64,000 bases of DNA from an uncultured Gemmatimonadales bacterium (GCA_963748815.1 CAVVKJ010000017.1:63567-127566); one strand, 5' to 3'; numbered from the stretch's first letter, positions 1-64,000 are shown. A program made the numbers and translations. The notes: generated by a model from the sequence alone, not told the origin.

Positions 1-283
1 TCCCCGCATGCCAGCGTGGATCCCAGACCAGGTGCGGCTCGACGCGCGCAACCTGCGGTACCAGCGAGAGAGCGTCGAGGATGTTTGCGGTGATGAGTTG
101 TTCCATCGGGCAGCCAGGGGTGGTGAGGGTGTACGTGACCGTCACGGCGGGCCCGTCGACCTCGAGGTCGTACACCAGCCCCAGGGTGACGATGTCGAGC
201 CCGATTTCAGGATCAATGACGGTGCGGAGCGCGTCCCACACGAGCCCGTCGAGGGGGGCACCGGGAAAGGCGGCCTGGGTCAT
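1..283 (-). CDS. Metal-sulfur cluster assembly factor (DUF59/SufT/MIP18 family), 3' end runs off the window
   Basis: Hand translation from ATG at 283: MTQAAFPGAPLDGLVWDALRTVIDPEIGLDIVTLGLVYDLEV...TLTTPGCPME, containing the DPE-x-GL and TxxGCP motifs of DUF59. ATGA overlap with the upstream stop. Confidence 0.9.
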   Translation of the reverse strand, partial: MTQAAFPGAPLDGLVWDALRTVIDPEIGLDIVTLGLVYDLEVDGPAVTVTYTLTTPGCPMEQLITANILDALSLVPQVARVEPHLVWDPRWHAG

Positions 284-1547
284 GGGGTTCTCCGTGCCAG
301 CGCAAGCATTTGGGCAGCCTCGACCATGACTCCGGATGTCCAGAGCAGGGCGCCGGTCCGCGCGATCCCGGCCTGCGCCGCCACCACGCCGACCAGGAGC
401 AGCGCAACGCCGAGCAGGAGCAGGGCGCCGGCCGCCCCAGCCAGGCGCGCGGAATAGAGGTCGCTCACCCGTGAGATCTTCCCCTTGCCGGCCAGCGGTC
501 CGAACCGATGATACCAGACGAGGAAGGGGACAATCTTGTAGTAGAGCGCCGCAACGAAGAGGCTGATGCCCAGCACCAGGGCCAGGACGTAGGCCAGCGA
601 CGCGCGCGGAGACGGGTCGATGAGCAGCGCCACGGCGGCGAGCACAAGCGCCGCCGCCAGCACACCAAGGGCGAACGCGGCCGATCGCATGCCAGGATCG
701 AGTGCGGGCCGATGCCGATGGCGATAAAATGCCCGCGCCTGGAGCAGCAGGGCCACGAGGCCGCCACCGAACAGGAGTGTCGGAAGCCAGCGGCTGACGA
801 TTGCCGGCCCATGATGCCCCACCGTGAGCGTCGCGGCGCCGGCGGCCAGCAACCCGACCGCCGCCCTGGCGAAGCGGTCCCCGGCGCCGTGGCTCAGCAG
901 GAACATCGGCAGGAGCCGGTGGGCAACGCCGGCGATGACCAGGAGAACCCACCCGAACAGGGCGACGTGCAGGTGGGTGCGGAGCGCGACCGGCCGCTCG
1001 ACGCCGAGAAAACCCCACTGCCGGTTGCCGGCGAGCGCCAGGCCCAGGACGAGCGTCACCAACAGGAACAGATCCGCGCCCGGCGAGCGCCCACCAGGTG
1101 AGGTCGCGCGCGGTGGCCCGCAGCAGCGTGGCGGCCAGGTTGATGATGAAGACAAGCAGTCCGGTGCCGAGCGACGCTGCGCCGACCAGCATCAGCGGTG
1201 AGATCTGCGAAGATCAGGCCGGCCACGAACACGGCGACGCCCGGCACGTACAGGGCAAAGGCAACGTGGCCGGCGGGAACCGACTTGATCGGTTCGCCGA
1301 GCGCCACGGGAAGGAACTGGTAGAGCGCCCCCATGATGGACGTGGTCATCCAGCCCAGGGTAAAGAGATGCGTCACGCCGAGAACCGCAGGGAGCGGAAA
1401 GGCGCCGGCGGCCAGGTCAGGCGCGACCCAGATCAGCCCGACCGCCCCGAGGCCCAGGAACACGATGGCCGCCGTGAAGTGCTCGCCTGGAAGCCGGAAC
1501 GGCGGGGCCTTGGCGGCGGCCAGGCCCATGGCAGGGCCGCCCGTCAC
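280..1547 (-). CDS. Multi-pass membrane protein with His-bearing helices (heme-copper-oxidase-like/NnrS-like), two frameshifts
   Basis: Joins ORF 1056..1547 (HLFTLGW...GALYQFLPV), an intermediate frame (SPLMLVGAASLGTGLLVFIINL...DLTWWALAG) and ORF 280..1155 (HLHVALFGW...HRLLPMF, YKIVPFLVW). Indels near 1200 and 1085. Confidence 0.65.
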
Positions 1548-2629
1548 GAGAGGCCCGCCCAGTCGGCTGTCGCGAGGTGTCGCATCCCGAGGGCCTCGCG
1601 CACGCCGCGCGCCAGGTGCCGGAAGCAGGCCGCCGTGGGCCCGTCGGCCCGCGCCAGCATTGCAGGAGCCCCAGCATCACCATCGATCACGGTGCTCTCC
1701 TCGAACGGGACTCGGGCCAGCAACGGACTCCCCGTCTTCTCGCTGAGCGCGGCGCCGCCGCCCTGTCCGAAGGGGTGCGAGATCCGGCCGCACTCACACA
1801 CCGCCTCGCTCATGTTCTCCACCACCCCGAGCACCGGCACCCCAAGCTTGCGAAACATCTCGACGGCCTTTCCAGCCTCCAGCACCGCCAGGCGCTGCGG
1901 CGTCGTCACCACCACCGCCCCGCCCACCTCGATGGCCTCCGCCAGGGAGAGCGGCACATCGCCGGTTCCTGGCGGGAGATCGACGACGAGGATGTCCAAC
2001 TCCGGCCAGACCACACCCCGGGCGAATTGCTTGACCGCCTTGCCGACCAGCGGGCCGCGCCAGACCGCGGGTGACTTGGCGCCGAGGAAGAAGCCGAACG
2101 AGACCACCGGCATCCCGAACGCCTGAAGCGGAATGATCTGGTGCTGCTCCGTCATCCGGACGTGGCGAGCGCCATCCTCAATACCCATGAGCACCGGGAC
2201 CGAGGGGCCGTAGATATCGGCGTCGAGCACGCCGACACGAAGGCCCAAGTCCTGGAGCGCCAGCGCCAGGTTGACGGCAACGGTGCTCTTGCCGACGCCG
2301 CCCTTCCCCGCGCCGACCGCGATGACATGCCCGACGCCAGGCAGGCGGACCCGATCGGCCGCGGGCAGTGCCTGGGTGGAGGCGGCGGGTTCAGGCGTGA
2401 GGATCTGGATTTCAGCGCGCACGGCGCCAGCGCGGGCCAGTCGGTCGCCAATTGCCTCGCGGAGCTGATTCGGCACATCCTCGCGCGCCGTTGAGATCCG
2501 GAGGGACACGTGGACTCGGTCGTTGCGAACCGCAATCGAGCGCACCAGCCCGAGGGCCACGATATCCCGGTTGAGCCCCGGATAGGGAACCTCCGCCAAC
2601 GCCGCCCGAACGGCAGCTTCCGTGAGCAT
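1544..2629 (-). CDS. mrp: Mrp/NBP35 (ApbC) Fe-S cluster carrier ATPase
   Basis: GKGGVGKST P-loop, DADIYGPS, DLPPGTGD, VENMSxxxCxC, N-terminal DUF59-like domain. Own GGAGG RBS and ATG at 2629. Confidence 0.92.
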   Translation of the reverse strand: MLTEAAVRAALAEVPYPGLNRDIVALGLVRSIAVRNDRVHVSLRISTAREDVPNQLREAIGDRLARAGAVRAEIQILTPEPAASTQALPAADRVRLPGVGHVIAVGAGKGGVGKSTVAVNLALALQDLGLRVGVLDADIYGPSVPVLMGIEDGARHVRMTEQHQIIPLQAFGMPVVSFGFFLGAKSPAVWRGPLVGKAVKQFARGVVWPELDILVVDLPPGTGDVPLSLAEAIEVGGAVVVTTPQRLAVLEAGKAVEMFRKLGVPVLGVVENMSEAVCECGRISHPFGQGGGAALSEKTGSPLLARVPFEESTVIDGDAGAPAMLARADGPTAACFRHLARGVREALGMRHLATADWAGLS

Positions 2630-3256
2630 TACGCCTCCATCCGGTATGCGCAGGAGGTGTCTCGCCGGCATGTAGCTCACCCGGGTCAGCTCCTCGCCGA
2701 GCAGTCTCCTGATGAGCCCGATTTCCGCCACGCATGGGATCCGCGTCGAGCGGACCAACTCGCGAATCGGGCAGTGGCATAGGCGGAGGCGTGGTGCGCC
2801 GTCGTCCTCCTCGACCACCGCCATGAATCCGAGCTCCGAAAAGATTCGTGCCACTTCGGCGACTCGCGCCCGGCCCCGGAGGTGACGCACCCGCGCCAGT
2901 GCATCGGCCCGGCGTCCGCCGATGCGCCGCTCGAAGAATTCCCGGAGCACTTCGGCCTGCCCCGACTTGACCAGGTGCGCCGCGAGATCCCGGAGGGTTT
3001 CTCCCTCTCGACGCGGAAAGAGCGGGTCGGCCTCCGGCGTGAGGCCGTACACCACCTCCGGGCGGCCGGGACCGCTGCGCTGGGTTCCCTCGCGCCGCAC
3101 CAGCCCGGCACCGACCAGCGACTTCAGGTGTCCACGGATCGTCTCGATGTTGAGCCCCACTTCGGCCGCCAATTCGGGAATGGTGGCGTGACCCCGACGC
3201 TTGAGCAGGTCAAGGATGGATCGCTGGCTTTCACCGAGGCCTGGGGCGCTGATCAT
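2629..3256 (-). CDS. SufR-like HTH transcriptional regulator (frameshifted near the C-terminus)
   Basis: N-terminal wHTH (TIPELAAEVGLNIETIRGHLKSL...GPGRP..Y.LT), CHCP and C..E motifs. The C-terminal DTSCAYRMEA* lies in another frame and ends at a TAA that overlaps the mrp ATG. Confidence 0.8.
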
Positions 3257-3621
3257 CGGCGTCCCACCTGATCGGCCATCATCGTGTCGAGGAACTCCTT
3301 CAGGACCACCGCCTGGTTGTGCTCGGTGTCGTGCGCGGCGTACAGCAGCGTCACGTCGCCGGCCGCAGCGGCCACGAGCAGCGGCGTCAATGCACCAGGG
3401 TTGCGCTCCAGCTCATGGGAGTAGCGACGGTGGAACTCTCGCCACTTCTCGGGATCATGGCCGAACCACCGGCGGAGCTCGGTGCTTGGAGCCACGTCCT
3501 TGAGCCAGGCGTCCAGCTTGAGCGCCGTCTTGCGGACGCCGCGCGGCCAGAGTCGGTCGACAAGAATGACGCGTGACCCATCGTGGGCGGCGGGCTCGTA
3601 GGCGCGTCGGATTCGGATCAT
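3253..3621 (-). CDS. DUF488 family protein (YeaO-like)
   Basis: RxY...LVDRLWPRG...W.K..APS.ELR.WF.H signature; GGAGGGAGG RBS. Confidence 0.9.
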   Translation of the reverse strand: MIRIRRAYEPAAHDGSRVILVDRLWPRGVRKTALKLDAWLKDVAPSTELRRWFGHDPEKWREFHRRYSHELERNPGALTPLLVAAAAGDVTLLYAAHDTEHNQAVVLKEFLDTMMADQVGRR

Positions 3622-3687
3622 CTGTCCTCCCTCCCTCGATGGGGTATCCAGCCTCCAGTGCCGCGGCGAATGGACTCCCCGAAGGGC

Positions 3688-3733
3688 AGCTTAGGGTCAC
3701 GCATTGATATTGTCAAGGCAATGGCCTTGATAA
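3688..3733 (-). promoter_or_regulatory. Sigma70-type promoter (TTGACA-N17-TAAGCT) overlapped by a palindromic operator TTGTCAAGGC-AATG-GCCTTGATAA
   Basis: Minus-strand -35 at 3716-3711 and -10 at 3693-3688 with a 17-bp spacer. Inverted repeat 3710-3719/3724-3733 with one mismatch. AT-rich patch upstream of the DUF488-sufR-mrp operon. Confidence 0.75.
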
Positions 3734-4414
3734 ATAATCGCAGTCACGGAACCTCGGGCGCGGGTGGGTTAGGTGACCGCGGTCCCCGCACCCTCGCGTC
3801 AGTGCCCGGATTCGGGCACGCAACGCCGGCACCACCTGGCGCTCGAACCAGGGGTTCCGCTGGATCCACGGCTGATTGCGCGGCGACGGATGGGGAAGCG
3901 GCAGGAACTCCGGCTCGTATTCCCGCCAGGCCCGGACCGTTGCGGAGAGCGTGGGCTTGCGGCGGCCGGCCAGGAAGTGACGCTGGGCGTACTGTCCGAC
4001 CAGCAAGGTCAACTCGACGCCGGGCAGCCGTGCCAGGAGGTGTGGGAGCCAGAGGCTGGCGCATTCGCGCCGCGGCGCCACATCACCGCCGTTGCCCCGG
4101 CCCGGGTAGCAGTATCCCATGGGGATGATCGCGATCCGTGCTGCGTCATAGAAGGTTTCCGGCTCGACTCCCATCCACCGCCGCAGCCGTTCGCCGCTCG
4201 GGTCGTCCCAGGGAACACCGGTGGTGTGGACCCGGAGCCCGGGCGCCTGCCCTACCACGAGAATGCGGGCGGTCACTCCGGCACAGAGCACCGGGCGCGG
4301 ACCGAGCGGCAACTCCGCCTCGCAGGCGCGACAGGCCCGCACCATGTCCAGGACCGCCGCGAGCGTCGCGTCGGGTGGAATCCGGGCGGCTCCGGTTGGT
4401 GTCGCGAGGGTCAC
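3713..4414 (-). CDS. Uracil-DNA glycosylase family protein
   Basis: CxxC...VGQAPG...PWDDPSG.RLR.W...CYPG...LPHPSPRN. GTG at 4414 overlaps the upstream TGA. Confidence 0.88.
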   Translation of the reverse strand: MTLATPTGAARIPPDATLAAVLDMVRACRACEAELPLGPRPVLCAGVTARILVVGQAPGLRVHTTGVPWDDPSGERLRRWMGVEPETFYDAARIAIIPMGYCYPGRGNGGDVAPRRECASLWLPHLLARLPGVELTLLVGQYAQRHFLAGRRKPTLSATVRAWREYEPEFLPLPHPSPRNQPWIQRNPWFERQVVPALRARIRALTRGCGDRGHLTHPRPRFRDCDYLSRPLP

Positions 4415-4761
4415 GGGGCGGGCGCCGCCTGATCCGCCATCGCCTGGAGCGCAATCACCGAATGCGCAAATGCGCCCCCCGCGCGCATTTCCGCGCCGAC
4501 CCAGATCGCCTCCATGATCTCCTGCTCCGTGGCACCGGCATGCAGCGCCCCCTTCGTGTGCCCCCGGATGCAGTAGGGACACTGGGTCACATGCGCCACC
4601 GCCACGGCCATCAACTGCTTGGTCTTCGCATCCAGCGCCCCCGCCGCAAACACTTGCCGGCTGAACTCCCGGAAAGCGTGATCGGTCTCGGGCGCCAGGT
4701 CCCGCCGCTTGGCCGAGAGCGCCGCGCTCGGGGTCGGATACATCGATGCGTCCTGGTCCAT
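4411..4761 (-). CDS. Carboxymuconolactone decarboxylase/AhpD-like protein
   Basis: GALDAKTKQL.AVAVAH..QCPYCI..H...A...GAT..EI.E motif. Confidence 0.88.
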   Translation of the reverse strand: MDQDASMYPTPSAALSAKRRDLAPETDHAFREFSRQVFAAGALDAKTKQLMAVAVAHVTQCPYCIRGHTKGALHAGATEQEIMEAIWVGAEMRAGGAFAHSVIALQAMADQAAPAP

Positions 4762-4997
4762 TGATCCTGCTCCATTCGTCCGTGGTACCGGGAGCCCTCC
4801 CGTAGGTGAACAGTGTCGCGCGCGTCCGCGCGCGCCAATAGCCCGTTTGTACCATCGGGATCAACACCGATCACGGGGTAGGAGCGATTCAAGGAACCTT
4901 CACCCTCCTTTCACCCCCACCACACCGGTGCGGGTCTACCTTGGTGCCATTCACGACCGCACCCGACGGTCCCATCCCGTCACAAGGAGAGACACCC

Positions 4998-5486
4998 ATG
5001 CCTCAGGTTTCCACCGTGCCCCCCGAGGCCCTGCCCCAGATTCCCAGCGCGCTTCAGGTGGAGCATCGGGTCATCCATGAGGCGCTGCTGCGTGCCACCA
5101 AAGCTCCTGGCGACATCGGCACCGCGGCCCGCGAACTCGCGGGGGCGCTGCATGACCACTTCGTCCGGGAAGAGGAGATCGCGCTGCCCCCGCTCGGCCT
5201 GCTGGCCGCGCTGGCGCGAGGTGAGTTTACGCCCGAGATGCGAGCCGTGCTGCCGATGACCGAGGCGCTGCGGGCCGAACTCCCGCGGATGCTGGACGAG
5301 CACCAGGCGATTCACGCCGCCACGCGCCGGCTGGGCGAGGTGGCGCGGAAGGCCGGGAACGCGGAGGTACAGCAGTTGGCGGAGGCGCTTGCCCTCCACG
5401 CCCAGAGCGAGGAAGAAGTCTTCTATCCCGCGGCGCTGCTCGTTGGCGAGGTCGTTGAGTCCCGCTCGCAGGCGCACGGATCATGA
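4998..5486 (+). CDS. Hemerythrin-like (HHE) domain protein
   Basis: EH..IH, HFVREE, EH.AI, HAQSEEEVFYP di-iron motifs; AAGGAGA RBS before ATG 4998. Confidence 0.82.
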   Translation: MPQVSTVPPEALPQIPSALQVEHRVIHEALLRATKAPGDIGTAARELAGALHDHFVREEEIALPPLGLLAALARGEFTPEMRAVLPMTEALRAELPRMLDEHQAIHAATRRLGEVARKAGNAEVQQLAEALALHAQSEEEVFYPAALLVGEVVESRSQAHGS

Positions 5487-6032
5487 GCGCCATGCTGGAG
5501 CTACCCGACCGGGCCGCGCTCCGGCCCGCGCTACCCGGCCTCGCACTGGCGGTGCTGACCCTGCTGTTTGGCTTCGGCCTTGGGGGAGTGTTCGGCTTGG
5601 ACGAGGATGCCATCAAGTCCCGCCTGTCGGCCTCCGCGGCCGCCGTGCAGGCGTCGGTCTATCAGGGGGACCACGCCACGGCCCAGGCCGTGGTGGCCAA
5701 GTCGTGGACCTACATGCAGCGTGCCCACCTCCACGCCGGGAGCCTCGGCACGGCCGCCGTGGTGCTGACCATCCTCGTTGTCCTGCTTGGCGCTTCGCCC
5801 GGCGTCACCCGCGCCATCAGTATCGGCCTCGGGGCCGGAGCGCTGGGATATTCCGTCTTCTGGATGTGGGCCGGCTTCCTGGCGACCTTCACTCGGGAGT
5901 ACCGGTGCGGCCAAGGAGGCGCTCCGGTGGTTGGCCGTGCCGTCGTCCGGGGCGATCCTGGTGGCCACCTCCGCCGCCGCCGTCCTCTGCGTCCTCCCCC
6001 TCATCCGCCGACGGCGGCCTCCGGAGGCGTGA
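5483..6032 (+). CDS. Conserved hypothetical membrane protein (RAHLHAG motif), frameshift near 5890
   Basis: Hydrophobic helices in ORF 5483; the C-terminus continues in ORF 5778..6032 (GSTGAAKEALRWLAVPSSG...). ATGA overlap with the hemerythrin gene. Confidence 0.65.
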
Positions 6033-6045
6033 CCCGGCGGGCCGT

Positions 6046-6709
6046 TCAGCCGAGTAGTCCCCGCTGCTGCGCGTGGGTCACCGCCTCCAGGCGGGTGCGG
6101 GTGCGCAGCTTCTGGTTGATGTGGTGCAGGTGGTTGCGGAGCGTCTGCGGGGAAATGTCCAATTGGCGGGCGATGGCCGTGGAGTTGCGGCCTGCGGCGA
6201 AGAGCTTGAGGATCCGGCACTCCTGCTCGGACAGCGGGCTCACCGGCGCATGGTGCTGGCGCGTCGTCCACCAGCGCGAGTAGCTGGCGGGCTGCCTCCT
6301 GTGCCCGGCCGAACAGCTCCGCCTGGCGTCGTGTCTGCGTCACATCTCGCGCCAGGCGCATGAACAGTCGGTGCCCGGTGCGCCGGTTATCGAAGACAAT
6401 GGTGGAGACGCCCACCCAGATCAGCGCACCGGACCGCGTGCGGACGCACAGGTCGAAGGTCGGGATGCCACCCGGCGCACCATCCCACTGCCGAGCCGCC
6501 GCCTCGGCGCCTCCCGCGAGCGCGCTGGTGCCCAGCGCGTCGTGGGCCTCGAGCACCTCGTCGATGCTGCGATGGAGCACCTCCTCCGCCGCGTGGCCGA
6601 AGAGCCGTTCCGCAGCGCCATTCCAGAAACAGATCTCACCCTGGTCGGTTACCGCATACGCCGCATCCGCGGTCCGCTCGAACAGCGCGAACAACTCCGC
6701 TTCCAGCAT
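6046..6709 (-). CDS. PAS-domain LuxR-family one-component regulator, frameshift near 6255
   Basis: PAS (DAAYAVTDQGEICFWNGAAERLFG) in ORF 5531..6730; LuxR HTH (LSEQECRILKLFAAG...IARQLDISPQTLRNHL..INQKL....RLEAV) in ORF 6046..6243. Confidence 0.85.
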
Positions 6710-6860
6710 CGGACCCTCGCTCTCGTGCACGCTCGGCGCGTGACAGGCGTACCACCCGACCGTACGATCACTTCATTGTCACCCAGGGCAGGGTTCGTCA
6801 TCCTGCCGGTGTCGTGGCGCGCACAAATGTTGACTGGCATTTCCACTCAGGAGACTCATC

Positions 6861-7287
6861 ATGACACGGCTTGGCACGCTCGCTCTCGCCGCCGGCCTCG
6901 GACTGGGGCTGGTGATCGCATCCCCAGGGGACAGCGGCCGCACAAAAAAAGGCACCCCCCGGTGGAGCCTACAAGGAGGTCAGCACCCTGGTGCCCCTGC
7001 CCAACTACCTGCCCGGCCTCGGAACGCTGTATGTCGATCCAGCGACTTTGCCTGCAGGCCCGTTCCTGGCCTACGACCATCAGGGGAGCCTGGTCAGTTC
7101 AATCTACATGATCCCGCTCAAGGACTTGGACGCCCACAAGGCGTTCACCGATCTCAAGACGGCTCACGAGCCGGTCGATCACGTGGAGATCGTGTACAAT
7201 GCCGGCCACCCCGGCGTGGCAGAGCCGCACTATCACATGATTGTCTGGTATGTGTCGGCCCAACGCGCGGCGAGCCTGGCGAAGTGA
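6861..7287 (+). CDS. Secreted hypothetical protein with a His-rich C-terminus (GHPG...PHYH), frameshifted
   Basis: Signal peptide MTRLGTLALAAGLGLGLVIA after an AGGAG RBS; the mature part is in ORF 6991..7287. Confidence 0.6.
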
Positions 7288-7881
7288 CCAGGCTGGACCG
7301 TCGTGACTTCCTTCGGCTCGGCGGATTGGCATTCGTCGGCCTTGGCGTTGCGCCGGTCCGGCACTTGGCCGGCGCGCGGCGCCTCGGGGTGGCCGGTCAT
7401 CTGGCCACGGCACCCGAGGTGATCGAGATGCGCAGTGACCTGCTGGGTACGAGGGTCTGGTTTGATCCCGTCGGGCTCTACGTGGAACCTGGCACCACAG
7501 TCCGGTGGGTCGCTCGGGAAAACGTCCACACGACCACCGCCTACACTCCGCGCAACGCAAATCACCCGCTCCGCATTCCCGACGGCGCGGTGCCCTCGGA
7601 TTCAGGGTTCCTGGTGCACCCCGGTGACCACTTCGACGTGACGCTGACCGTGCCCGGCGTGTACGACTACTACTGCATGCCGCATGAAGCCGCGGGGATG
7701 GTGGGCCGGATCGTGGTGGGCAGGTCCAACGATTCGGCTGCCCGGCCGTTCGACTACTGGGTGGGGCAACCAGGCACCGACCGGCTGGACCCACGTGCCC
7801 GAGGCCGCGCGAACGACGTTCCCGACGGTGGCGCGGATACTGTCCGAGCGCCGGGTGCATGCGCCGGAAATGGGGAAATAA
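7284..7881 (+). CDS. Tat-exported plastocyanin/azurin-family blue copper protein, frameshift near 7780
   Basis: DRRDFLRL Tat motif; WFDP.G..V.PG.TV.W; HT...; YDYYCMPHEAAGMVGRIVV type-1 Cu ligands. Confidence 0.88.
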
Positions 7882-7882
7882 G

Positions 7883-9310
7883 GTGTCAGTCGGCCAGAGC
7901 CACCTGACGCTCGTGGAGCAGATGGCCCGCTTCGCGTCCCGGGCGTCGTGGGACAACATCTCGGACGCGGCGCGCGAGCAGCTCAAGATCCGCGTGCTGG
8001 ATTCCCTCGGGTGCGCACTGGGGGCGCTCGAAGGGGAGCCGGTGCGCCTGGTCCGGTCGCAGGTAACGGAGTTCGACGGGTCGGGGCCCTGCACACTGTT
8101 CGGCGGCGGCTCCGCCACGCCCGATCGGGCCGCCTTGTACAACTCGGCCCTGGTCCGCTACCTGGATTTCAACGACCGCTACCTCGCGCCCGGCGAAACC
8201 TGTCATCCCAGCGACAACCTCGGTGCCGTCCTCGCCGCAGCGGAGTACGCCGGTGCCTCGGGACGCGACTTCCTCACCGCCCTGGCCCTCGCCTACCAGG
8301 TGCAGTGCCGTCTCAGTGACGTGGCCCCGGTACGCGAGGCCGGATTCGATCACGTGACGCAGGGCGCCTACGCGGTGGCCGCCGGAACCGCCCGGGCACT
8401 CGGCCTCGATGCGGCCCGCACCGCTCACGCCATCGCCATCGCGGGCACCGCCTTCAACGCGCTCCGCGTCACCCGCACCGGTCGGCTTCGCACTGGAAGG
8501 GCCTGCAGCCCCCAATGTGGCCGGTGCCGCGCTGCGCACGACCCTGCTCGCCGGCCGAGGGATCACCGGGCCCCTCGAGGTCTTCGAAGGCGACAAGGGC
8601 TTCATGGACGCGGTGGCCGGCGGCTTCGAGCTCAATTGGCAGGCGGAGGATCTCGATCGCGTCGTCCGGACGATCCTGAAGCGATACAACGCCGAGATTC
8701 ACTCAGCAAAGCGTACTGGACACGGTGCTCACCATCCGGGCGCGGGAGGGGGTCGCCGCCGCCGACGTGATGCGAGTGGACGTCGACGTGTTCGACGTGG
8801 CCTATCGCATTATCGGCGGCGGTGAGGAGGGAGACAAGACGCGTGGTCCACACCAAGGAAGAGGCGGACCACAGCCTGCCCTATCTCGTGGCGCGTGGCC
8901 CTGCTGGACGGCCAGGTGATGCCGGAGCAGTACCGCCGGCTCGATCGGATTCGCGGGACGGACGTGCAGGAGCTCCTGCGGCGGGTGACGGTACGCCCGA
9001 TCCGGCGTTCTCCCGCCGCTTTCCCTCCGAAATGCCCTGCCGCGTCCGTATCACGCTCCGCGACGGACGGGTGGCTGGCGGCAGAAGCAGCGGATTACCC
9101 CGGTTTTGTTACGCGGGGCCGGACGTGGGAGGCGGCGCGGGCCAAGTTCTGCGGACCTGGCGGCACCCTACACCGACGCCAGCCCTGCGGGAGCGGATTC
9201 AGGCCACCGTGTCTGACCTGGAGCGGGTGCCGGTGACCGCGCTGACCCACCTGCTTGCCAGCGCGGGGCTTCCGCGGGTTACGACCACAACCAAGCAGGC
9301 AACGGCGTGA
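7883..9310 (+). CDS. prpD: MmgE/PrpD family protein (2-methylcitrate dehydratase-like), multiple frameshifts
   Basis: LDSLGCALG, RYLDFND...HPSDN, G.TGP..VFEG.KG, KRYNAE.H, ADHSLPY spread over successive frames. Confidence 0.8.
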
Positions 9311-9370
9311 TATCGGCGCCCATGCCACCGGCCACGCACGAGGCTGGCCCAGCCCAGGAGGGGAAGCAGA

Positions 9371-9844
9371 ATGGAACATCGGCTCAAGTACGGCGCAGTG
9401 GCACCCGAAGGGGTTCAGGCGCTGCTCGGCATCGAATCGTATGTGCGGCAGAGTGGGCTCGAGCCCGGGCTGCTCCACCTGGTCAAGACCCGGGCCTCCC
9501 AGGTCAACCGCTGTGCCTACTGCATTGACATGCACACCAAGGATGCCCGCGCGGGGGGCGAAACCGAGCAACGGATCTACGCGCTGTCGGCATGGCGCGA
9601 GACGCCGTTCTTCACGGAGCGGGAGCGCGCCGCGCTGGCCTGGACCGAGGCGATCACCCTCATCGGCCATGGGTCGGTCCCCGAGGCGCTGTACGACGAA
9701 GCCCGCCGATCCTTCAGCGAAAAGGAACTCGTGGACCTGACGCTCGGCCTCATCGCCATCAACGGCTGGAACCGGCTGGCCATTGCGTTCCGCAGCGTGC
9801 CGGGGACATACCAGCCCATGAAGCGTTCCGAAACCCGCGCCTGA
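9371..9844 (+). CDS. AhpD-like alkylhydroperoxidase family protein (YdfG-like)
   Basis: LVK.RASQ.N.CAYC.DMH...WRE..FF..RERAAL.W.E..T...IN.WNR. Confidence 0.9.
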   Translation: MEHRLKYGAVAPEGVQALLGIESYVRQSGLEPGLLHLVKTRASQVNRCAYCIDMHTKDARAGGETEQRIYALSAWRETPFFTERERAALAWTEAITLIGHGSVPEALYDEARRSFSEKELVDLTLGLIAINGWNRLAIAFRSVPGTYQPMKRSETRA

Positions 9845-10539
9845 TGTCAGGCCACACCCATGGAGCCACAGTCATGAACGCATATCACGCGAAGCGCGTC
9901 GCCCAGGGATCAGCCCTCGTCCCCATTCTCCTTGCCGCCTTGGCGTTGCCAGCCAGTGCCCAGCAGGCGGCCACCCGCCCATCTACGGTCAGGTATGTGG
10001 CGCAACTCTCCGCGCTCAACTCGGCGGCGGCCGGCGGATCGGCAACCGGCGAGGCCACGTTCACCATCACCGGCGACAGCCTGACCATCACGGTTACCGC
10101 GAGCGGGTTGCCGAAGGACATCACTCACTGGCAGCACTTCCATGGATTCCCCGAGGGGCAGCCCGCCGCGTGCCCGAACGCCTCCTCGGATGTGAACCAC
10201 GACGGGATCATCGACATTGTCGAGACCGAGCCGGCGGCAGGGACGACCATGGTGCCCTTGACCGACAACCCGGCCGGCATGGACGTGGCGCACGGCATTT
10301 ATCCGAAGGCGTCGGCCACCGGAACGTTGCAGTACACGCAGACCGTCTCCCTGGCCGAACTGCAGGCCGCGTTCGGCAAGGCGTTCCCAGGCAAGTCGCT
10401 GGACCTCGACCGGCGTGTCGTCTTCCTGCACGGGGTCCCGAGCACCACCGTCCTCCCGGCGACGGTCGCTTCGCTTGGGCCGATCCCCGCGGCGGTCACG
10501 CTGCCGATTGCCTGCGGCCGGATTGCCCTGGCCGAGTAG
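9844..10539 (+). CDS. Secreted CHRD/Cu-SOD-fold-like protein
   Basis: Signal peptide ...ALPASA; HWQHFH, RRVVFLHG and PIACGRI recall Cu/Zn-SOD strand motifs. Start could be 9875. Confidence 0.55.
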   Translation: MSGHTHGATVMNAYHAKRVAQGSALVPILLAALALPASAQQAATRPSTVRYVAQLSALNSAAAGGSATGEATFTITGDSLTITVTASGLPKDITHWQHFHGFPEGQPAACPNASSDVNHDGIIDIVETEPAAGTTMVPLTDNPAGMDVAHGIYPKASATGTLQYTQTVSLAELQAAFGKAFPGKSLDLDRRVVFLHGVPSTTVLPATVASLGPIPAAVTLPIACGRIALAE

Positions 10540-10564
10540 CGTGCGGGGCCCGCAGGTTGGCATC

Positions 10565-11606
10565 ATGGCAGCAAGGCGACGCATCTTCTCCGGCGTCCAG
10601 CCGACCGGTGCTGCCGCACCTGGGCAATTACCTCGGGGCGATCTCGCTCTGGGTGGCCATGCAGGCGGAGTACGAGGCCGTCTTCTGCATTGCCGACCTG
10701 CACGCGCTGACAACGCCCGACACCGTAAACCCCGCCCACCTCCGAACCGCCGTACGCGATACCGCCGCCATCCTCCTGGCCTCGGGCGTGGACCCCGCAC
10801 ACGCCATCCTCTTCGTGCAGTCCCGCGTGCCGGCTCACGCCGAGCTGGCGTGGCTCCTCGGCACAGTCACGCCAGTCGGTTGGCTGGAGCGCATGATCCA
10901 GTTCAAGACCCGTTCCGCCGAGGGCGACAGCGTGGGCGCCGGCCTGCTTGCCTATCCGGTGCTCCAGGCCGCGGACATCCTGCTCTATCGGACTGACGTG
11001 GTGCCGGTCGGCGAGGACCAGCGCCAGCACATCGAGCTCACCCGGGACATCGCGCGCCGCTTCCACGGCCTCTTTGGAGAGGTATTCACGCTGCCGGAGG
11101 CGCTATACCGGTCCGGCGGGGCCCGGATCATGGGCCTCGACGACCCCGGCACGAAGATGAGCAAGAGTGCCGGACGGCACCGGGCCCGCCACGCGATCGG
11201 GCTGGTTGATTCACCCGACAGCATACGCGATGTGATCATGCACGCGGTGACTGATGGAGGGCGGGAGGTTCGGGCCGACGACCTCTCGCCGGGGGTGGCC
11301 AACCTGGTGACGATCTACCAGCTGCTGACCAGCCGTTCCCGCGGGGAGGTGCTGGCCGAGTTCGAAGGAAAGGGCTATGCTATGTTGAAGGCGTCCGTGG
11401 CCGAGGCAGTCATCTCGACCCTCGACCCGATTCAGCAGCGCTATCGCGAGTTGTCCGCCGAGCCGGAAGCCCTCGACGCGATACTCGATTCCGGTGCCGA
11501 GCGCGCCCGGCCGCTGGCGGGGGCGACTCTTGAGCGGGTCAAACGGGCAATGGGACTCGACGCGCCGCCGCCGCCACCCGGCGCCCGGCTGAGCGCCATA
11601 GCCTGA
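10565..11606 (+). CDS. trpS: Tryptophan--tRNA ligase (probably an accessory copy), frameshift near 10612
   Basis: FSGVQPTG (frame of ORF 10415) then HLGNYLGA, ADLHALT, YPVLQAADIL, VPVGEDQ.QH.EL.R and KMSKS (frame of ORF 10170). Confidence 0.93.
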
Positions 11607-11672
11607 AGCGGCCAAGACTTTCCGCGCACGCTCGTCCAATTTCCACAACCACCTCATCGCGAAGGGATTCCC

Positions 11673-12218
11673 ATGTCCTTTCAAGACAGCATCTGGCTGA
11701 CCACCCTCGTCGGGATCACGGGGGTCGCCTTGGTGTTTCTCTACGTGATCAGCCAGTCGGGCCGGCAGGAGGAACCGTCGGCCGTCCAGGCCCGGGCCTA
11801 CGCGCTTCGGAGGTGGGTCTTCGGTGGGTTGATCGCCCTGGGCGGTTCGTGGTGCACCGGCGCCAGCTTGCGGCCCTTCCCCATCGCGCCGCAACACACG
11901 CTTCAGCCAGCACCGCAGGTCATTCGGGTCGTCGGGCACCAGTGGGACTGGCAGGTGGATTCCGGTCCGATCCAGGCCGGAATCCCGGTGGCGTTCGAGG
12001 TCACCAGCGCCGACGTCAATCACGGCTTCGGGATCTACGATGCGGATGGTCACCTGCTGGGCCAGAGCCAGGCCATGCCCGGCGTGACCAACCGGCTGGT
12101 GCACACATTCACCCAGCCCGGCAAGTACCGCATCCTCTGTCTTGAGTACTGCGGTTTGGCCCATCACGGCATGATCCTCGAATTCGACGTCGTCGCCGGC
12201 GCGGAGGAACAGTCATGA
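11673..12218 (+). CDS. norS: Heme-copper oxidase subunit II-like protein with CuA site (sNOR small subunit)
   Basis: Two TM helices; G.QW.W; TSADVNHGF; CLEYCGLAHHGM CuA motif. Confidence 0.85.
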   Translation: MSFQDSIWLTTLVGITGVALVFLYVISQSGRQEEPSAVQARAYALRRWVFGGLIALGGSWCTGASLRPFPIAPQHTLQPAPQVIRVVGHQWDWQVDSGPIQAGIPVAFEVTSADVNHGFGIYDADGHLLGQSQAMPGVTNRLVHTFTQPGKYRILCLEYCGLAHHGMILEFDVVAGAEEQS

Positions 12219-13690
12219 GCGCCCTCCACCCCGGGAATGAGATCCTGCCTCCGCGCGAACGTGGCGCCCTCACCCTGTACCTGGTAACCACGCTGGCGCT
12301 GCTCCTGGTGCTGATGGTGTTCGGGCTCCTGATGCGCATGGCGCAAGGCACCTGGCTCCATGTTCCACCCACGCTCTTCTATCAGTTGATGACGGCGCAC
12401 GGCGCGGGAATGGTCGGAACCGTGGCGCTGGGCGGGAGCGCGGTGATGTGGTACTTCCTCCGCAAATATGTGTCGCTGAGCCTCCCCATCTTCTTGACCA
12501 ACTACATCCTGTTCATGCTGGGTGCCGTCCTCCTGCTGGCGGCCACCTTCCTCGGCCACTACGCCGGCGGCTGGACATTCCTCTACCCTCTCCCCGTCAA
12601 GTCGATGGGCATCTGGAGCGTCGGGGCCGCCGCCCTGTTCATGACGGGGTACCTGCTTATCGGCGTGGGCTTCCTGCTCTTCTATCTGGACGCCATGCGC
12701 GCGGTCATCCGGGTCTATGGCAACCTGGGCCGCGCCCTCGGCGTGCAATGGCTCTTCGGCGGCATCATCGACAAGACCCATCCGCCGACCGTGGTCGCCA
12801 GCGCCATGGTGATCATCGTCAACTCGCTCGGCATCCTGGGCGGGGCCGTCGTCCTGGTCATGAGCCTGCTCAACGCCTACGCGCCCGAGATCGTGCTGAG
12901 CGCCCTGTTCGTCAAGAACCTGATCTACTTCTTTGGGCACGTCTTCATCAACATCAGCATCTACATGGCCGTGATCGCCGTGTACGAGTTGCTCCCCCGC
13001 TATACCGGCCGGCCCTGGGGCGTCTCGCGCCCCTTCCTGTGGGGCTGGGCCGCGAGCACCGTGATGGTGCTGATCGTCTATCCGCACCACCTGTTGATGG
13101 ACTTTGCCATGCCTCGCTGGGCGGCGGTGTTGGGCCAGATCATCTCCTACACCAGCGGCCTGCCAGTCTTCACCGTTACCGCGTACGGCGCCCTCACCAA
13201 CATTTACCGCTCCGGCGTGCGCTGGCGCCTGCCCGCCATGCTGCTGATCCTCTCGATGTTCGGCTGGGCGGCGGGGATCATCCCCGCCATCATCGACGCC
13301 ACCATCAGCGTCAACCGGGTCATGCACAACACGCTCTGGGTCCCCGGCCATTTTCATTTCTATCTGCTGCTCGGCGTGCTGCCCATGCTGCTGGCGTTCA
13401 TGTACCACCTGATCGGCGGTGAGGCGGACCGCCCCGACCGAGGGGGGGACCGGTCGGCGTTCGCCCTCTATGTCCTTGGCGGGTTGGCATTCGTCCTGAT
13501 GTTCCTTGCCGGGGGGCACGCCAGTGTGCCGCGGCGCTGGGCGGTGCATGAATCCGGGTGGCAGTTCTACGATCAGGTGGCCTCGGTCGCGGCGGCGGTC
13601 GTGATCGTGGCAATGCTCTGGTTCACCGTGCGCCTGTGCCGCGGACTGCTCCACGGGCCGGCCGCATCGGCCCCGTCGCCTGGCAGGTGA
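12215..13690 (+). CDS. norY: Heme-copper oxidase superfamily subunit I, predicted sNOR-type nitric oxide reductase
   Basis: MTAHG, GWTFLYPLP, FFGHVFIN (Asn at His+4 instead of Tyr), YPHH, HNTLWVPGHFH; about 12 hydrophobic segments. Confidence 0.8.
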   Translation: MSALHPGNEILPPRERGALTLYLVTTLALLLVLMVFGLLMRMAQGTWLHVPPTLFYQLMTAHGAGMVGTVALGGSAVMWYFLRKYVSLSLPIFLTNYILFMLGAVLLLAATFLGHYAGGWTFLYPLPVKSMGIWSVGAAALFMTGYLLIGVGFLLFYLDAMRAVIRVYGNLGRALGVQWLFGGIIDKTHPPTVVASAMVIIVNSLGILGGAVVLVMSLLNAYAPEIVLSALFVKNLIYFFGHVFINISIYMAVIAVYELLPRYTGRPWGVSRPFLWGWAASTVMVLIVYPHHLLMDFAMPRWAAVLGQIISYTSGLPVFTVTAYGALTNIYRSGVRWRLPAMLLILSMFGWAAGIIPAIIDATISVNRVMHNTLWVPGHFHFYLLLGVLPMLLAFMYHLIGGEADRPDRGGDRSAFALYVLGGLAFVLMFLAGGHASVPRRWAVHESGWQFYDQVASVAAAVVIVAMLWFTVRLCRGLLHGPAASAPSPGR

Positions 13691-14307
13691 TGTCGGCCCT
13701 GCGCACCGCGGTCCTCAGCGTTGCCCTGCTGGTGGCGGGAGGGGAAGGGATTGCCATCGCCACCGACGGATTTCGGGCGTTCACGACCGAGACGGCGCGT
13801 CGGCTTGCGGTGCGCCGTCGGCCGGTCGGGCTTCCGGCGGTACCGCTCGAGAATCAATCCGGCGTGGCATTCACCGTGGACGATCTTCGTGGCCGGTGGG
13901 TGCTGGTGGATTTCATCTACACTCGCTGCCTGACAATGTGTGCGGTGCTCGGCGGCGACTTCTCGCAACTCGAGCGCCAACTGGCGGAGCCGATTGCCCG
14001 GGGCAGGCTCCAGCTCCTGAGCGTCAGTTTCGATCCGGCGCACGATGCGCCCGCCGACCTGGCCTCCTATCTCACACGGTTCCGGGGCCACGGGCCGGGT
14101 TGGGAGGCTGCGCGACCCGTCGCGGAGGAAGGGCTGAAACAGATCACCACGGCATTCGGAATCACGGTCATTCCGGATCAACTGGGTGGCTATACCCACA
14201 ATGCGGCGATTCACCTCGTGGACCCCGCCGGCAGGCTGGTGGATATTTACGACGTGGGCCAAGTGGAGTTGGTCACGCGGTCCGTCCTGGACCGACTCAC
14301 GCCGTGA
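13690..14307 (+). CDS. senC: SCO/SenC copper chaperone
   Basis: DFIYTRCLTMC (CxxxC), SVSFDP..D, HNAAIHLVD. Confidence 0.9.
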   Translation: MSALRTAVLSVALLVAGGEGIAIATDGFRAFTTETARRLAVRRRPVGLPAVPLENQSGVAFTVDDLRGRWVLVDFIYTRCLTMCAVLGGDFSQLERQLAEPIARGRLQLLSVSFDPAHDAPADLASYLTRFRGHGPGWEAARPVAEEGLKQITTAFGITVIPDQLGGYTHNAAIHLVDPAGRLVDIYDVGQVELVTRSVLDRLTP

Positions 14308-15122
14308 GGATCCCGCGCGGGTCGCATCCGCTCGGCGGGGGCGCGCTGATTGCGCTGGTGTCGCTCGTGCCGCCGGTTCGTCACGCTCTGGAAGCAAGCA
14401 TGACGGCGCAAATGCTGGTGCAGATCCCGCTCCTCATCGGGGCGGGCTGCCTGCTCGCGCCTGTCGTCCCCACCCGTGTGCCGGCCCGCATCCATGCCTG
14501 GAATCAGGGCGGCGTTGCCGGGCTGATCCTGGCCACCCTCGTCGCCACGTTCTGGATGCTGCCGCGCTCGCTCGATGCCTCCATTTCCCATCCGCTCATG
14601 GCGGCGGCAAAGCACCTCTCGGTGCCGCTCCTCATCGGCCTGCCCTTTGCCCTGAGCTGGCCGAAGATGGGATTCGTCGTCAGGGGAGTCCTGCTGGCGG
14701 AGGTGGTCGCCACCTTTTTCCGTCTGGGCTGGCTGTACTGGGTGTCGCCCATCCGGCTGTGCAACAATTATGGACTGGATGACCAGCGGCGCCTGGGCGC
14801 CTACATGCTGGTCCTGGGTGGCGGGTTGTTGGCCTGGCTCGGCTGGAAGCTGCTCATGGGGCGCTTCGACTCAGGCGCACCCTCGCCGGGAAGCCTGCCC
14901 CCCGCAACGGATCACTGGGAGTGGACCCCCGCCGAGCTGTCCCCGGAGGCCGCGAGTGCCTACGAGGATGCGCGACTCCGTGGTCTGTGCCATGAGGGAG
15001 CACTGGAGGCAGCACTCGGAGCGGCACAACGGCTGCCTATCCCCACAGCGTCGCATCCGCCACCCGCCCTGTCTCGTCCAGCCGGCGCTCGTGTGCCGTC
15101 AGCAAGTCGCTCCGGGAAATGA
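14304..15122 (+). CDS. Membrane protein (CtaG-like / 'orf1' of sNOR clusters) with a soluble C-terminal extension
   Basis: LE.SM..QMLVQ.PLL, FWMLPR.LD, RLCNNY..DDQ; GTGA overlap with senC. Confidence 0.65.
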   Translation: MRIPRGSHPLGGGALIALVSLVPPVRHALEASMTAQMLVQIPLLIGAGCLLAPVVPTRVPARIHAWNQGGVAGLILATLVATFWMLPRSLDASISHPLMAAAKHLSVPLLIGLPFALSWPKMGFVVRGVLLAEVVATFFRLGWLYWVSPIRLCNNYGLDDQRRLGAYMLVLGGGLLAWLGWKLLMGRFDSGAPSPGSLPPATDHWEWTPAELSPEAASAYEDARLRGLCHEGALEAALGAAQRLPIPTASHPPPALSRPAGARVPSASRSGK

Positions 15123-16827
15123 TGCCGACCACCCTCCTCGATCCGTCCTCCGCCACCACCGGCAGGCGGCCCACCTTGGCGCGGACCATTCGATCCGCCG
15201 CGTCCCGAAGGGATTGGTGTCCCTCGATCACGATGGGCGGGTGGAGGATGAGGGCGCGGAGCGGCGTGTCCTCCGCCACCTCGGGATTCTGGATATCCCG
15301 TCGAGTCAGGAGGCCCACCAGCCGGTCCTCCCCATCGACGATTGGAAATCCCTGGTGGGTTGACGCATTTTCCCCCGACAGCCAGATCCGCGTCGCGGCC
15401 ACCGTCGCGTCGGCGGGAAGTGTCACCACCGATCGGGTCGAGTGGTCCCGCACCAGGAGTCGCTCCAGGAAGTCCGCCGAGTATTCGGTGATGACCGGCG
15501 TGCCGCGCCGCGCGAGTCGCTCCGTCATGATGGTGTAGCGCATCGTACGGAGCGAGATCAGGTACGCCCCGGTGCACCCCGCGAGCAGCGGCAGGAGCCC
15601 CATCGGCTGGTGCGTCGCCTCGAAGGCGAAGACCACTGACGCGAGGAGGGCTCGCGAGGCACCGGTGAACGCCGCGGCCATTCCCACCAGTCCGGCGACC
15701 CGGGGATCGATGCCCAGCATCGGGAGGAAGGCGGCTGCTCCAGCTCCGACCAGCACGCCGGCGCCACCACCGATCGTGAAGAGCGGCGCGAGCGTCCCGC
15801 CGGCGGTCCCGCTGCCGAGGGCAATCGACCAGGAAATCGATTTTGCGATGACGAGGAGGAGCAGTGCCTGCCCGGCCAGGCTGCCGTCCAGCAGGTGCTG
15901 GATGTTGTCGTACCCGACACCGAGGGTCCGCGGAGAGAGGTACCCCATTAGGCCGACCACGATGCCGCCGAGAGCCGGCCACCACATCCAGTGAATCGGG
16001 AGCCGCTCAAAGGCGTCCTCAATGCGGTAGAGCCCCTTGGTAATGACGACGCCAAACCAGCCGATGAGGACGCCGATGACGGTGTAGGCGGCCAGCGCCA
16101 TCCCCGACGGAGTGGCAATGAACTCCATCGGGAAGACCGCAGCCGGACCGTGCACGGCGATGCGGAAGCCGGCCGCCGCTGCCGAAGCGAGCGCCACCGG
16201 TGCCAGCGATCGCGGCCGGTACTCGAAGAGGAGCAATTCGACAGCGAGGAGAGTCGCCGAGACCGGGGAGCCGAACACCGCCGACATGCCAGCCGCCGCG
16301 CCGGCCGCCAGCAGCGTCTTTCGCTCGTCGGCCGTGACCCGGAGCGCCTGCCCCACCAGCGACCCGAGGGCACCGCCGGAGGCGATGATCGGACCCTCGG
16401 CACCGAAGGGACCTCCGGTGCCGATCGAGATGGCGCTCCCGATGGGCTTCAGGAGGGTGACACGCGGGGGAACCCGGCTTTCGCCCACCAGCACCCGCTC
16501 CATGACCTCGGGAATCCCGTGACCACGGATTGCGGGGGAGCCCCAGCGCGCCACCACGCCGACCACCAAGCCGCCGAGGACAGGGATCCCGATCACCCAG
16601 GGGCCGAGGGTGTTCTCCGCGGGTGACGAGAAGGCGAGGGACCAGCGCCCGTAGAACGTCAGATTGGTGACGAGTCCGATGAGCGCCATGAGCGCCTCAG
16701 CCAGCACCCCGGCGCCAAGGGCAATGACGATGGCAAGCCCGGAAACGAGGAGCAGGCGTCGATCGGCTAGGGGAGCGAATGCGGGCGCGGAGTGGTGCGG
16801 CGCGGCGGCATGGTTTGATTCAGTCAC
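15037..16827 (-). CDS. ClC-family chloride channel/antiporter with a C-terminal CBS pair
   Basis: GHGIPE, GGPFGAEGP, GAAAGMSAVF, GVGY, GGTLAP; CBS repeats (GFPIVD, RLPVV). Confidence 0.92.
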   Translation of the reverse strand: MTESNHAAAPHHSAPAFAPLADRRLLLVSGLAIVIALGAGVLAEALMALIGLVTNLTFYGRWSLAFSSPAENTLGPWVIGIPVLGGLVVGVVARWGSPAIRGHGIPEVMERVLVGESRVPPRVTLLKPIGSAISIGTGGPFGAEGPIIASGGALGSLVGQALRVTADERKTLLAAGAAAGMSAVFGSPVSATLLAVELLLFEYRPRSLAPVALASAAAAGFRIAVHGPAAVFPMEFIATPSGMALAAYTVIGVLIGWFGVVITKGLYRIEDAFERLPIHWMWWPALGGIVVGLMGYLSPRTLGVGYDNIQHLLDGSLAGQALLLLVIAKSISWSIALGSGTAGGTLAPLFTIGGGAGVLVGAGAAAFLPMLGIDPRVAGLVGMAAAFTGASRALLASVVFAFEATHQPMGLLPLLAGCTGAYLISLRTMRYTIMTERLARRGTPVITEYSADFLERLLVRDHSTRSVVTLPADATVAATRIWLSGENASTHQGFPIVDGEDRLVGLLTRRDIQNPEVAEDTPLRALILHPPIVIEGHQSLRDAADRMVRAKVGRLPVVAEDGSRRVVGIISRSDLLTAHERRLDETGRVADATLWG

Positions 16828-16994
16828 GTGGCTCTACCGGATACAGAAGGTCACTGGCACTCGGGGAGCGGCGGTCCACCGGGAACTCGCCGGGATATCG
16901 CTGGCAGACAAGGTAGCAGGATTTGGCTGGTTGCTGAAGCGATTCGGTGTAACTCGTCCCCAAGTTTGCCCTCGGATGTTAGATTTCGCTTCCT

Positions 16995-17195
16995 ATGGAC
17001 CGCAGCTCTTACCCCACGCGAAAACGCCGCCTCCGGGACCCGGAGGACTTTGTCGAACTGGATGCCCTCTCGCCTGCGGCTCGGCTGGCCATGGTATGGC
17101 CACTCACAATGCAGGCGTGGGCATTCCACACCGGGCTCACTCATGAACCCCGACTTTCTCGAGATGTTGTCCGCACTCTCCGAGGCGGGCGCTGA
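16995..17195 (+). CDS. Small hypothetical protein, putative partner of the downstream nucleotidyltransferase
   Basis: 66 aa; SPAARLAMVWPLT..AW...RLSR.VV; overlaps the next gene by 53 bp; TAGATT lies 9 nt upstream. Confidence 0.55.
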   Translation: MDRSSYPTRKRRLRDPEDFVELDALSPAARLAMVWPLTMQAWAFHTGLTHEPRLSRDVVRTLRGGR

Positions 17196-17580
17196 GTTTC
17201 TGGTCGTCGGGGCCCACGCCTTGGCGGCTCACGGACGCCCACGGGCGACGGGGGACCTCGATCTCTGGGTCCGCCCCACCCCGGACAATGCCGATCGGGT
17301 CTACGCCGCGCTCCGACGGTTCGGCGCGCCACTCGATGACCTGCGCGCGGCTGAGTTGACTCGTGCTGACTTGGTGTTCCAGATCGGCGTGGCGCCGGCC
17401 CGTATCGACCTGTTGACCAGCATTTCGGGCGTGAGCTTCGAGGAAGGCTGGGCGTCCCGCATCTCGGTCACGATTGGCACGCTGCAGGTCCCGGTGATCG
17501 GACGCGAGTGCCTCATCCAGAACAAGCGGGCGGCGGGGCGGCCCCGGGACCTTGCAGATATTGCGGAACTAGAGGAATAG
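17143..17580 (+). CDS. Minimal nucleotidyltransferase (Pol-beta superfamily, DUF6036-like)
   Basis: VVGAHA..HG.PRATGDLD; RIDLL; NKRAAGRPRDLAD. Confidence 0.85.
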   Translation: MNPDFLEMLSALSEAGAEFLVVGAHALAAHGRPRATGDLDLWVRPTPDNADRVYAALRRFGAPLDDLRAAELTRADLVFQIGVAPARIDLLTSISGVSFEEGWASRISVTIGTLQVPVIGRECLIQNKRAAGRPRDLADIAELEE

Positions 17581-17646
17581 CACGGAGCCCAAACAGGCGC
17601 CCGTGCGGAACGCGCTCGACTCGAAAATTCGCCTCAAACGCCAGAC

Positions 17647-17682
17647 AAAAACCCCGCACCAGCACCTAAGCTGTTGCGGGGT
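17647..17682 (-). terminator. Rho-independent terminator downstream of tRNA-Ile
   Basis: Stem ACCCCGCA (17651-58) / TGCGGGGT (17675-82), followed by a T5 tract on the minus strand. Confidence 0.7.
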
Positions 17683-17698
17683 CGATATTTCAGGTCAG

Positions 17699-17772
<74 letters not shown>

Positions 17773-17810
17773 GGTTCACCGGCCACCTTCGGCCAGCCCG
17801 GGGAGGCGGT

Positions 17811-17839
17811 AGGATAACGGCGCTGCGGGACCGATGCAA
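17811..17839 (-). promoter_or_regulatory. Putative sigma70 promoter for tRNA-Ile (TTGCAT-N17-TATCCT)
   Basis: -35 at 17839-17834 and -10 at 17816-17811, exact 17-bp spacer, about 40 nt upstream of the tRNA. Confidence 0.6.
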
Positions 17840-17861
17840 CATTGTCGGCCCCGCGGGCACG

Positions 17862-18104
17862 CTATTCGTCCCAGTCCCCGCCGCGCTTGCGGCGCGGCTT
17901 CGGATCGTCCTCGTCGTCGATGTCGAATTCCTCGTCGTCGAGATCGTCGTCGTCCTTTTCCTCGTCGTCGAGCTCCTCGTCGTCGAGATCATCCTCGTCG
18001 TCTTCTTCCTCAAAACTGAAACCATCATCCTCGAACTCGTCGGCATCCTCATCAAATCGCGGCTTCCGGCCCACGACCGCGGTCGACGTCTCCCAGGCCC
18101 ACAT
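17862..18104 (-). CDS. Small, extremely acidic (D/E-rich) hypothetical protein
   Basis: GGAGGGAG RBS; 80 aa dominated by DDEE repeats with a basic KPRRKR tail. Confidence 0.65.
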   Translation of the reverse strand: MWAWETSTAVVGRKPRFDEDADEFEDDGFSFEEEDDEDDLDDEELDDEEKDDDDLDDEEFDIDDEDDPKPRRKRGGDWDE

Positions 18105-18148
18105 GGCTCCCTCCGGTGAAAAAATGGCTGACAGGTGCGGCGTGAAAC

Positions 18149-20011
18149 TCAGGACGCGTCGGCCACGCGGCTGGCGCGGCTGGCCCGCTTCCGGTCGATT
18201 GCCGAGAGATTCCGCTTGCGGAGCCGGATCGTCTTCGGCGTGACCTCGATCAGTTCATCCTCCTCGATGTACTCGAGGCCGTACTCCAGCGTGATGTCCC
18301 TCGGCGGCTCCAGGATGACGTTGTCGTCCGACGCGGTGGTCCGCATGTTCGACAACTTCTTTTCCTTGGTGACGTTCACGTCGAGGTCGCCGGGCCGGCT
18401 GTTTTCGCCCGCGATCATCCCCTCGTACACATGGTCGCTCGGCGCCACGAACATCTGCGCCCGCTCCTGCAGGTTGCCGAGCGCGAAGGCGACCACGCTG
18501 CCTTCGCGGTCCGCCACCAGCACCCCCCGCTTGCGCCCGGCCAGCGGACCGGCCCACGGTCCATAGTCGAGGAACCGGTGGTGAATGAGGCCGGTGCCGC
18601 GGGTGTCGGTCAGGAACTCCGACCGGTAGCCGAAGAGGCCGCGCGCCGGAATCCGGAACATCATGCGGACCATGCCCTGCCCCGGATTCTTGAGCTCCAG
18701 CATTTCGCTGCGCCGGGGCCCGAGCTTCTCGATGACGGCGCCCATGTACTCCTCAGGCACGTCGATCATGAGCTCCTCGTACGGTTCCTGTCGCTCGCCG
18801 TTCGGGCCGACCTTTGTGATGACCCGCGGCCGCGACACCTGGAACTCGAACCCCTCGCGGCGCATCGTCTCCATCAGGATGGCCAGGTGCAGCTCGCCGC
18901 GGCCGGAAACGGTGTGCGTGTCGGGACTCTCGGTCGGCTCCACTTTCAGCGCCACGTTGCGCTCCAGCTCCTTGAAGAGCCGGTCCCGGACCTGGCGGCT
19001 GGTGACGAACTTCCCCTCGCGACCGGCAAAGGGACTGTTGTTGACGATGAAGTCCACCGAGATGGTGGGCTCCTCGACCGCGATCCCCTCCATCCGATCG
19101 AGGTGGTCGATCGCGGTGACGGTCCGGCCGATTTCGATCCCCTCCAGCCCGGCCAGGACCACGATGTCGCCCGCCACCGCCTCCTGGACCTCCACCCGGT
19201 TGAGCCCGTCGAAGGTGTAGAGCTTGGTGATCCGGCTCCGCTCCACCGCCTCCTCCGCCCCCACGAGGCCCGGGGCCCCGATCGGCAGCAGCGCCACCTG
19301 GTCGCCCACCCGAAGCGTGCCCCGCTCGATCCGCCCGATGCCCATCCGCCCGAGGAAGGTGGTGAAGTCGAGGGTGGAAATCAGCATCTGGAACGGACCG
19401 CTGGCATCGCTCGACGGCGGCGGCACGTGCCGGAGGATGGCATCGAAGAGCGGCGCCAGCTCGGTGCCCGGCTCGTCGAGTTCCACCGTGGCGGTCCCGT
19501 GGCGGCTCGACGTGTAGAGGAACGGCGCATCGAGCTGCTCGTGACTGGCCTCGAGATCGATGAACAACCCGAGCACCTCGTCGTGCACCCGCATCGGCTC
19601 CGCGTCCGGCCGGTCGATCTTGTTGATGGCCACGATGGGCAGCAAGCCCAGGTCCAGCGCCTTCCGGGTCACGAACCGCGTCTGCGGCATCGGCCCCTCG
19701 GCCGCGTCCACCAGGATCAGGACGCCGTCCACCATCCGCAGGATCCGCTCGACTTCGCCGCCGAAGTCGGCGTGGCCGGGGGTGTCCACGATGTTGATCT
19801 TGACGCCCTTCCACCGCACGGCCGTGTTCTTGGCCAGGATGGTGATGCCCCGCTCCCGCTCCAGCGGGTTGGAGTCCATGACGCGCTCGTCCACCTGCTG
19901 ATTGGCCCGGAAGGCCCCCGCCTGACGAAGCATCTGGTCCACCAGCGTCGTCTTGCCGTGGTCCACGTGCGCGATGATGGCGATGTTGCGAATCTGCTCT
20001 GTACCTGCCAT
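18149..20011 (-). CDS. typA: Translational GTPase TypA/BipA
   Basis: [48 protein letters not shown]. Confidence 0.98.
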
Positions 20012-20171
20012 TGGCCCCTGCACTTCATGCGAGACTGCCCCTCAGACCCCATTCCACCCCACCCAACGGCGGCATATATAGCGGACTCCACGGGCCGGAG
20101 CAATGGTCAATTCCCCCGGGGCCGGACCCGGAAACCTCGCGAGGGAACGGGAGGCCCGCTACCTTGCCGGA

Positions 20172-21500
20172 ATGGACCCGTCCACCTCGCCCGCCGTCGG
20201 CACTGGCCTGCTCGCCGTCGTCCTCCTCGTCCTCGCCAACGCCTACTTCGTGGCGGCCGAATTCGCCCTGGTCGGGGCCCGGCGCACCCGGCTCGACGAA
20301 ATGGCCCTGGCCGGCGATCGGAAGGCCGTCCTGGCCCGCCGGGCCGTCCGCTCCCTCGACCGGTACATCTCCGCCACCCAGCTCGGCATTACCCTGGCCT
20401 CCCTCGGCCTCGGCTGGATCGGGAAGCCCGCCCTGGCCGGCCTCCTCGACGGGCTCTTCGCCTTCCTCCCCGAGACCGCCGCCGTCTGGACCACCCACGC
20501 CGTCTCGGCCGCCACCGCCTTCGCCATCATCACCGCCCTGCACATCGTCCTCGGCGAACTGGTGCCCAAGTCCCTGGCCCTGCTCTACCCGGAGGACGTG
20601 AGTCGGTGGGTGGCCGGCCCCCTGATCGGGTTCGGCTGGCTGATGGCCGGCCCCATTTCCCTGCTCAACGGCACCGCCAACTGGCTGCTCGGGCTCTTCA
20701 AGATCAAGCCCCGCGGCGACCACGAGCGCCTCCATTCGACCGAAGAGATCCGGATGCTCGTCGAGCAGAGCCAGGTCGGCGGGTCGATGGAGACGGAGGA
20801 CGCCCGGCTCCTCGAGGGGGTCTTCGAATTCAGCGAGAAGTCCGCTGAAGAGGTGATGACGCCGCGCACCCAGATCGTTGCACTCCCCGCCGACCTGCCG
20901 GTCACGGAGGCGGCCGACATCATCGCCGAGGCGGGGCGCTCGCGGTATCCGGTGTACGTGTCGAGCCTCGACGACATCGTCGGGGTAGTGCTCGCGAAGG
21001 ACGTGCTCCGCGCGCTCCGCGCTGCCCCCACCGCCACGGTCGGGAGCATCAAGCGGGAGCCGCTCTTCGTGCCCGGCTCCCGCGAGGTCGAGGACGTCCT
21101 CACCGACATGAAGCGGCTCAAGACGCACTTCGCCGTGGTCCTCGACGAATACGGGGGCACGGCGGGGCTGGTGACGATGGAGGACCTGCTTGAGGAGATC
21201 GTCGGCGAGATCTTCGACGAACACGACGTCCCGGAGGAGGCCACGGCGGCGGGGGGCGGGGCGCCGCTGCTCGACGGCGCCATGACGCTCTCGGAGTTCA
21301 ACGCCACCTGGGACGCCGACCTCGATGACCGCAACTACACAACGCTCGGCGGCTTCCTCTTTGGCGAACTGGGCCGCCTGCCACGGGTGGGAGACCGGAT
21401 CGTGGTGGGGACACGCACCTTCGAGATCGCGTCGATGGAGGGGCGGAGGGTGAACGAGGTGAGGATGACGGTGGAGGAGGGAAAAGAGAAAGGGACTTGA
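20172..21500 (+). CDS. Hemolysin/CNNM (HlyC/CorC) family CBS-domain protein
   Basis: FVAAEFAL, QLGIT..SL.LG, GELVPK, VMTPR, VLDEYGGTAGLVTMED, TTLGG. Confidence 0.93.
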   Translation: MDPSTSPAVGTGLLAVVLLVLANAYFVAAEFALVGARRTRLDEMALAGDRKAVLARRAVRSLDRYISATQLGITLASLGLGWIGKPALAGLLDGLFAFLPETAAVWTTHAVSAATAFAIITALHIVLGELVPKSLALLYPEDVSRWVAGPLIGFGWLMAGPISLLNGTANWLLGLFKIKPRGDHERLHSTEEIRMLVEQSQVGGSMETEDARLLEGVFEFSEKSAEEVMTPRTQIVALPADLPVTEAADIIAEAGRSRYPVYVSSLDDIVGVVLAKDVLRALRAAPTATVGSIKREPLFVPGSREVEDVLTDMKRLKTHFAVVLDEYGGTAGLVTMEDLLEEIVGEIFDEHDVPEEATAAGGGAPLLDGAMTLSEFNATWDADLDDRNYTTLGGFLFGELGRLPRVGDRIVVGTRTFEIASMEGRRVNEVRMTVEEGKEKGT

Positions 21501-21617
21501 GGACTTGGACGGGCGGAAGGAGAAAAGAGCAAGGCGGATTTCTCTGAACATCCTGAACCCCCCTTTTCCTTCGACTTTTCGCCCCTCCAAGTCCCTAGTC
21601 CTCTTTCTCCTTCCTCC
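21473..21617. repeat. Long imperfect inverted repeat (REP-like) between convergent genes
   Basis: GGACTTGGACGGGCG (21501-15) pairs with CGCCCCTCCAAGTCC (21580-94); purine-rich and pyrimidine-rich arms extend into both 3' gene ends. Confidence 0.6.
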
Positions 21618-22531
21618 CCTTTCCCGCCAGCCGCACCGCCAGTTCCAGCGCCGCCCGCATGCTGGACGGGTCCGCCTGCCCTGTCCCCGCGATGTCGAAC
21701 GCGGTGCCGTGATCGGGGCTGGTCCGCGGAAACGGCAACCCGAGCGTCACGTTCACCGCCTGCCCGAACGACGCCACCTTGATCGCGGTCATCCCCACGT
21801 CGTGATAGGGCGCCAGGACGGCGTCAAACTCCCCCCGCATCGCCCGCACGAAGACGGTGTCCGCCGGCAGCGGCCCGGCGGCACCGAGCGCCCGGGCGGC
21901 GGGCCGCGAGCACGCGGGCGTCCTCGTCGCCGAACAGCCCGCCTTCGCCGGCGTGCGGATTGAGCGCGCAGACCGCGAGGCGCGGGGCCGCGATGCCGAA
22001 CCACTTCCGCAGCGCCGCCTGCGTGACGCGACCGACGCGGACCACCCGGTCGTGGGTCACCAGCGCCGGCACATCGCGGAGCGCCACGTGCGTGGTCACG
22101 AGCACGACGCGGAGCCGCTCCGAGGCGAGCATCATCGCCACATCCACCCCGCCGGCCAGTTCCGCGAGCCACTCGGTATGCCCCGGCCACGCGAACCCCG
22201 CCTGGTGCAGCGCGTGCTTGTGCACCGGCCCGGTTACGATCGCGTCGACCTCGCCGGACAAGGCCAGGGCGGCCGCGCGCTCGATGGCGTGGCCGGCGAT
22301 CCGTCCCGCCTGCACCACGCGCGAGGGGCCCGGAGTCACGGAGAGCTGTTCTCCGGAGCCCAGGCCCCACGGTCCCACGATGATGCGATGATCGGCCCGG
22401 ACCGCGGCCACCTGGTCGTCCGCGCCGAGGACGGTGACCTCCGCGTCCAGCGGCGCGTCGAGGGCGCGGGCGATGACTTCCGGCCCGATCCCGCGTGGAT
22501 CGCCGAGCGTGACGGCGATCCTCGGCGTCAC
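21595..22531 (-). CDS. pdxA: 4-hydroxythreonine-4-phosphate dehydrogenase, frameshift near 21900
   Basis: [24 protein letters not shown] (ORF 21824); [26 protein letters not shown] (ORF 21595). Confidence 0.93.
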
Positions 22532-23841
22532 AGCGGCCGGACCTCGATGTGCGCCGATCGGCGCAGCTGCTCGACGTATCGTTGCTCGGCCAGCTGGACG
22601 CTCAGCATGTTGCGGATGCCATCGCGCACGTCGTCGTAGGAAATCTCCCCCTCCGGCGACACGTTGATCACGTAGGCCACGACGAACTTGCTGCGGTTAT
22701 TGGGTGCCTCGAGCATGAAGACGGGCACCACGGTGCCGGAGTCGGCGTTGGCCAGGGCGGCCTGGTAGGCCGGCGGGAGCTGGGCGAGCGCCACCTGCTT
22801 GGCCTCGCGCTCCTCGGCCTGGTCGTGATACACCCGCTGGAGGGAGTCGAACGACGCGCCGTTCCGCGCCTCGATCGCGATCAGGTCCGCCAGCTCGCGC
22901 GCCGCCTGCGCGTCGGCGTCGGTCACCGACGGCATGATCAGGATGTGGCGGACGTCGATTTCCGAGGGCTGGGTGCGCTTGACCTGGATGATGTGGTAGC
23001 CGAACGGCGATTCCACCGGAAAGGAGATGACCCCCACGCGGAGACTGAACGCCGCCTTTTCAAACTCGGGCGCCAGCGGCGGGCCGCGCCGCAACCAACC
23101 GAGGTCGCCCCCCTGCTCCCTGGACCCGGGATCCTGCGAAAACCGCCGCGCCGCCGTCGCGAAGTCGGCTCCCCCCCGCAGCGCCACCGCAATGGAATCC
23201 GCCTGCTTGAAGGCCGCAGCTTTCGAGGCCGAGTCGGCCCGGGGCGCCACCACGATCTGCTTGAAGGAGATGGTGGCGGGACGCTTCCCCAGCCGGCCCT
23301 TCTGCGTCTCGTAGAAGTCCCGCATCTGCTGTTCCGTCGGGGACACCGGCTTGAGTTTCTCCCGGTCGCGGAGCGAGGTCTTGAGCGCCTCCTCAAGCGC
23401 CTCCCGCCGCTGCTGATCGGTCAGCCACCGGCGGTATTCCTCCGGGCTGCCGAACCCCGCCTTCTTGAGCTCGTTGCGATAGTCCACCTCGCTGGTGAAC
23501 CCCTGCCGCACCCGCTTGATCTGCTGCTCCACCCGCGCGGCCACTTCCTGGTCGGTCACCTTGATGGAAGTATCCCGCAGCGCTTCCTGCACCATCAGTT
23601 CCTGGTTGATCAGCCGGTTGAGGGCCTCCTCCCGCAGGGCGCGCATCGCGGCGGAATCCCCCTCCGGAAGCTTGACCCCCGAGGCCTGCTGCGAGAAAAG
23701 CGCCTCGTCCAGCTGGGAGGCCAGCAACGGCTTGTTGCCGACCACAGCGACCACCCGGTCCACCACGACCGACTCCCCCTGCGCGGCCGCCGGAGCGGCC
23801 GCCAGGAGGATCAGGCACGCCAGCAGGAACGAGAGCCGCAT
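22528..23841 (-). CDS. surA: SurA-like peptidylprolyl isomerase/chaperone
   Basis: Signal peptide, VDRVVAVV SurA N-domain, parvulin motifs [24 protein letters not shown]; adjacent to pdxA. Confidence 0.85.
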
Positions 23842-25292
23842 CAGGGCTGGCTGGGAGCCGCCGCACCGATCGGCGGCGGGCCGGCCGCAGGCTGCACCGG
23901 GCCACCCTGGCCCGGCGCGCCGCCGGCACCCGGGGGCGCGGCCTGCTCCGCCGCCGCGGCCGAGGCGAGCTCGACCGCGCGGGTGATGCCAGGCTGGCTG
24001 ATCTTGCCGCCTTCCTGGTCACGCAGCACCTGGCCGAGAGCGCCCGGCAGCGGCCGCAGGCGAGCAGTCTGGGCAAAGACCTGGTTGAAGAAATCCTCCA
24101 CCCGGCCCTGCGCGACCCGCTCCCGCTCCGAGACGGCCGCGGAGGGGTCGATCACGTCGGCTCCGAGCCCGATGGTCAGCTTGAGGGTATCGATGACGCC
24201 CTGGTAGCTCGCTTCCATCGCCGCCCACTGGTCGGCCGGGAGCGTAATGCCGGCGGAATCCGCCTGGGCCAGCAACAGCTGGTTGGTGGAGAGCGCCTTG
24301 GCGAATTGCGTGAGCTGCTCGTCGCTCGCTTCCCGGACCTGCGAGGCGAACTGGGGAGGCAGTGCGCTCAGCCACCGGAGGTACTCGGCCACCGTCAGCT
24401 TGCCGCCCTTGTACTTCGAGATCGCCTTGCCGGACTTCCGCATGCCGCTCTTGTCAGCGAGGCCGGCCCGCATGAGCGCCGGGGCGTCTGCCGAAATCGA
24501 GAGGTCATACTGGATGGAAAGGCTGTCCATGTAGATGCTGTCGAGCCGCCGCGTGGCGTCCTGGGTCAGGTAGGCCACGACCTTGTCGCGGGAATCTTCC
24601 ATCGTGGGCCGACGGATGATATGGTAGCCGAAGGGCGTCTCGACCAGGCCGGAGGTCTGGCCGGGATTCAGGCGCCAGGCGGCGGAGTCGAACGCGGTCA
24701 CGTAGGCACCGGGCTTGGCCGGCGGCATCCAGCCACCGTTCGCCTTGCTCCCCGGGTCGTCCGACAGCTGCGAGGCGAGGAGGTCGAAGTTGGCCCCCTG
24801 CTGCAACTGGTTGAGCGCGAGCTGCGCCTTCTTCTTCGCCGCAGCGCGCTCTTCCGGTGCGGCGGTGGCCTGCACGCCGATGAGGATGTGCTGGAGGACG
24901 CGCACGGTGTCCGCGAGGTACATGCTGTCCGCAGCGCCGGGCTGCGGCTGCTCGCGCCGCGCGGCCAGGGTGTCGTACCAGATAGCGCCCTTGGCCTCGG
25001 CCACCTGCGGCCAGAGGACCGTGGCCACCATCGCCGAGTCGGTCTTGAGGGTCCCGCGGGCGACCGCCTGGGCGAACAGGGTGTAGTCGCTCCACACGGT
25101 GGCGATGAATTCGGCGGTCTCGGGATTCATCTGGGCGCCCTTGGCCTTCCCCATCATCTCGGCCAGTGCTTCGGCGGAGAGGGACTGGCCTGCGGCGGTG
25201 GCCGCCACGTCGGCATGAGCCGAGAAGAGGTCGCCAAAATTCGAGCAGCCCGCGAGCACGAGCACGCTGGCCGCCAGCACGATCCTGCGCAT
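23841..25292 (-). CDS. Parvulin-type peptidylprolyl isomerase lipoprotein
   Basis: Lipobox [27 protein letters not shown]. Confidence 0.85.
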
Positions 25293-25325
25293 GTTCTCTC
25301 CAGTTTGGAAGTTCACCACGGGCCC

Positions 25326-28300
25326 CTAGGCCCGGACCATTTCGAGCGCGCGCACCAGCGCGGGGAGCAGGGCCTCGCCCCCGAGGCGCGTCAGCCGCAG
25401 GGAGAGCGGCACCGTGCGCCGGACATCGGCGGCGAGCTGCACGTCATCGAGCGCCGCCGCCAGCCCTGCCATGCGCGGAGCGGTGCCCGCGCGGAAGGTC
25501 AGGCGCGCCTCGTCGCCGCGAGCCACCACGTGTTGCAATCCGAGCCGGGCGCCGACCGCGCGCAACCGACTGAGGTTCAGCAGCGTTTCCGCCTCGGGCG
25601 GCAGCGGTCCGAACCGCTCCCGCAATTCCGCGCCAAGCCCTTGAATGTCGCCAGATGACCCCGCCCGCGCCAGTCGGCGATAGATGTCGAGCTTCGACTC
25701 GTCGTCCGCCACGTAGGTGTCCGGCAGCCGCGCCGGCGTGTCGAGCACCACCTCGGGTGGGGCCGGATCCTCCACCCCGCCCTTCCCCCGGAGCGACTGG
25801 ACGGTTTCCTCCAGCCACCGCATGTACAGGTCGAACCCGACCGCATGCGCATGGCCCGACTGTTCCGCGCCGAGGAGATTCCCCGCCCCGCGCAACTCCA
25901 TGTCCTTGAGTGCGATGCGGTACCCGGCCCCAAGGTCGCTGTTGTGCTCCAGGACCTTGAGCCGCTCCTCCGCCACCAGGTCGACCTCGTCGGGCGCCAG
26001 CAGGTAGCAGTAGGCGCGCCGGTGGCTCCGCCCCACCCTCCCCCGCAACTGGTACAGCTGGGCCAGCCCGAACCGGTGGGCGTCGTGCACCACCATCGTG
26101 TTCGCGTTCGGGACGTCGAGTCCAGACTCCACGATCATCGTGGAGACGAGGATGTCGAGGTCGCCCGCCACAAACTGCTGCATCACCGACTCGAGCTGGT
26201 CCGCCGGCATCTGTCCATGCGCCACCCCCACCCGGGCCCGCGGCGCGAGGGCCCGCACCCGGGCCGCGTAGGTGTCGATGGTGTCGATCCGGTTGTGCAC
26301 CATGAACACCTGGCCCCCGCGGTCGAGCTCCCGCGCAAACGCCTCCTCGAGCAGCGAGTCGTCCCAGGGCTCCACGAAGGTGAGGATGGGAGAGCGGTCG
26401 CGGGGCGGGGTCTCGATCAGCGTGAGGTCGCGCATCCCGGAGAGGGAGAGGTGCAGCGTCCGCGGAATCGGCGTGGCTGTCATGGTGAGCACGTCCACCG
26501 CCAACCGGAGTGCCTTGATCCGTTCCTTGTGCTTCACGCCGAACCGGTGCTCCTCGTCGACCACCAGGAGCCCGATGTCCTTGAACGTCACGTCCGGCGA
26601 GAGGAGCCGGTGCGTCCCGATCACGATATCCGTCTCGCCGGAGGCGAGCCGTCCCAGCGCCGCCTTCTGTTCCCTGGCGCTGCGGAACCGGGACAGGACC
26701 TCGACCTTGACCGGGAAGTCCGCCATCCGCTCCGTGAAGGTCCGGCCGTGCTGCTCGGCGAGGATCGTCGTCGGCACGAGCACCGCCACCTGCTTGCCCC
26801 CCTGCACCGACTTGAACGCCGCGCGGACCGCCACTTCGGTCTTCCCATACCCCACGTCGCCGACCAGCAGCCGGTCCATCGGGACAGGGCGCTCCATGTC
26901 ACGGCGGACCTCCTCGATGGCCTTGGCCTGGTCGGGGGTGTCCTCGTAGAGGAAGCTGGCCTCGAGCTCCCGCTGCCACTTGGTGTCCGGGGGGAAGGCG
27001 TATCCCGCCTGCACCGTTCGCCGCGCGTACAGGTCGAGCAGCTCCGCCGCCATCTGCCGGATCGCCTGCCGGGTCTTTTCCCGGGTCCGTTTCCAGGCCG
27101 GCCCGCCGAGGCGGTGCAGTTTGGGCGGCGGCCGGTCGCCGTCCTCGCCGGCGGAGCGGTAGCGCTCGAGCTGGTCGAGCCGATAGAGGGGCACATTGAG
27201 CCGGTCGCCCCCCTCGTACTCCACGACGGCGACCTCGAGGAGGCCGCCTCCGACCGTGATCGTGTCGATGCCCCGGTAGATCCCGATGCCATGGTCGAGG
27301 TGGACGACGTAGTCGCCGGCGGCGAGCGCCCCGGTGGCGGCGGTGGGCGCCGCCTGCCGGTAGCGACGAGGCCGCCGCAGCCGACGGGCGCGGCGGAAGA
27401 TCTCGTGGTCGGTGAGGACGCGGAGCGCCGGGAGGACGAACCCGCCGTCGAGCGCCCCGACCGCCATCGAGGCGTGCGGACCGCGATGCCCCTCGCTCAG
27501 CAACTCCTCGAGACGTTCGAGCTGCCCCTCGTTGTCGCAGAGGAGCAGGGTCGGCTGGCCCCCGGCCAGCAGGGCCCGGAGTCGCGGAATTTCCCGGTCG
27601 ATCCGCTCCGGCGGGAGGAATCCCATCTGGAGATCGACCGCCTCCTCACGCACCAGCACCCGCGCGAAGGCAGCCCGGCGCTCCCGCCAGCGCTCGGGCG
27701 ACTCGTAGAGGTCGCCCCGGCCGGGCACATCTTCCCCCATCCGTCGCGAGAGCTCGAGGTGATGCTCGGCCTCGGACCAGGCGCGGTCGACCTCGTCGGC
27801 ATCGGGCCCCTCGGCCTCCTCGACCAGCAGGGTGTCGGCGGCGAGCAGTTCGAGCAGCGAGCTCCGCGTGGGCGCGCGATGGTCGTCGGGCGCCGCGCCG
27901 CGCGGCGTTCCGCCGACCGGCAGCACCGTCACCTCGTCGAGGTCTTCGAGCGACCGCTGCGTCGTGAGGTCGAATCCGCGCAGCGAGGCGAGGACGTCGC
28001 CCCACCACTCGCAGCGCGCCGCCGTCGTCATGCCGAAGCCATAGACGTCCACGATACCGCCGCGCACGCTGAATTCCGCGACCTCGGTCACCGTGGGGAC
28101 GCGGCGATACCCCATCGACTCGAGAGCGGAGACCACCGCCGTGAGCCCGGGGGTATCGGTCCGCCCGGGGGCCAGCCGCAGGGTGGCCGCCCGCAGCCAG
28201 GCGGGAACACCGGTGCGCTCCGCCGAGGCGCGCGCCGTGGTCACCAGGATCCGGATCCGGCCCTCCACCAGCGCCTGCAGCGTCTCGACTCGTTCGCCGG

Positions 28301-28598
28301 CGATCTCGTGGTGCGGTTCCTCTTCGCCGAGCCCTTCCCGCTGCGGATACAGTGCGGTCGCCGCGTCGGTCAACCGCTGGAGGTCGCTGAGCCAGCGCTC
28401 GGCTTCCGCCGGGGTCGTCGCCATCACCGCGAAGAGGCGGTCGGGGTGGCGTCGCGCGAGCCAGGCCACGAGCGCGGCACCGCTGGAGCCCGGCAATCCG
28501 CCGAGGGCCAGGCGGCCGCCACGCCCGGGCAGCCGGGACGCCATCTCGAGGGCGGTTGGAGTCCGGTCGAGGGTGTCGAGCAGAAGGGCGAGGGTCAC
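25326..28598 (-). CDS. mfd: Transcription-repair coupling factor
   Basis: GD.VVH..HGIG, ETPDQ, GDVGYGKTEVA, DEEHRFG, QLRGRVGRS, TRCF C-terminal domain. Confidence 0.98.
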   Translation of the reverse strand: MTLALLLDTLDRTPTALEMASRLPGRGGRLALGGLPGSSGAALVAWLARRHPDRLFAVMATTPAEAERWLSDLQRLTDAATALYPQREGLGEEEPHHEIAGERVETLQALVEGRIRILVTTARASAERTGVPAWLRAATLRLAPGRTDTPGLTAVVSALESMGYRRVPTVTEVAEFSVRGGIVDVYGFGMTTAARCEWWGDVLASLRGFDLTTQRSLEDLDEVTVLPVGGTPRGAAPDDHRAPTRSSLLELLAADTLLVEEAEGPDADEVDRAWSEAEHHLELSRRMGEDVPGRGDLYESPERWRERRAAFARVLVREEAVDLQMGFLPPERIDREIPRLRALLAGGQPTLLLCDNEGQLERLEELLSEGHRGPHASMAVGALDGGFVLPALRVLTDHEIFRRARRLRRPRRYRQAAPTAATGALAAGDYVVHLDHGIGIYRGIDTITVGGGLLEVAVVEYEGGDRLNVPLYRLDQLERYRSAGEDGDRPPPKLHRLGGPAWKRTREKTRQAIRQMAAELLDLYARRTVQAGYAFPPDTKWQRELEASFLYEDTPDQAKAIEEVRRDMERPVPMDRLLVGDVGYGKTEVAVRAAFKSVQGGKQVAVLVPTTILAEQHGRTFTERMADFPVKVEVLSRFRSAREQKAALGRLASGETDIVIGTHRLLSPDVTFKDIGLLVVDEEHRFGVKHKERIKALRLAVDVLTMTATPIPRTLHLSLSGMRDLTLIETPPRDRSPILTFVEPWDDSLLEEAFARELDRGGQVFMVHNRIDTIDTYAARVRALAPRARVGVAHGQMPADQLESVMQQFVAGDLDILVSTMIVESGLDVPNANTMVVHDAHRFGLAQLYQLRGRVGRSHRRAYCYLLAPDEVDLVAEERLKVLEHNSDLGAGYRIALKDMELRGAGNLLGAEQSGHAHAVGFDLYMRWLEETVQSLRGKGGVEDPAPPEVVLDTPARLPDTYVADDESKLDIYRRLARAGSSGDIQGLGAELRERFGPLPPEAETLLNLSRLRAVGARLGLQHVVARGDEARLTFRAGTAPRMAGLAAALDDVQLAADVRRTVPLSLRLTRLGGEALLPALVRALEMVRA

Positions 28599-30379
28599 GC
28601 CGTCCGCCTGTGGAAGCTGGCGAGCCCGACTTCGATGAGTCCGAGCAGCAAGGCCAGCCAGAGCAGCGGGCCGCGGAGATGCGCTCGCGCCCCGGCGGCG
28701 AACGCCGCTTCCCCAAGGCGCGGGAGCGGGACGAGGCGCGCCCCGGGCCAGAGCGCCTCGAGTTGCGCGCGCGGTGCGGTCCGCAACTCCGATTCTCGGG
28801 GATCAAGATTGACGGCGAGGGCGCCCAGTGTGTCGGCGCCTGACTGGAGCAGGTAGATCCCGGTGGCCGGCGGGCGCCAGGACGCGCCCCCTTCCACCCG
28901 CCAGACCCGGCCGCCCTCAGTCACGATATCCACGTTGTCGGGAAGGCGGACCGGTTCACCAGGCGATCCCGTCACCAGCGCCTGCTCGCCCCGCACCAGA
29001 CGGTTGGCCAGCGCGTCGACCAGCGGCACGAACGCCGTCGAGGTGGGCAAGCCGGTCCAGGCCGGTTCGAGCCGGCTGCCCAGGAGGACGACGTCGCCCG
29101 CGCGGACGATCCACGGCTCTCCCGCGACTGTGGCCTCGATGCCGCGCGCCGCACCGCCGAGGTACGTGAGCTGGAGCCGGCGGCTCACCCGCGTGGATGG
29201 CAGGAGCAGACCGCTGTCGCTCCGCTGTTCCCGGACCACCGGTCCCCCGAATCGCCACGGGACTCCGCGGCGCTCGAGGGCGCGGTTGAGGGACCCGAGC
29301 GCGGCGAGGTCGGTCGGGGGCTGCACCACTGAAGCGCCGGCGCCCAGCCACCCGAGGGTCACCTCCGTTCCCTGCTGCAGCCGCCCTCCCTCCCGCAGGG
29401 TCGCGGCCGCCGCCGAGATGTAGGTGTCCGCCGGATCCCACTGCGCACTCGCCACCGGCAGCACCCGCACGAGCGTGCGACGGCGATCATCGGCCCGGAA
29501 CTCGTCGGGATCGAGTTCGGCGCTGAGCGGCCACCAGCCGGCCACGGGGGCTGCGACCATCACCTCGAGCGTGGGACCGACGGTCGCCAGCTGCGGACGA
29601 CTGGCACGGTCCCCGAGTTGAACGGCCATCGGAGCGGTGCGACCGGAATCCCCGAGCAGCCGAACCCGGACGCGAGTGTCCCCCGGCGACCACGGCTGCG
29701 GGCCGGGCTCGAGTGCGGCGACACCGAGGTTCGGGGGCGAAACAATGCCGGGGAGGCCGACCACCAGTGGCACCCCCACGTCCGCCGCGGACAGCGCGCT
29801 GCCCTGCAGGTCGGAGAGGAGGATGATTTCCGCCGGGCGATCCGCGGTGGCGGCAAGGTCGCGCGCCTGGGTGAGCGCCGCCCCCAGGTCGAGGCGGATC
29901 TCGGACGGGCGCAACGAATCGACCGCCGCCCTCAGTGTCTCCTCTGAGGCGCGCCGGGCGAGTCCATCGGCGGTCACCAGCCAGAGGGCGTCCTCCGGCG
30001 TGGCCTTGTCGAGCACCGCGCTGGCCGCCTGACGGAGCCGATCGAGCATCGGGGTCCCGTCGGTGACGGCGCCGCTGCTGGGCGAGTTGTCGAGCACCAG
30101 CACCAGCGCCGTCGGCGCGTGACCGCTCAGGCCGTCACGGGCGAGGGTCGGGCCGGCCGCCGCCAGGAGCAGCGCCAGCATCAGGAGGGTGCGGACGAGG
30201 AGGAGGAGCCAGTGCTGGAGCTTGAGGCGGCGGCGATGGTCCCGGGTGACCTGCTGGAGATACCGCACGGCCGGGAACGGGACGGTCGGGGGCTGCCGGC
30301 GGGCCACGAGGTGCAGGATGAGCGGCAGGCTCGCCAGGGGAAGCGCCCAAAGCCAAAGGGGATTGAGAAACCCCGTCAT
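28595..30379 (-). CDS. BatA/vWA domain membrane protein
   Basis: FLNP..LW.L....P.ILHL; DNSPS MIDAS-like motif; LSD.Q; N...RES and a C-terminal TM helix. Confidence 0.85.
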   Translation of the reverse strand: MTGFLNPLWLWALPLASLPLILHLVARRQPPTVPFPAVRYLQQVTRDHRRRLKLQHWLLLLVRTLLMLALLLAAAGPTLARDGLSGHAPTALVLVLDNSPSSGAVTDGTPMLDRLRQAASAVLDKATPEDALWLVTADGLARRASEETLRAAVDSLRPSEIRLDLGAALTQARDLAATADRPAEIILLSDLQGSALSAADVGVPLVVGLPGIVSPPNLGVAALEPGPQPWSPGDTRVRVRLLGDSGRTAPMAVQLGDRASRPQLATVGPTLEVMVAAPVAGWWPLSAELDPDEFRADDRRRTLVRVLPVASAQWDPADTYISAAAATLREGGRLQQGTEVTLGWLGAGASVVQPPTDLAALGSLNRALERRGVPWRFGGPVVREQRSDSGLLLPSTRVSRRLQLTYLGGAARGIEATVAGEPWIVRAGDVVLLGSRLEPAWTGLPTSTAFVPLVDALANRLVRGEQALVTGSPGEPVRLPDNVDIVTEGGRVWRVEGGASWRPPATGIYLLQSGADTLGALAVNLDPRESELRTAPRAQLEALWPGARLVPLPRLGEAAFAAGARAHLRGPLLWLALLLGLIEVGLASFHRRTA

Positions 30380-31293
30380 GCGATGCCGCCGGGCCGGACC
30401 AGGGCCTCACGCAACGCCTGACCAAAGGGAAGATCGGTCCTGATCGCGTGGTACCGGATCCCCTCGCGACGGAGCGACACCCGCCAGTCGGTGATGGCCT
30501 GCCCGACCGTCGCGCGGTAGACCTCGGCCCAGTCGCGCGGTCGCAGGATCACCGCATCCGCTGTCTCCGGGTCCTCGTAGCGGACCTCGGCCGGCCCATC
30601 CAGCTCCAACTCCGCCGGGTCGAGCAGGTGAAGCACCAGCACGGAGTGCCCACGATGGCGGAGGAACTTGAGCGCATGCAGGGCGGGCGCGCGGTCGAGG
30701 AGCAGGTCGGAGACGAATACCACCAGCCCGCGGCGGCGGAGTCGCTCGACCACCCCGTGCAGCGCGGGGGCGGCGGCCGTCATTCGTCCCGGGGAGAGGG
30801 TGGCGAGCGCAGCGGCGAGGCGCATCCAATGCGCGCGGCTCACGCGCGGGGGGAGGGTGAGTCGCACGGTCTCGTCGAAGGCCACCAGCCCGGTCGCGTC
30901 CCGCTGGCGGAGCAGGACCAGGGAAAGCGCCGCGCAAAGGCGGCGGGCATACTCGAACTTGGAGAGCCGGGACTCCGGAGCACCTGACCAGTCCATCGAT
31001 CGGCTGGCGTCGAGGACGACCATCGCCCGAAGGTTGGTCTCCTCCTCGAACTGCTTGACGTACAACCGGTCCTTCCGGCCGAGGAGCTTCCAGTCGACGT
31101 AGCGGAGTTCGTCGCCGGGCTGGTACATCCTGTGCTCGGCAAATTCGACGGAGAAGCCGCGGCGGGGGGAGCGATGCAGCCCGGCCAGAAACCCCTCCAC
31201 GAGCCCTTCAGTCACGACCTCCAGTCCGCCGAGGCGGGAAACCTCGAAGGGGTCGAGCAGGTCGAGCCGGGCGGCGCCGTGGGTGGTGGCCAT
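30376..31293 (-). CDS. DUF58 domain protein
   Basis: G.HRS..RG.SVEFAEHR.Y.PGD..R.VDW, KQFEEE, DASRSM. Confidence 0.92.
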   Translation of the reverse strand: MATTHGAARLDLLDPFEVSRLGGLEVVTEGLVEGFLAGLHRSPRRGFSVEFAEHRMYQPGDELRYVDWKLLGRKDRLYVKQFEEETNLRAMVVLDASRSMDWSGAPESRLSKFEYARRLCAALSLVLLRQRDATGLVAFDETVRLTLPPRVSRAHWMRLAAALATLSPGRMTAAAPALHGVVERLRRRGLVVFVSDLLLDRAPALHALKFLRHRGHSVLVLHLLDPAELELDGPAEVRYEDPETADAVILRPRDWAEVYRATVGQAITDWRVSLRREGIRYHAIRTDLPFGQALREALVRPGGIA

Positions 31294-31438
31294 GCGGGCG
31301 GCAACGTACCGGGGAATGACGCGGGAAGTCAACGCGGACCCGGGATGTACCCCGAGGGGGACATCGGCGGCCGGTTCGTGCCGGCCCGGAAATGGCGCAA
31401 ACGCTTGTCGGGGATGATATTATGAGCCGGTTGATGGG

Positions 31439-31454
31439 TGGCACGCGCCCTGCT
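31439..31454 (+). promoter_or_regulatory. Putative sigma54 (-24/-12) promoter TGGCACG-CGCC-CTGCT
   Basis: Matches TGGCACG-N4-TTGCW with one mismatch; 42 nt upstream of an AGGAGG-GTG start. Confidence 0.6.
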
Positions 31455-31496
31455 TACCTCTGCAGGTCTCGACGTGGTTGTCATCCAGGAGGTTTC

Positions 31497-31832
31497 GTGC
31501 TGGTTCCCCTGTTCCTGCTCTCCATGGCCGCTGCCCAGACTCCGACGCCGAAGCCGGCGGCGGAGCCGCCGCGCGCGGAGCAGGAGCAGAAGCCGAAGCA
31601 GGAACCCGCCAAGGCGGCACCCCAGAAAGCCCAGGACCCTGCCCCAAAATCGGCACCGAAACAGCAGCCAAAGTCCGCGACTCCCTCGAAACCGAAGCAG
31701 GCGGCCCCGCCCCGACCATCGGGTGGTAGCACCGGGCCGTCCCGGTCCTCGGCCCCCCGCACCAGCCCCAGCGCACCCCGATCTCCTCCGAAGGCGACGG
31801 GGGAACCGAAGCTCAAACGTCGGAAGCCCTGA
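31497..31832 (+). CDS. Small secreted Pro/Ala/Lys-rich disordered protein ending TGEPKLKRRKP
   Basis: AGGAGG RBS, GTG start, short signal-like N-terminus (LVPLFLLSMAAA-Q), low-complexity body. Confidence 0.65.
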   Translation: MLVPLFLLSMAAAQTPTPKPAAEPPRAEQEQKPKQEPAKAAPQKAQDPAPKSAPKQQPKSATPSKPKQAAPPRPSGGSTGPSRSSAPRTSPSAPRSPPKATGEPKLKRRKP

Positions 31833-31943
31833 AACTCCCACCCCGCTCGAGCCGTAGCGACACCGGGCCCGGCACGCGTAGTTTGCCTGCCGGGCCAACT
31901 CGTATTCCCGATTGACTGACTCACTCATCGACCGAGACCACGC

Positions 31944-33488
31944 ATGCGATACCTGCTCACCTTCGCCCTGTTCACCGCGTCTCCCCTCGCCGCCCAGGCG
32001 CCCGCCACCGTCGTCCCGCCGCCCACGTCGGCGGTCAAGAATGCGGCGGCGACCATCACGGCGGCGGACGTGGCCAAGCGCGTCAACATCATCGCCGACG
32101 ACTCGATGATGGGCCGAGACACCCCGAGCCCGGGGCTCGAGATGACCGCGCAGTACGTGGCCGACCAGTTCAAGGCGTTCGGCCTCAAGCCGGGCGGCGA
32201 GAACGGCAGCTGGTTCCAGCGCTATGAAATCATGCAGACCCAGTTCGACCCCGCCGCGTCCCACGTCGGCTTCATGGCCGGCGGGAAGCACGTCCATGCG
32301 GACTTCACGACCAACGCCCGGTTCCTCTTCGGTTCGCCGCCCGCAAAGGAAGTCGGCGGGGCGGTGGTGGTGCTCGGCGGCACTCCGGACGAGGCGGCGC
32401 TGGAGCGCGTGGACGCCAAGGGAAAGGTCGTCGTGCTGGTGATGGACTACAGCAAGGGCCCGGCCGCAGGCGGGTGGGGAAAGATGATCGGGGCGCTGTT
32501 TGGGCTGGATCCGGTGGGAATCGTGATGCTGACCAACCGCGACTCCGCCGGGTGGGCCAACCGGATGAAGCCCCCCTATCGAAAGGGCGTCCGCCTCGGT
32601 GGCGAGTCCGCCCGGCCTCCGATCGTGGAGGTGAATGACGCCGCGCTGGCGGCGGTCCTCGCCAGCGGCGGGGTGGACGTCGCCAAGCTCCGCGCGGACA
32701 CCACGATGGTGGTGCTGGTGGACCCGAGCCTCAAGGTGATGCTCGACCTGAAGGAGACGGTGCTCAACAAGACCACCGCCCCGAACACCATCGGCATCCT
32801 GGAAGGCACCGACCCGACCCTCAAGCACGAATACCTGGTGTACTCCGGCCACATGGACCACGTCGGCATCTCCTCCGGCAAGCCCGACAGCATCAACAAC
32901 GGCGCCGATGACGACGCCTCCGGGACGGTCGGCGTGGTGGAACTGGCCGAGGCGTTCAGCCGGCCCGGCGCGCGCACCAAGCGCTCCATCCTGTTCATCA
33001 CCGTCAGCGGCGAGGAGAAGGGGCTCTGGGGCAGTGCGCACTTCACCAAGAACCCGACGGTCCCGATCAAGGACATGGTGGCGGACATCAACATCGACAT
33101 GATCGGCCGCAACTGGCCGGACACCATCGTGGCCATCGGCCGGGAGCACTCCGACCTGGGGCAGACGCTGGAAGCCGTCAACGCGCAGCATCCTGAACTC
33201 GGGATGACCGCCATCGACGACAAGTGGCCCGAAGAGAACTTCTACGGCCGCTCCGACCACTACAACTTCGCGAAGAACGGCGTGCCGATCCTCTTCTTCT
33301 TCAATGGCGTGCACGAGGACTACCACCAGCCCTCCGACTCGCCCGACAAGATCGATTCCGACAAGGAGTCGAGGATCCTCCAGCTGCTCTTCTACCTCGG
33401 CCAGGCGGTCGCCAACAATCCGCAGCGGCCGCAGTGGAACCCGGACAGCTACGCCAAGATCGTCCAACCGCCGAAACCGGCGTCGTGA
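31944..33488 (+). CDS. M28 family peptidase (secreted)
   Basis: GR.T.SPG, SGHMDH, NGADDDASG, SGEEKGLWGS, NIDMIGR, RSDHYNF, DYHQPSD. Confidence 0.93.
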   Translation: MRYLLTFALFTASPLAAQAPATVVPPPTSAVKNAAATITAADVAKRVNIIADDSMMGRDTPSPGLEMTAQYVADQFKAFGLKPGGENGSWFQRYEIMQTQFDPAASHVGFMAGGKHVHADFTTNARFLFGSPPAKEVGGAVVVLGGTPDEAALERVDAKGKVVVLVMDYSKGPAAGGWGKMIGALFGLDPVGIVMLTNRDSAGWANRMKPPYRKGVRLGGESARPPIVEVNDAALAAVLASGGVDVAKLRADTTMVVLVDPSLKVMLDLKETVLNKTTAPNTIGILEGTDPTLKHEYLVYSGHMDHVGISSGKPDSINNGADDDASGTVGVVELAEAFSRPGARTKRSILFITVSGEEKGLWGSAHFTKNPTVPIKDMVADINIDMIGRNWPDTIVAIGREHSDLGQTLEAVNAQHPELGMTAIDDKWPEENFYGRSDHYNFAKNGVPILFFFNGVHEDYHQPSDSPDKIDSDKESRILQLLFYLGQAVANNPQRPQWNPDSYAKIVQPPKPAS

Positions 33489-35023
33489 AGGCGGTCTCAC
33501 GGCTGACGCTGGCGGGGTTGGTTCTCCTGGCGGCGAGCGCTCCGCTCGCCGCCCAGAGCAAGGACGTGAAGAAGGCCGCGGCCTCGATCACGGAAAAGGA
33601 TGTCCGTCGGCGTATTGACCTCATCGCCGACGATTCGATGATGGGGCGTGACACGCCGAGTCCGGGGCTGGACGAGGCGGCGGCATACATCGCCTCGCAG
33701 TTCAAGTCGTTCGGCCTGCGGCCCGGGGGCGACAGCGGCACGTATGTGCAGCGCTTCCCCCTGATCCTGCGGCAGTTGCAGGCCGACAAGTCGTACGTCG
33801 AGTTCACCGACCTGGAGGGCGACGGCCTCGTCCTCCTCCCGTTTGCCACCTCGGTCGTCCAGCACGCGGGCGAGCAGACCGGGCAGCCGGTCACCGCGGA
33901 CCTGGTGCTGCTGGGAGGCCCGCCCAACCCGGAGCAGTTCCCCGCCGACAGCCTGGTCGCGGGGAAGATCCTGGCTTGGGTGGTGCACTGGGCGGATCTG
34001 CCGAAGTTCGCGAACGCCATCCTCATGAAGGCCATCGGGGCCGGCGCGGTCGGCGTGATTGCCCTGACGGACCGCGACACGACGACGATCGCCGGCGTGG
34101 CCGCGAAGGCGGCACGGGTCCGGGTGTCGCGCGAGCAGGAGGGAAGTCAGCGACCCGGCATCCCGCCCGTAGTGGAGGTGTCCCAGAGCGCCATCATCGC
34201 GCAGTACCCCCTCGCGCTCGGGTTCTTCGAGCAATTCGCCGCCGACACCCAGATGGTGCTCCTGTCGCACACCGGCTGGGAAGTGACCGTCATGGCGGCG
34301 GACAGCGTGCTTGGCACCGCGACGGCCCCCAATGTCGTGGGCATCCTCCCGGGCACCGACGCCACGCTGCAGAGCGAATACGTGGTGTTTTCCGCCCACA
34401 TGGACCACATCGGCATCACGCCCGGGCAGCCGGACAGCATCAACAACGGCGCCGACGACGACGGGTCGGGGACGGTCGGCATCCTGGAGCTGGCCGAGGC
34501 GTTCACGCGAAAGAACGCGGCCACGAAGCGGTCGCTCATCTTCGTGACCGTCAGCGGCGAGGAAAAAGGGCTGTGGGGCAGCGCGTACTTCACGGCGCAC
34601 CCGCCGGTGCCGATCGACCAAGTCGTGGCCAATCTCAACATGGACATGATCGGGCGAAACTGGCCGGACACCGTCGAGACGATCGGCATGACGTTCTCCA
34701 GCCTGGGCCCCACGCTCGATTCGGTGGCCGGCGCTCACCCGCAGCTCGGCATGACCCCGGTCAACGACATGTCCCCCGAGGAGCGGCGGCTGTTCCGGTC
34801 CGACCACTACAACTTTGCGCGGGCCGGCGTCCCGATCCTCTATTTCACGAGCGGGCACCACCCCGACTACCACGAGGTGAGCGACTCGCCCGACAAGATC
34901 AACGCGGAGAAGGAAGCCCGGCTGCTGCAGCTGGTCTTCTGGATGGGCCAGGCGGTCGGCAACGGGGCCACCAAGCCGACCTGGAATCCCGGCGCGCTGG
35001 AGCAGGTGCGAAACGCCCGCTAG
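33485..35023 (+). CDS. M28 family peptidase (secreted), tandem paralog
   Basis: Same motifs: SAHMDH, NGADDDGSG, SGEEKGLWGS, RSDHYNF, DYHEVSD; GTGA overlap. Confidence 0.93.
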   Translation: MKAVSRLTLAGLVLLAASAPLAAQSKDVKKAAASITEKDVRRRIDLIADDSMMGRDTPSPGLDEAAAYIASQFKSFGLRPGGDSGTYVQRFPLILRQLQADKSYVEFTDLEGDGLVLLPFATSVVQHAGEQTGQPVTADLVLLGGPPNPEQFPADSLVAGKILAWVVHWADLPKFANAILMKAIGAGAVGVIALTDRDTTTIAGVAAKAARVRVSREQEGSQRPGIPPVVEVSQSAIIAQYPLALGFFEQFAADTQMVLLSHTGWEVTVMAADSVLGTATAPNVVGILPGTDATLQSEYVVFSAHMDHIGITPGQPDSINNGADDDGSGTVGILELAEAFTRKNAATKRSLIFVTVSGEEKGLWGSAYFTAHPPVPIDQVVANLNMDMIGRNWPDTVETIGMTFSSLGPTLDSVAGAHPQLGMTPVNDMSPEERRLFRSDHYNFARAGVPILYFTSGHHPDYHEVSDSPDKINAEKEARLLQLVFWMGQAVGNGATKPTWNPGALEQVRNAR

Positions 35024-35152
35024 GCCAGTCGTTTCTCGCGATGGTCGTTACCATTCAGGGGGTCCGGGACGGGCCCCCTGAGTGCTTGCGGGTACCGGCC
35101 CCGCTGCCCCGCTGCCCTGCCCCTTCACTACCCTGTCACCTCGAGTCGCACC

Positions 35153-35512
35153 ATGTCCAACGCCGCCCCCGGGTCCCTCGCCGAGTTCCGCGCCCTTCGC
35201 GAGCAGATGAACGCGACGATCCTCAACGCCGGCAACCTCACGATCAACCGCTTCTTCGCCCTCGACGGGCGGGCCTACGAAGCGGGGGCGCTGGGGGTCA
35301 AGACGAAGGAAATGCTGGGCCTGGTCTCCAGCATGGTGCTCCGCTGCGACGACTGCATCACCTACCACGTGGTGCGGTGCCGGGAGGAGGGGGTCACGCA
35401 GGAGGAGTTTCTCGAGGTCTTCAGCGTGGCGCTCATCGTGGGGGGCAGCATCGTGATTCCACACCTGCGGCGGGCGATGGCGCGACTGGAGGAATTGGCC
35501 GGCTCAGCCTGA
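35153..35512 (+). CDS. Carboxymuconolactone decarboxylase family protein
   Basis: [24 protein letters not shown]. Confidence 0.88.
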
Positions 35513-35537
35513 CCGTGGGTCCGTTATATTTGCGCCC

Positions 35538-37337
35538 ATGTCCCAATCCCGCATCCGGAATTTCTGCATCGTGGCGCACATCGACCACGGCAAGTCCACC
35601 CTGGCCGACCGCCTCATCGAAACGACGGGCGCAGTCCAGAAGCGGCAGATGCGGAGCCAGCTGCTCGACACGATGGACCTCGAGCGGGAACGGGGCATCA
35701 CCATCAAGCTGAACGCCGTGCGGATGTCGTACACCGCGCGCGACGGCATCGAGTACGAGCTCAACCTGATCGACACCCCCGGGCACGTGGACTTCACCTA
35801 CGAGGTGTCGCGCTCCCTGGCCGCCTGCGAAGGCGCGATCCTGGTGGTCGACGCCTCCCAGGGCATCCAGGCCCAGACGCTGAGCAACCTCTTCCTGGCC
35901 CTCGACGCCGGCCTCGAGATCATCCCGGTCCTCAACAAGATCGACCTCCCCGGCGCCGAGCCGGAAAAGCGCGCCCAGGAGATCATCGACCTCATCGGTG
36001 CCCGGCGGGAGGAGATCCTGAGCGTCTCGGCCAAGGAAGGCACCGGGGTGCCGGAGCTGCTCGAGGAAATCGTGGCCAAGGTGCCGGCGCCGCGCGGCCA
36101 GGAGGACGCTCCCCTGCGGGCGCTCATTTTCGACTCCTACTACGACCGCTACCGGGGCGCCGTGCCCAGCATCCGGGTGGTCGACGGCTCGGTGCGGAAG
36201 GGGATGACCATCGCGTTCGGGTCCCACCCCGCCGACGAGTATCGCGTCGAGGAAGTGGGATACCTGCAACTCGGGCAGCGGGAGGCCCCGGCCCTCGAGG
36301 CCGGCGAGGTGGGATACATCGTGGCGAGCCTGCGCGACGTGCGGGACGCGCGGGTCGGCGACACGATCCTCGACGCCGAGACGCCCACGACCGACCTGCT
36401 TCCCGGGTACCGTATCGTGAAGTCGATGGTCTTCGCGGGGGTCTACCCGACCGACTCGGACCAGTACGAGAACCTGCGCGACGCGCTTGAGAAGTTGCGC
36501 ATGAACGACGCCTCGCTGAACTACGAGCCCGAGGTGTCCACCGCGCTCGGGTTCGGCTTCCGGTGCGGTTTCCTGGGGCTGCTGCACCTCGAAATCGTGC
36601 AGGAGCGCCTGCAGCGTGAGTTCAACCTCGACCTGATCACGACGGTGCCGACCGTCGAGTATCACGTGTACACCACCGACGGTGCCATGATGGTCCTGTC
36701 GAACCCCACGAACCTCCCCGACCCGGCGTCCATCGCCCGGATCGACGAGCCATACGTGAAGGCCCGGATCATGGCGCCGGCCGACTACATCGGCGCCATC
36801 ATGAAGCTCGGCCAGGACCGGCGCGGCATCTACAACGGCATGCACTATCTCGACACCTCCCGCGTGGAGTTCGACTTCGAGTTTCCACTGGGAGAAATCG
36901 TCCTCGATTTCTACGACCGGTTGAAGTCCATCAGCCGGGGCTACGCGTCCCTCGACTACGAAATGGCCGACTTCCGCGAGTCGGACCTGGTCAAGCTCGA
37001 CCTGCTGCTCAACGGGGACCAGATCGACGCCTTCAGCGTCATCATCCATCGCGACAAGGCGTACGAGTTCGGCCGGAAGATGGCGGAAAAGCTGAAGGAG
37101 CTCATCCCTCGGCAGCTCTACGCCGTGGCCATCCAGGCCGCGATCGGCCAGAAGGTCATCGCCCGGGAATCGATCAGCGCCTTCCGGAAGGACGTCCTCG
37201 CCAAGTGCTACGGCGGCGACATCACCCGGAAGCGGAAGCTTCTCGAAAAGCAGAAGGAAGGCAAGAAGCGGATGAAGCAGATCGGCGCGGTGGAAATTCC
37301 CCAGGAAGCGTTCCTGGCCGTGCTGAAGGTCGACTAG
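35538..37337 (+). CDS. lepA: Elongation factor 4
   Basis: [49 protein letters not shown]. Confidence 0.99.
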
Positions 37338-37352
37338 CCCTCTCACCCACTG

Positions 37353-38369
37353 ATGCCCATGCGCCCCGGCCCCGTGCTCGTCATCCAGACCGCGTTCCTC
37401 GGCGACGTCGTCCTCACCACCCCCCTCCTCGCGCGCCTCGCCGCGCGCTACGGGCCGGTGGATGTCGTCACCACCCCCGCCGCCGCGGAACTGCTCGAGA
37501 CGCACCCGGCGGTGCGCCAGGTCATCCCCTACGACAAGCGCGGCGCGGACCGCGGCGTCGGCGGCTTCCGTCGAGTGGCCGAACGCCTCGCCGGCACCCG
37601 GTACGCCGCCGTGTTCCTGCCGCACCGCTCGTGGCGCTCGGCCGCCCTCGCGTTCTGCGCCCACGTGCCGGAACGGATCGGATTCGACGACAGCCCCGCC
37701 GCCATGCTCTACACCGAGCGTGTCCCACGGCCTCGCGGGGGCCACGAGAGCGCCCGGATCCTGGCGCTCGCCGCGGGCGGGAGCCCGGCCGGACCGGCCC
37801 CGGCGGTCAGCCTGGCCTTGACCGACGCCGATCGCGCGGCCGCGGACACCTGGCTGCAGCAGCGGGGCATCACTGGAGCCTTCGTGGCCGTCGCCCCCGG
37901 CTCGATCTGGGGCACCAAGCGGTGGCCCGGGTACGGCGAGCTCGTCGCGCGGCTGAAGCAGCCGGTGGTAGTCCTCGGCAGCGCCGCAGACGGCGCGCTG
38001 GCCGACGAGGTGGCGTCCGCGGCGGCAGGGCGTGCCCACTCCGCCGCCGGGGCGCTGTCGCTCCGCGAGTCGGCCGCCATCATTGCCCGCGCGGCCATGC
38101 TCGTGACGAACGACTCGGCGCCGCTCCACCTGGCCACCGGTGTCGGCACCCCGGTCGTGGCGGTGTTCGGCCCGACCACCCCCTCCCAGGGGTTTGGGCC
38201 CATCGGCGCCGGCAGCCGCGTTGTCCAGGAGCAGGGGCTCTGGTGCCGGCCCTGCTCGCCGCACGGTCCAGCCATCTGCCCGTTCGGCCACCACGCCTGC
38301 ATGCAGGGCATCGGCGTGGACCGGGTCCTGGCCGCGGTTACCGCGCTTCCGTCCGCCGCCGCGCACTGA
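37353..38369 (+). CDS. Glycosyltransferase family 9 (LPS heptosyltransferase II-like)
   Basis: TAFLGDVVL, APGS.W.TKRWP, NDSAPLHLA, VFGPT. Confidence 0.9.
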   Translation: MPMRPGPVLVIQTAFLGDVVLTTPLLARLAARYGPVDVVTTPAAAELLETHPAVRQVIPYDKRGADRGVGGFRRVAERLAGTRYAAVFLPHRSWRSAALAFCAHVPERIGFDDSPAAMLYTERVPRPRGGHESARILALAAGGSPAGPAPAVSLALTDADRAAADTWLQQRGITGAFVAVAPGSIWGTKRWPGYGELVARLKQPVVVLGSAADGALADEVASAAAGRAHSAAGALSLRESAAIIARAAMLVTNDSAPLHLATGVGTPVVAVFGPTTPSQGFGPIGAGSRVVQEQGLWCRPCSPHGPAICPFGHHACMQGIGVDRVLAAVTALPSAAAH

Positions 38370-38370
38370 C

Positions 38371-39342
38371 GTGGAATACATCCTCGGCATCGACGTCGGC
38401 GGAACGAACCTCGTCGCGGGATGCGTGGCCAGTGACGGGTCGCGCCTCGAGGGGTTGTTCACCGAACCGACCCGCGCCGAGGAAGGGGCCGACGGGGTCG
38501 TGGCCCGGTTGCTGGCGCTCGGACAGCGCTCCCGTGCGGCGCTCGCCGCCGCAGTGCCGGGTGCCATGGTGTCCGGTGTCGGCGTCGGTTCCCCCGGTCC
38601 CCTCGACACGGAGCGAGGCATCGTCCTCCTCACACCGAACCTGGGCTGGGTCGATTTTCCGCTCCGCGACCGCGTCTCGGCGGGGCTCCAGCTGCCGGCC
38701 TCACTGGACAACGACGCCAACTGCGCGGTGCTCGGTGAGCACTGGCGCGGGGCTGCACGCGGAACGCGCCAGGCCATCGGCATCACGATCGGCACCGGCA
38801 TCGGCGGCGGGATCATCCTCGACGGCACGCTCTATCACGGCGCCTCGGACTGTGCCGGAGAAATCGGGCACACCACCATCGAGATGAACGGCCGCCGCTG
38901 CGCCTGCGGCAACTACGGCTGCCTCGAAGCCTACGCGTCGGGTCCCGCCATCGCGCGGCGGGCGGTGGAAGCGGTCGAACGCGGCGCCGAGAGCTCCCTT
39001 CGGGCGTTGCTGGACGCGGACCCCGCCTCGATTACGGCGCAGGTGGTCTACGAGGCCGCCGAAGCCGGCGACAGCCTGGCCCGGGAAGTGGTGCAGGACA
39101 CGGCACGCATCCTCGGCGCGGCCATCGCCAACCTGGTCAACGTCTTCAACCCCGAGGTCGTGGTGGTGTGCGGCGGGGTCACGCTCGCCGGCGAGAGCCT
39201 CTTCGCTCCGCTGCGCCGCGAGGTGACCCGACGCGCCTTCCGTCCCGCGGTGGAGGTGTGCCGAATCGTGCCCGGCGCGCTCACCGGATCCGCCGGGGTC
39301 TACGGCGCGGCGCGCTCCTTCCTCGACAGCCGCGCCGGGTGA
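38371..39342 (+). CDS. ROK family sugar kinase (glucokinase-like)
   Basis: GIDVGGT, NDANCA, GTGIGGG, GEIGH, CACGNYGCLE. Confidence 0.92.
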   Translation: MEYILGIDVGGTNLVAGCVASDGSRLEGLFTEPTRAEEGADGVVARLLALGQRSRAALAAAVPGAMVSGVGVGSPGPLDTERGIVLLTPNLGWVDFPLRDRVSAGLQLPASLDNDANCAVLGEHWRGAARGTRQAIGITIGTGIGGGIILDGTLYHGASDCAGEIGHTTIEMNGRRCACGNYGCLEAYASGPAIARRAVEAVERGAESSLRALLDADPASITAQVVYEAAEAGDSLAREVVQDTARILGAAIANLVNVFNPEVVVVCGGVTLAGESLFAPLRREVTRRAFRPAVEVCRIVPGALTGSAGVYGAARSFLDSRAG

Positions 39343-39344
39343 GC

Positions 39345-40292
39345 ATGCGTCGCGTCGGCGTCATCGGGACGATGGTCTGGGACGTGATCCACGGACGCGA
39401 CCCGGTGGGACCGCCGACCGAGGAGTGGGGCGGCATTGCGTACGCGCTCTCGGGAATGGACGCGGCGCTGGACGAGGGCTGGGAAATCGTTCCCCTGGTT
39501 CGCGTGGGCCGGGACCTGGCTCCCGAGGCGGGCGAATTCCTCCGTGGCCTCTCCCGGCTGGCCCCGGGGGCGCGCTGCATCGAGGTGCCGGCGCCCAACA
39601 ACCGGGTGGTGCTGCGCTACCAGTCGGCGGAGCGGCGCTGTGAGCGGATGCAAGGCGGCGTACCGGGATGGACCTGGCCCGAGCTGGGCCCGCTGGTGGC
39701 CGATCTTGACGCCCTGTACGTGAACTTCATTTCCGGATTCGAAATGTGTCTCGGCACCGCCCAGGCATTGCGGCACGGCTTCCGAGGCCCCATCTATGCG
39801 GATCTGCACAGCCTCTTTCTCGGGATGCAGCGCGATGGCATGCGCACGCTTCAGCCGCTGCCCGACGCCCCCTCCTGGTTCGGATGCTTCGATGCAATCC
39901 AGGTCAATGAGGACGAAATGCACCAGCTCTCACCCGATCCGATGGGACTCTCCGCAGCCGCGCTCGGCGCCGGGGTGTCGCTGCTGCTGGTGACGCTCGG
40001 ATCGCGCGGGACCGCCTACGTCGCCGCGCCCGGCTTCGACGGGTGGAATCGGGACGGCTCGACCGCCGGCCAATCGGTCCGGACCGCCCTGGTGGGCACC
40101 CCGGCGGTCGATGCCCTCGATCCGACCGGCTGCGGCGATGTCTTCGGCGCAGCGTGCTGCGCCCGCCTGCTGGCGGGCGTCCCGGTGACGGATGCCATTC
40201 GCGACGCCAACGGACTCGCGGCGCGGAACGCCGCGTATCGGGGCGCCGGGGGGCTGGTCCGCCATCTCCGAGGGGAACTGGTGGCGCCGTGA
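39345..40292 (+). CDS. PfkB-family carbohydrate kinase
   Basis: WGG..Y; QVNEDE; VTLG.RG; DPTGCGDVF. Confidence 0.85.
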   Translation: MRRVGVIGTMVWDVIHGRDPVGPPTEEWGGIAYALSGMDAALDEGWEIVPLVRVGRDLAPEAGEFLRGLSRLAPGARCIEVPAPNNRVVLRYQSAERRCERMQGGVPGWTWPELGPLVADLDALYVNFISGFEMCLGTAQALRHGFRGPIYADLHSLFLGMQRDGMRTLQPLPDAPSWFGCFDAIQVNEDEMHQLSPDPMGLSAAALGAGVSLLLVTLGSRGTAYVAAPGFDGWNRDGSTAGQSVRTALVGTPAVDALDPTGCGDVFGAACCARLLAGVPVTDAIRDANGLAARNAAYRGAGGLVRHLRGELVAP

Positions 40293-41191
40293 CCCGAATC
40301 ACCGAGGTCCCCGCCTACTTCGACGACAAGTCGTTCGACCATTTCGCGCAGGGCTTCGGCGCCTGGCCGCCGGAAGAACGGATGCTCTTCGACGCCCGCG
40401 CGGCCACCTGGGCCTCTCCCTACGGCCTGATCGGCATGCTGACCGCCGGCCAGGCATTGCGGGAAGCCCACTGCGAGAAGCCGCTGTTTACTGTCCCGGC
40501 CAGCGACGACGTCCGCCGGTACTGGGCCAAGACGGGGTTCTTCCGGCACGCCGCCGACCTCTTCGAGATCCACGGCAAGGTGCCCCGGGTGGCCGCGAGC
40601 GAGGATGCCGACCACCTGCTCGACATCACGCCGGTCGGGGCCTCCGAGGACGTGCACCAGGTGGTCGGGCGCATCCAGGAGCGGGCCGCGCGGATGCTCA
40701 GCACCGAACTCGGGCTCGAGGCGAAGGCCACGATGGGATTCGCGATGGCGCTTTCGGAGGCGTGTCAGAATATTGTGGAGCACGCCGGCACCTCCGGGTG
40801 GGTGGCGGTGCATCTGTATAACTTCCGGAAGCGGCTGGGGCGGCGGGTCATCGTGATTGCGGTCAGCGACGCGGGGCTCGGGTTCCGCCGGTCGCTGGAA
40901 GCCACCCAGGCCAAGCGGTTCGGCGACCGCTGGGGCGACGCCGCTGCGCTCGAGGCAGCGCTGATCCAGGGGGTCAGCCGATTCCGGGATCCGGGCCGCG
41001 GGCAGGGCCTGGCGGGCATCAAGCGGTATCTTAGCCGGTGGGACGGGAAGATCTCCATTCGTAGCGGGACGGCGCGCCTGTCGATCGTGCCCAAGTGGGA
41101 CGACGACGTCCCCCTCGCGGAAAATCTCCCGTTCTTCCCCGGCTCCCAGGTCCAGGTGGTCATCCCGGCCCAGGAAGGAGGCGCCCGATGA
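40289..41191 (+). CDS. STAS-like + GHKL (HATPase_c) protein, anti-sigma/Ser-kinase-like
   Basis: N box ALSEACQNIVEHAG, G1 AVSDAGLGF, G2 RGQGLAGI; no H-box or sensor domain seen. Confidence 0.8.
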   Translation: MTRITEVPAYFDDKSFDHFAQGFGAWPPEERMLFDARAATWASPYGLIGMLTAGQALREAHCEKPLFTVPASDDVRRYWAKTGFFRHAADLFEIHGKVPRVAASEDADHLLDITPVGASEDVHQVVGRIQERAARMLSTELGLEAKATMGFAMALSEACQNIVEHAGTSGWVAVHLYNFRKRLGRRVIVIAVSDAGLGFRRSLEATQAKRFGDRWGDAAALEAALIQGVSRFRDPGRGQGLAGIKRYLSRWDGKISIRSGTARLSIVPKWDDDVPLAENLPFFPGSQVQVVIPAQEGGAR

Positions 41192-41727
41192 TCCAGACGA
41201 TTCCCCTCGGCCGCGTCCTCAAGGAGACGGTCTCCACCCCCTATCGTGATCTCGTCACCCGTCCGACCGGCGCCGCCGTGCGGGGGTGGATCCAGAAGGC
41301 CATTGCCGGCTCCGACGCCCCCACGACCATGCTCGACTTCACCGAGGTCGGGCTCCTCGACTTCAGCTGTGCCGATGAAATCGTCGCCAAGCTCCTCCTC
41401 GACACCGACCCCGGCACCGATCGCTACGTGATGCTGCTGGGCACCCGGGAGGACCACACCGAGGCCATCGACCACGTGCTGAACCATCACGCGCTCGCCA
41501 TCGCGGTGGTCACCTCGCCCGACGAGCCGCCGCTCCTGCTGGGCCGGGTCACGCCGGAACTGCAGCGGGTCTTTCACTGCGTCTTCCGGCTCGGCCCCGG
41601 CGACGCCGGCAGCATCGCCGACACCCTGGGGTGGACCCTGGAGCGGGCAGCCGACGCGCTGCTCACCCTGTCGCTGCTGCGGCTGCTGCGCGCCGAGGCC
41701 GGCACCTTTCACCCCCTCCCCCGATGA
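41188..41727 (+). CDS. STAS-like + winged-HTH protein
   Basis: LDFTEVGLLDFSCADEIV resembles the STAS phospho-Ser loop; C-terminal IADTLGWTLERAADALLTL...L..AEAGTF is wHTH-like. Confidence 0.7.
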   Translation: MIQTIPLGRVLKETVSTPYRDLVTRPTGAAVRGWIQKAIAGSDAPTTMLDFTEVGLLDFSCADEIVAKLLLDTDPGTDRYVMLLGTREDHTEAIDHVLNHHALAIAVVTSPDEPPLLLGRVTPELQRVFHCVFRLGPGDAGSIADTLGWTLERAADALLTLSLLRLLRAEAGTFHPLPR

Positions 41728-42878
41728 CGCCTAAACGCCCCGGTCCTTCCACGCTGTCGATTCACGGCATCCCGCACCGCCGCGCCGACTGGACGCCGGT
41801 GGTCAGCCCCGTGGTCCAGAGCACCACCTTCGTGAACCCGGTTGGATCGAGCGAAGAGGTGCTCTACACCCGGTACGGCAACAACCCGAACCAGGTGGAT
41901 CTCGCGCGGAAGTATGCGCTGCTCGAGGGGGCGGAGGCGGCGGTGTTCCTCTCCAGCGGCATGGGCGCCACCGCGCTGGCCCACCTGGCGGTCCTGCGGC
42001 CCGGCGACCACCTCCTGGCCAGCGAGTGGATCTACGGCGGCACCCGGCGGCTCTTCGACGACGAGCTGGGGCGGTTCGGGATCGAGGTGTCCTACGTCGA
42101 CCCGACGCAGCATCGCCTCTGGCGGAAGTCGGTGCGCAAGTCGACCCGCGCCATCTTCGTCGAGACGCCGACCAACCCGACCCTCCGGATCATCGACCTC
42201 GCGCCCATCGCGCAGGTGACGAAGGAGTTCGGGCTGGCACTGCTGGTGGACGCCACCTTCGCGAGCCCGATCAACCTGCGGGCCATCGAGCACGGCGCCG
42301 ATGTGGTCATCAGCAGCGCCACCAAGTACCTCAACGGCCACAGCGACGTCATCGCGGGCGCCGTGGCCGGCTCCGCCTCATTCATCGAGGAAGTGACCCG
42401 CCTGATGCGGCTCTGGGGCCAGTCGATCGATCCGCACGCCGCCTGGCTGGTGGAACGCGGGCTCCGGACCCTGGCCGTGCGCATGGACCGCCACAACCTC
42501 AACGGCATGGCGGTGGCCGAATGGGCGGCGGCACAGCCGGAGTTCGCCGCGGTGCACTACCCGGGCCTTCCCGCGCACCCGGACCACGCCTATGCCCGGA
42601 CGGTGCTGCAGGGGTTCGGCGGCATGGTGGGCCTCCAGCTCAAGGGCGGGGTCCGCGCCGCGGAGCGTTTCCTCAAGAAGCTGAAGATGGTGGCCCACGC
42701 CCCGAGCCTCGCGGGGGTGGAGAGCCTGATCTCGGAGCCCCGGCTGACGTCGCACAAGGGGCTCGCGCCCGACGACCGGACCCGGATCGGCATCCCCGAT
42801 GGCTTCCTCCGGCTGAGCTGCGGCATCGAGGATGCCGCCGATATCATCGGCGATCTGGAGCAGGCCTTGGGGAGGTAG
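41724..42878 (+). CDS. PLP-dependent trans-sulfuration enzyme (cystathionine gamma-synthase/methionine gamma-lyase family)
   Basis: YTRYGNNPN, SSGMGA, ETPTNP, DATFASP, SATKYLNGHSD, RLSCGIED. Confidence 0.92.
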   Translation: MTPKRPGPSTLSIHGIPHRRADWTPVVSPVVQSTTFVNPVGSSEEVLYTRYGNNPNQVDLARKYALLEGAEAAVFLSSGMGATALAHLAVLRPGDHLLASEWIYGGTRRLFDDELGRFGIEVSYVDPTQHRLWRKSVRKSTRAIFVETPTNPTLRIIDLAPIAQVTKEFGLALLVDATFASPINLRAIEHGADVVISSATKYLNGHSDVIAGAVAGSASFIEEVTRLMRLWGQSIDPHAAWLVERGLRTLAVRMDRHNLNGMAVAEWAAAQPEFAAVHYPGLPAHPDHAYARTVLQGFGGMVGLQLKGGVRAAERFLKKLKMVAHAPSLAGVESLISEPRLTSHKGLAPDDRTRIGIPDGFLRLSCGIEDAADIIGDLEQALGR

Positions 42879-42891
42879 TTATCTTCCAGCC

Positions 42892-43584
42892 GTGATTCGA
42901 TTTACGCAGGTTTCGATGGCCTACCCCCGTGGCGGTATGGCCGTAAAGGATCTCTCCTTCCGCATCGCGAAGGGGGAGTTCGTCTTTCTGACCGGCCACT
43001 CCGGCGCCGGGAAGTCCACGATTCTCAAGCTCATCTCCGCCGACCAGCGCCCGACCCACGGGGAACTCCGCGTGTCGGGCTTCTCGATCAGCGAGCTGAC
43101 GGCGCGCGAGGTGCCGAAGCTGCGGCGCCGGCTCGGCATCGTCTTCCAGGACTTCCGGCTGCTGCAGGACCGGACGGCGGAGGAGAACGTGGCCTTCGCG
43201 CTGGAGGTGACCGGCGCCCGGCCCGACACGATCCCGACGCGGGTGCACCGGGTGCTGACGCAGGTGGGGCTCGCCTCGCGCGGCCGAGCTTACCCCACCG
43301 AACTCTCGGGCGGCGAGCAGCAGCGCATCGCGATCGCCCGCGCCCTCGTCAACGATCCGCCCATCCTCCTGGCCGATGAACCCACCGGCAACCTCGACGA
43401 GCGCTCCTCGCGCGGCGTCTTCCAGCTCCTGCGCGACATCAACACCGGCGGCACCTGTGTCGTGATGGCCACCCATGAGCTGGCGCTGGTGCGGCAGACG
43501 CAGTACCGCGTCCTCGAGATGCGGGAGGGCTCCCTGGTCTTCGACAGCGCCGAAGAGCGCATCGCCACCGAGGGGATCTCGTGA
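42892..43584 (+). CDS. ftsE: Cell division ATP-binding protein FtsE
   Basis: FLTGHSGAGKST, GIVFQDFRLL, LSGGEQQR, ADEPTGNLD; upstream of ftsX. Confidence 0.95.
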   Translation: MIRFTQVSMAYPRGGMAVKDLSFRIAKGEFVFLTGHSGAGKSTILKLISADQRPTHGELRVSGFSISELTAREVPKLRRRLGIVFQDFRLLQDRTAEENVAFALEVTGARPDTIPTRVHRVLTQVGLASRGRAYPTELSGGEQQRIAIARALVNDPPILLADEPTGNLDERSSRGVFQLLRDINTGGTCVVMATHELALVRQTQYRVLEMREGSLVFDSAEERIATEGIS

Positions 43585-44450
43585 GCCTCCTCACCCGCGA
43601 AACCATCCGGTCGTTCCGCCGCGCCCCGGCCCTCTCGGCGCTCTCGATCACCACTATCGCCTTCTCGCTGTTTACGGTGGGGCTCTTCGGGCTGGTCGCG
43701 GTCAACATGCAGGAAGCGCTGCGGGGCATCAGCAACCGGGTCGAGATCGAGGCGTTCCTCCTGCGGGGAACGCCGCCCGAGACGATCACTCTCGCCTCCC
43801 AGGACATCGCGGCATTTCCCGAGGTGGAATCGGTCACCTACGTGGACGAGGACCAGGCGCTGCAGCGGGCCCAGCAGGAGCTGGTCGAGTTCAAGGACGC
43901 TTACCGCGACCTCCAGGTGAACCCGCTCCCCGCCTCGCTCCAGGTGGCGCTGAAGGAGGAGTTCCGCGACGCGTCGAACGCGACCGCCGTGGCCAAGCGG
44001 ATCGAGGGCTTTTCCTTCGTGGATGACGTGCGCTTCGGGCGGGAGTGGATCGAGCGGCTGGACCGGCTCCGCAACCTGGCGGGGTTCGTCGGGCTGGTCA
44101 TCGGGCTGGCCTTCGCGGCGGTGGCGGTGGTGATCATCGGCGTCACGATCCGGATGACGGTCCTGCAGCGGGCCCGGGAAATTTCCATCATGCGTCTGGT
44201 GGGTGCCACGGACGCCTTCATCCGCGGGCCCTTCCTGCTCGACGGCGCCCTCAAGGGATTCCTGGGTGGTGTGCTGGCCATCCTCCTCAGCCGGGCGGCG
44301 TTCGAGCTCTTCCGCCGGAACAGCACCACCGGCATGCACACGCTGCTCTTTTTCGAGCCGAAACATCTGCTGCTCGGCGTCCTCTTCGGCGTGGCCATCG
44401 GGCTCGGGGGCAGCCTCGTGAGCGTCGGGCGGCACTTGAGGAATGTGTAG
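43581..44450 (+). CDS. ftsX: Cell division permease FtsX
   Basis: NPLPAS, EISIMRLVGAT..FIR.PF..G; four TM helices. Confidence 0.93.
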   Translation: MSLLTRETIRSFRRAPALSALSITTIAFSLFTVGLFGLVAVNMQEALRGISNRVEIEAFLLRGTPPETITLASQDIAAFPEVESVTYVDEDQALQRAQQELVEFKDAYRDLQVNPLPASLQVALKEEFRDASNATAVAKRIEGFSFVDDVRFGREWIERLDRLRNLAGFVGLVIGLAFAAVAVVIIGVTIRMTVLQRAREISIMRLVGATDAFIRGPFLLDGALKGFLGGVLAILLSRAAFELFRRNSTTGMHTLLFFEPKHLLLGVLFGVAIGLGGSLVSVGRHLRNV

Positions 44451-45675
44451 GACGAGCGGCGGGGAAGCGGGGAAGCGGGGAAGCCTGGCCCAGCTCGGCC
44501 CTCCTCGCGGTGCTGGTCCTCGGCGCGGCAGGCCCCCTGCACGCGCAGGGGGGAACGACGGAGCTGCAGCGGAGCCGGCAGCGGCTCGACTCGATCCGAC
44601 AGGAGCGGCAGCGGCTCGAGGCGCAACAGGAACGGCTCCAGGGCCAGGTCCGCGACGTCAACGCCGACCTCCGCAACATCGAGCGCCAGCGCGAGACCAC
44701 CAACCGCATCGTCAACGAAATCGAGTCGCAGCTGGCCGGGCTCAACAGCGAGCTGGGGCGGGTCAGCGGCGAACTCGCGCTCGCCGAGGACAACCTCGAG
44801 GAGAAACGCGCGGTGCTGGAGCGTCGGCTGATCGACATCTACAAGCGCGGCCGGATGTACACCTTCCAGGCGCTCCTCGCCGCGGAGTCGTTCGGCGACC
44901 TGCTGGCCCGGTACAAGTACCTCTACCTCACCAACCGCCAGGACCAGGCCCTGATGCACGACGTCGAGGCGCTCAACGCCCGGGTCCGGCGCCAGCGCAA
45001 CGATCTGCTCGGCATCCGCACGAGCCTCGGCAGCACCCGCGAGGATCGCGAGCGGGAGCTGAAGCGCTATGCCGATCTCGCCACGGCCCGGGCGCGCCGC
45101 CTCGCCGCAGCTCCAGCGCTCCGGCCAGGCCACCGAGGAGCGGCTGAGCACGCTGGAACGCGACGAGGCGCGACTGAACGAGCTGCTCGCCGCGCTCGAA
45201 CGCGCCAGCCGCAACGCCGCCGCCTCCGGCGGCGCGCCCGATCCCGGGCGGACTGACGACCGAGGACATCGGCAAGCTCGACTGGCCGGTGAACGGCCGG
45301 GTGGTCTACAACTTCGGGCGCACCACGCTGCCGAGCGGCGTCGTGGTGCGGTGGAACGGGATCGGGATCGGCGCGCCGGTGGGCACGCCGGTCAAGGCGG
45401 TGGAAAACGGGCGGGTCGAGCTGGTGCAGCGGATCGAGCACCTACGGGCTGACGGTGGTGGTTCAGCACGGCAACGGCTACCGCTCGCTCTACATGCAGC
45501 TGCAGGACGCGAGCGTCGCGGTGGGGCAGGACGTGACGCGGGGACAGGTGATCGGCACGGTCGGTGGAGCCAACTCGGAGCAGGGTCCCCACCTGCACTT
45601 CGAGATTCGCGAACTCCGTGGCAATAACTCCATCGCGCTCGACCCATCCGACCTGGCTTCGCCAACGGCGGCTAG
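44443..45675 (+). CDS. envC: Murein hydrolase activator EnvC-like (coiled coil + M23), several frameshifts
   Basis: Signal peptide and coiled coil (ORF 44045), LDWPVNG / WNGIGI.AP.GTPVKAV (ORF 45289), H.NGY.SLY / GPHLHFEIR (ORF 45455). Ends approximate. Confidence 0.75.
44459..44484 (+). repeat. Tandem octamer (GCGGGGAA)x3
   Basis: Read directly; the related (CCCCGCTG)x2 occurs at 35099-35114 on the other strand. Confidence 0.7.
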
Positions 45676-45681
45676 CCGCCC

Positions 45682-47135
45682 TCAGGCCGCCACGGAGTCC
45701 GCGGTGCCGATCCGCTCGTCGGTCTGGGCCTTGCCGCGGAGCAGCGCCGCCTCCACCAGGGCGAAGAGATCCTCGGTCTGGACGGCGGAGGGATGGGGAA
45801 AGGTCACGATCCCCGCGCTCAGCCGAGGACGATCCTCGGCGGGGAGTTCTGCAAATGGCGAGGCGAGAATCTGTTCGCGGACCCGCCAGACCGAGCGCCG
45901 CGCCCCCTCCATGTCCGTTTCCGGCAGGATCAGGGCAAACTCGTCGCCGCCATACCGTGACACGAAGTCGGGAGCGCGAAGCTGGCTCTGCAGGAGACGC
46001 CCCAGTTCCGCCAGGACGCGATCTCCCCCTCCTTGCCGAGTCGTTCGTTCAGCGACCGCAGCTGGTCCACGTCGAGCAGGATCAGGCTGAAGCTCAGGGC
46101 GTAGCGGCGAGCCCGCTCGAACTCCTCCCTGATGCGGCGGTCGAGCGCGTCGAGGGTTCCGCAGCCGGTCAACGGGTCGTGCGCCGACACGCCGGCCAGT
46201 CTGCGGTACATGGTGGACCGCCGTTCCTCCGTCTCGAGCACGCGCGCCGCGGCAGTGGTGATTGTTTCGGCGAATGCGACCTGTTCCGGGGCCAGGGGCG
46301 GATCGGAGCGCCGCGTGCGGAGCAGGAACACCCCCGCGATGTGGCCCTGCAGCGCCACCGGGATGGCCAGGACGCTCCGGACCTGGACGCGCACCTGCTC
46401 CTCGGCCCAGCGGGTTCGCGCCTCGGCGAAGAGGGGGTGGGTGTGGACGTCGGACACGAAGACCGGCTTTTCCGTGCGCACCGCTTCGAGCACTTCGGGG
46501 TAGCGGGAAAGGTCGACGGTCAGGTCGCGCAGCGTCGGGCTCTCGTGCACGGCGACGACTCGTCCGGTGGATTCCCCGGGCGGCGTCAGCAGGAACGAGC
46601 AGTGTGCCAGCTCGAGCGCGGAGCCCACGCGCCGCACCAGCGTCTGGATGATTTCGTCGGGCCGGATGGCGGTGGAGACTTCGGCGAAGATGTCGAACAT
46701 GAGCCCACTGACGCGGCGCTCCCGGCGGTGCGACTCGAGACTGACACGACCCCGCAGGCGCGCCTCGACCCGCGCACAGAGTTCGCCGAGGCTGACCGTC
46801 CCCGCCATGGCCTCGGCAGCGCCGAGCCGCAGGGCGGCCTGCACGCCGTCAGGCTGGTCGGTGGCCAGGAGGGCGAACAGCGGCACCTCGCGCCAGGCGC
46901 CGAGACGGAGGTGCTCGAGTTCGGCGGCGAATGACGCGCCGGCGTCGGGTACCGTAAGCAGGACGAGGTCGGGGAGTGATCCGGTGGGCGGGTCCTCGGG
47001 CAGCCGGTCGGACTCGAGGACCTGAAAGCCCCCGCGCACCAGGGCCCGCTCCAGGCCGTCAGGCCGGAGCGTCGGGTCGCCGAGCAACAGGACTCGTGGG
47101 TGGGCGAGGGCGCCACCCGGAGCGCGTTCAGTCAC
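45682..47135 (-). CDS. REC-like/GAF/GGDEF diguanylate cyclase, frameshift near 46025
   Basis: PDLVLL receiver-like region, GAF (SVLAIPV), DPLTG, DVD..R..N, SRYGGDEFALILPET. Confidence 0.87.
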
Positions 47136-47152
47136 GGAGAGTCAGTCGATCC

Positions 47153-48067
47153 ATGAATTCATCCCGTCCAGTTGCCGCGAAGAAGGCTGTGGCCCGCACA
47201 GACGAACGCCTTGGCGCCCACGTGTCCACCCAGGGCGGCGTGCAGACGGCACCCGCCCGGGGCGTCGACATCGGCGCCACGGCCATCCAGCTCTTTACCA
47301 AAACGCCCAACCAGTGGCGTGAACCGGTCCTCGACGAGGCGACCGTGACCGCGTTCCGGCGGGCGTACGAAGACAGTGGTATGAAAGGAGTTGTGGCGCA
47401 CGATTCGTACCTGATCAACCTCGCCTCCCCAGACCCTGCCCTAAGCGAGCGCTCCATCGCGTCTTTCGTAGCCGAACTGACTCGCTGCCACCTCCTCGGG
47501 CTCGACGGGGTGGTGTCGCACCCGGGCAACTACCTCGACGAACGAGAGGCGGGACTGCAACGGAATGCACGGGCCTGCGCCGAGGCCCTCCGGACTGCGC
47601 CCGGCGAGGTGATGGTGCTGCTGGAGACGACCGCCGGCACCGGCACCTCGCTCGGCAGCCGGTTCGAGGAGCTGGCCCAGCTGCGGGCGCTCATCCCGGA
47701 CGACCTCCGTCATCGGATCGGCTTCTGCGCCGACACGTGCCATATGTACTCTGCCGGCTACGATATTGCGAACGCGTACGACGCGGTCTGGGACGAGTGG
47801 GACCGGGTGATCGGCCTCGAGCACCTGCGCTGCTTCCACCTGAACGATTCGAAGACTCCCTTTGACTCCCACCGGGACCGCCACGAGCTCATCGCGGAGG
47901 GGTCGCTCGGGGCCGAACCGTTCCGCCGGATCATGCGGGACGAGCGGTTCCGGCACGTGATCAAGGTCCTCGAGACGCCCAAGGGGGACGACATGGTCAG
48001 CAACGACCGCCGGATGCTCAAGCGGCTTCGGGCGTACGGGCGGGGGGGCCAGAAGGCGGTTCGTTGA
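47153..48067 (+). CDS. nfo: Endonuclease IV
   Basis: GAHVS, HDSYLINLASP, HPG, LLETTAG, DTCH, HLNDSK, DRH, LETP. Confidence 0.95.
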   Translation: MNSSRPVAAKKAVARTDERLGAHVSTQGGVQTAPARGVDIGATAIQLFTKTPNQWREPVLDEATVTAFRRAYEDSGMKGVVAHDSYLINLASPDPALSERSIASFVAELTRCHLLGLDGVVSHPGNYLDEREAGLQRNARACAEALRTAPGEVMVLLETTAGTGTSLGSRFEELAQLRALIPDDLRHRIGFCADTCHMYSAGYDIANAYDAVWDEWDRVIGLEHLRCFHLNDSKTPFDSHRDRHELIAEGSLGAEPFRRIMRDERFRHVIKVLETPKGDDMVSNDRRMLKRLRAYGRGGQKAVR

Positions 48068-48099
48068 CTCAGCCCCGTCGGGGGGGCCATTTTTAGGGG

Positions 48100-48705
48100 A
48101 TGCAACTGAAATATGCGGTCTCCCTGGTAGCACTACTGACCCTGGCACAGGCCACCCCCGCGGCGGCCCAGGTCAGGGTCGCCGCGCTGGTTGGGGTGAC
48201 GGGCAGTTCGTCCCTCGTCAACGACCAGATCTTCCAGGAGATTGAGCTCAAGCCGGCCCTGGCGCCGACCTTCTTCCTGTCCGCCTCCCTCCCCGTCGCC
48301 ACCAAGCTCCGGGCGAGCCTCGACCTCAGCTACGGCAGCAGCAGCGCCGACCTGACCGAGAGCGGCGAGGCGGCGCAGGACCTCGGGTCGCTCGGCGTCC
48401 TGACCGCGGCGGCCGCGCTCGCCGGCCCGCTGTTCTCACGGCTCTCGTGGCGCCTCAGCCTGGGTGTGCTGCAGTACCTGCCCTCGGAGGAGACCGGAAT
48501 TTTCCGGGACGGCGTCCCGCTTGCCGCGCTCTTCGGCGCGGGGCTCGACTGGCGCCAGCCCCTGTCCGAGCGCTGGAGCGGCCTCATCGGCGTTCGTTAC
48601 GACTTTCACCTCTTCACCACCCCCGCCCTCGAGACCGCCGGCTTTTCCGGCTCACAGCAGGTCTCCCGGTTCGGGTTCGCGCTTGGCGCAGGTTGGGCTC
48701 CATGA
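48100..48705 (+). CDS. Putative outer-membrane beta-barrel protein
   Basis: Signal peptide (PAAA-Q), alternating beta-strand pattern, C-terminal aromatic GAGW. Confidence 0.6.
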   Translation: MQLKYAVSLVALLTLAQATPAAAQVRVAALVGVTGSSSLVNDQIFQEIELKPALAPTFFLSASLPVATKLRASLDLSYGSSSADLTESGEAAQDLGSLGVLTAAAALAGPLFSRLSWRLSLGVLQYLPSEETGIFRDGVPLAALFGAGLDWRQPLSERWSGLIGVRYDFHLFTTPALETAGFSGSQQVSRFGFALGAGWAP

Positions 48706-49345
48706 CCGCTCGTCGCTTCCTTCCGCTCGCCCTGGTGGCGGCCGCCGCCCTCTCCTGCTCCGAGGCCACGTCGCCGAGCCGGGTTCCCAGCTACGAGTGG
48801 CGGCTCTTCGTCCAGAACGACACCCTGAGTTTCCACTGGCCCGCCGATGCGCTGCCGGTCAAGATCTGGGTGGAGGACTCGCTCGACATGCCGGCGCGTG
48901 TCCAGGAAGCCATTGACGCCTGGACCGGGGTGTTCCTCTACGGTGAGTACACCGCCGTGCTGGTGGCGGACTCCTCGAGTGCGGACGTCGTGGTGCGGGT
49001 GACGAACGCCCCGCCGAAGTCGATCGCGACGGTCGACCGCCTCCACACCCTCTTCCCCGGCTGTGAAGGTGCCACGGACATCGACACCGTGAGTTCCCGG
49101 TTCGAGCTCCAGCTGCCGGTGCGGATGTACCTGGCCGCGCGGTACGACCCGGCCCAAGTCGACCTCACCGAGTGCTTCCACATCACGGCCCGCCACGAAC
49201 TCGGGCATTCGCTCGGGCTCTTCCAGCACACCAGCGACATCCGCGACATCATGTACGGCCAGCCGGAGGCCACCGAGCTGAGCGTCCGGGACATCAATAC
49301 CGCCCAGGTGCTGTCCCACTGGCCGGCCAATATGACCCCGACGCG

Positions 49346-49349
<4 letters not shown>
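48702..49349 (+). CDS. Matrixin (M10-like) zinc metalloprotease lipoprotein
   Basis: Lipobox ALSC; HELGHSLGLFQH plus the Met-turn DIMY. Confidence 0.85.
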
Positions 49350-51634
<2,285 letters not shown>

Positions 51635-51677
51635 TCACATACCCCAAGGAGGGGCGCCCCGCGCGCCCGGATTACCC

Positions 51678-53240
51678 ATGACCACCACCGCGCCCCGCGC
51701 CACCCGCCTCCACGCCAACCTCGGTCCGGCCAGCCTCGTCGAGCAGGCCATCCAGCGGGGCGAGGGCCACCTGACCGACCGCGGCGCGTTCACCGCCGTC
51801 ACGGTTCCGCACACCGGCCGATCGCCCAAGGACAAGTTCGTCGTGGATGACCCGTCCATCGCGGGCGACGTGTGGTGGGAAAAGAACGCCAGGATGTCGG
51901 CGGCGCACTTCGACGCCCTGCACGCCGAGGTGCAGGCGCACCTCGAGGGACAGGAGCTCTTTCAGCAGGACCTCTTTGCGGGCGCCGATCCGAAGTATCG
52001 GCTCTCGGTGCGCTTCCGGAGCCCCAACGCCTGGCACATGCTCTTCGTCCGGAACATGTTCATCCGGCCCACGCTGGCCGACCTGGCCGGGTTCGCCCCC
52101 GGGTTCACCGTCCTCCACGCGCCGGAGTTCCAGGCCGACCCGAAGCGCCACGGGACCACCTCGGGCACGTTCATCGTCCTGAACTTCAGCAGGCGCATCA
52201 TCCTGATCGGCGGCACCCGGTACGCCGGCGAACTCAAGAAGTCGATCTTCACCGTCCTCAACTGGCTGCTGCCGGAGCAGAACGTCTTCCCGATGCACTG
52301 TTCGGCCAACATCGGGCCGGCGGGCGACGCCGCGGTGTTCTTCGGACTGTCGGGCACCGGCAAGACCACGCTTTCCGCCGATCCCAGCCGCCGCCTCATC
52401 GGCGACGACGAGCACGGCTGGAGCGACCGGGGCGTCTTCAATTTCGAGGGCGGGTGCTACGCCAAGGTCATCCGGCTGAGCGCCGCGGGCGAGCCGGAAA
52501 TCCACGCCGCCACCCAGATGTTCGGCACCGTGCTCGAAAACGTGGTCCTCGACCTCGACGACCGCTCGCCGATGTTCGACGAGGACACGATCACCGAGAA
52601 CACCCGCGCGAGCTACCCGATCGACTACATCCCGAATCACGAGCCAGGAGGCCAGGGCGGCCACCCGAAGACGGTCATCTTCCTGACCGCCGACGCCTTC
52701 GGCGTCCTGCCGCCGATCGCGCGGCTCACGCCGCGGCAGGCGATGTACCACTTCCTGTCCGGGTACACGGCCAAGGTGGCCGGCACCGAGCGCGGCGTCA
52801 CCGAGCCGAGCGCCACCTTTTCCTCCTGCTTCGGCGCGCCGTTCCTCCCGCGGCATCCGGGGGTCTACGCCAAGATGCTCGGCGAGAAGATCGCGAAGCA
52901 CGGCGCGAGCGTCTGGCTGGTCAACACCGGGTGGACGGGGGGCGCGTACGGCACCGGCTCGCGAATGAAGCTGGCGCACACGCGCAGCATGGTGCGAGCG
53001 GCGCTGGCGGGCGCGCTCGACGGCGCGACCTTCCGGAAGGATCCGGTGTTCGGCTTCGAGGTGCCCGCGGCGGTGCCCGACGTCCCGGCCGGCATCCTCG
53101 AGCCCCGCAGCACCTGGCCCGATCCGGCCGCCTACGACGCGCAGGCCGCCAAGCTGGCGCGGATGTTCGCCGACAACTTCGCGACCTTTGCGGCGGGGGT
53201 GGACGCCGAAGTCGCCGCGGCTGGGCCGGCCGCTGGCTGA
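51678..53240 (+). CDS. pckA: Phosphoenolpyruvate carboxykinase (ATP)
   Basis: [48 protein letters not shown]. Confidence 0.98.
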
Positions 53241-54513
53241 CCGCTTCGAGGTCGTCCGCGACCCGCTCTGGGACAACATCCGGCTGGACGGATCGGCGCT
53301 GCGCGTGCTCGACACGCCCGCCGTCCAGCGCCTCCGATACGTGCGCCAGCTCGGCCACGCCTTCCTGGTCTACCCCGGGGCCACCCACTCCCGCTTCGAA
53401 CACGCCCTCGGCGCGTATCACCTCACCAAGTCCGCGCTGACGGCGCTGGCGGAACGCGGCGAACTCGACCCGGCCAGCGAGGAAGACCGGCTCGCCGCGC
53501 GGCTCGCCGCCCTCCTCCACGACATCGGGCACTACCCCTTCTCCCACAGCCTGGAGGAGGCCGGGTTCCTGCACCACGAGTCCCTCGGCGTCGCCAAGCT
53601 CACGCGCGGGGAGCTGGGAGACGTGCTGACATCCATCGGCGGCCCCGGCCTGGCCATCCGGATCGGCGAGCTCATCCGCGGCGAGAGCGCCAGCCCGCTC
53701 GGCGGGCTGATCAGCGGCTCGCTGGATCTCGACAAGATCGAGTACCTGAGCCGCGATGCTCGGATGTGCGGCGTCCCCTACGGCGCCGTCGACGTCGACC
53801 GGCTCCTCGCTTCGCTGACACTGGTGGAGAGCGGTCCGGGGCGCTGGGAAATCGGGGTGCATGAGAAGGGCATCAGCGCGCTCGAGTCGCTGCTCTTCGC
53901 CAAGTACCAGATGTACCGCAACGTCTACTGGCACCATGCGGTGCGGAGCGCCACCTGCATGTTCAAGCGGGCCGTGCGGCGGGCGGTGGCCGACGGGGTC
54001 CTCTCGCCCGGACGGATCGCGGAGGCCACCGACGGCGGCCTCATGACCGCCCTGCTCGCCGCCGATCCCACGGGCCTCGGCGCCCGCGTGCAGGAACGCC
54101 GGCTGTTCAAGCGGGCCCTCGACCTCCCGGCGAGCGATGTGCCCGACGACGTGCAGTCCTGGCTCTCCGACGACCCGGACTTGCTGGAACGGGTGGAGGA
54201 TGCCCTCGCCGTCGAGGCCGGCCTCGCTCCCGGGCTCCTCCTCCTCGACTTTCCCGAACGCACCTCGATGCTCGCGGTGGACCTCCCGCTGCGCACCCGC
54301 ACCGGCGGGGTGGAGCGCCTGACCAACGCCGGGCGCGCCGGACAGCTCGGCCTCCCCCGCGTGGCCGATGCCCTCTACGAAAGCGCGCGCCGGCTCCGGG
54401 TGTTCACGGAGGGACGCGCGACGGCCAAACTCGACGGATTGATGGGGTTGCTGGTGTTGCCCGCAGGCGAGGTCGCGAAGCGACTCGATGCCGGGGTCCC
54501 GCTGCTCAACTAG
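53233..54513 (+). CDS. HD-domain phosphohydrolase (dNTPase/SAMHD1-like)
   Basis: [47 protein letters not shown]; start codon uncertain (CTG). Confidence 0.88.
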
Positions 54514-54534
54514 GACACGAGCAGGAGCGTGCCC

Positions 54535-55764
54535 CTACTCGTGCCGGATTGCCTCGATCGGTGAGAGGCGCGCGGCGCGCAACGCCGGATAGATTCCGAA
54601 CACCACGCCCACCAGGACCGCCGCACCGGCGGAGACCGCCAGGGTCCCCCAGCTGAACGCCGCGTAGACCGGGGCATCGAGCTGCTGGCGCATCAGCGCC
54701 GTCACCCCGAACGCCCCGCCGAACCCCAGCAGCGTTCCGATCACCGAACCCAGCCCCGCAATCGCGACCGACTCGAGGAGGAACTGCGCGAGGAGGTCCC
54801 GACGCCGGGCGCCGATCGCCTTCCGGACCCCGATTTCCCGGGTCCGCTCCGTCACCGACGCCAGCAGCACGTTCATGATGCCGATCCCGCCCACCAGGAG
54901 GGCGATGCCGGTGATGGCGCCGAGGAACAGCTTGAACACTAGGATGGCGCGCTCGCTCTGATTGACCCGCTGCATGTTGGTGTGGACCCGCGCCTTCCGG
55001 GGCCACTCGGCGCCGTACCGTTCGCCCAGCCACGCCTCGACGCCTGCCTGCACCGCGCGCACATCTTCGATGCGCTCCGCCTGCAGCACCAGTGTGGGTG
55101 CCCGTGGCCTGGGCGTGGGGGCCAGGAGCGTCGCGGCGAGCTCGATCGGCGCGTAGACGCTCGGCACCCGCTCCGGCCCCGTGGCGGGCAGGACCCCGAC
55201 CACCTCGTACTCCTGTCCGCGGATGCCGACCTGTCGACCCAGCGCCGCGGCTGGATCGCCGCCACCGAGGGTCGCGCCGAGCCCTGCGGAGACCACGACC
55301 ACGGGAGTGCCCGCCGCCGCTTCCGCCGCCGTGAAGTACCGGCCCGCCGCAAAACTCCGCTTGAGCACCTCCGCCTGGGTCGGCAGCGTCGCCACGATGT
55401 CCACCGTGTCGCTCAGGCCGCCGGGAAGCTCGACCGCCGCCGACCCGTTCAGCGTGAGCAGCCCCGCCGAGATGTGCGGAACCGACGTCATGATGCGTTC
55501 GGCGTCGGCGCGGGTCAGCACCAGGTAGTCGTCGAGGGGATACGCCTGGTTGTCGATGATCTCGACGGTACGCGGTTCGAGCACCACGGACTGGAGGTCC
55601 GTCGTGGTGGCCAGTTGCTGGCGGCCGAAACGCTCCATGCCGTCGCCGAGGGTCAGGACGGCCACGAGTGCGGCGGCGCCAATGACGATGCCCAGAGTGG
55701 AGAGGGTGGTGCGGAGGGGGTTGGCCCGGAGGGTGCCGAGGGCGATGGAGAGGGAGGCTGTCAT
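54535..55764 (-). CDS. ABC transporter permease (MacB/FtsX-like)
   Basis: RT.LS.LGIVIG, VGGIGIMN..LASV.ERT.EIG.RKA.GA, GIYPA.RAA.L.PIEA.R.E. Confidence 0.92.
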   Translation of the reverse strand: MTASLSIALGTLRANPLRTTLSTLGIVIGAAALVAVLTLGDGMERFGRQQLATTTDLQSVVLEPRTVEIIDNQAYPLDDYLVLTRADAERIMTSVPHISAGLLTLNGSAAVELPGGLSDTVDIVATLPTQAEVLKRSFAAGRYFTAAEAAAGTPVVVVSAGLGATLGGGDPAAALGRQVGIRGQEYEVVGVLPATGPERVPSVYAPIELAATLLAPTPRPRAPTLVLQAERIEDVRAVQAGVEAWLGERYGAEWPRKARVHTNMQRVNQSERAILVFKLFLGAITGIALLVGGIGIMNVLLASVTERTREIGVRKAIGARRRDLLAQFLLESVAIAGLGSVIGTLLGFGGAFGVTALMRQQLDAPVYAAFSWGTLAVSAGAAVLVGVVFGIYPALRAARLSPIEAIRHE

Positions 55765-55816
55765 GGCAGGCCCTTACGGGGCGCCTGGGTCGAACGTTTC
55801 AGGGTGGAGCGAGGGG

Positions 55817-56551
55817 TCAGTCGAGCGATTCGATCTTCACGACGATGGTGGTGATGTTGTCGAGGCCGCCGCGGCGGTTCGCCTCGAGGATCATTCGGTC
55901 GACCCAGGCCTGCGGCCCCTGCGGGTCAGCCAGGATCTTGACCAGCTGCTCGTCCTCCAGCATGCCGGTCAGGCCGTCGGACGCCAGCAGGATGACGTCG
56001 CCCGCGCGGAGGTCGCCGAAATAGACGTCGGGGACCACGTCGCTTCCCGCACCGACGCAGCGGGTGATCACGTTGCTGTAGGGATGGACCCGAGCCTGCT
56101 CGGGGGTAAGGAGGCCCGCGTCCACCTGTTCCTGGACGTAGGAATGGTCGCGGGTGACCTGCAGGAACTCGCCATCCCGGAGGAGGTAGGCCCGGCTGTC
56201 GCCGACCTGGCCGATAAAATACCGGCCGGGGAGGAGCACCAGCGCGGTGGCCGTCGTCCCCATGCCGCGCTTGTCGTGCTCCGAGAGGGTCCGCTCGAAA
56301 ATGGCCTCGTTGGCGGTGACCATCGACCGCGCAATCCGCTCGGAGGCCTCCGCGTCGGGGAGGCCGCGGATCGACCCGATTTCACGGGAGATGATCCGCA
56401 CCGCCATTTCGCTCGCCACTTCGCCGGCGGCGTGGCCCCCCATCCCGTCGGCGACGATGAACACCCCGCGCTCGGCGAGCATGAGGTAGTTGTCCTCGTT
56501 GCCGGAGCGGACAACACCGACGTCAGTTCGGGCGGCGCATGTGAAGTGCAC
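55817..56551 (-). CDS. PP2C-family Ser/Thr protein phosphatase (Stp1/IreP)
   Basis: RSGNED, VADGMGG, GTT, VGDSRAY, SDGL, GG.DNIT. Confidence 0.95.
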   Translation of the reverse strand: MHFTCAARTDVGVVRSGNEDNYLMLAERGVFIVADGMGGHAAGEVASEMAVRIISREIGSIRGLPDAEASERIARSMVTANEAIFERTLSEHDKRGMGTTATALVLLPGRYFIGQVGDSRAYLLRDGEFLQVTRDHSYVQEQVDAGLLTPEQARVHPYSNVITRCVGAGSDVVPDVYFGDLRAGDVILLASDGLTGMLEDEQLVKILADPQGPQAWVDRMILEANRRGGLDNITTIVVKIESLD

Positions 56552-56560
56552 GGAGCCTCG

Positions 56561-57853
56561 TCAGCGACCGAAGAAGAAGTAGTAACCCACGGCCGCGACC
56601 GCGGCGATCACCACCACAAAGACCACGCCCCAGACCGGGAACCGCGACCTGTCCGCGCGTCGGCGCGAGACGATCCGACGCGGTGGATCGGCCGGCGGCG
56701 GAGCCGGCCGGGTCGTCGACATCCGCGGCGTCTCCGGGATGGCGATGGCCCCGACCACGCGGGTGCCGCCCCCGACGGGCTGCGGCCCGCGAACGTCGGT
56801 GGGGTCGAACAGCACCGTCACGTCGCCGAACCGCACCGTCGAACCCGGCATCAGCGGCATCTCACCTCGAACCTGGTCGCCGTCCACGAACGTGCCGTTG
56901 GTGGAGTCGAGGTCGGTGAGGACCCAGAGTTCCTCGCGCCGCTGCAGCTTGGCGTGCGAGGCGCTGACACTCTCCTCCCCGAAGACAAGATCGTTGTAGT
57001 CGGCGCGCCCGATGTTCACGACGGGCGTGCGGATCGGCAACCGCTGCCCCCGGAGGCTCCCGGTGCGCACCAGCACGGTGGCCAGGGGCGGCGGCGCCGT
57101 CGGCCTCGATGGGAAGGCCGGAACCATTGCCGGGATGCCGTGCACGGTATCGAAGAGTCGGTGCGCCGCGCCTGGCGGCGGTGAATCCGCGGGCTGCGCG
57201 GGCTCGGCATAGAACCGGAATTCGGCCGGCCCGATCGTCAGCACGTCGCCGCGCGTCAGGGTCCGCCGCTCACCGGCCCGCTCCCCGTTGACCAGCACTC
57301 CGTTCGCGCTGGTGTCCTCCAGCACATAGCCCGCGGGACCGCTCGCGATGACGGCGTGCCGCCGGGAGACGTCCGTGGACTCGATGACGATGTCGCAGGA
57401 GGCCTCCCGTCCGAACACCAGGGGACCCTGGCCGATCTGGTACTCCCGACCGTCGCTGAGGCTCACCAGGCGGCCGCCGGTCATGGGGCCACCCGCCCCC
57501 GCTGGCGAAGACCGCCCCGGTGCCGTGGCGGCGCGAAGCGCCGCGGCGTCCGCCATCCGGGTGGTCCCCACCTGACGGTCATCGACAACCACCAGTTCCA
57601 CGACGCCGACCTGGATCTTGTCGCCGTGCAGCAGGGGCACCGGATCGGCGCTCAAGCGGACGCCGTTGACCATCACGACGGTGTCCGGTCCGGCCGGGCG
57701 AATCGCGGCGCCCGCTCCCGAAGCGCGCACCAGGGCATGTCGCTCCAGCACCCCCGCGTGCTCCAGGCGCACCGCCGCCGCGGGTGACGCCCCGATGACG
57801 GATTCCCCCGTGGCGAGCGGCCACCGCTGGCCGCCAAGTGCAAGTTGAATCAT
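56561..57853 (-). CDS. Triple FHA-domain protein with a C-terminal TM anchor
   Basis: FHA1 is degenerate (IGA...ERHA...VNG); FHA2 FGR...SRRHA...SANG; FHA3 IGR...SASHA...STNGT. Confidence 0.88.
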   Translation of the reverse strand: MIQLALGGQRWPLATGESVIGASPAAAVRLEHAGVLERHALVRASGAGAAIRPAGPDTVVMVNGVRLSADPVPLLHGDKIQVGVVELVVVDDRQVGTTRMADAAALRAATAPGRSSPAGAGGPMTGGRLVSLSDGREYQIGQGPLVFGREASCDIVIESTDVSRRHAVIASGPAGYVLEDTSANGVLVNGERAGERRTLTRGDVLTIGPAEFRFYAEPAQPADSPPPGAAHRLFDTVHGIPAMVPAFPSRPTAPPPLATVLVRTGSLRGQRLPIRTPVVNIGRADYNDLVFGEESVSASHAKLQRREELWVLTDLDSTNGTFVDGDQVRGEMPLMPGSTVRFGDVTVLFDPTDVRGPQPVGGGTRVVGAIAIPETPRMSTTRPAPPPADPPRRIVSRRRADRSRFPVWGVVFVVVIAAVAAVGYYFFFGR

Positions 57854-57863
57854 CTTCGAAAAC

Positions 57864-59663
57864 CTACCCCGTCGCCGCCCGGGAAGGCAAGGAAGCGTCC
57901 TGCGCCGCCAATTGCAGTCGGTAGAGTCGCTCGTACAGCCCCCGCTGCTCCAGCAGCCCTCGATGCCCGCCCCGCTCCCGGACCTCGCCGTGGTGGAACA
58001 CCAGGATCTCGTCGGCGTGCAGGATCGTGCTCAGCCGGTGCGCCACGACGATGCTGGTCCGTCCGGCCATGAGTTCCCCGATCGCCTGCTGAATCTGGGC
58101 CTCGGCCTCGGTGTCCACCGAGCTCGTGGCCTCGTCGAGCACGAGGATGCGCGGGTCCAGCGTCAGCGCACGGGCGAAGCTCAGGAGCTGTCGCTCGCCG
58201 ACGCTCAGCGACTTGCCCCGCTCGCCCAGTACGTGGGCATACCCGGCCGGGAGGCGATCGATGAACCGGTCGGCGCCGACGCGCCGGGCGGCGGCGCGGG
58301 CGGCCTCCTCCGACACCGGGGCATCGAGGCGCAGGTTGTGGAGCACGTCGCCCGAAAAGAGGAAGAGGTCCTGCTGGACGAAGCCGATGCACCGCCGCAG
58401 CTCGGCCGTGGGGAGATCGCGGATGTCCACGCCGTCGAGGGTGATGCGTCCCCGCTCGGGATCATAGAAGCGGAGCAGGAGGCTGATGACCGTCGTCTTC
58501 CCCGCCCCGGTCTGCCCCACCAGCGCCACGGTCTGCCCGGGCGAGGCCGTGAACGACACGTCGCGCAGGACCCACGCGCCCTCGGCCCGGTACCGGAACC
58601 AGACCCCCTCGAACCGCACCTCGCCGCGGACCGGCCGGGGCAGCGTCACGGGCGTGACCGGCTCCGGCACCGTCACCGGTGCGTCGAGCAGGCCGAAGAT
58701 CCGCTCGGACGACGCCATCGCGCTCTGGACGATATTGAACTTTTCGGAGAGGTCCTGGAGGGGCTGGAAGAACCGCCGCGTCAACTGGATGAACGCGGCG
58801 AGGGTGCCGACCGTCAGGGTCTGGTCGGCAAACCGCACGCCGCCGTACCACAGCAGCAGCGCGACCGCGACCGAGCCCAGCACCTCGATGATCGGGAAGA
58901 AGACGGCGTACACCGTGATCGAACGGAGGTGCGCGTCGAGGTGCGACCGGTTGACCGTCGCGAACTCCTCGGCGACGTCTCGCTCCCGGCCGAAGAGCTG
59001 GACGATGCGCATGCCGGAGAGGTGCTCCTGCAGGAAGCTGTTGAGCCGGGCCAGCCGGACCCGGATGTCGCGAAACGCCTCGCGCACCTGGCGGCGGAAG
59101 AGGAAGGCGGTGAGCCAGACCAGCGGGATGACCGCGAATGCGACCAGCGCCAGCCGCCAGTCGGTCCAGGTCATCAGTCCCATGATGGCCAGGAGGGTGA
59201 AGAGATCGCCAAAGATGGCGACGACGCCGGACGAGAAGAGCTCGTTGAGCGTCTCGACGTCGGAGGTGACGCGCGTCATCAGCCGCCCGACCGGGTGCCG
59301 GTCGAAGTACGGGACGCTCAGGCGCTGCAGCCGACCGAAGATCTCCATCCGGAGGTCGTGCATCACGCCCTGGCCGATGTGCGCGGTCAGGAGGCCCTGC
59401 GCGTACTCGGTGCCGAATTCGAGGAGGAGGGCCGCGAGATAGGCCGCGGTGAGGGTGCCGAGCAACCCGAAGTCACGCTGCGGCACCGCGACGTCGAGCA
59501 CCTGCTTGGTGAGGACCGGCCCGACGAGGGCGAGTACCGCGTTGACGACGAGCAGGCCGACCGCGAGGGCCACCAGTCCGCGCCGTGGGCGCAGGTAGGT
59601 GAGCATCCGTCGCATCAGCCCCGCGTCGTACGACCGGCCAAGAGCGTCTTCCTGCAGGGTCAT
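57864..59663 (-). CDS. ABC transporter ATP-binding/permease (MsbA-like exporter)
   Basis: TMD with FD...GRLMTR; GQTGAGKT, LSVGERQ, LDEATS, AHRLST. Confidence 0.93.
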   Translation of the reverse strand: MTLQEDALGRSYDAGLMRRMLTYLRPRRGLVALAVGLLVVNAVLALVGPVLTKQVLDVAVPQRDFGLLGTLTAAYLAALLLEFGTEYAQGLLTAHIGQGVMHDLRMEIFGRLQRLSVPYFDRHPVGRLMTRVTSDVETLNELFSSGVVAIFGDLFTLLAIMGLMTWTDWRLALVAFAVIPLVWLTAFLFRRQVREAFRDIRVRLARLNSFLQEHLSGMRIVQLFGRERDVAEEFATVNRSHLDAHLRSITVYAVFFPIIEVLGSVAVALLLWYGGVRFADQTLTVGTLAAFIQLTRRFFQPLQDLSEKFNIVQSAMASSERIFGLLDAPVTVPEPVTPVTLPRPVRGEVRFEGVWFRYRAEGAWVLRDVSFTASPGQTVALVGQTGAGKTTVISLLLRFYDPERGRITLDGVDIRDLPTAELRRCIGFVQQDLFLFSGDVLHNLRLDAPVSEEAARAAARRVGADRFIDRLPAGYAHVLGERGKSLSVGERQLLSFARALTLDPRILVLDEATSSVDTEAEAQIQQAIGELMAGRTSIVVAHRLSTILHADEILVFHHGEVRERGGHRGLLEQRGLYERLYRLQLAAQDASLPSRAATG

Positions 59664-60760
59664 CCGGCAGGGCCCGCGCCGGCGGCCGCCGACACGGGGG
59701 GGCCGTCCAGCTCCTCGAGTCCCTTGATCCCCTGGCGCACCCAGCTCGAGAACACCAGGAATCCGAAGGCGATGGTGAAGTAGCTGAGGATGGTGCGCCA
59801 GGCGAGGGTGTAGAGCGGTGTCATGGCGGCCGGCACGTACGCCGTCATGACGATGGCCGAGAGCACCTCGGCGATGCCGCTGGCGCCCGGGGTCGGGGCG
59901 AAGTAGAGCAAGAAGGTGATCAGCGTCTGGACCAGCAGGACATCGACGAAGTGGGCCTCGATGCCGATGACGCGAAGCGCCACATAGCCGGCCAGCAGCT
60001 TGTTGGCGTGCGACGGCCCGGAAAGCAGGGTCGCCCAGAAGAGGGAGAGCCACCCGCGGGGGGTGTTGAACCTGGCGATACTCTGGTGCGCCTCGTCGAT
60101 GCCGACCAGCAGCTTCTCGAGCCGCGCCTCGATGCGCCGGCTGCGCCGCCCGGCCCAGACCGCCAGGCGATGGACGCCCTTGCTGGCCACCTGCGGGAAC
60201 ACGATCACGACGATCAGCAGGACGCCGAGGGTCGCAAAGACGCCAAGGGTGCCGAGGAAGAGGTCGTAGAGAGAGAGCCCGAGGAGGTCGCCCTTGGAGC
60301 CAAGCGACTGCCCCGCGCCCAGGAGGATGGCCAGCGGCCCGGTGATGCCGAAGAAGACGATGGTGGCCACGAAGGTCACGAGCGCCGTCGTCATCCCCAC
60401 GGGCACGCTGACGCCGTACCGGCGCATCGTGTAGATCATCATCGGCGCCGCGCCCGACTGCAGCGGCGTCAGGTAGGCGGCCCACGCGCTCATCCCGCCT
60501 GCCAGCAGCATCCCCTTGAGGGGCGGGTTAGGGTGCAGCTCACGCGCCACGACCCAGATCCGGAGCCCCCCCCCGATCCAGTCCATCGAGGCCAGGCCCA
60601 GCCCGACGAGCACCCACCCCCAATGCAGCTGGGTGAGCCCACGGAGGAACACCGGGAGATTGTCCCCATAGACGAGGACCGCGACATACCCGACCAGGGA
60701 GATGCCGACGAAGATCTCGAACCCGCGCAGGAGCAGCTTTGGAGAGAGTGGGTTGGCCAT
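59660..60760 (-). CDS. Lysylphosphatidylglycerol synthase TM-domain / flippase-like protein (UPF0104)
   Basis: TP.QSG, PTPGASG.AE, WR...Y; multiple TM helices. Confidence 0.8.
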   Translation of the reverse strand: MANPLSPKLLLRGFEIFVGISLVGYVAVLVYGDNLPVFLRGLTQLHWGWVLVGLGLASMDWIGGGLRIWVVARELHPNPPLKGMLLAGGMSAWAAYLTPLQSGAAPMMIYTMRRYGVSVPVGMTTALVTFVATIVFFGITGPLAILLGAGQSLGSKGDLLGLSLYDLFLGTLGVFATLGVLLIVVIVFPQVASKGVHRLAVWAGRRSRRIEARLEKLLVGIDEAHQSIARFNTPRGWLSLFWATLLSGPSHANKLLAGYVALRVIGIEAHFVDVLLVQTLITFLLYFAPTPGASGIAEVLSAIVMTAYVPAAMTPLYTLAWRTILSYFTIAFGFLVFSSWVRQGIKGLEELDGPPVSAAAGAGPAG

Positions 60761-60811
60761 GAGTGCGGAAACGTACGGGTCGGCGGAGGCGGGGTCAACT
60801 ATCTTTTGGGC

Positions 60812-63613
60812 ATGCCATCCGGGGTCATCCGCATCGTCAACGCGCGCCAGCACAACCTCAAGGGGGTCACGGTCGACCTCCCCCGGCGGGCGCTCATCGT
60901 GGTGACGGGCCCGTCCGGCTCTGGCAAGAGTTCCCTGGCGTTCGACACGCTCTACGCCGAGGGGCAGCGACGATACGCCGAATCGCTCTCGACCTACGCC
61001 AAGCAGTTTCTCGACCGGATGCCCAAACCGCTGGTGGACCGGCTGGAGGGGATTGCCCCCGCCGTGGCCATTCGGCAGCACAACCCGGCCACCTCGAGCC
61101 GATCCACCGTCGGCACGGCGACCGAAGTGTACGATTACCTCCGGCTCCTCTGGGCCCGGGCCGGCACGACCTACTGCCGGCAGTGCGGCGGCCCCGTCCA
61201 CCAAGACACTCCACAGGAGGCGGCCACCGCGGTCGACGCCCTCGGGGCGGGACGCTACCAGGTCTGCTTTCCCCTCCCCCCCTCGGCCCGGAACAGCCAC
61301 GGCGCCATTGTCGAGAACCTGAAGGCCCTGGGATTCCTCCGGTTGCTGGCCGACGGCGAACCGGTGCATCTCGAGTCGCTCGAGGCGTACCCGGACCTGA
61401 CCGCGGTCGACGACCTGCTCATCGTGGTGGACCGGCTGGAAGCAGGCAAGGGGGCGCCGAACCGCCTGGTCGAGGCGATCGCCACGGCGTTCCAGGAGGG
61501 CGAAGGGATCGCGGTCGTGGTGCACGAGGGGGGGCGGCTCCGCTTCACCGAGCATCCGAGTTGCAGCCAGTGCGACACCCCCGCGCGGGCGCCGACGCCG
61601 GCGATGTTTTCCTTCAACAATCCTGGGGGGGCCTGCGCCGCCTGCACCGGGTTCGGCGCGGTCCTGGAGTACGACGAATCGCTCATCGTGCCCGACCCGT
61701 CGCTGGCGCTCTCCGACGGGGCCATCGACCCCTGGACGAAACCCCGCTACGAGGCGCGGCGCCGGCTCCTCCTCGACACCGCCAAGAAACACGGCATCGA
61801 CCCCAACCGCCCCTGGGCGCGCCTCAAGGCGGCCGATCGCGCCCTCCTCCTGACGGGCAAGTCGGGGCGGTTCCTCGGCATCATCCCCTTCCTCCGCGGC
61901 CTCGAGCCGAAGCGCTACAAGCAGTACATCCGGGTCTTCCTCCGGCAGTACCAGCTGGCGCTCACCTGCCCCACGTGCCAGGGCACGCGCCTGAACGCGC
62001 ACGCGCTGGCGGTCCGCATCGGGGAGGATACCATCGCCGACGTGAGCGCCCGCCCAGTCGGCGCATTGCGCGGCTGGCTGCAGGGACTGACGCTCAGCCC
62101 GGAACGGCAGCAGGTGGCGCAGCTCATTCTCGACCAGCTCGACTCGCGATTGCGGTACCTCGACGACGTGGGGCTCGGCTACCTCACACTCGACCGCCAG
62201 GCGCGCACCCTCTCGGGCGGCGAGGCGCAGCGCATCGCCCTGTCCAACGCGCTCGGCTCGCAGCTGGTGGACTCGATGTACGTCCTCGACGAGCCGTCGA
62301 TCGGCCTCCACCCGCGGGACACCGACCGGTTGCTCGCCCTGCTGCACCGGCTTCGGGACCTCGGGAACACCGTCATCGTGGTCGAACACGACCTGGCCGC
62401 CGTGCGCGAAGCCGATTTCATGCTCGAGCTTGGACCGGGTGCCGGCGAAAAAGGGGGCACGGTCGTCCATGCCGGGCCTCCGGGCGAGGCGGTCGAGACG
62501 CTGACCGGCCAGTACCTCTCCGGCGCCAGGTGCATCGCCGTCCCAAGCGCGCGACGGCCGGCTGGCCCGCTATGGCTCCGCGTCCGCGGCGCCACGCTGC
62601 ACAACCTGAAGGGGGTCGACGTCAATATCCCCCTCGGCACCCTCACCACCGTGACCGGCGTCTCGGGCTCGGGCAAGAGCACGCTCGTGCACGACATCAT
62701 CTACCGGGAACTCGAGCGCCGCCTCCACGGCGGGCACTCCGCCAAGTCCCACCTCGGGGAACTGGTCGGTGCAGTCGGGGAGCTCTCGGGGTCGGAGTTG
62801 ATTTCCGACGTGCTGCTGGTGGACCAATCACCCATCGGCCGGACCCCTCGCTCCAACCCCGTCACCTACGTGAAGGGTTTCGACGACATCCGTGACCTCT
62901 TCGCCGGCCAGCCGCTGGCCCGCGCCCGGGGCTACACCGCGTCGACCTTTTCGTTCAACCTGCCAGGCGGGCGCTGCGAGGCGTGCGAAGGGGCGGGATA
63001 CGTGCAGGTCGAGATGGTCTTCCTGGCGGACGTGTTCGTGCCCTGTGACATCTGCGGCGGCAGCCGATACAAGCGCGAACTGCTCGACGTGCGGATTCAC
63101 GGAGCCTCCATTCAGGACGTGCTGCAGTGGACGGTGGAGGAGGCCATCTCCCGGTTCCGGCACCAGCCGAAGCTCGGCACCGCGCTCTGGCACCTGCACC
63201 AGGTGGGACTCGGCTACCTCCGCCTCGGACAGCCGGCCACGACGCTTTCCGGCGGCGAGGCCCAGCGGCTCAAGATCGCGCGCGAACTGGCGGGCGCGAA
63301 GCGGAAGGGCGCCCGCAAGCTCTACATCCTCGACGAACCGACGACGGGCCTGCACCTCGACGACGTGCGGGTGCTGATCCAGGTGCTCGACCGCCTGGTC
63401 GACGCGGGCAACACCGTGCTCCTCATCGAGCACCACCTCGACGTCATCAAGAAGTCGGACTGGATCATCGATCTCGGGCCCGAGGCTGGCGACGAGGGGG
63501 GCCGCCTCGTCGCGGAGGGGACCCCCGAGACGGTCGCCGCGACGGAAGCCTCGCTCACCGGCCGGTACCTGCAGCCGTATCTCGAGAGCGCCGCGACGGG
63601 AGCACTCGCATGA
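60812..63613 (+). CDS. uvrA: Excinuclease ABC subunit A
   Basis: ARQHNLK, GPSGSGKSSLAFDT, FSFN, LSGGEAQR (x2), GVSGSGKST, zinc fingers. Confidence 0.97.
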   Translation: MPSGVIRIVNARQHNLKGVTVDLPRRALIVVTGPSGSGKSSLAFDTLYAEGQRRYAESLSTYAKQFLDRMPKPLVDRLEGIAPAVAIRQHNPATSSRSTVGTATEVYDYLRLLWARAGTTYCRQCGGPVHQDTPQEAATAVDALGAGRYQVCFPLPPSARNSHGAIVENLKALGFLRLLADGEPVHLESLEAYPDLTAVDDLLIVVDRLEAGKGAPNRLVEAIATAFQEGEGIAVVVHEGGRLRFTEHPSCSQCDTPARAPTPAMFSFNNPGGACAACTGFGAVLEYDESLIVPDPSLALSDGAIDPWTKPRYEARRRLLLDTAKKHGIDPNRPWARLKAADRALLLTGKSGRFLGIIPFLRGLEPKRYKQYIRVFLRQYQLALTCPTCQGTRLNAHALAVRIGEDTIADVSARPVGALRGWLQGLTLSPERQQVAQLILDQLDSRLRYLDDVGLGYLTLDRQARTLSGGEAQRIALSNALGSQLVDSMYVLDEPSIGLHPRDTDRLLALLHRLRDLGNTVIVVEHDLAAVREADFMLELGPGAGEKGGTVVHAGPPGEAVETLTGQYLSGARCIAVPSARRPAGPLWLRVRGATLHNLKGVDVNIPLGTLTTVTGVSGSGKSTLVHDIIYRELERRLHGGHSAKSHLGELVGAVGELSGSELISDVLLVDQSPIGRTPRSNPVTYVKGFDDIRDLFAGQPLARARGYTASTFSFNLPGGRCEACEGAGYVQVEMVFLADVFVPCDICGGSRYKRELLDVRIHGASIQDVLQWTVEEAISRFRHQPKLGTALWHLHQVGLGYLRLGQPATTLSGGEAQRLKIARELAGAKRKGARKLYILDEPTTGLHLDDVRVLIQVLDRLVDAGNTVLLIEHHLDVIKKSDWIIDLGPEAGDEGGRLVAEGTPETVAATEASLTGRYLQPYLESAATGALA

Positions 63614-64000
63614 TCGAGCCATTCAACGCCGCGGCGGCCGTCCGGCACCTCCGCGACGTGGATCCGGACCTGGCCACGGTCATCCGGGGGGCCGGGGGCT
63701 GTGGTCTCGAGCCGCGGATGCGGTACTCGCCGTTCGAGGAGGTGCTGGAGTCGATCGTCTACCAACAGCTGAGCGGCAAGGCGGCCGCCACCATCTATGG
63801 CCGGGTCCGCGCGCTGTTCCCGCCGCGACGGGCCCTCGCACCCCAGGCGCTGCTCGCGATGTCGGATGAGGCGCTGCGCGGCGCTGGACTCTCACGCGCG
63901 AAGCTCGCCGCAGCGAGGGACCTCGCCGCCAAGACGCTGGACGGGGTGGTGCCGACCGCGGCGGCGCTTCGGCGGATGCCCGATGCCGAGATCATCGAAC
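63610..64000 (+). CDS. alkA: DNA-3-methyladenine glycosylase II (AlkA family), runs off the window
   Basis: Hand translation MIEPFNAAAAVRHLRDVDPDL...PFEEVLESIVYQQLSGKAAATIYGR...LRGAGLSRAK; ATGA overlap with uvrA. Confidence 0.88.
   Translation, partial: MIEPFNAAAAVRHLRDVDPDLATVIRGAGGCGLEPRMRYSPFEEVLESIVYQQLSGKAAATIYGRVRALFPPRRALAPQALLAMSDEALRGAGLSRAKLAAARDLAAKTLDGVVPTAAALRRMPDAEIIE

Follow-up and report, generated by a model that had tools for sequence, protein, structure and literature searches.

Genomic islands that target tRNA genes and grow by tandem accretion are a general and well-known class, and families of proteins with homology to HCO were reportedly described by Pei et al. in 2014. 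Ammonia-oxidising bacteria carry a putative nitric oxide reductase, sNOR, encoded by norSY-senC-orf1, for which three sources describe a B-family-related subunit I missing the cross-link Tyr (PMC11214002, PMC4940428, 10.1101/765727). In Nitrosomonas, according to the last of these (10.1101/765727), sNOR rises 2.7-10.8-fold under O2 limitation, and one paper argues that it is an oxidase. Two others (PMC6282519, PMC11218638) concern a mobile nitrate-respiration region of Thermus thermophilus that includes drpAB, and denitrification clusters of Haloferax in which DUF2249 genes stand beside one for a P-loop Fe-S carrier; these clusters adjoin nitrogen-oxide respiration genes and are induced under denitrifying conditions, DUF2249 genes among those induced. 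The locus considered here, in a Gemmatimonadales bacterium (G000), has likenesses to each of these systems. It is a 21.5-kb island without an integrase, in which the known sNOR operon is joined by two separately travelling modules with separate candidate operators, and which may well equip its host for low-O2 respiration with nitrogen oxides present.

The integration target is tRNA-Ile(GAT), at 17698-17772 on the minus strand of the window (the whole 64,000-nucleotide stretch that was analysed), its 3' end constituting the right repeat (17695-17720). The left repeat, a 26-bp copy of that 3' end identical by BLAST at 25 of 26 bp and the sole such copy genome-wide, is at G000:C17:59729-59754. 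Since that is 3.8 kb outside the window, the island comprises 21.5 kb and 28 genes rather than the 17-kb block of the preliminary description, six genes lying further left (C17:59954-63546). At the other side that description placed the block's end about 120 bp from the tRNA 3' end, and the last stop codon is indeed 118 bp away. Its proposal of an integrated island is borne out by the repeat and, on the comparison it had suggested, by an empty tRNA-Ile site in four congeners (G001, G002, G012, G014). sNOR is patchy, being present in 5 of 16 congeners; tRNA scars of 44-48 bp occur in G003, G013, G016 and G041, and those of G041 and G013 coincide exactly with the unit's limits. Between the two scars of G041, which belongs to another genus, nearly the same genes stand in the same order with 68-92% amino-acid identity, order and spacing being maintained at 75-80% nucleotide identity. 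Integration at tRNA-Ile is thus confirmed, and the element itself is an ordinary kind of island, with 3' tRNA duplication, an empty site in relatives, patchy distribution and multiple stacked scars. Its G+C is near that of the host (0.655-0.70), with a median GC3 of 0.82 versus 0.89. It departs from the class in having no integrase: PF00589 gave no match inside the unit in any of five genomes, nor on the G000 contig. In G013 such an integrase sits in a tRNA-proximal stacked element, and this tRNA has also collected metal-efflux and other elements, set off by scars of their own. The integrase of a neighbouring element may first have placed the unit, its present spread then being by recombination between occupied sites. 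A second ARAGORN call, a tRNA-Lys inside typA, is a likely false positive.

Within 1-17580 the preliminary description had about 24 genes; 22 are counted, several split by frameshifts. The frameshifts look like assembly errors: where they break PrpD, PAS-LuxR, TrpRS and others, G003 and G016 have intact ORFs, and the indels are missing from public-run contigs. The families named earlier were upheld (DUF59, Mrp, DUF488, UDG, two CMD/AhpD-domain proteins, hemerythrin, PAS with LuxR HTH, blue copper, MmgE/PrpD, TrpRS, COX2/COX1/SCO and CLC-CBS, with the Cu-SOD-like call holding at the level of fold). A SufR-Mrp 'fusion' resolves into separate ORFs in G003 and G016, and two genes were missing from the earlier list, one for a membrane protein of HCO fold and the other orf1 in the sNOR operon.

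The left module reads on the minus strand from a DUF488 gene of the N3i subclade (3253-3621; PF22752, E 6.6e-43), the first of its operon, through a SufR-like HTH regulator (2626-3256), an Mrp/ApbC Fe-S carrier ATPase with an N-terminal DUF59 (1544-2629; PF10609, E 8e-85; a separate gene in relatives), the HCO subunit I-fold membrane protein (280-1547, with two 1-nt indels here) and a DUF59/FeS_assembly_P gene (1-283; PF01883, E 2.6e-18) that ends just left of the window. Beyond it, on the same strand at G000:C17:59954-63546, are, going leftwards, genes for 3xDUF2249 (frameshifted here), an unassigned 246-aa protein, DUF2249, cupin, DinB and FolD-like, in the same order in G003, G006, G008, G013, G016 and G041. 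The SufR-like protein scores 46 bits with TIGR02702, far under the cut-off of 179, and Pfam/NCBIfam profiles found no sufBCDS in the island; its C160, C162, C175 and C203 are invariant in 6/6, and it is predicted to be the Fe-S sensor of the left operon. Candidate operator 1 is an inverted repeat at 3710-3733, TTGTCAAG-N8-CTTGAYAA, whose left arm is a −35-like hexamer for the operon. There is one site in the window and none in 100 shuffles, and across genomes the motif is restricted to the upstream regions of SufR-like operons; of 11 genomes scanned at their SufR-like locus, 10 have it. The four-Cys regulator would hold an Fe-S cluster, bind the repeat over the −35 element and control DUF488, Mrp, the HCO-fold protein, DUF59 and DUF2249, an accessory set that would build or repair metal centres of respiratory enzymes.

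The HCO-fold protein, a single 421-aa gene in G016, has 12 helices and only three invariant His; its model (pLDDT 91.8) aligns with cbb3/aa3 subunit I at TM about 0.7, and the intact protein has no NnrS or COX1 Pfam match at E 1e-4. Its subunit I fold, fewer His and adjoining DUF2249 genes liken it to the HCO-homology families. At 19 other loci the gene has a SufR-like (3) or CRP/FNR (11) regulator, never both, and keeps company with DUF2249 (15), Mrp (11), ScdA_N (6), NirK (5), cbb3 (2) and NosZ (1). With the Thermus and Haloferax systems the island shares DUF2249, Fe-S carrier and blue-copper genes and a setting in mobile or island-like DNA; it differs in its regulators, in the HCO-fold protein and DUF59 of the module, and in having no nar, nir or nos genes.

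The middle module begins with minus-strand genes for a UDG-superfamily protein (about 3755-4414) and a CMD/AhpD-domain protein (4411-4761), faced by a minus-strand copy of candidate operator 2 (4836-4852) that has a matching copy in G041. On the plus strand follow a hemerythrin-like gene (4977-5486; PF01814, E 1.6e-9) and a membrane protein (5483-6032; 1-nt indel here, no family match found), and then, on the minus strand, the PAS-LuxR regulator (6046-6709; 1-nt indel here, 220 aa in G016). The plus-strand copy of operator 2 (6762-6778) precedes a 10-gene plus-strand run: a TTHB210-like secreted protein (6861-7287), a blue-copper protein (7284 to about 7900), an MmgE/PrpD-family protein (7883-9310; several indels, intact at 473 aa in G016), an AhpD-domain protein (9371-9844), a secreted Cu/Zn-SOD-fold protein (9880-10539), a second TrpRS (10565-11606) and the sNOR operon. 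The motif, GTACRAWC-N4-YATTG continuing into a −35-like hexamer, has two copies in the window and none in 100 shuffles. PAS-LuxR orthologues occur in 13 of the order's 151 genomes, with an exact motif within 1.3 kb in seven (5/11 without its two source genomes), and it flanks PAS-LuxR in other families too. It also precedes HCO-ending operons of differing arrangement (L071, G021, L147, G137). Exact matches in the 151 genomes number 40, 27 of them away from PAS-LuxR, and four of these that were inspected had no island genes. In 7 of 10 other PAS-LuxR loci the TTHB210-like and blue-copper genes adjoin the regulator; sNOR is in none of the 10, some being on short contigs. PAS-LuxR would bind the motif beside the −35 element and activate the run from TTHB210 to sNOR. 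A scan gave 3 sigma-70 promoters and 12 terminators, numbers close to those of shuffled sequence; the gaps of the plus-strand run held no terminator, which is weak support for one transcript. Among the contigs listed for RNA run X15 are parts of UDG, hemerythrin, membrane gene, PAS-LuxR, TTHB210, SOD-fold gene, TrpRS, norY and SCO. The hemerythrin and membrane genes had by far the greatest contig depth, but such depth cannot rank genes and the run may hold DNA, so it carries no weight here.

The MmgE/PrpD-family protein scores 105-163 bits against PrpD equivalog cut-offs of 458-950, and with no prpB or prpC in the island its identity as the 2-methylcitrate dehydratase PrpD is not supported; a ComA gene follows its orthologue in G028. 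For the SOD-fold protein a sequence search of the PDB gave no match, while the Foldseek matches listed are Cu/Zn SODs or relatives of that fold (best E 3.5e-5, TM about 0.6 by target for most). H83, H86, H88, H184, C98 and C212 are invariant in 76/76; on a reading by motif for the bridging His, Zn ligands and catalytic Arg of Cu/Zn SODs, positions 89 to 183 contain no invariant His and C212 is not preceded by an Arg. The second TrpRS, 44% identical to the housekeeping copy, falls in a separate clade of a quick tree from which the partial L177 was omitted. A gammaproteobacterial TrpRS beside sNOR (L074) belongs to another clade and is therefore not counted as the same link.

The sNOR operon itself (11673-15122, plus strand) consists of CuA subunit II (norS, 11673-12218), subunit I (norY, 12215-13690), SCO (senC, 13690-14307) and orf1 (14304-15122). 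In subunit I H62, H242, H291, H292, H379 and H381 are invariant in 6/6, the cross-link Tyr is absent and N246 lies four residues after H242, which we take to be an sNOR hallmark; subunit II has a His plus C-x-E-x-C-x3-H-x2-M for CuA. Subunit II, SCO and orf1 accompany subunit I in 78, 79 and 77 of 80 related loci. The copy is 68% identical to that of Nitrococcus mobilis, and the four genes, their order, the CuA subunit II and the Tyr-less subunit I agree with the ammonia-oxidiser operon; here, unlike there, a tRNA-Ile island carries sNOR, with a SufR-like or PAS-LuxR motif in front of it. The most frequent neighbour in proteobacterial sNOR loci is an NsrR-like gene: 14 of the 80 loci have such an Rrf2 gene close to sNOR, the one representative scanned matching NsrR best (117 bits, below the cut-off of 182). 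The blue-copper protein would be the electron donor, SCO would load CuA, and sNOR would reduce NO to N2O, linking the NirK-like protein and NosZ that G000 encodes on another contig. A CLC channel with CBS domains (15037-16827, minus) is the unit's last conserved gene. A lone nucleotidyltransferase-like gene (17143-17580, plus; weak Pfam matches) is seen in this genome only, with no match in 16 congeners, as far as the places listed show, or in the 80 sNOR loci.

How real is the recent spread? Over 14 kb (2000-16000 of the window) G000 and G016, of another species, are 99.65% identical with flanks at 79.6% and 82.9%; the block is near-identical in two species besides the host, and near-identical copies occur in metagenomes of 10 studies. 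Internal patches of identity point to exchange by homologous recombination. A chimeric assembly, in which sequences of two co-occurring relatives gave the G000 mosaic of own left end and foreign middle and the transfer is unreal, is very unlikely. The many small indels would suit such a chimera, as would the finding that none of the public contigs listed bridges the G000 left end into the shared block; however, the same excess is found between G003 and G016 (block 99.98%, flanks 92.6% and 96.4%), a single 127-kb contig holds the block and, to either side of it, lineage-specific ends, and run X5 offers a weak hint in pieces matching the G000 ends (depth about 3-4) alongside the shared block (about 11). 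As to what was assembled, the preliminary description saw one regulon, each gene guarding a known NO target. The integrated island, the recurrent unit and a nitrogen-oxide link survive from that description; the single NO regulon is not supported, because there are two motifs, each of which keeps, across genomes, to a regulator gene of its own, and the modules travel apart. To its credit are the gene set kept in order in G041, the ties of the left module to NirK, ScdA_N and CRP/FNR regulators, and an NO link of Deinococcus TrpRS II (from a review). Against it, neither motif is common to all island promoters, and FNR/DNR boxes appeared only with two mismatches (8 versus about 4 expected), none convincing; three congeners have a short form without the middle 8 kb, the entire UDG-to-TrpRS stretch; and NO synthase (PF02898, controls positive) was not found in 5/5 genomes, three of them under 90% complete. 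The co-occurrence search once suggested finds the unit recurring in one family (G041 order), but among 65 sNOR loci outside Gemmatimonadota TrpRS, DUF488 and UDG occur once each and PrpD and hemerythrin never. No hmp, hcp, nnrS, ytfE or NsrR/NorR/DNR regulator is among the island's Pfam/NCBIfam matches. That nearly all genes map onto an NO target or sink was interpretation rather than observation: the label lacks support for TrpRS in view of the missing NO synthase, for PrpD in view of its scores, and for UDG and CLC none was found here. As a whole the one-regulon account is highly improbable. Distinctly unlikely too is that the middle genes are a general-stress and copper pool brought beside sNOR by a shared integration hotspot with no shared signal. 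Close TrpRS relatives do keep company, in shuffled orders, with Hva1-TUDOR, a second DUF488, UDG, sulfocyanin, PQQ dehydrogenase and sugar enzymes, and the stacked elements described above would fit; yet the conservation in G041 and the HCO-ending operons behind motif 2 speak against it.

The reading that we prefer, of low-O2 respiration with nitrogen oxides present, draws on both kinds of signal. A cbb3-type oxidase, with the Tyr, takes the place of sNOR behind motif 1 in G129 and G107 and at the end of a motif-2 run in G137, and this occurrence with both modules suggests that the signal is low oxygen. A nitrogen-oxide role remains likely from the links to NirK (beside the left module in 5/19 other genomes), NosZ (beside it in one) and cNOR (whose genes the island also contains in G006 and G008). 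A cNOR NorB query at E 1e-30, run without a positive control, had no match in G000, G003, G016, G012 or G041, and extra COX1 matches were seen in G013 and G016. NirK was not found in the carriers G008 (98% complete) and G041 (99%); this, the argument that sNOR is an oxidase, the sNOR-free PAS-LuxR loci and the motif-2 matches away from PAS-LuxR count against the explanation. UDG, DUF488, TrpRS, CLC and FolD-like are without a demonstrated place in the mechanism. Unlikely, in our estimation, is a purely microoxic kit in which sNOR is a high-affinity O2-scavenging oxidase swappable with cbb3, NO being incidental. The cbb3 substitutions, the Nitrosomonas response with the proposed oxidase function and the carriers in which no NirK was found fit it; the lack of a Tyr that O2 reduction is said to need, the NsrR-like neighbours and the cNOR genes in the same island do not. 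Unlikely as it stands is the further proposal that PAS-LuxR and SufR-like are two low-O2 sensors of Gemmatimonadota, with their own operators, switching a copper-based electron chain that ends in cbb3 or sNOR, sNOR standing in for a high-affinity O2 reductase though Tyr-less, and the mobile unit now spreading this capacity between species. For all of these, both motifs contain −35-like hexamers and so could be plain promoters, and the carriers being kin, the counts are not independent.

The sNOR operon was already known; in the open-licence literature no description was found of the island unit, of the two regulators or of what would be their two regulons, the motifs not having been searched as text. 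That sNOR and cbb3 can each follow either candidate operator at an equivalent site offers a handle on the substrate of sNOR, NO or oxygen. All five congeners checked carry nosZ, and a mobile unit adding a putative N2O-making step to such bacteria would bear on whether they rank as sinks of N2O or as its sources.

The island at tRNA-Ile is better seen as a mosaic, one known operon accompanied by two modules with separate candidate regulators, than as the single nitric-oxide (NO) defence regulon that the preliminary description envisaged. Its integration there is borne out by a direct repeat and by relatives without the insert. The 3' end of the tRNA gene (window 17695-17720) recurs at 25 of 26 bases at C17:59729-59754, on the same contig of the genome under study (G000), which gives an element of about 21.5 kb. 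The window covers C17:63567-127566, so that subtracting 63566 from a C17 position gives the window position. Four related genomes (G001, G002, G012 and G014) join the left flank directly to the tRNA region, and are thus the empty sites that had been proposed as a check. sNOR, the putative NO reductase of the island (operon norS-norY-senC-orf1), was detected in 5 of the 16 congeners; among 40 relatives there were 9 with it, including a distant 41% type. Carriers have either a long form (G003, G016) or a short one (G006, G008, G013) with DUF488 directly divergent from norS and the UDG-to-TrpRS stretch absent. In G041, which is from another genus of the same family and whose coordinates are identical to those of G050, a stretch bounded by two tRNA scars keeps the FolD-like-to-CLC order, with amino-acid identities of 68-92% and a Rieske/FAD reductase in CMD's position; the short form of G013 is likewise flanked by scars. 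No tyrosine integrase was found inside the unit in five of five genomes.

Other elements are stacked at the site behind further scars of their own (G016:C42:47500-66400; G003:C5:152500-172300; G013:C8:1110400-1127800). Their cargo includes a P-type ATPase with Cus-like efflux genes (named by eye) and a CDF transporter, with a DsrE/SQR-like pair in G016, an integrase in G013 and, by eye, integrase-like remnants in G003. G010, a 63%-complete genome with no sNOR hit, may be another carrier, having a partial CLC gene at a contig end (C138:38206-38665) 1.6 kb from tRNA-Ile. Between typA and tRNA-Ile the window encodes a conserved, very acidic 80-amino-acid protein of no Pfam family (17862-18104); the tRNA-Lys that ARAGORN places at 18161-18247, inside the 3' end of typA, is probably a false positive.

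Most of the gene names initially given to window 1-17580 hold, with 22 genes found there instead of about 24. On the minus strand, DUF488 heads a series that runs leftwards from 3621 through a SufR-like regulator, Mrp, a membrane protein and DUF59 and, past the left end of the window, through a 3xDUF2249 gene, an unassigned protein, a DUF2249 gene, a cupin, DinB and a FolD-like gene. Rightward of DUF488, CMD and UDG are on the minus strand, hemerythrin and a membrane protein on the plus strand and PAS-LuxR on the minus strand again. Ten plus-strand genes then span 6861-15122 (TTHB210-like, blue copper, MmgE/PrpD, AhpD, SOD-fold, TrpRS, norS, norY, senC and orf1), and beyond them are a CLC-CBS gene and a single nucleotidyltransferase-like gene. 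The latter (17143-17580) was found in G000 only and has no partner gene, relatives having a tRNA scar there. The SOD-fold protein (9880-10539) belongs to a family of 1591 hits with an invariant D-x-N-x-D-x3-D-x2-E resembling a calcium-binding loop; one of the 120 hits listed carries the name SOD. By tblastn the G000 assembly shows no further gene like the island's divergent FolD-like one (C17:59954-60808) or like the PrpD-like one. In G028 (fetched locus L243:6170-8454) a ComA (phosphosulfolactate synthase family) gene follows the PrpD-like one, with similar pairs, by eye only, in L147 and G039, and this neighbour may hint at the true substrate of the PrpD-like protein.

The G000 genome (3.16 Mb, 86% complete) has island frameshifts that are most likely assembly errors, since G003 and G016 carry the same genes unbroken and since contigs of the public sequencing runs X5, X6 and X9 differ at the indel places (all 12 of those listed for X5 and X9, 10 for X6); five indel bins of like kind are present in 8 kb of core flank. 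Identity between G000 and G016 is 99.65% over window 2000-16000 but falls to 79.6% and 82.9% on the two flanks. At the left end of the island it is 75.8%, and G000 there matches G008 instead (82-96% per kilobase); within Mrp a 600-bp patch has no good match to either. Such mosaic identity suggests homologous exchange between occupied sites. A chimeric assembly of G000 is unlikely, yet keeps some probability because none of the contigs listed bridged its own junctions. Fourteen runs from 10 studies hold 89-91% of the sampled words of the middle 10 kb, and one 32.8-kb contig of X6 has the G016 form up to the scar.

The known operon is that of sNOR, with closest relatives among titled records in Gemmatimonadales. 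Six His are retained in subunit I, and Asn occupies what we take to be the position of the oxygen-reductase Tyr. Of at least 560 related loci the 80 best were compared, 49 of them with at least 18 kb of sequence; norS, SCO and orf1 were present in 78, 79 and 77, and the commonest extra neighbour was an NsrR-like Rrf2 gene (14 of 80), absent from the G000 island. Outside Gemmatimonadota the expected co-occurrence with TrpRS, PrpD, hemerythrin and DUF488 was hardly seen (1, 0, 0 and 1 of 65 loci). Other island genes were also sparse there (PAS-LuxR 0, HCO-fold protein 0, UDG 1, AhpD 3, CLC 3, blue copper 4, CMD 5), by single-sequence tblastn that may miss distant homologues. To judge by these neighbourhoods sNOR, a known unit, usually travels alone. 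NO reduction by the family is proposed and unproven (PMC11214002), and a transcriptome paper (10.1101/765727) puts forward a high-affinity oxidase role.

Module 1 comprises the left SufR-like/Mrp/DUF2249 operon and an inverted repeat (motif 1, 3710-3733). Its membrane protein is modelled as having the fold of heme-copper oxidase (HCO) subunit I, though with fewer His, and the gene was found in 33 of 151 genomes from the order. In the 19 of 32 other genomes fetched, mostly closer ones, its neighbours were DUF2249 (15), DUF59 (11-12), Mrp (11), ScdA_N (6), NirK (5), cbb3-type oxidase (2) and NosZ (1), with a CRP/FNR regulator in 11, a SufR-like one in 3 and both in none. For Thermus and Haloferax, DUF2249 genes are linked to denitrification (PMC6282519, PMC11218638). 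Every match to motif 1 within 3.36 Mb of fetched loci stands ahead of a SufR-like operon; these operons come from 10 genomes, and the motif is absent at both G023 copies. It lies between the left operon and divergent norS in G006, G008 and G013; in G129 it separates the SufR-like operon from cbb3 genes, and in G107 it is ahead of a cbb3-SufR-Mrp operon. A second HCO-fold paralogue (37%) is at G000:C8:125650-126966.

Module 2 is the PAS-LuxR gene set with motif 2, whose two window copies face outward on either side of the hemerythrin/PAS-LuxR stretch and continue into a -35-like hexamer. Of 151 genomes, 13 have a PAS-LuxR orthologue, and all three families are represented. An exact motif 2 lies within 1.3 kb of the gene in seven of the 13 (an outward pair in six); three have one with a single mismatch and three have none. 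The motif alone is not specific, 27 of 40 exact matches lying elsewhere, versus 4 for a reversed control. Ten other PAS-LuxR loci had TTHB210 and blue copper (7), DUF488 (6), PrpD and AhpD (3), SOD-fold and CMD (2), cbb3 (2), TrpRS and UDG (1) and sNOR (0). The module 2 run of G137 ends in a cbb3-type oxidase with Tyr kept, and in L071 motif 2 immediately precedes norS. In a quick tree the TrpRS of the island falls into a clade of its own (support 100); all seven metagenome relatives at 70% or above have other module genes next to them, in rearranged order, versus 1 of 73 distant ones, counts that leave out three with a weak FolD match. A more distant heme-copper enzyme (L033:2781-6454 in G021; L147:5406-10723; L144), at 36-41% to norY and found in 6 of 150 genomes from the order, is possibly a separate sNOR-like subfamily; Asn was observed in G021 and L147, where a PQQ dehydrogenase and motif 2 precede it and the SCO gene is absent.

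G000 has, besides a housekeeping TrpRS, nosZ and a NirK-like gene on another contig; neither a cNOR match nor an NO synthase was found in it, and sNOR could close its NO step. The NirK-like gene has what we presume to be the copper motifs of NirK and scores under the TIGR cut-off, and an orthologue matches solved CuNiRs. A simple NirK-sNOR link is weakened by G008 and G041, which carry the island with no NirK detected, and by G012, with NirK and no sNOR. Inside the islands of G006 (C8:1475-6470) and G008 (C2:21757-26752), between CLC and tRNA-Ile, lie norC-norB-norQ-norD-like genes (NorC being diheme), so that these genomes hold two NO-reductase types side by side. The nosZ cluster of G000 (C11:68215-76032) ends in a short COX1-like membrane gene and also has an Rrf2-like gene.

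Low oxygen, in the presence of nitrogen oxides, is most likely the condition to which the island is tuned; its regulation, signal and enzyme activity are inferred. What gives it value is the pair of candidate regulons together with the swap of sNOR and cbb3, a swap that bears on the role of sNOR.
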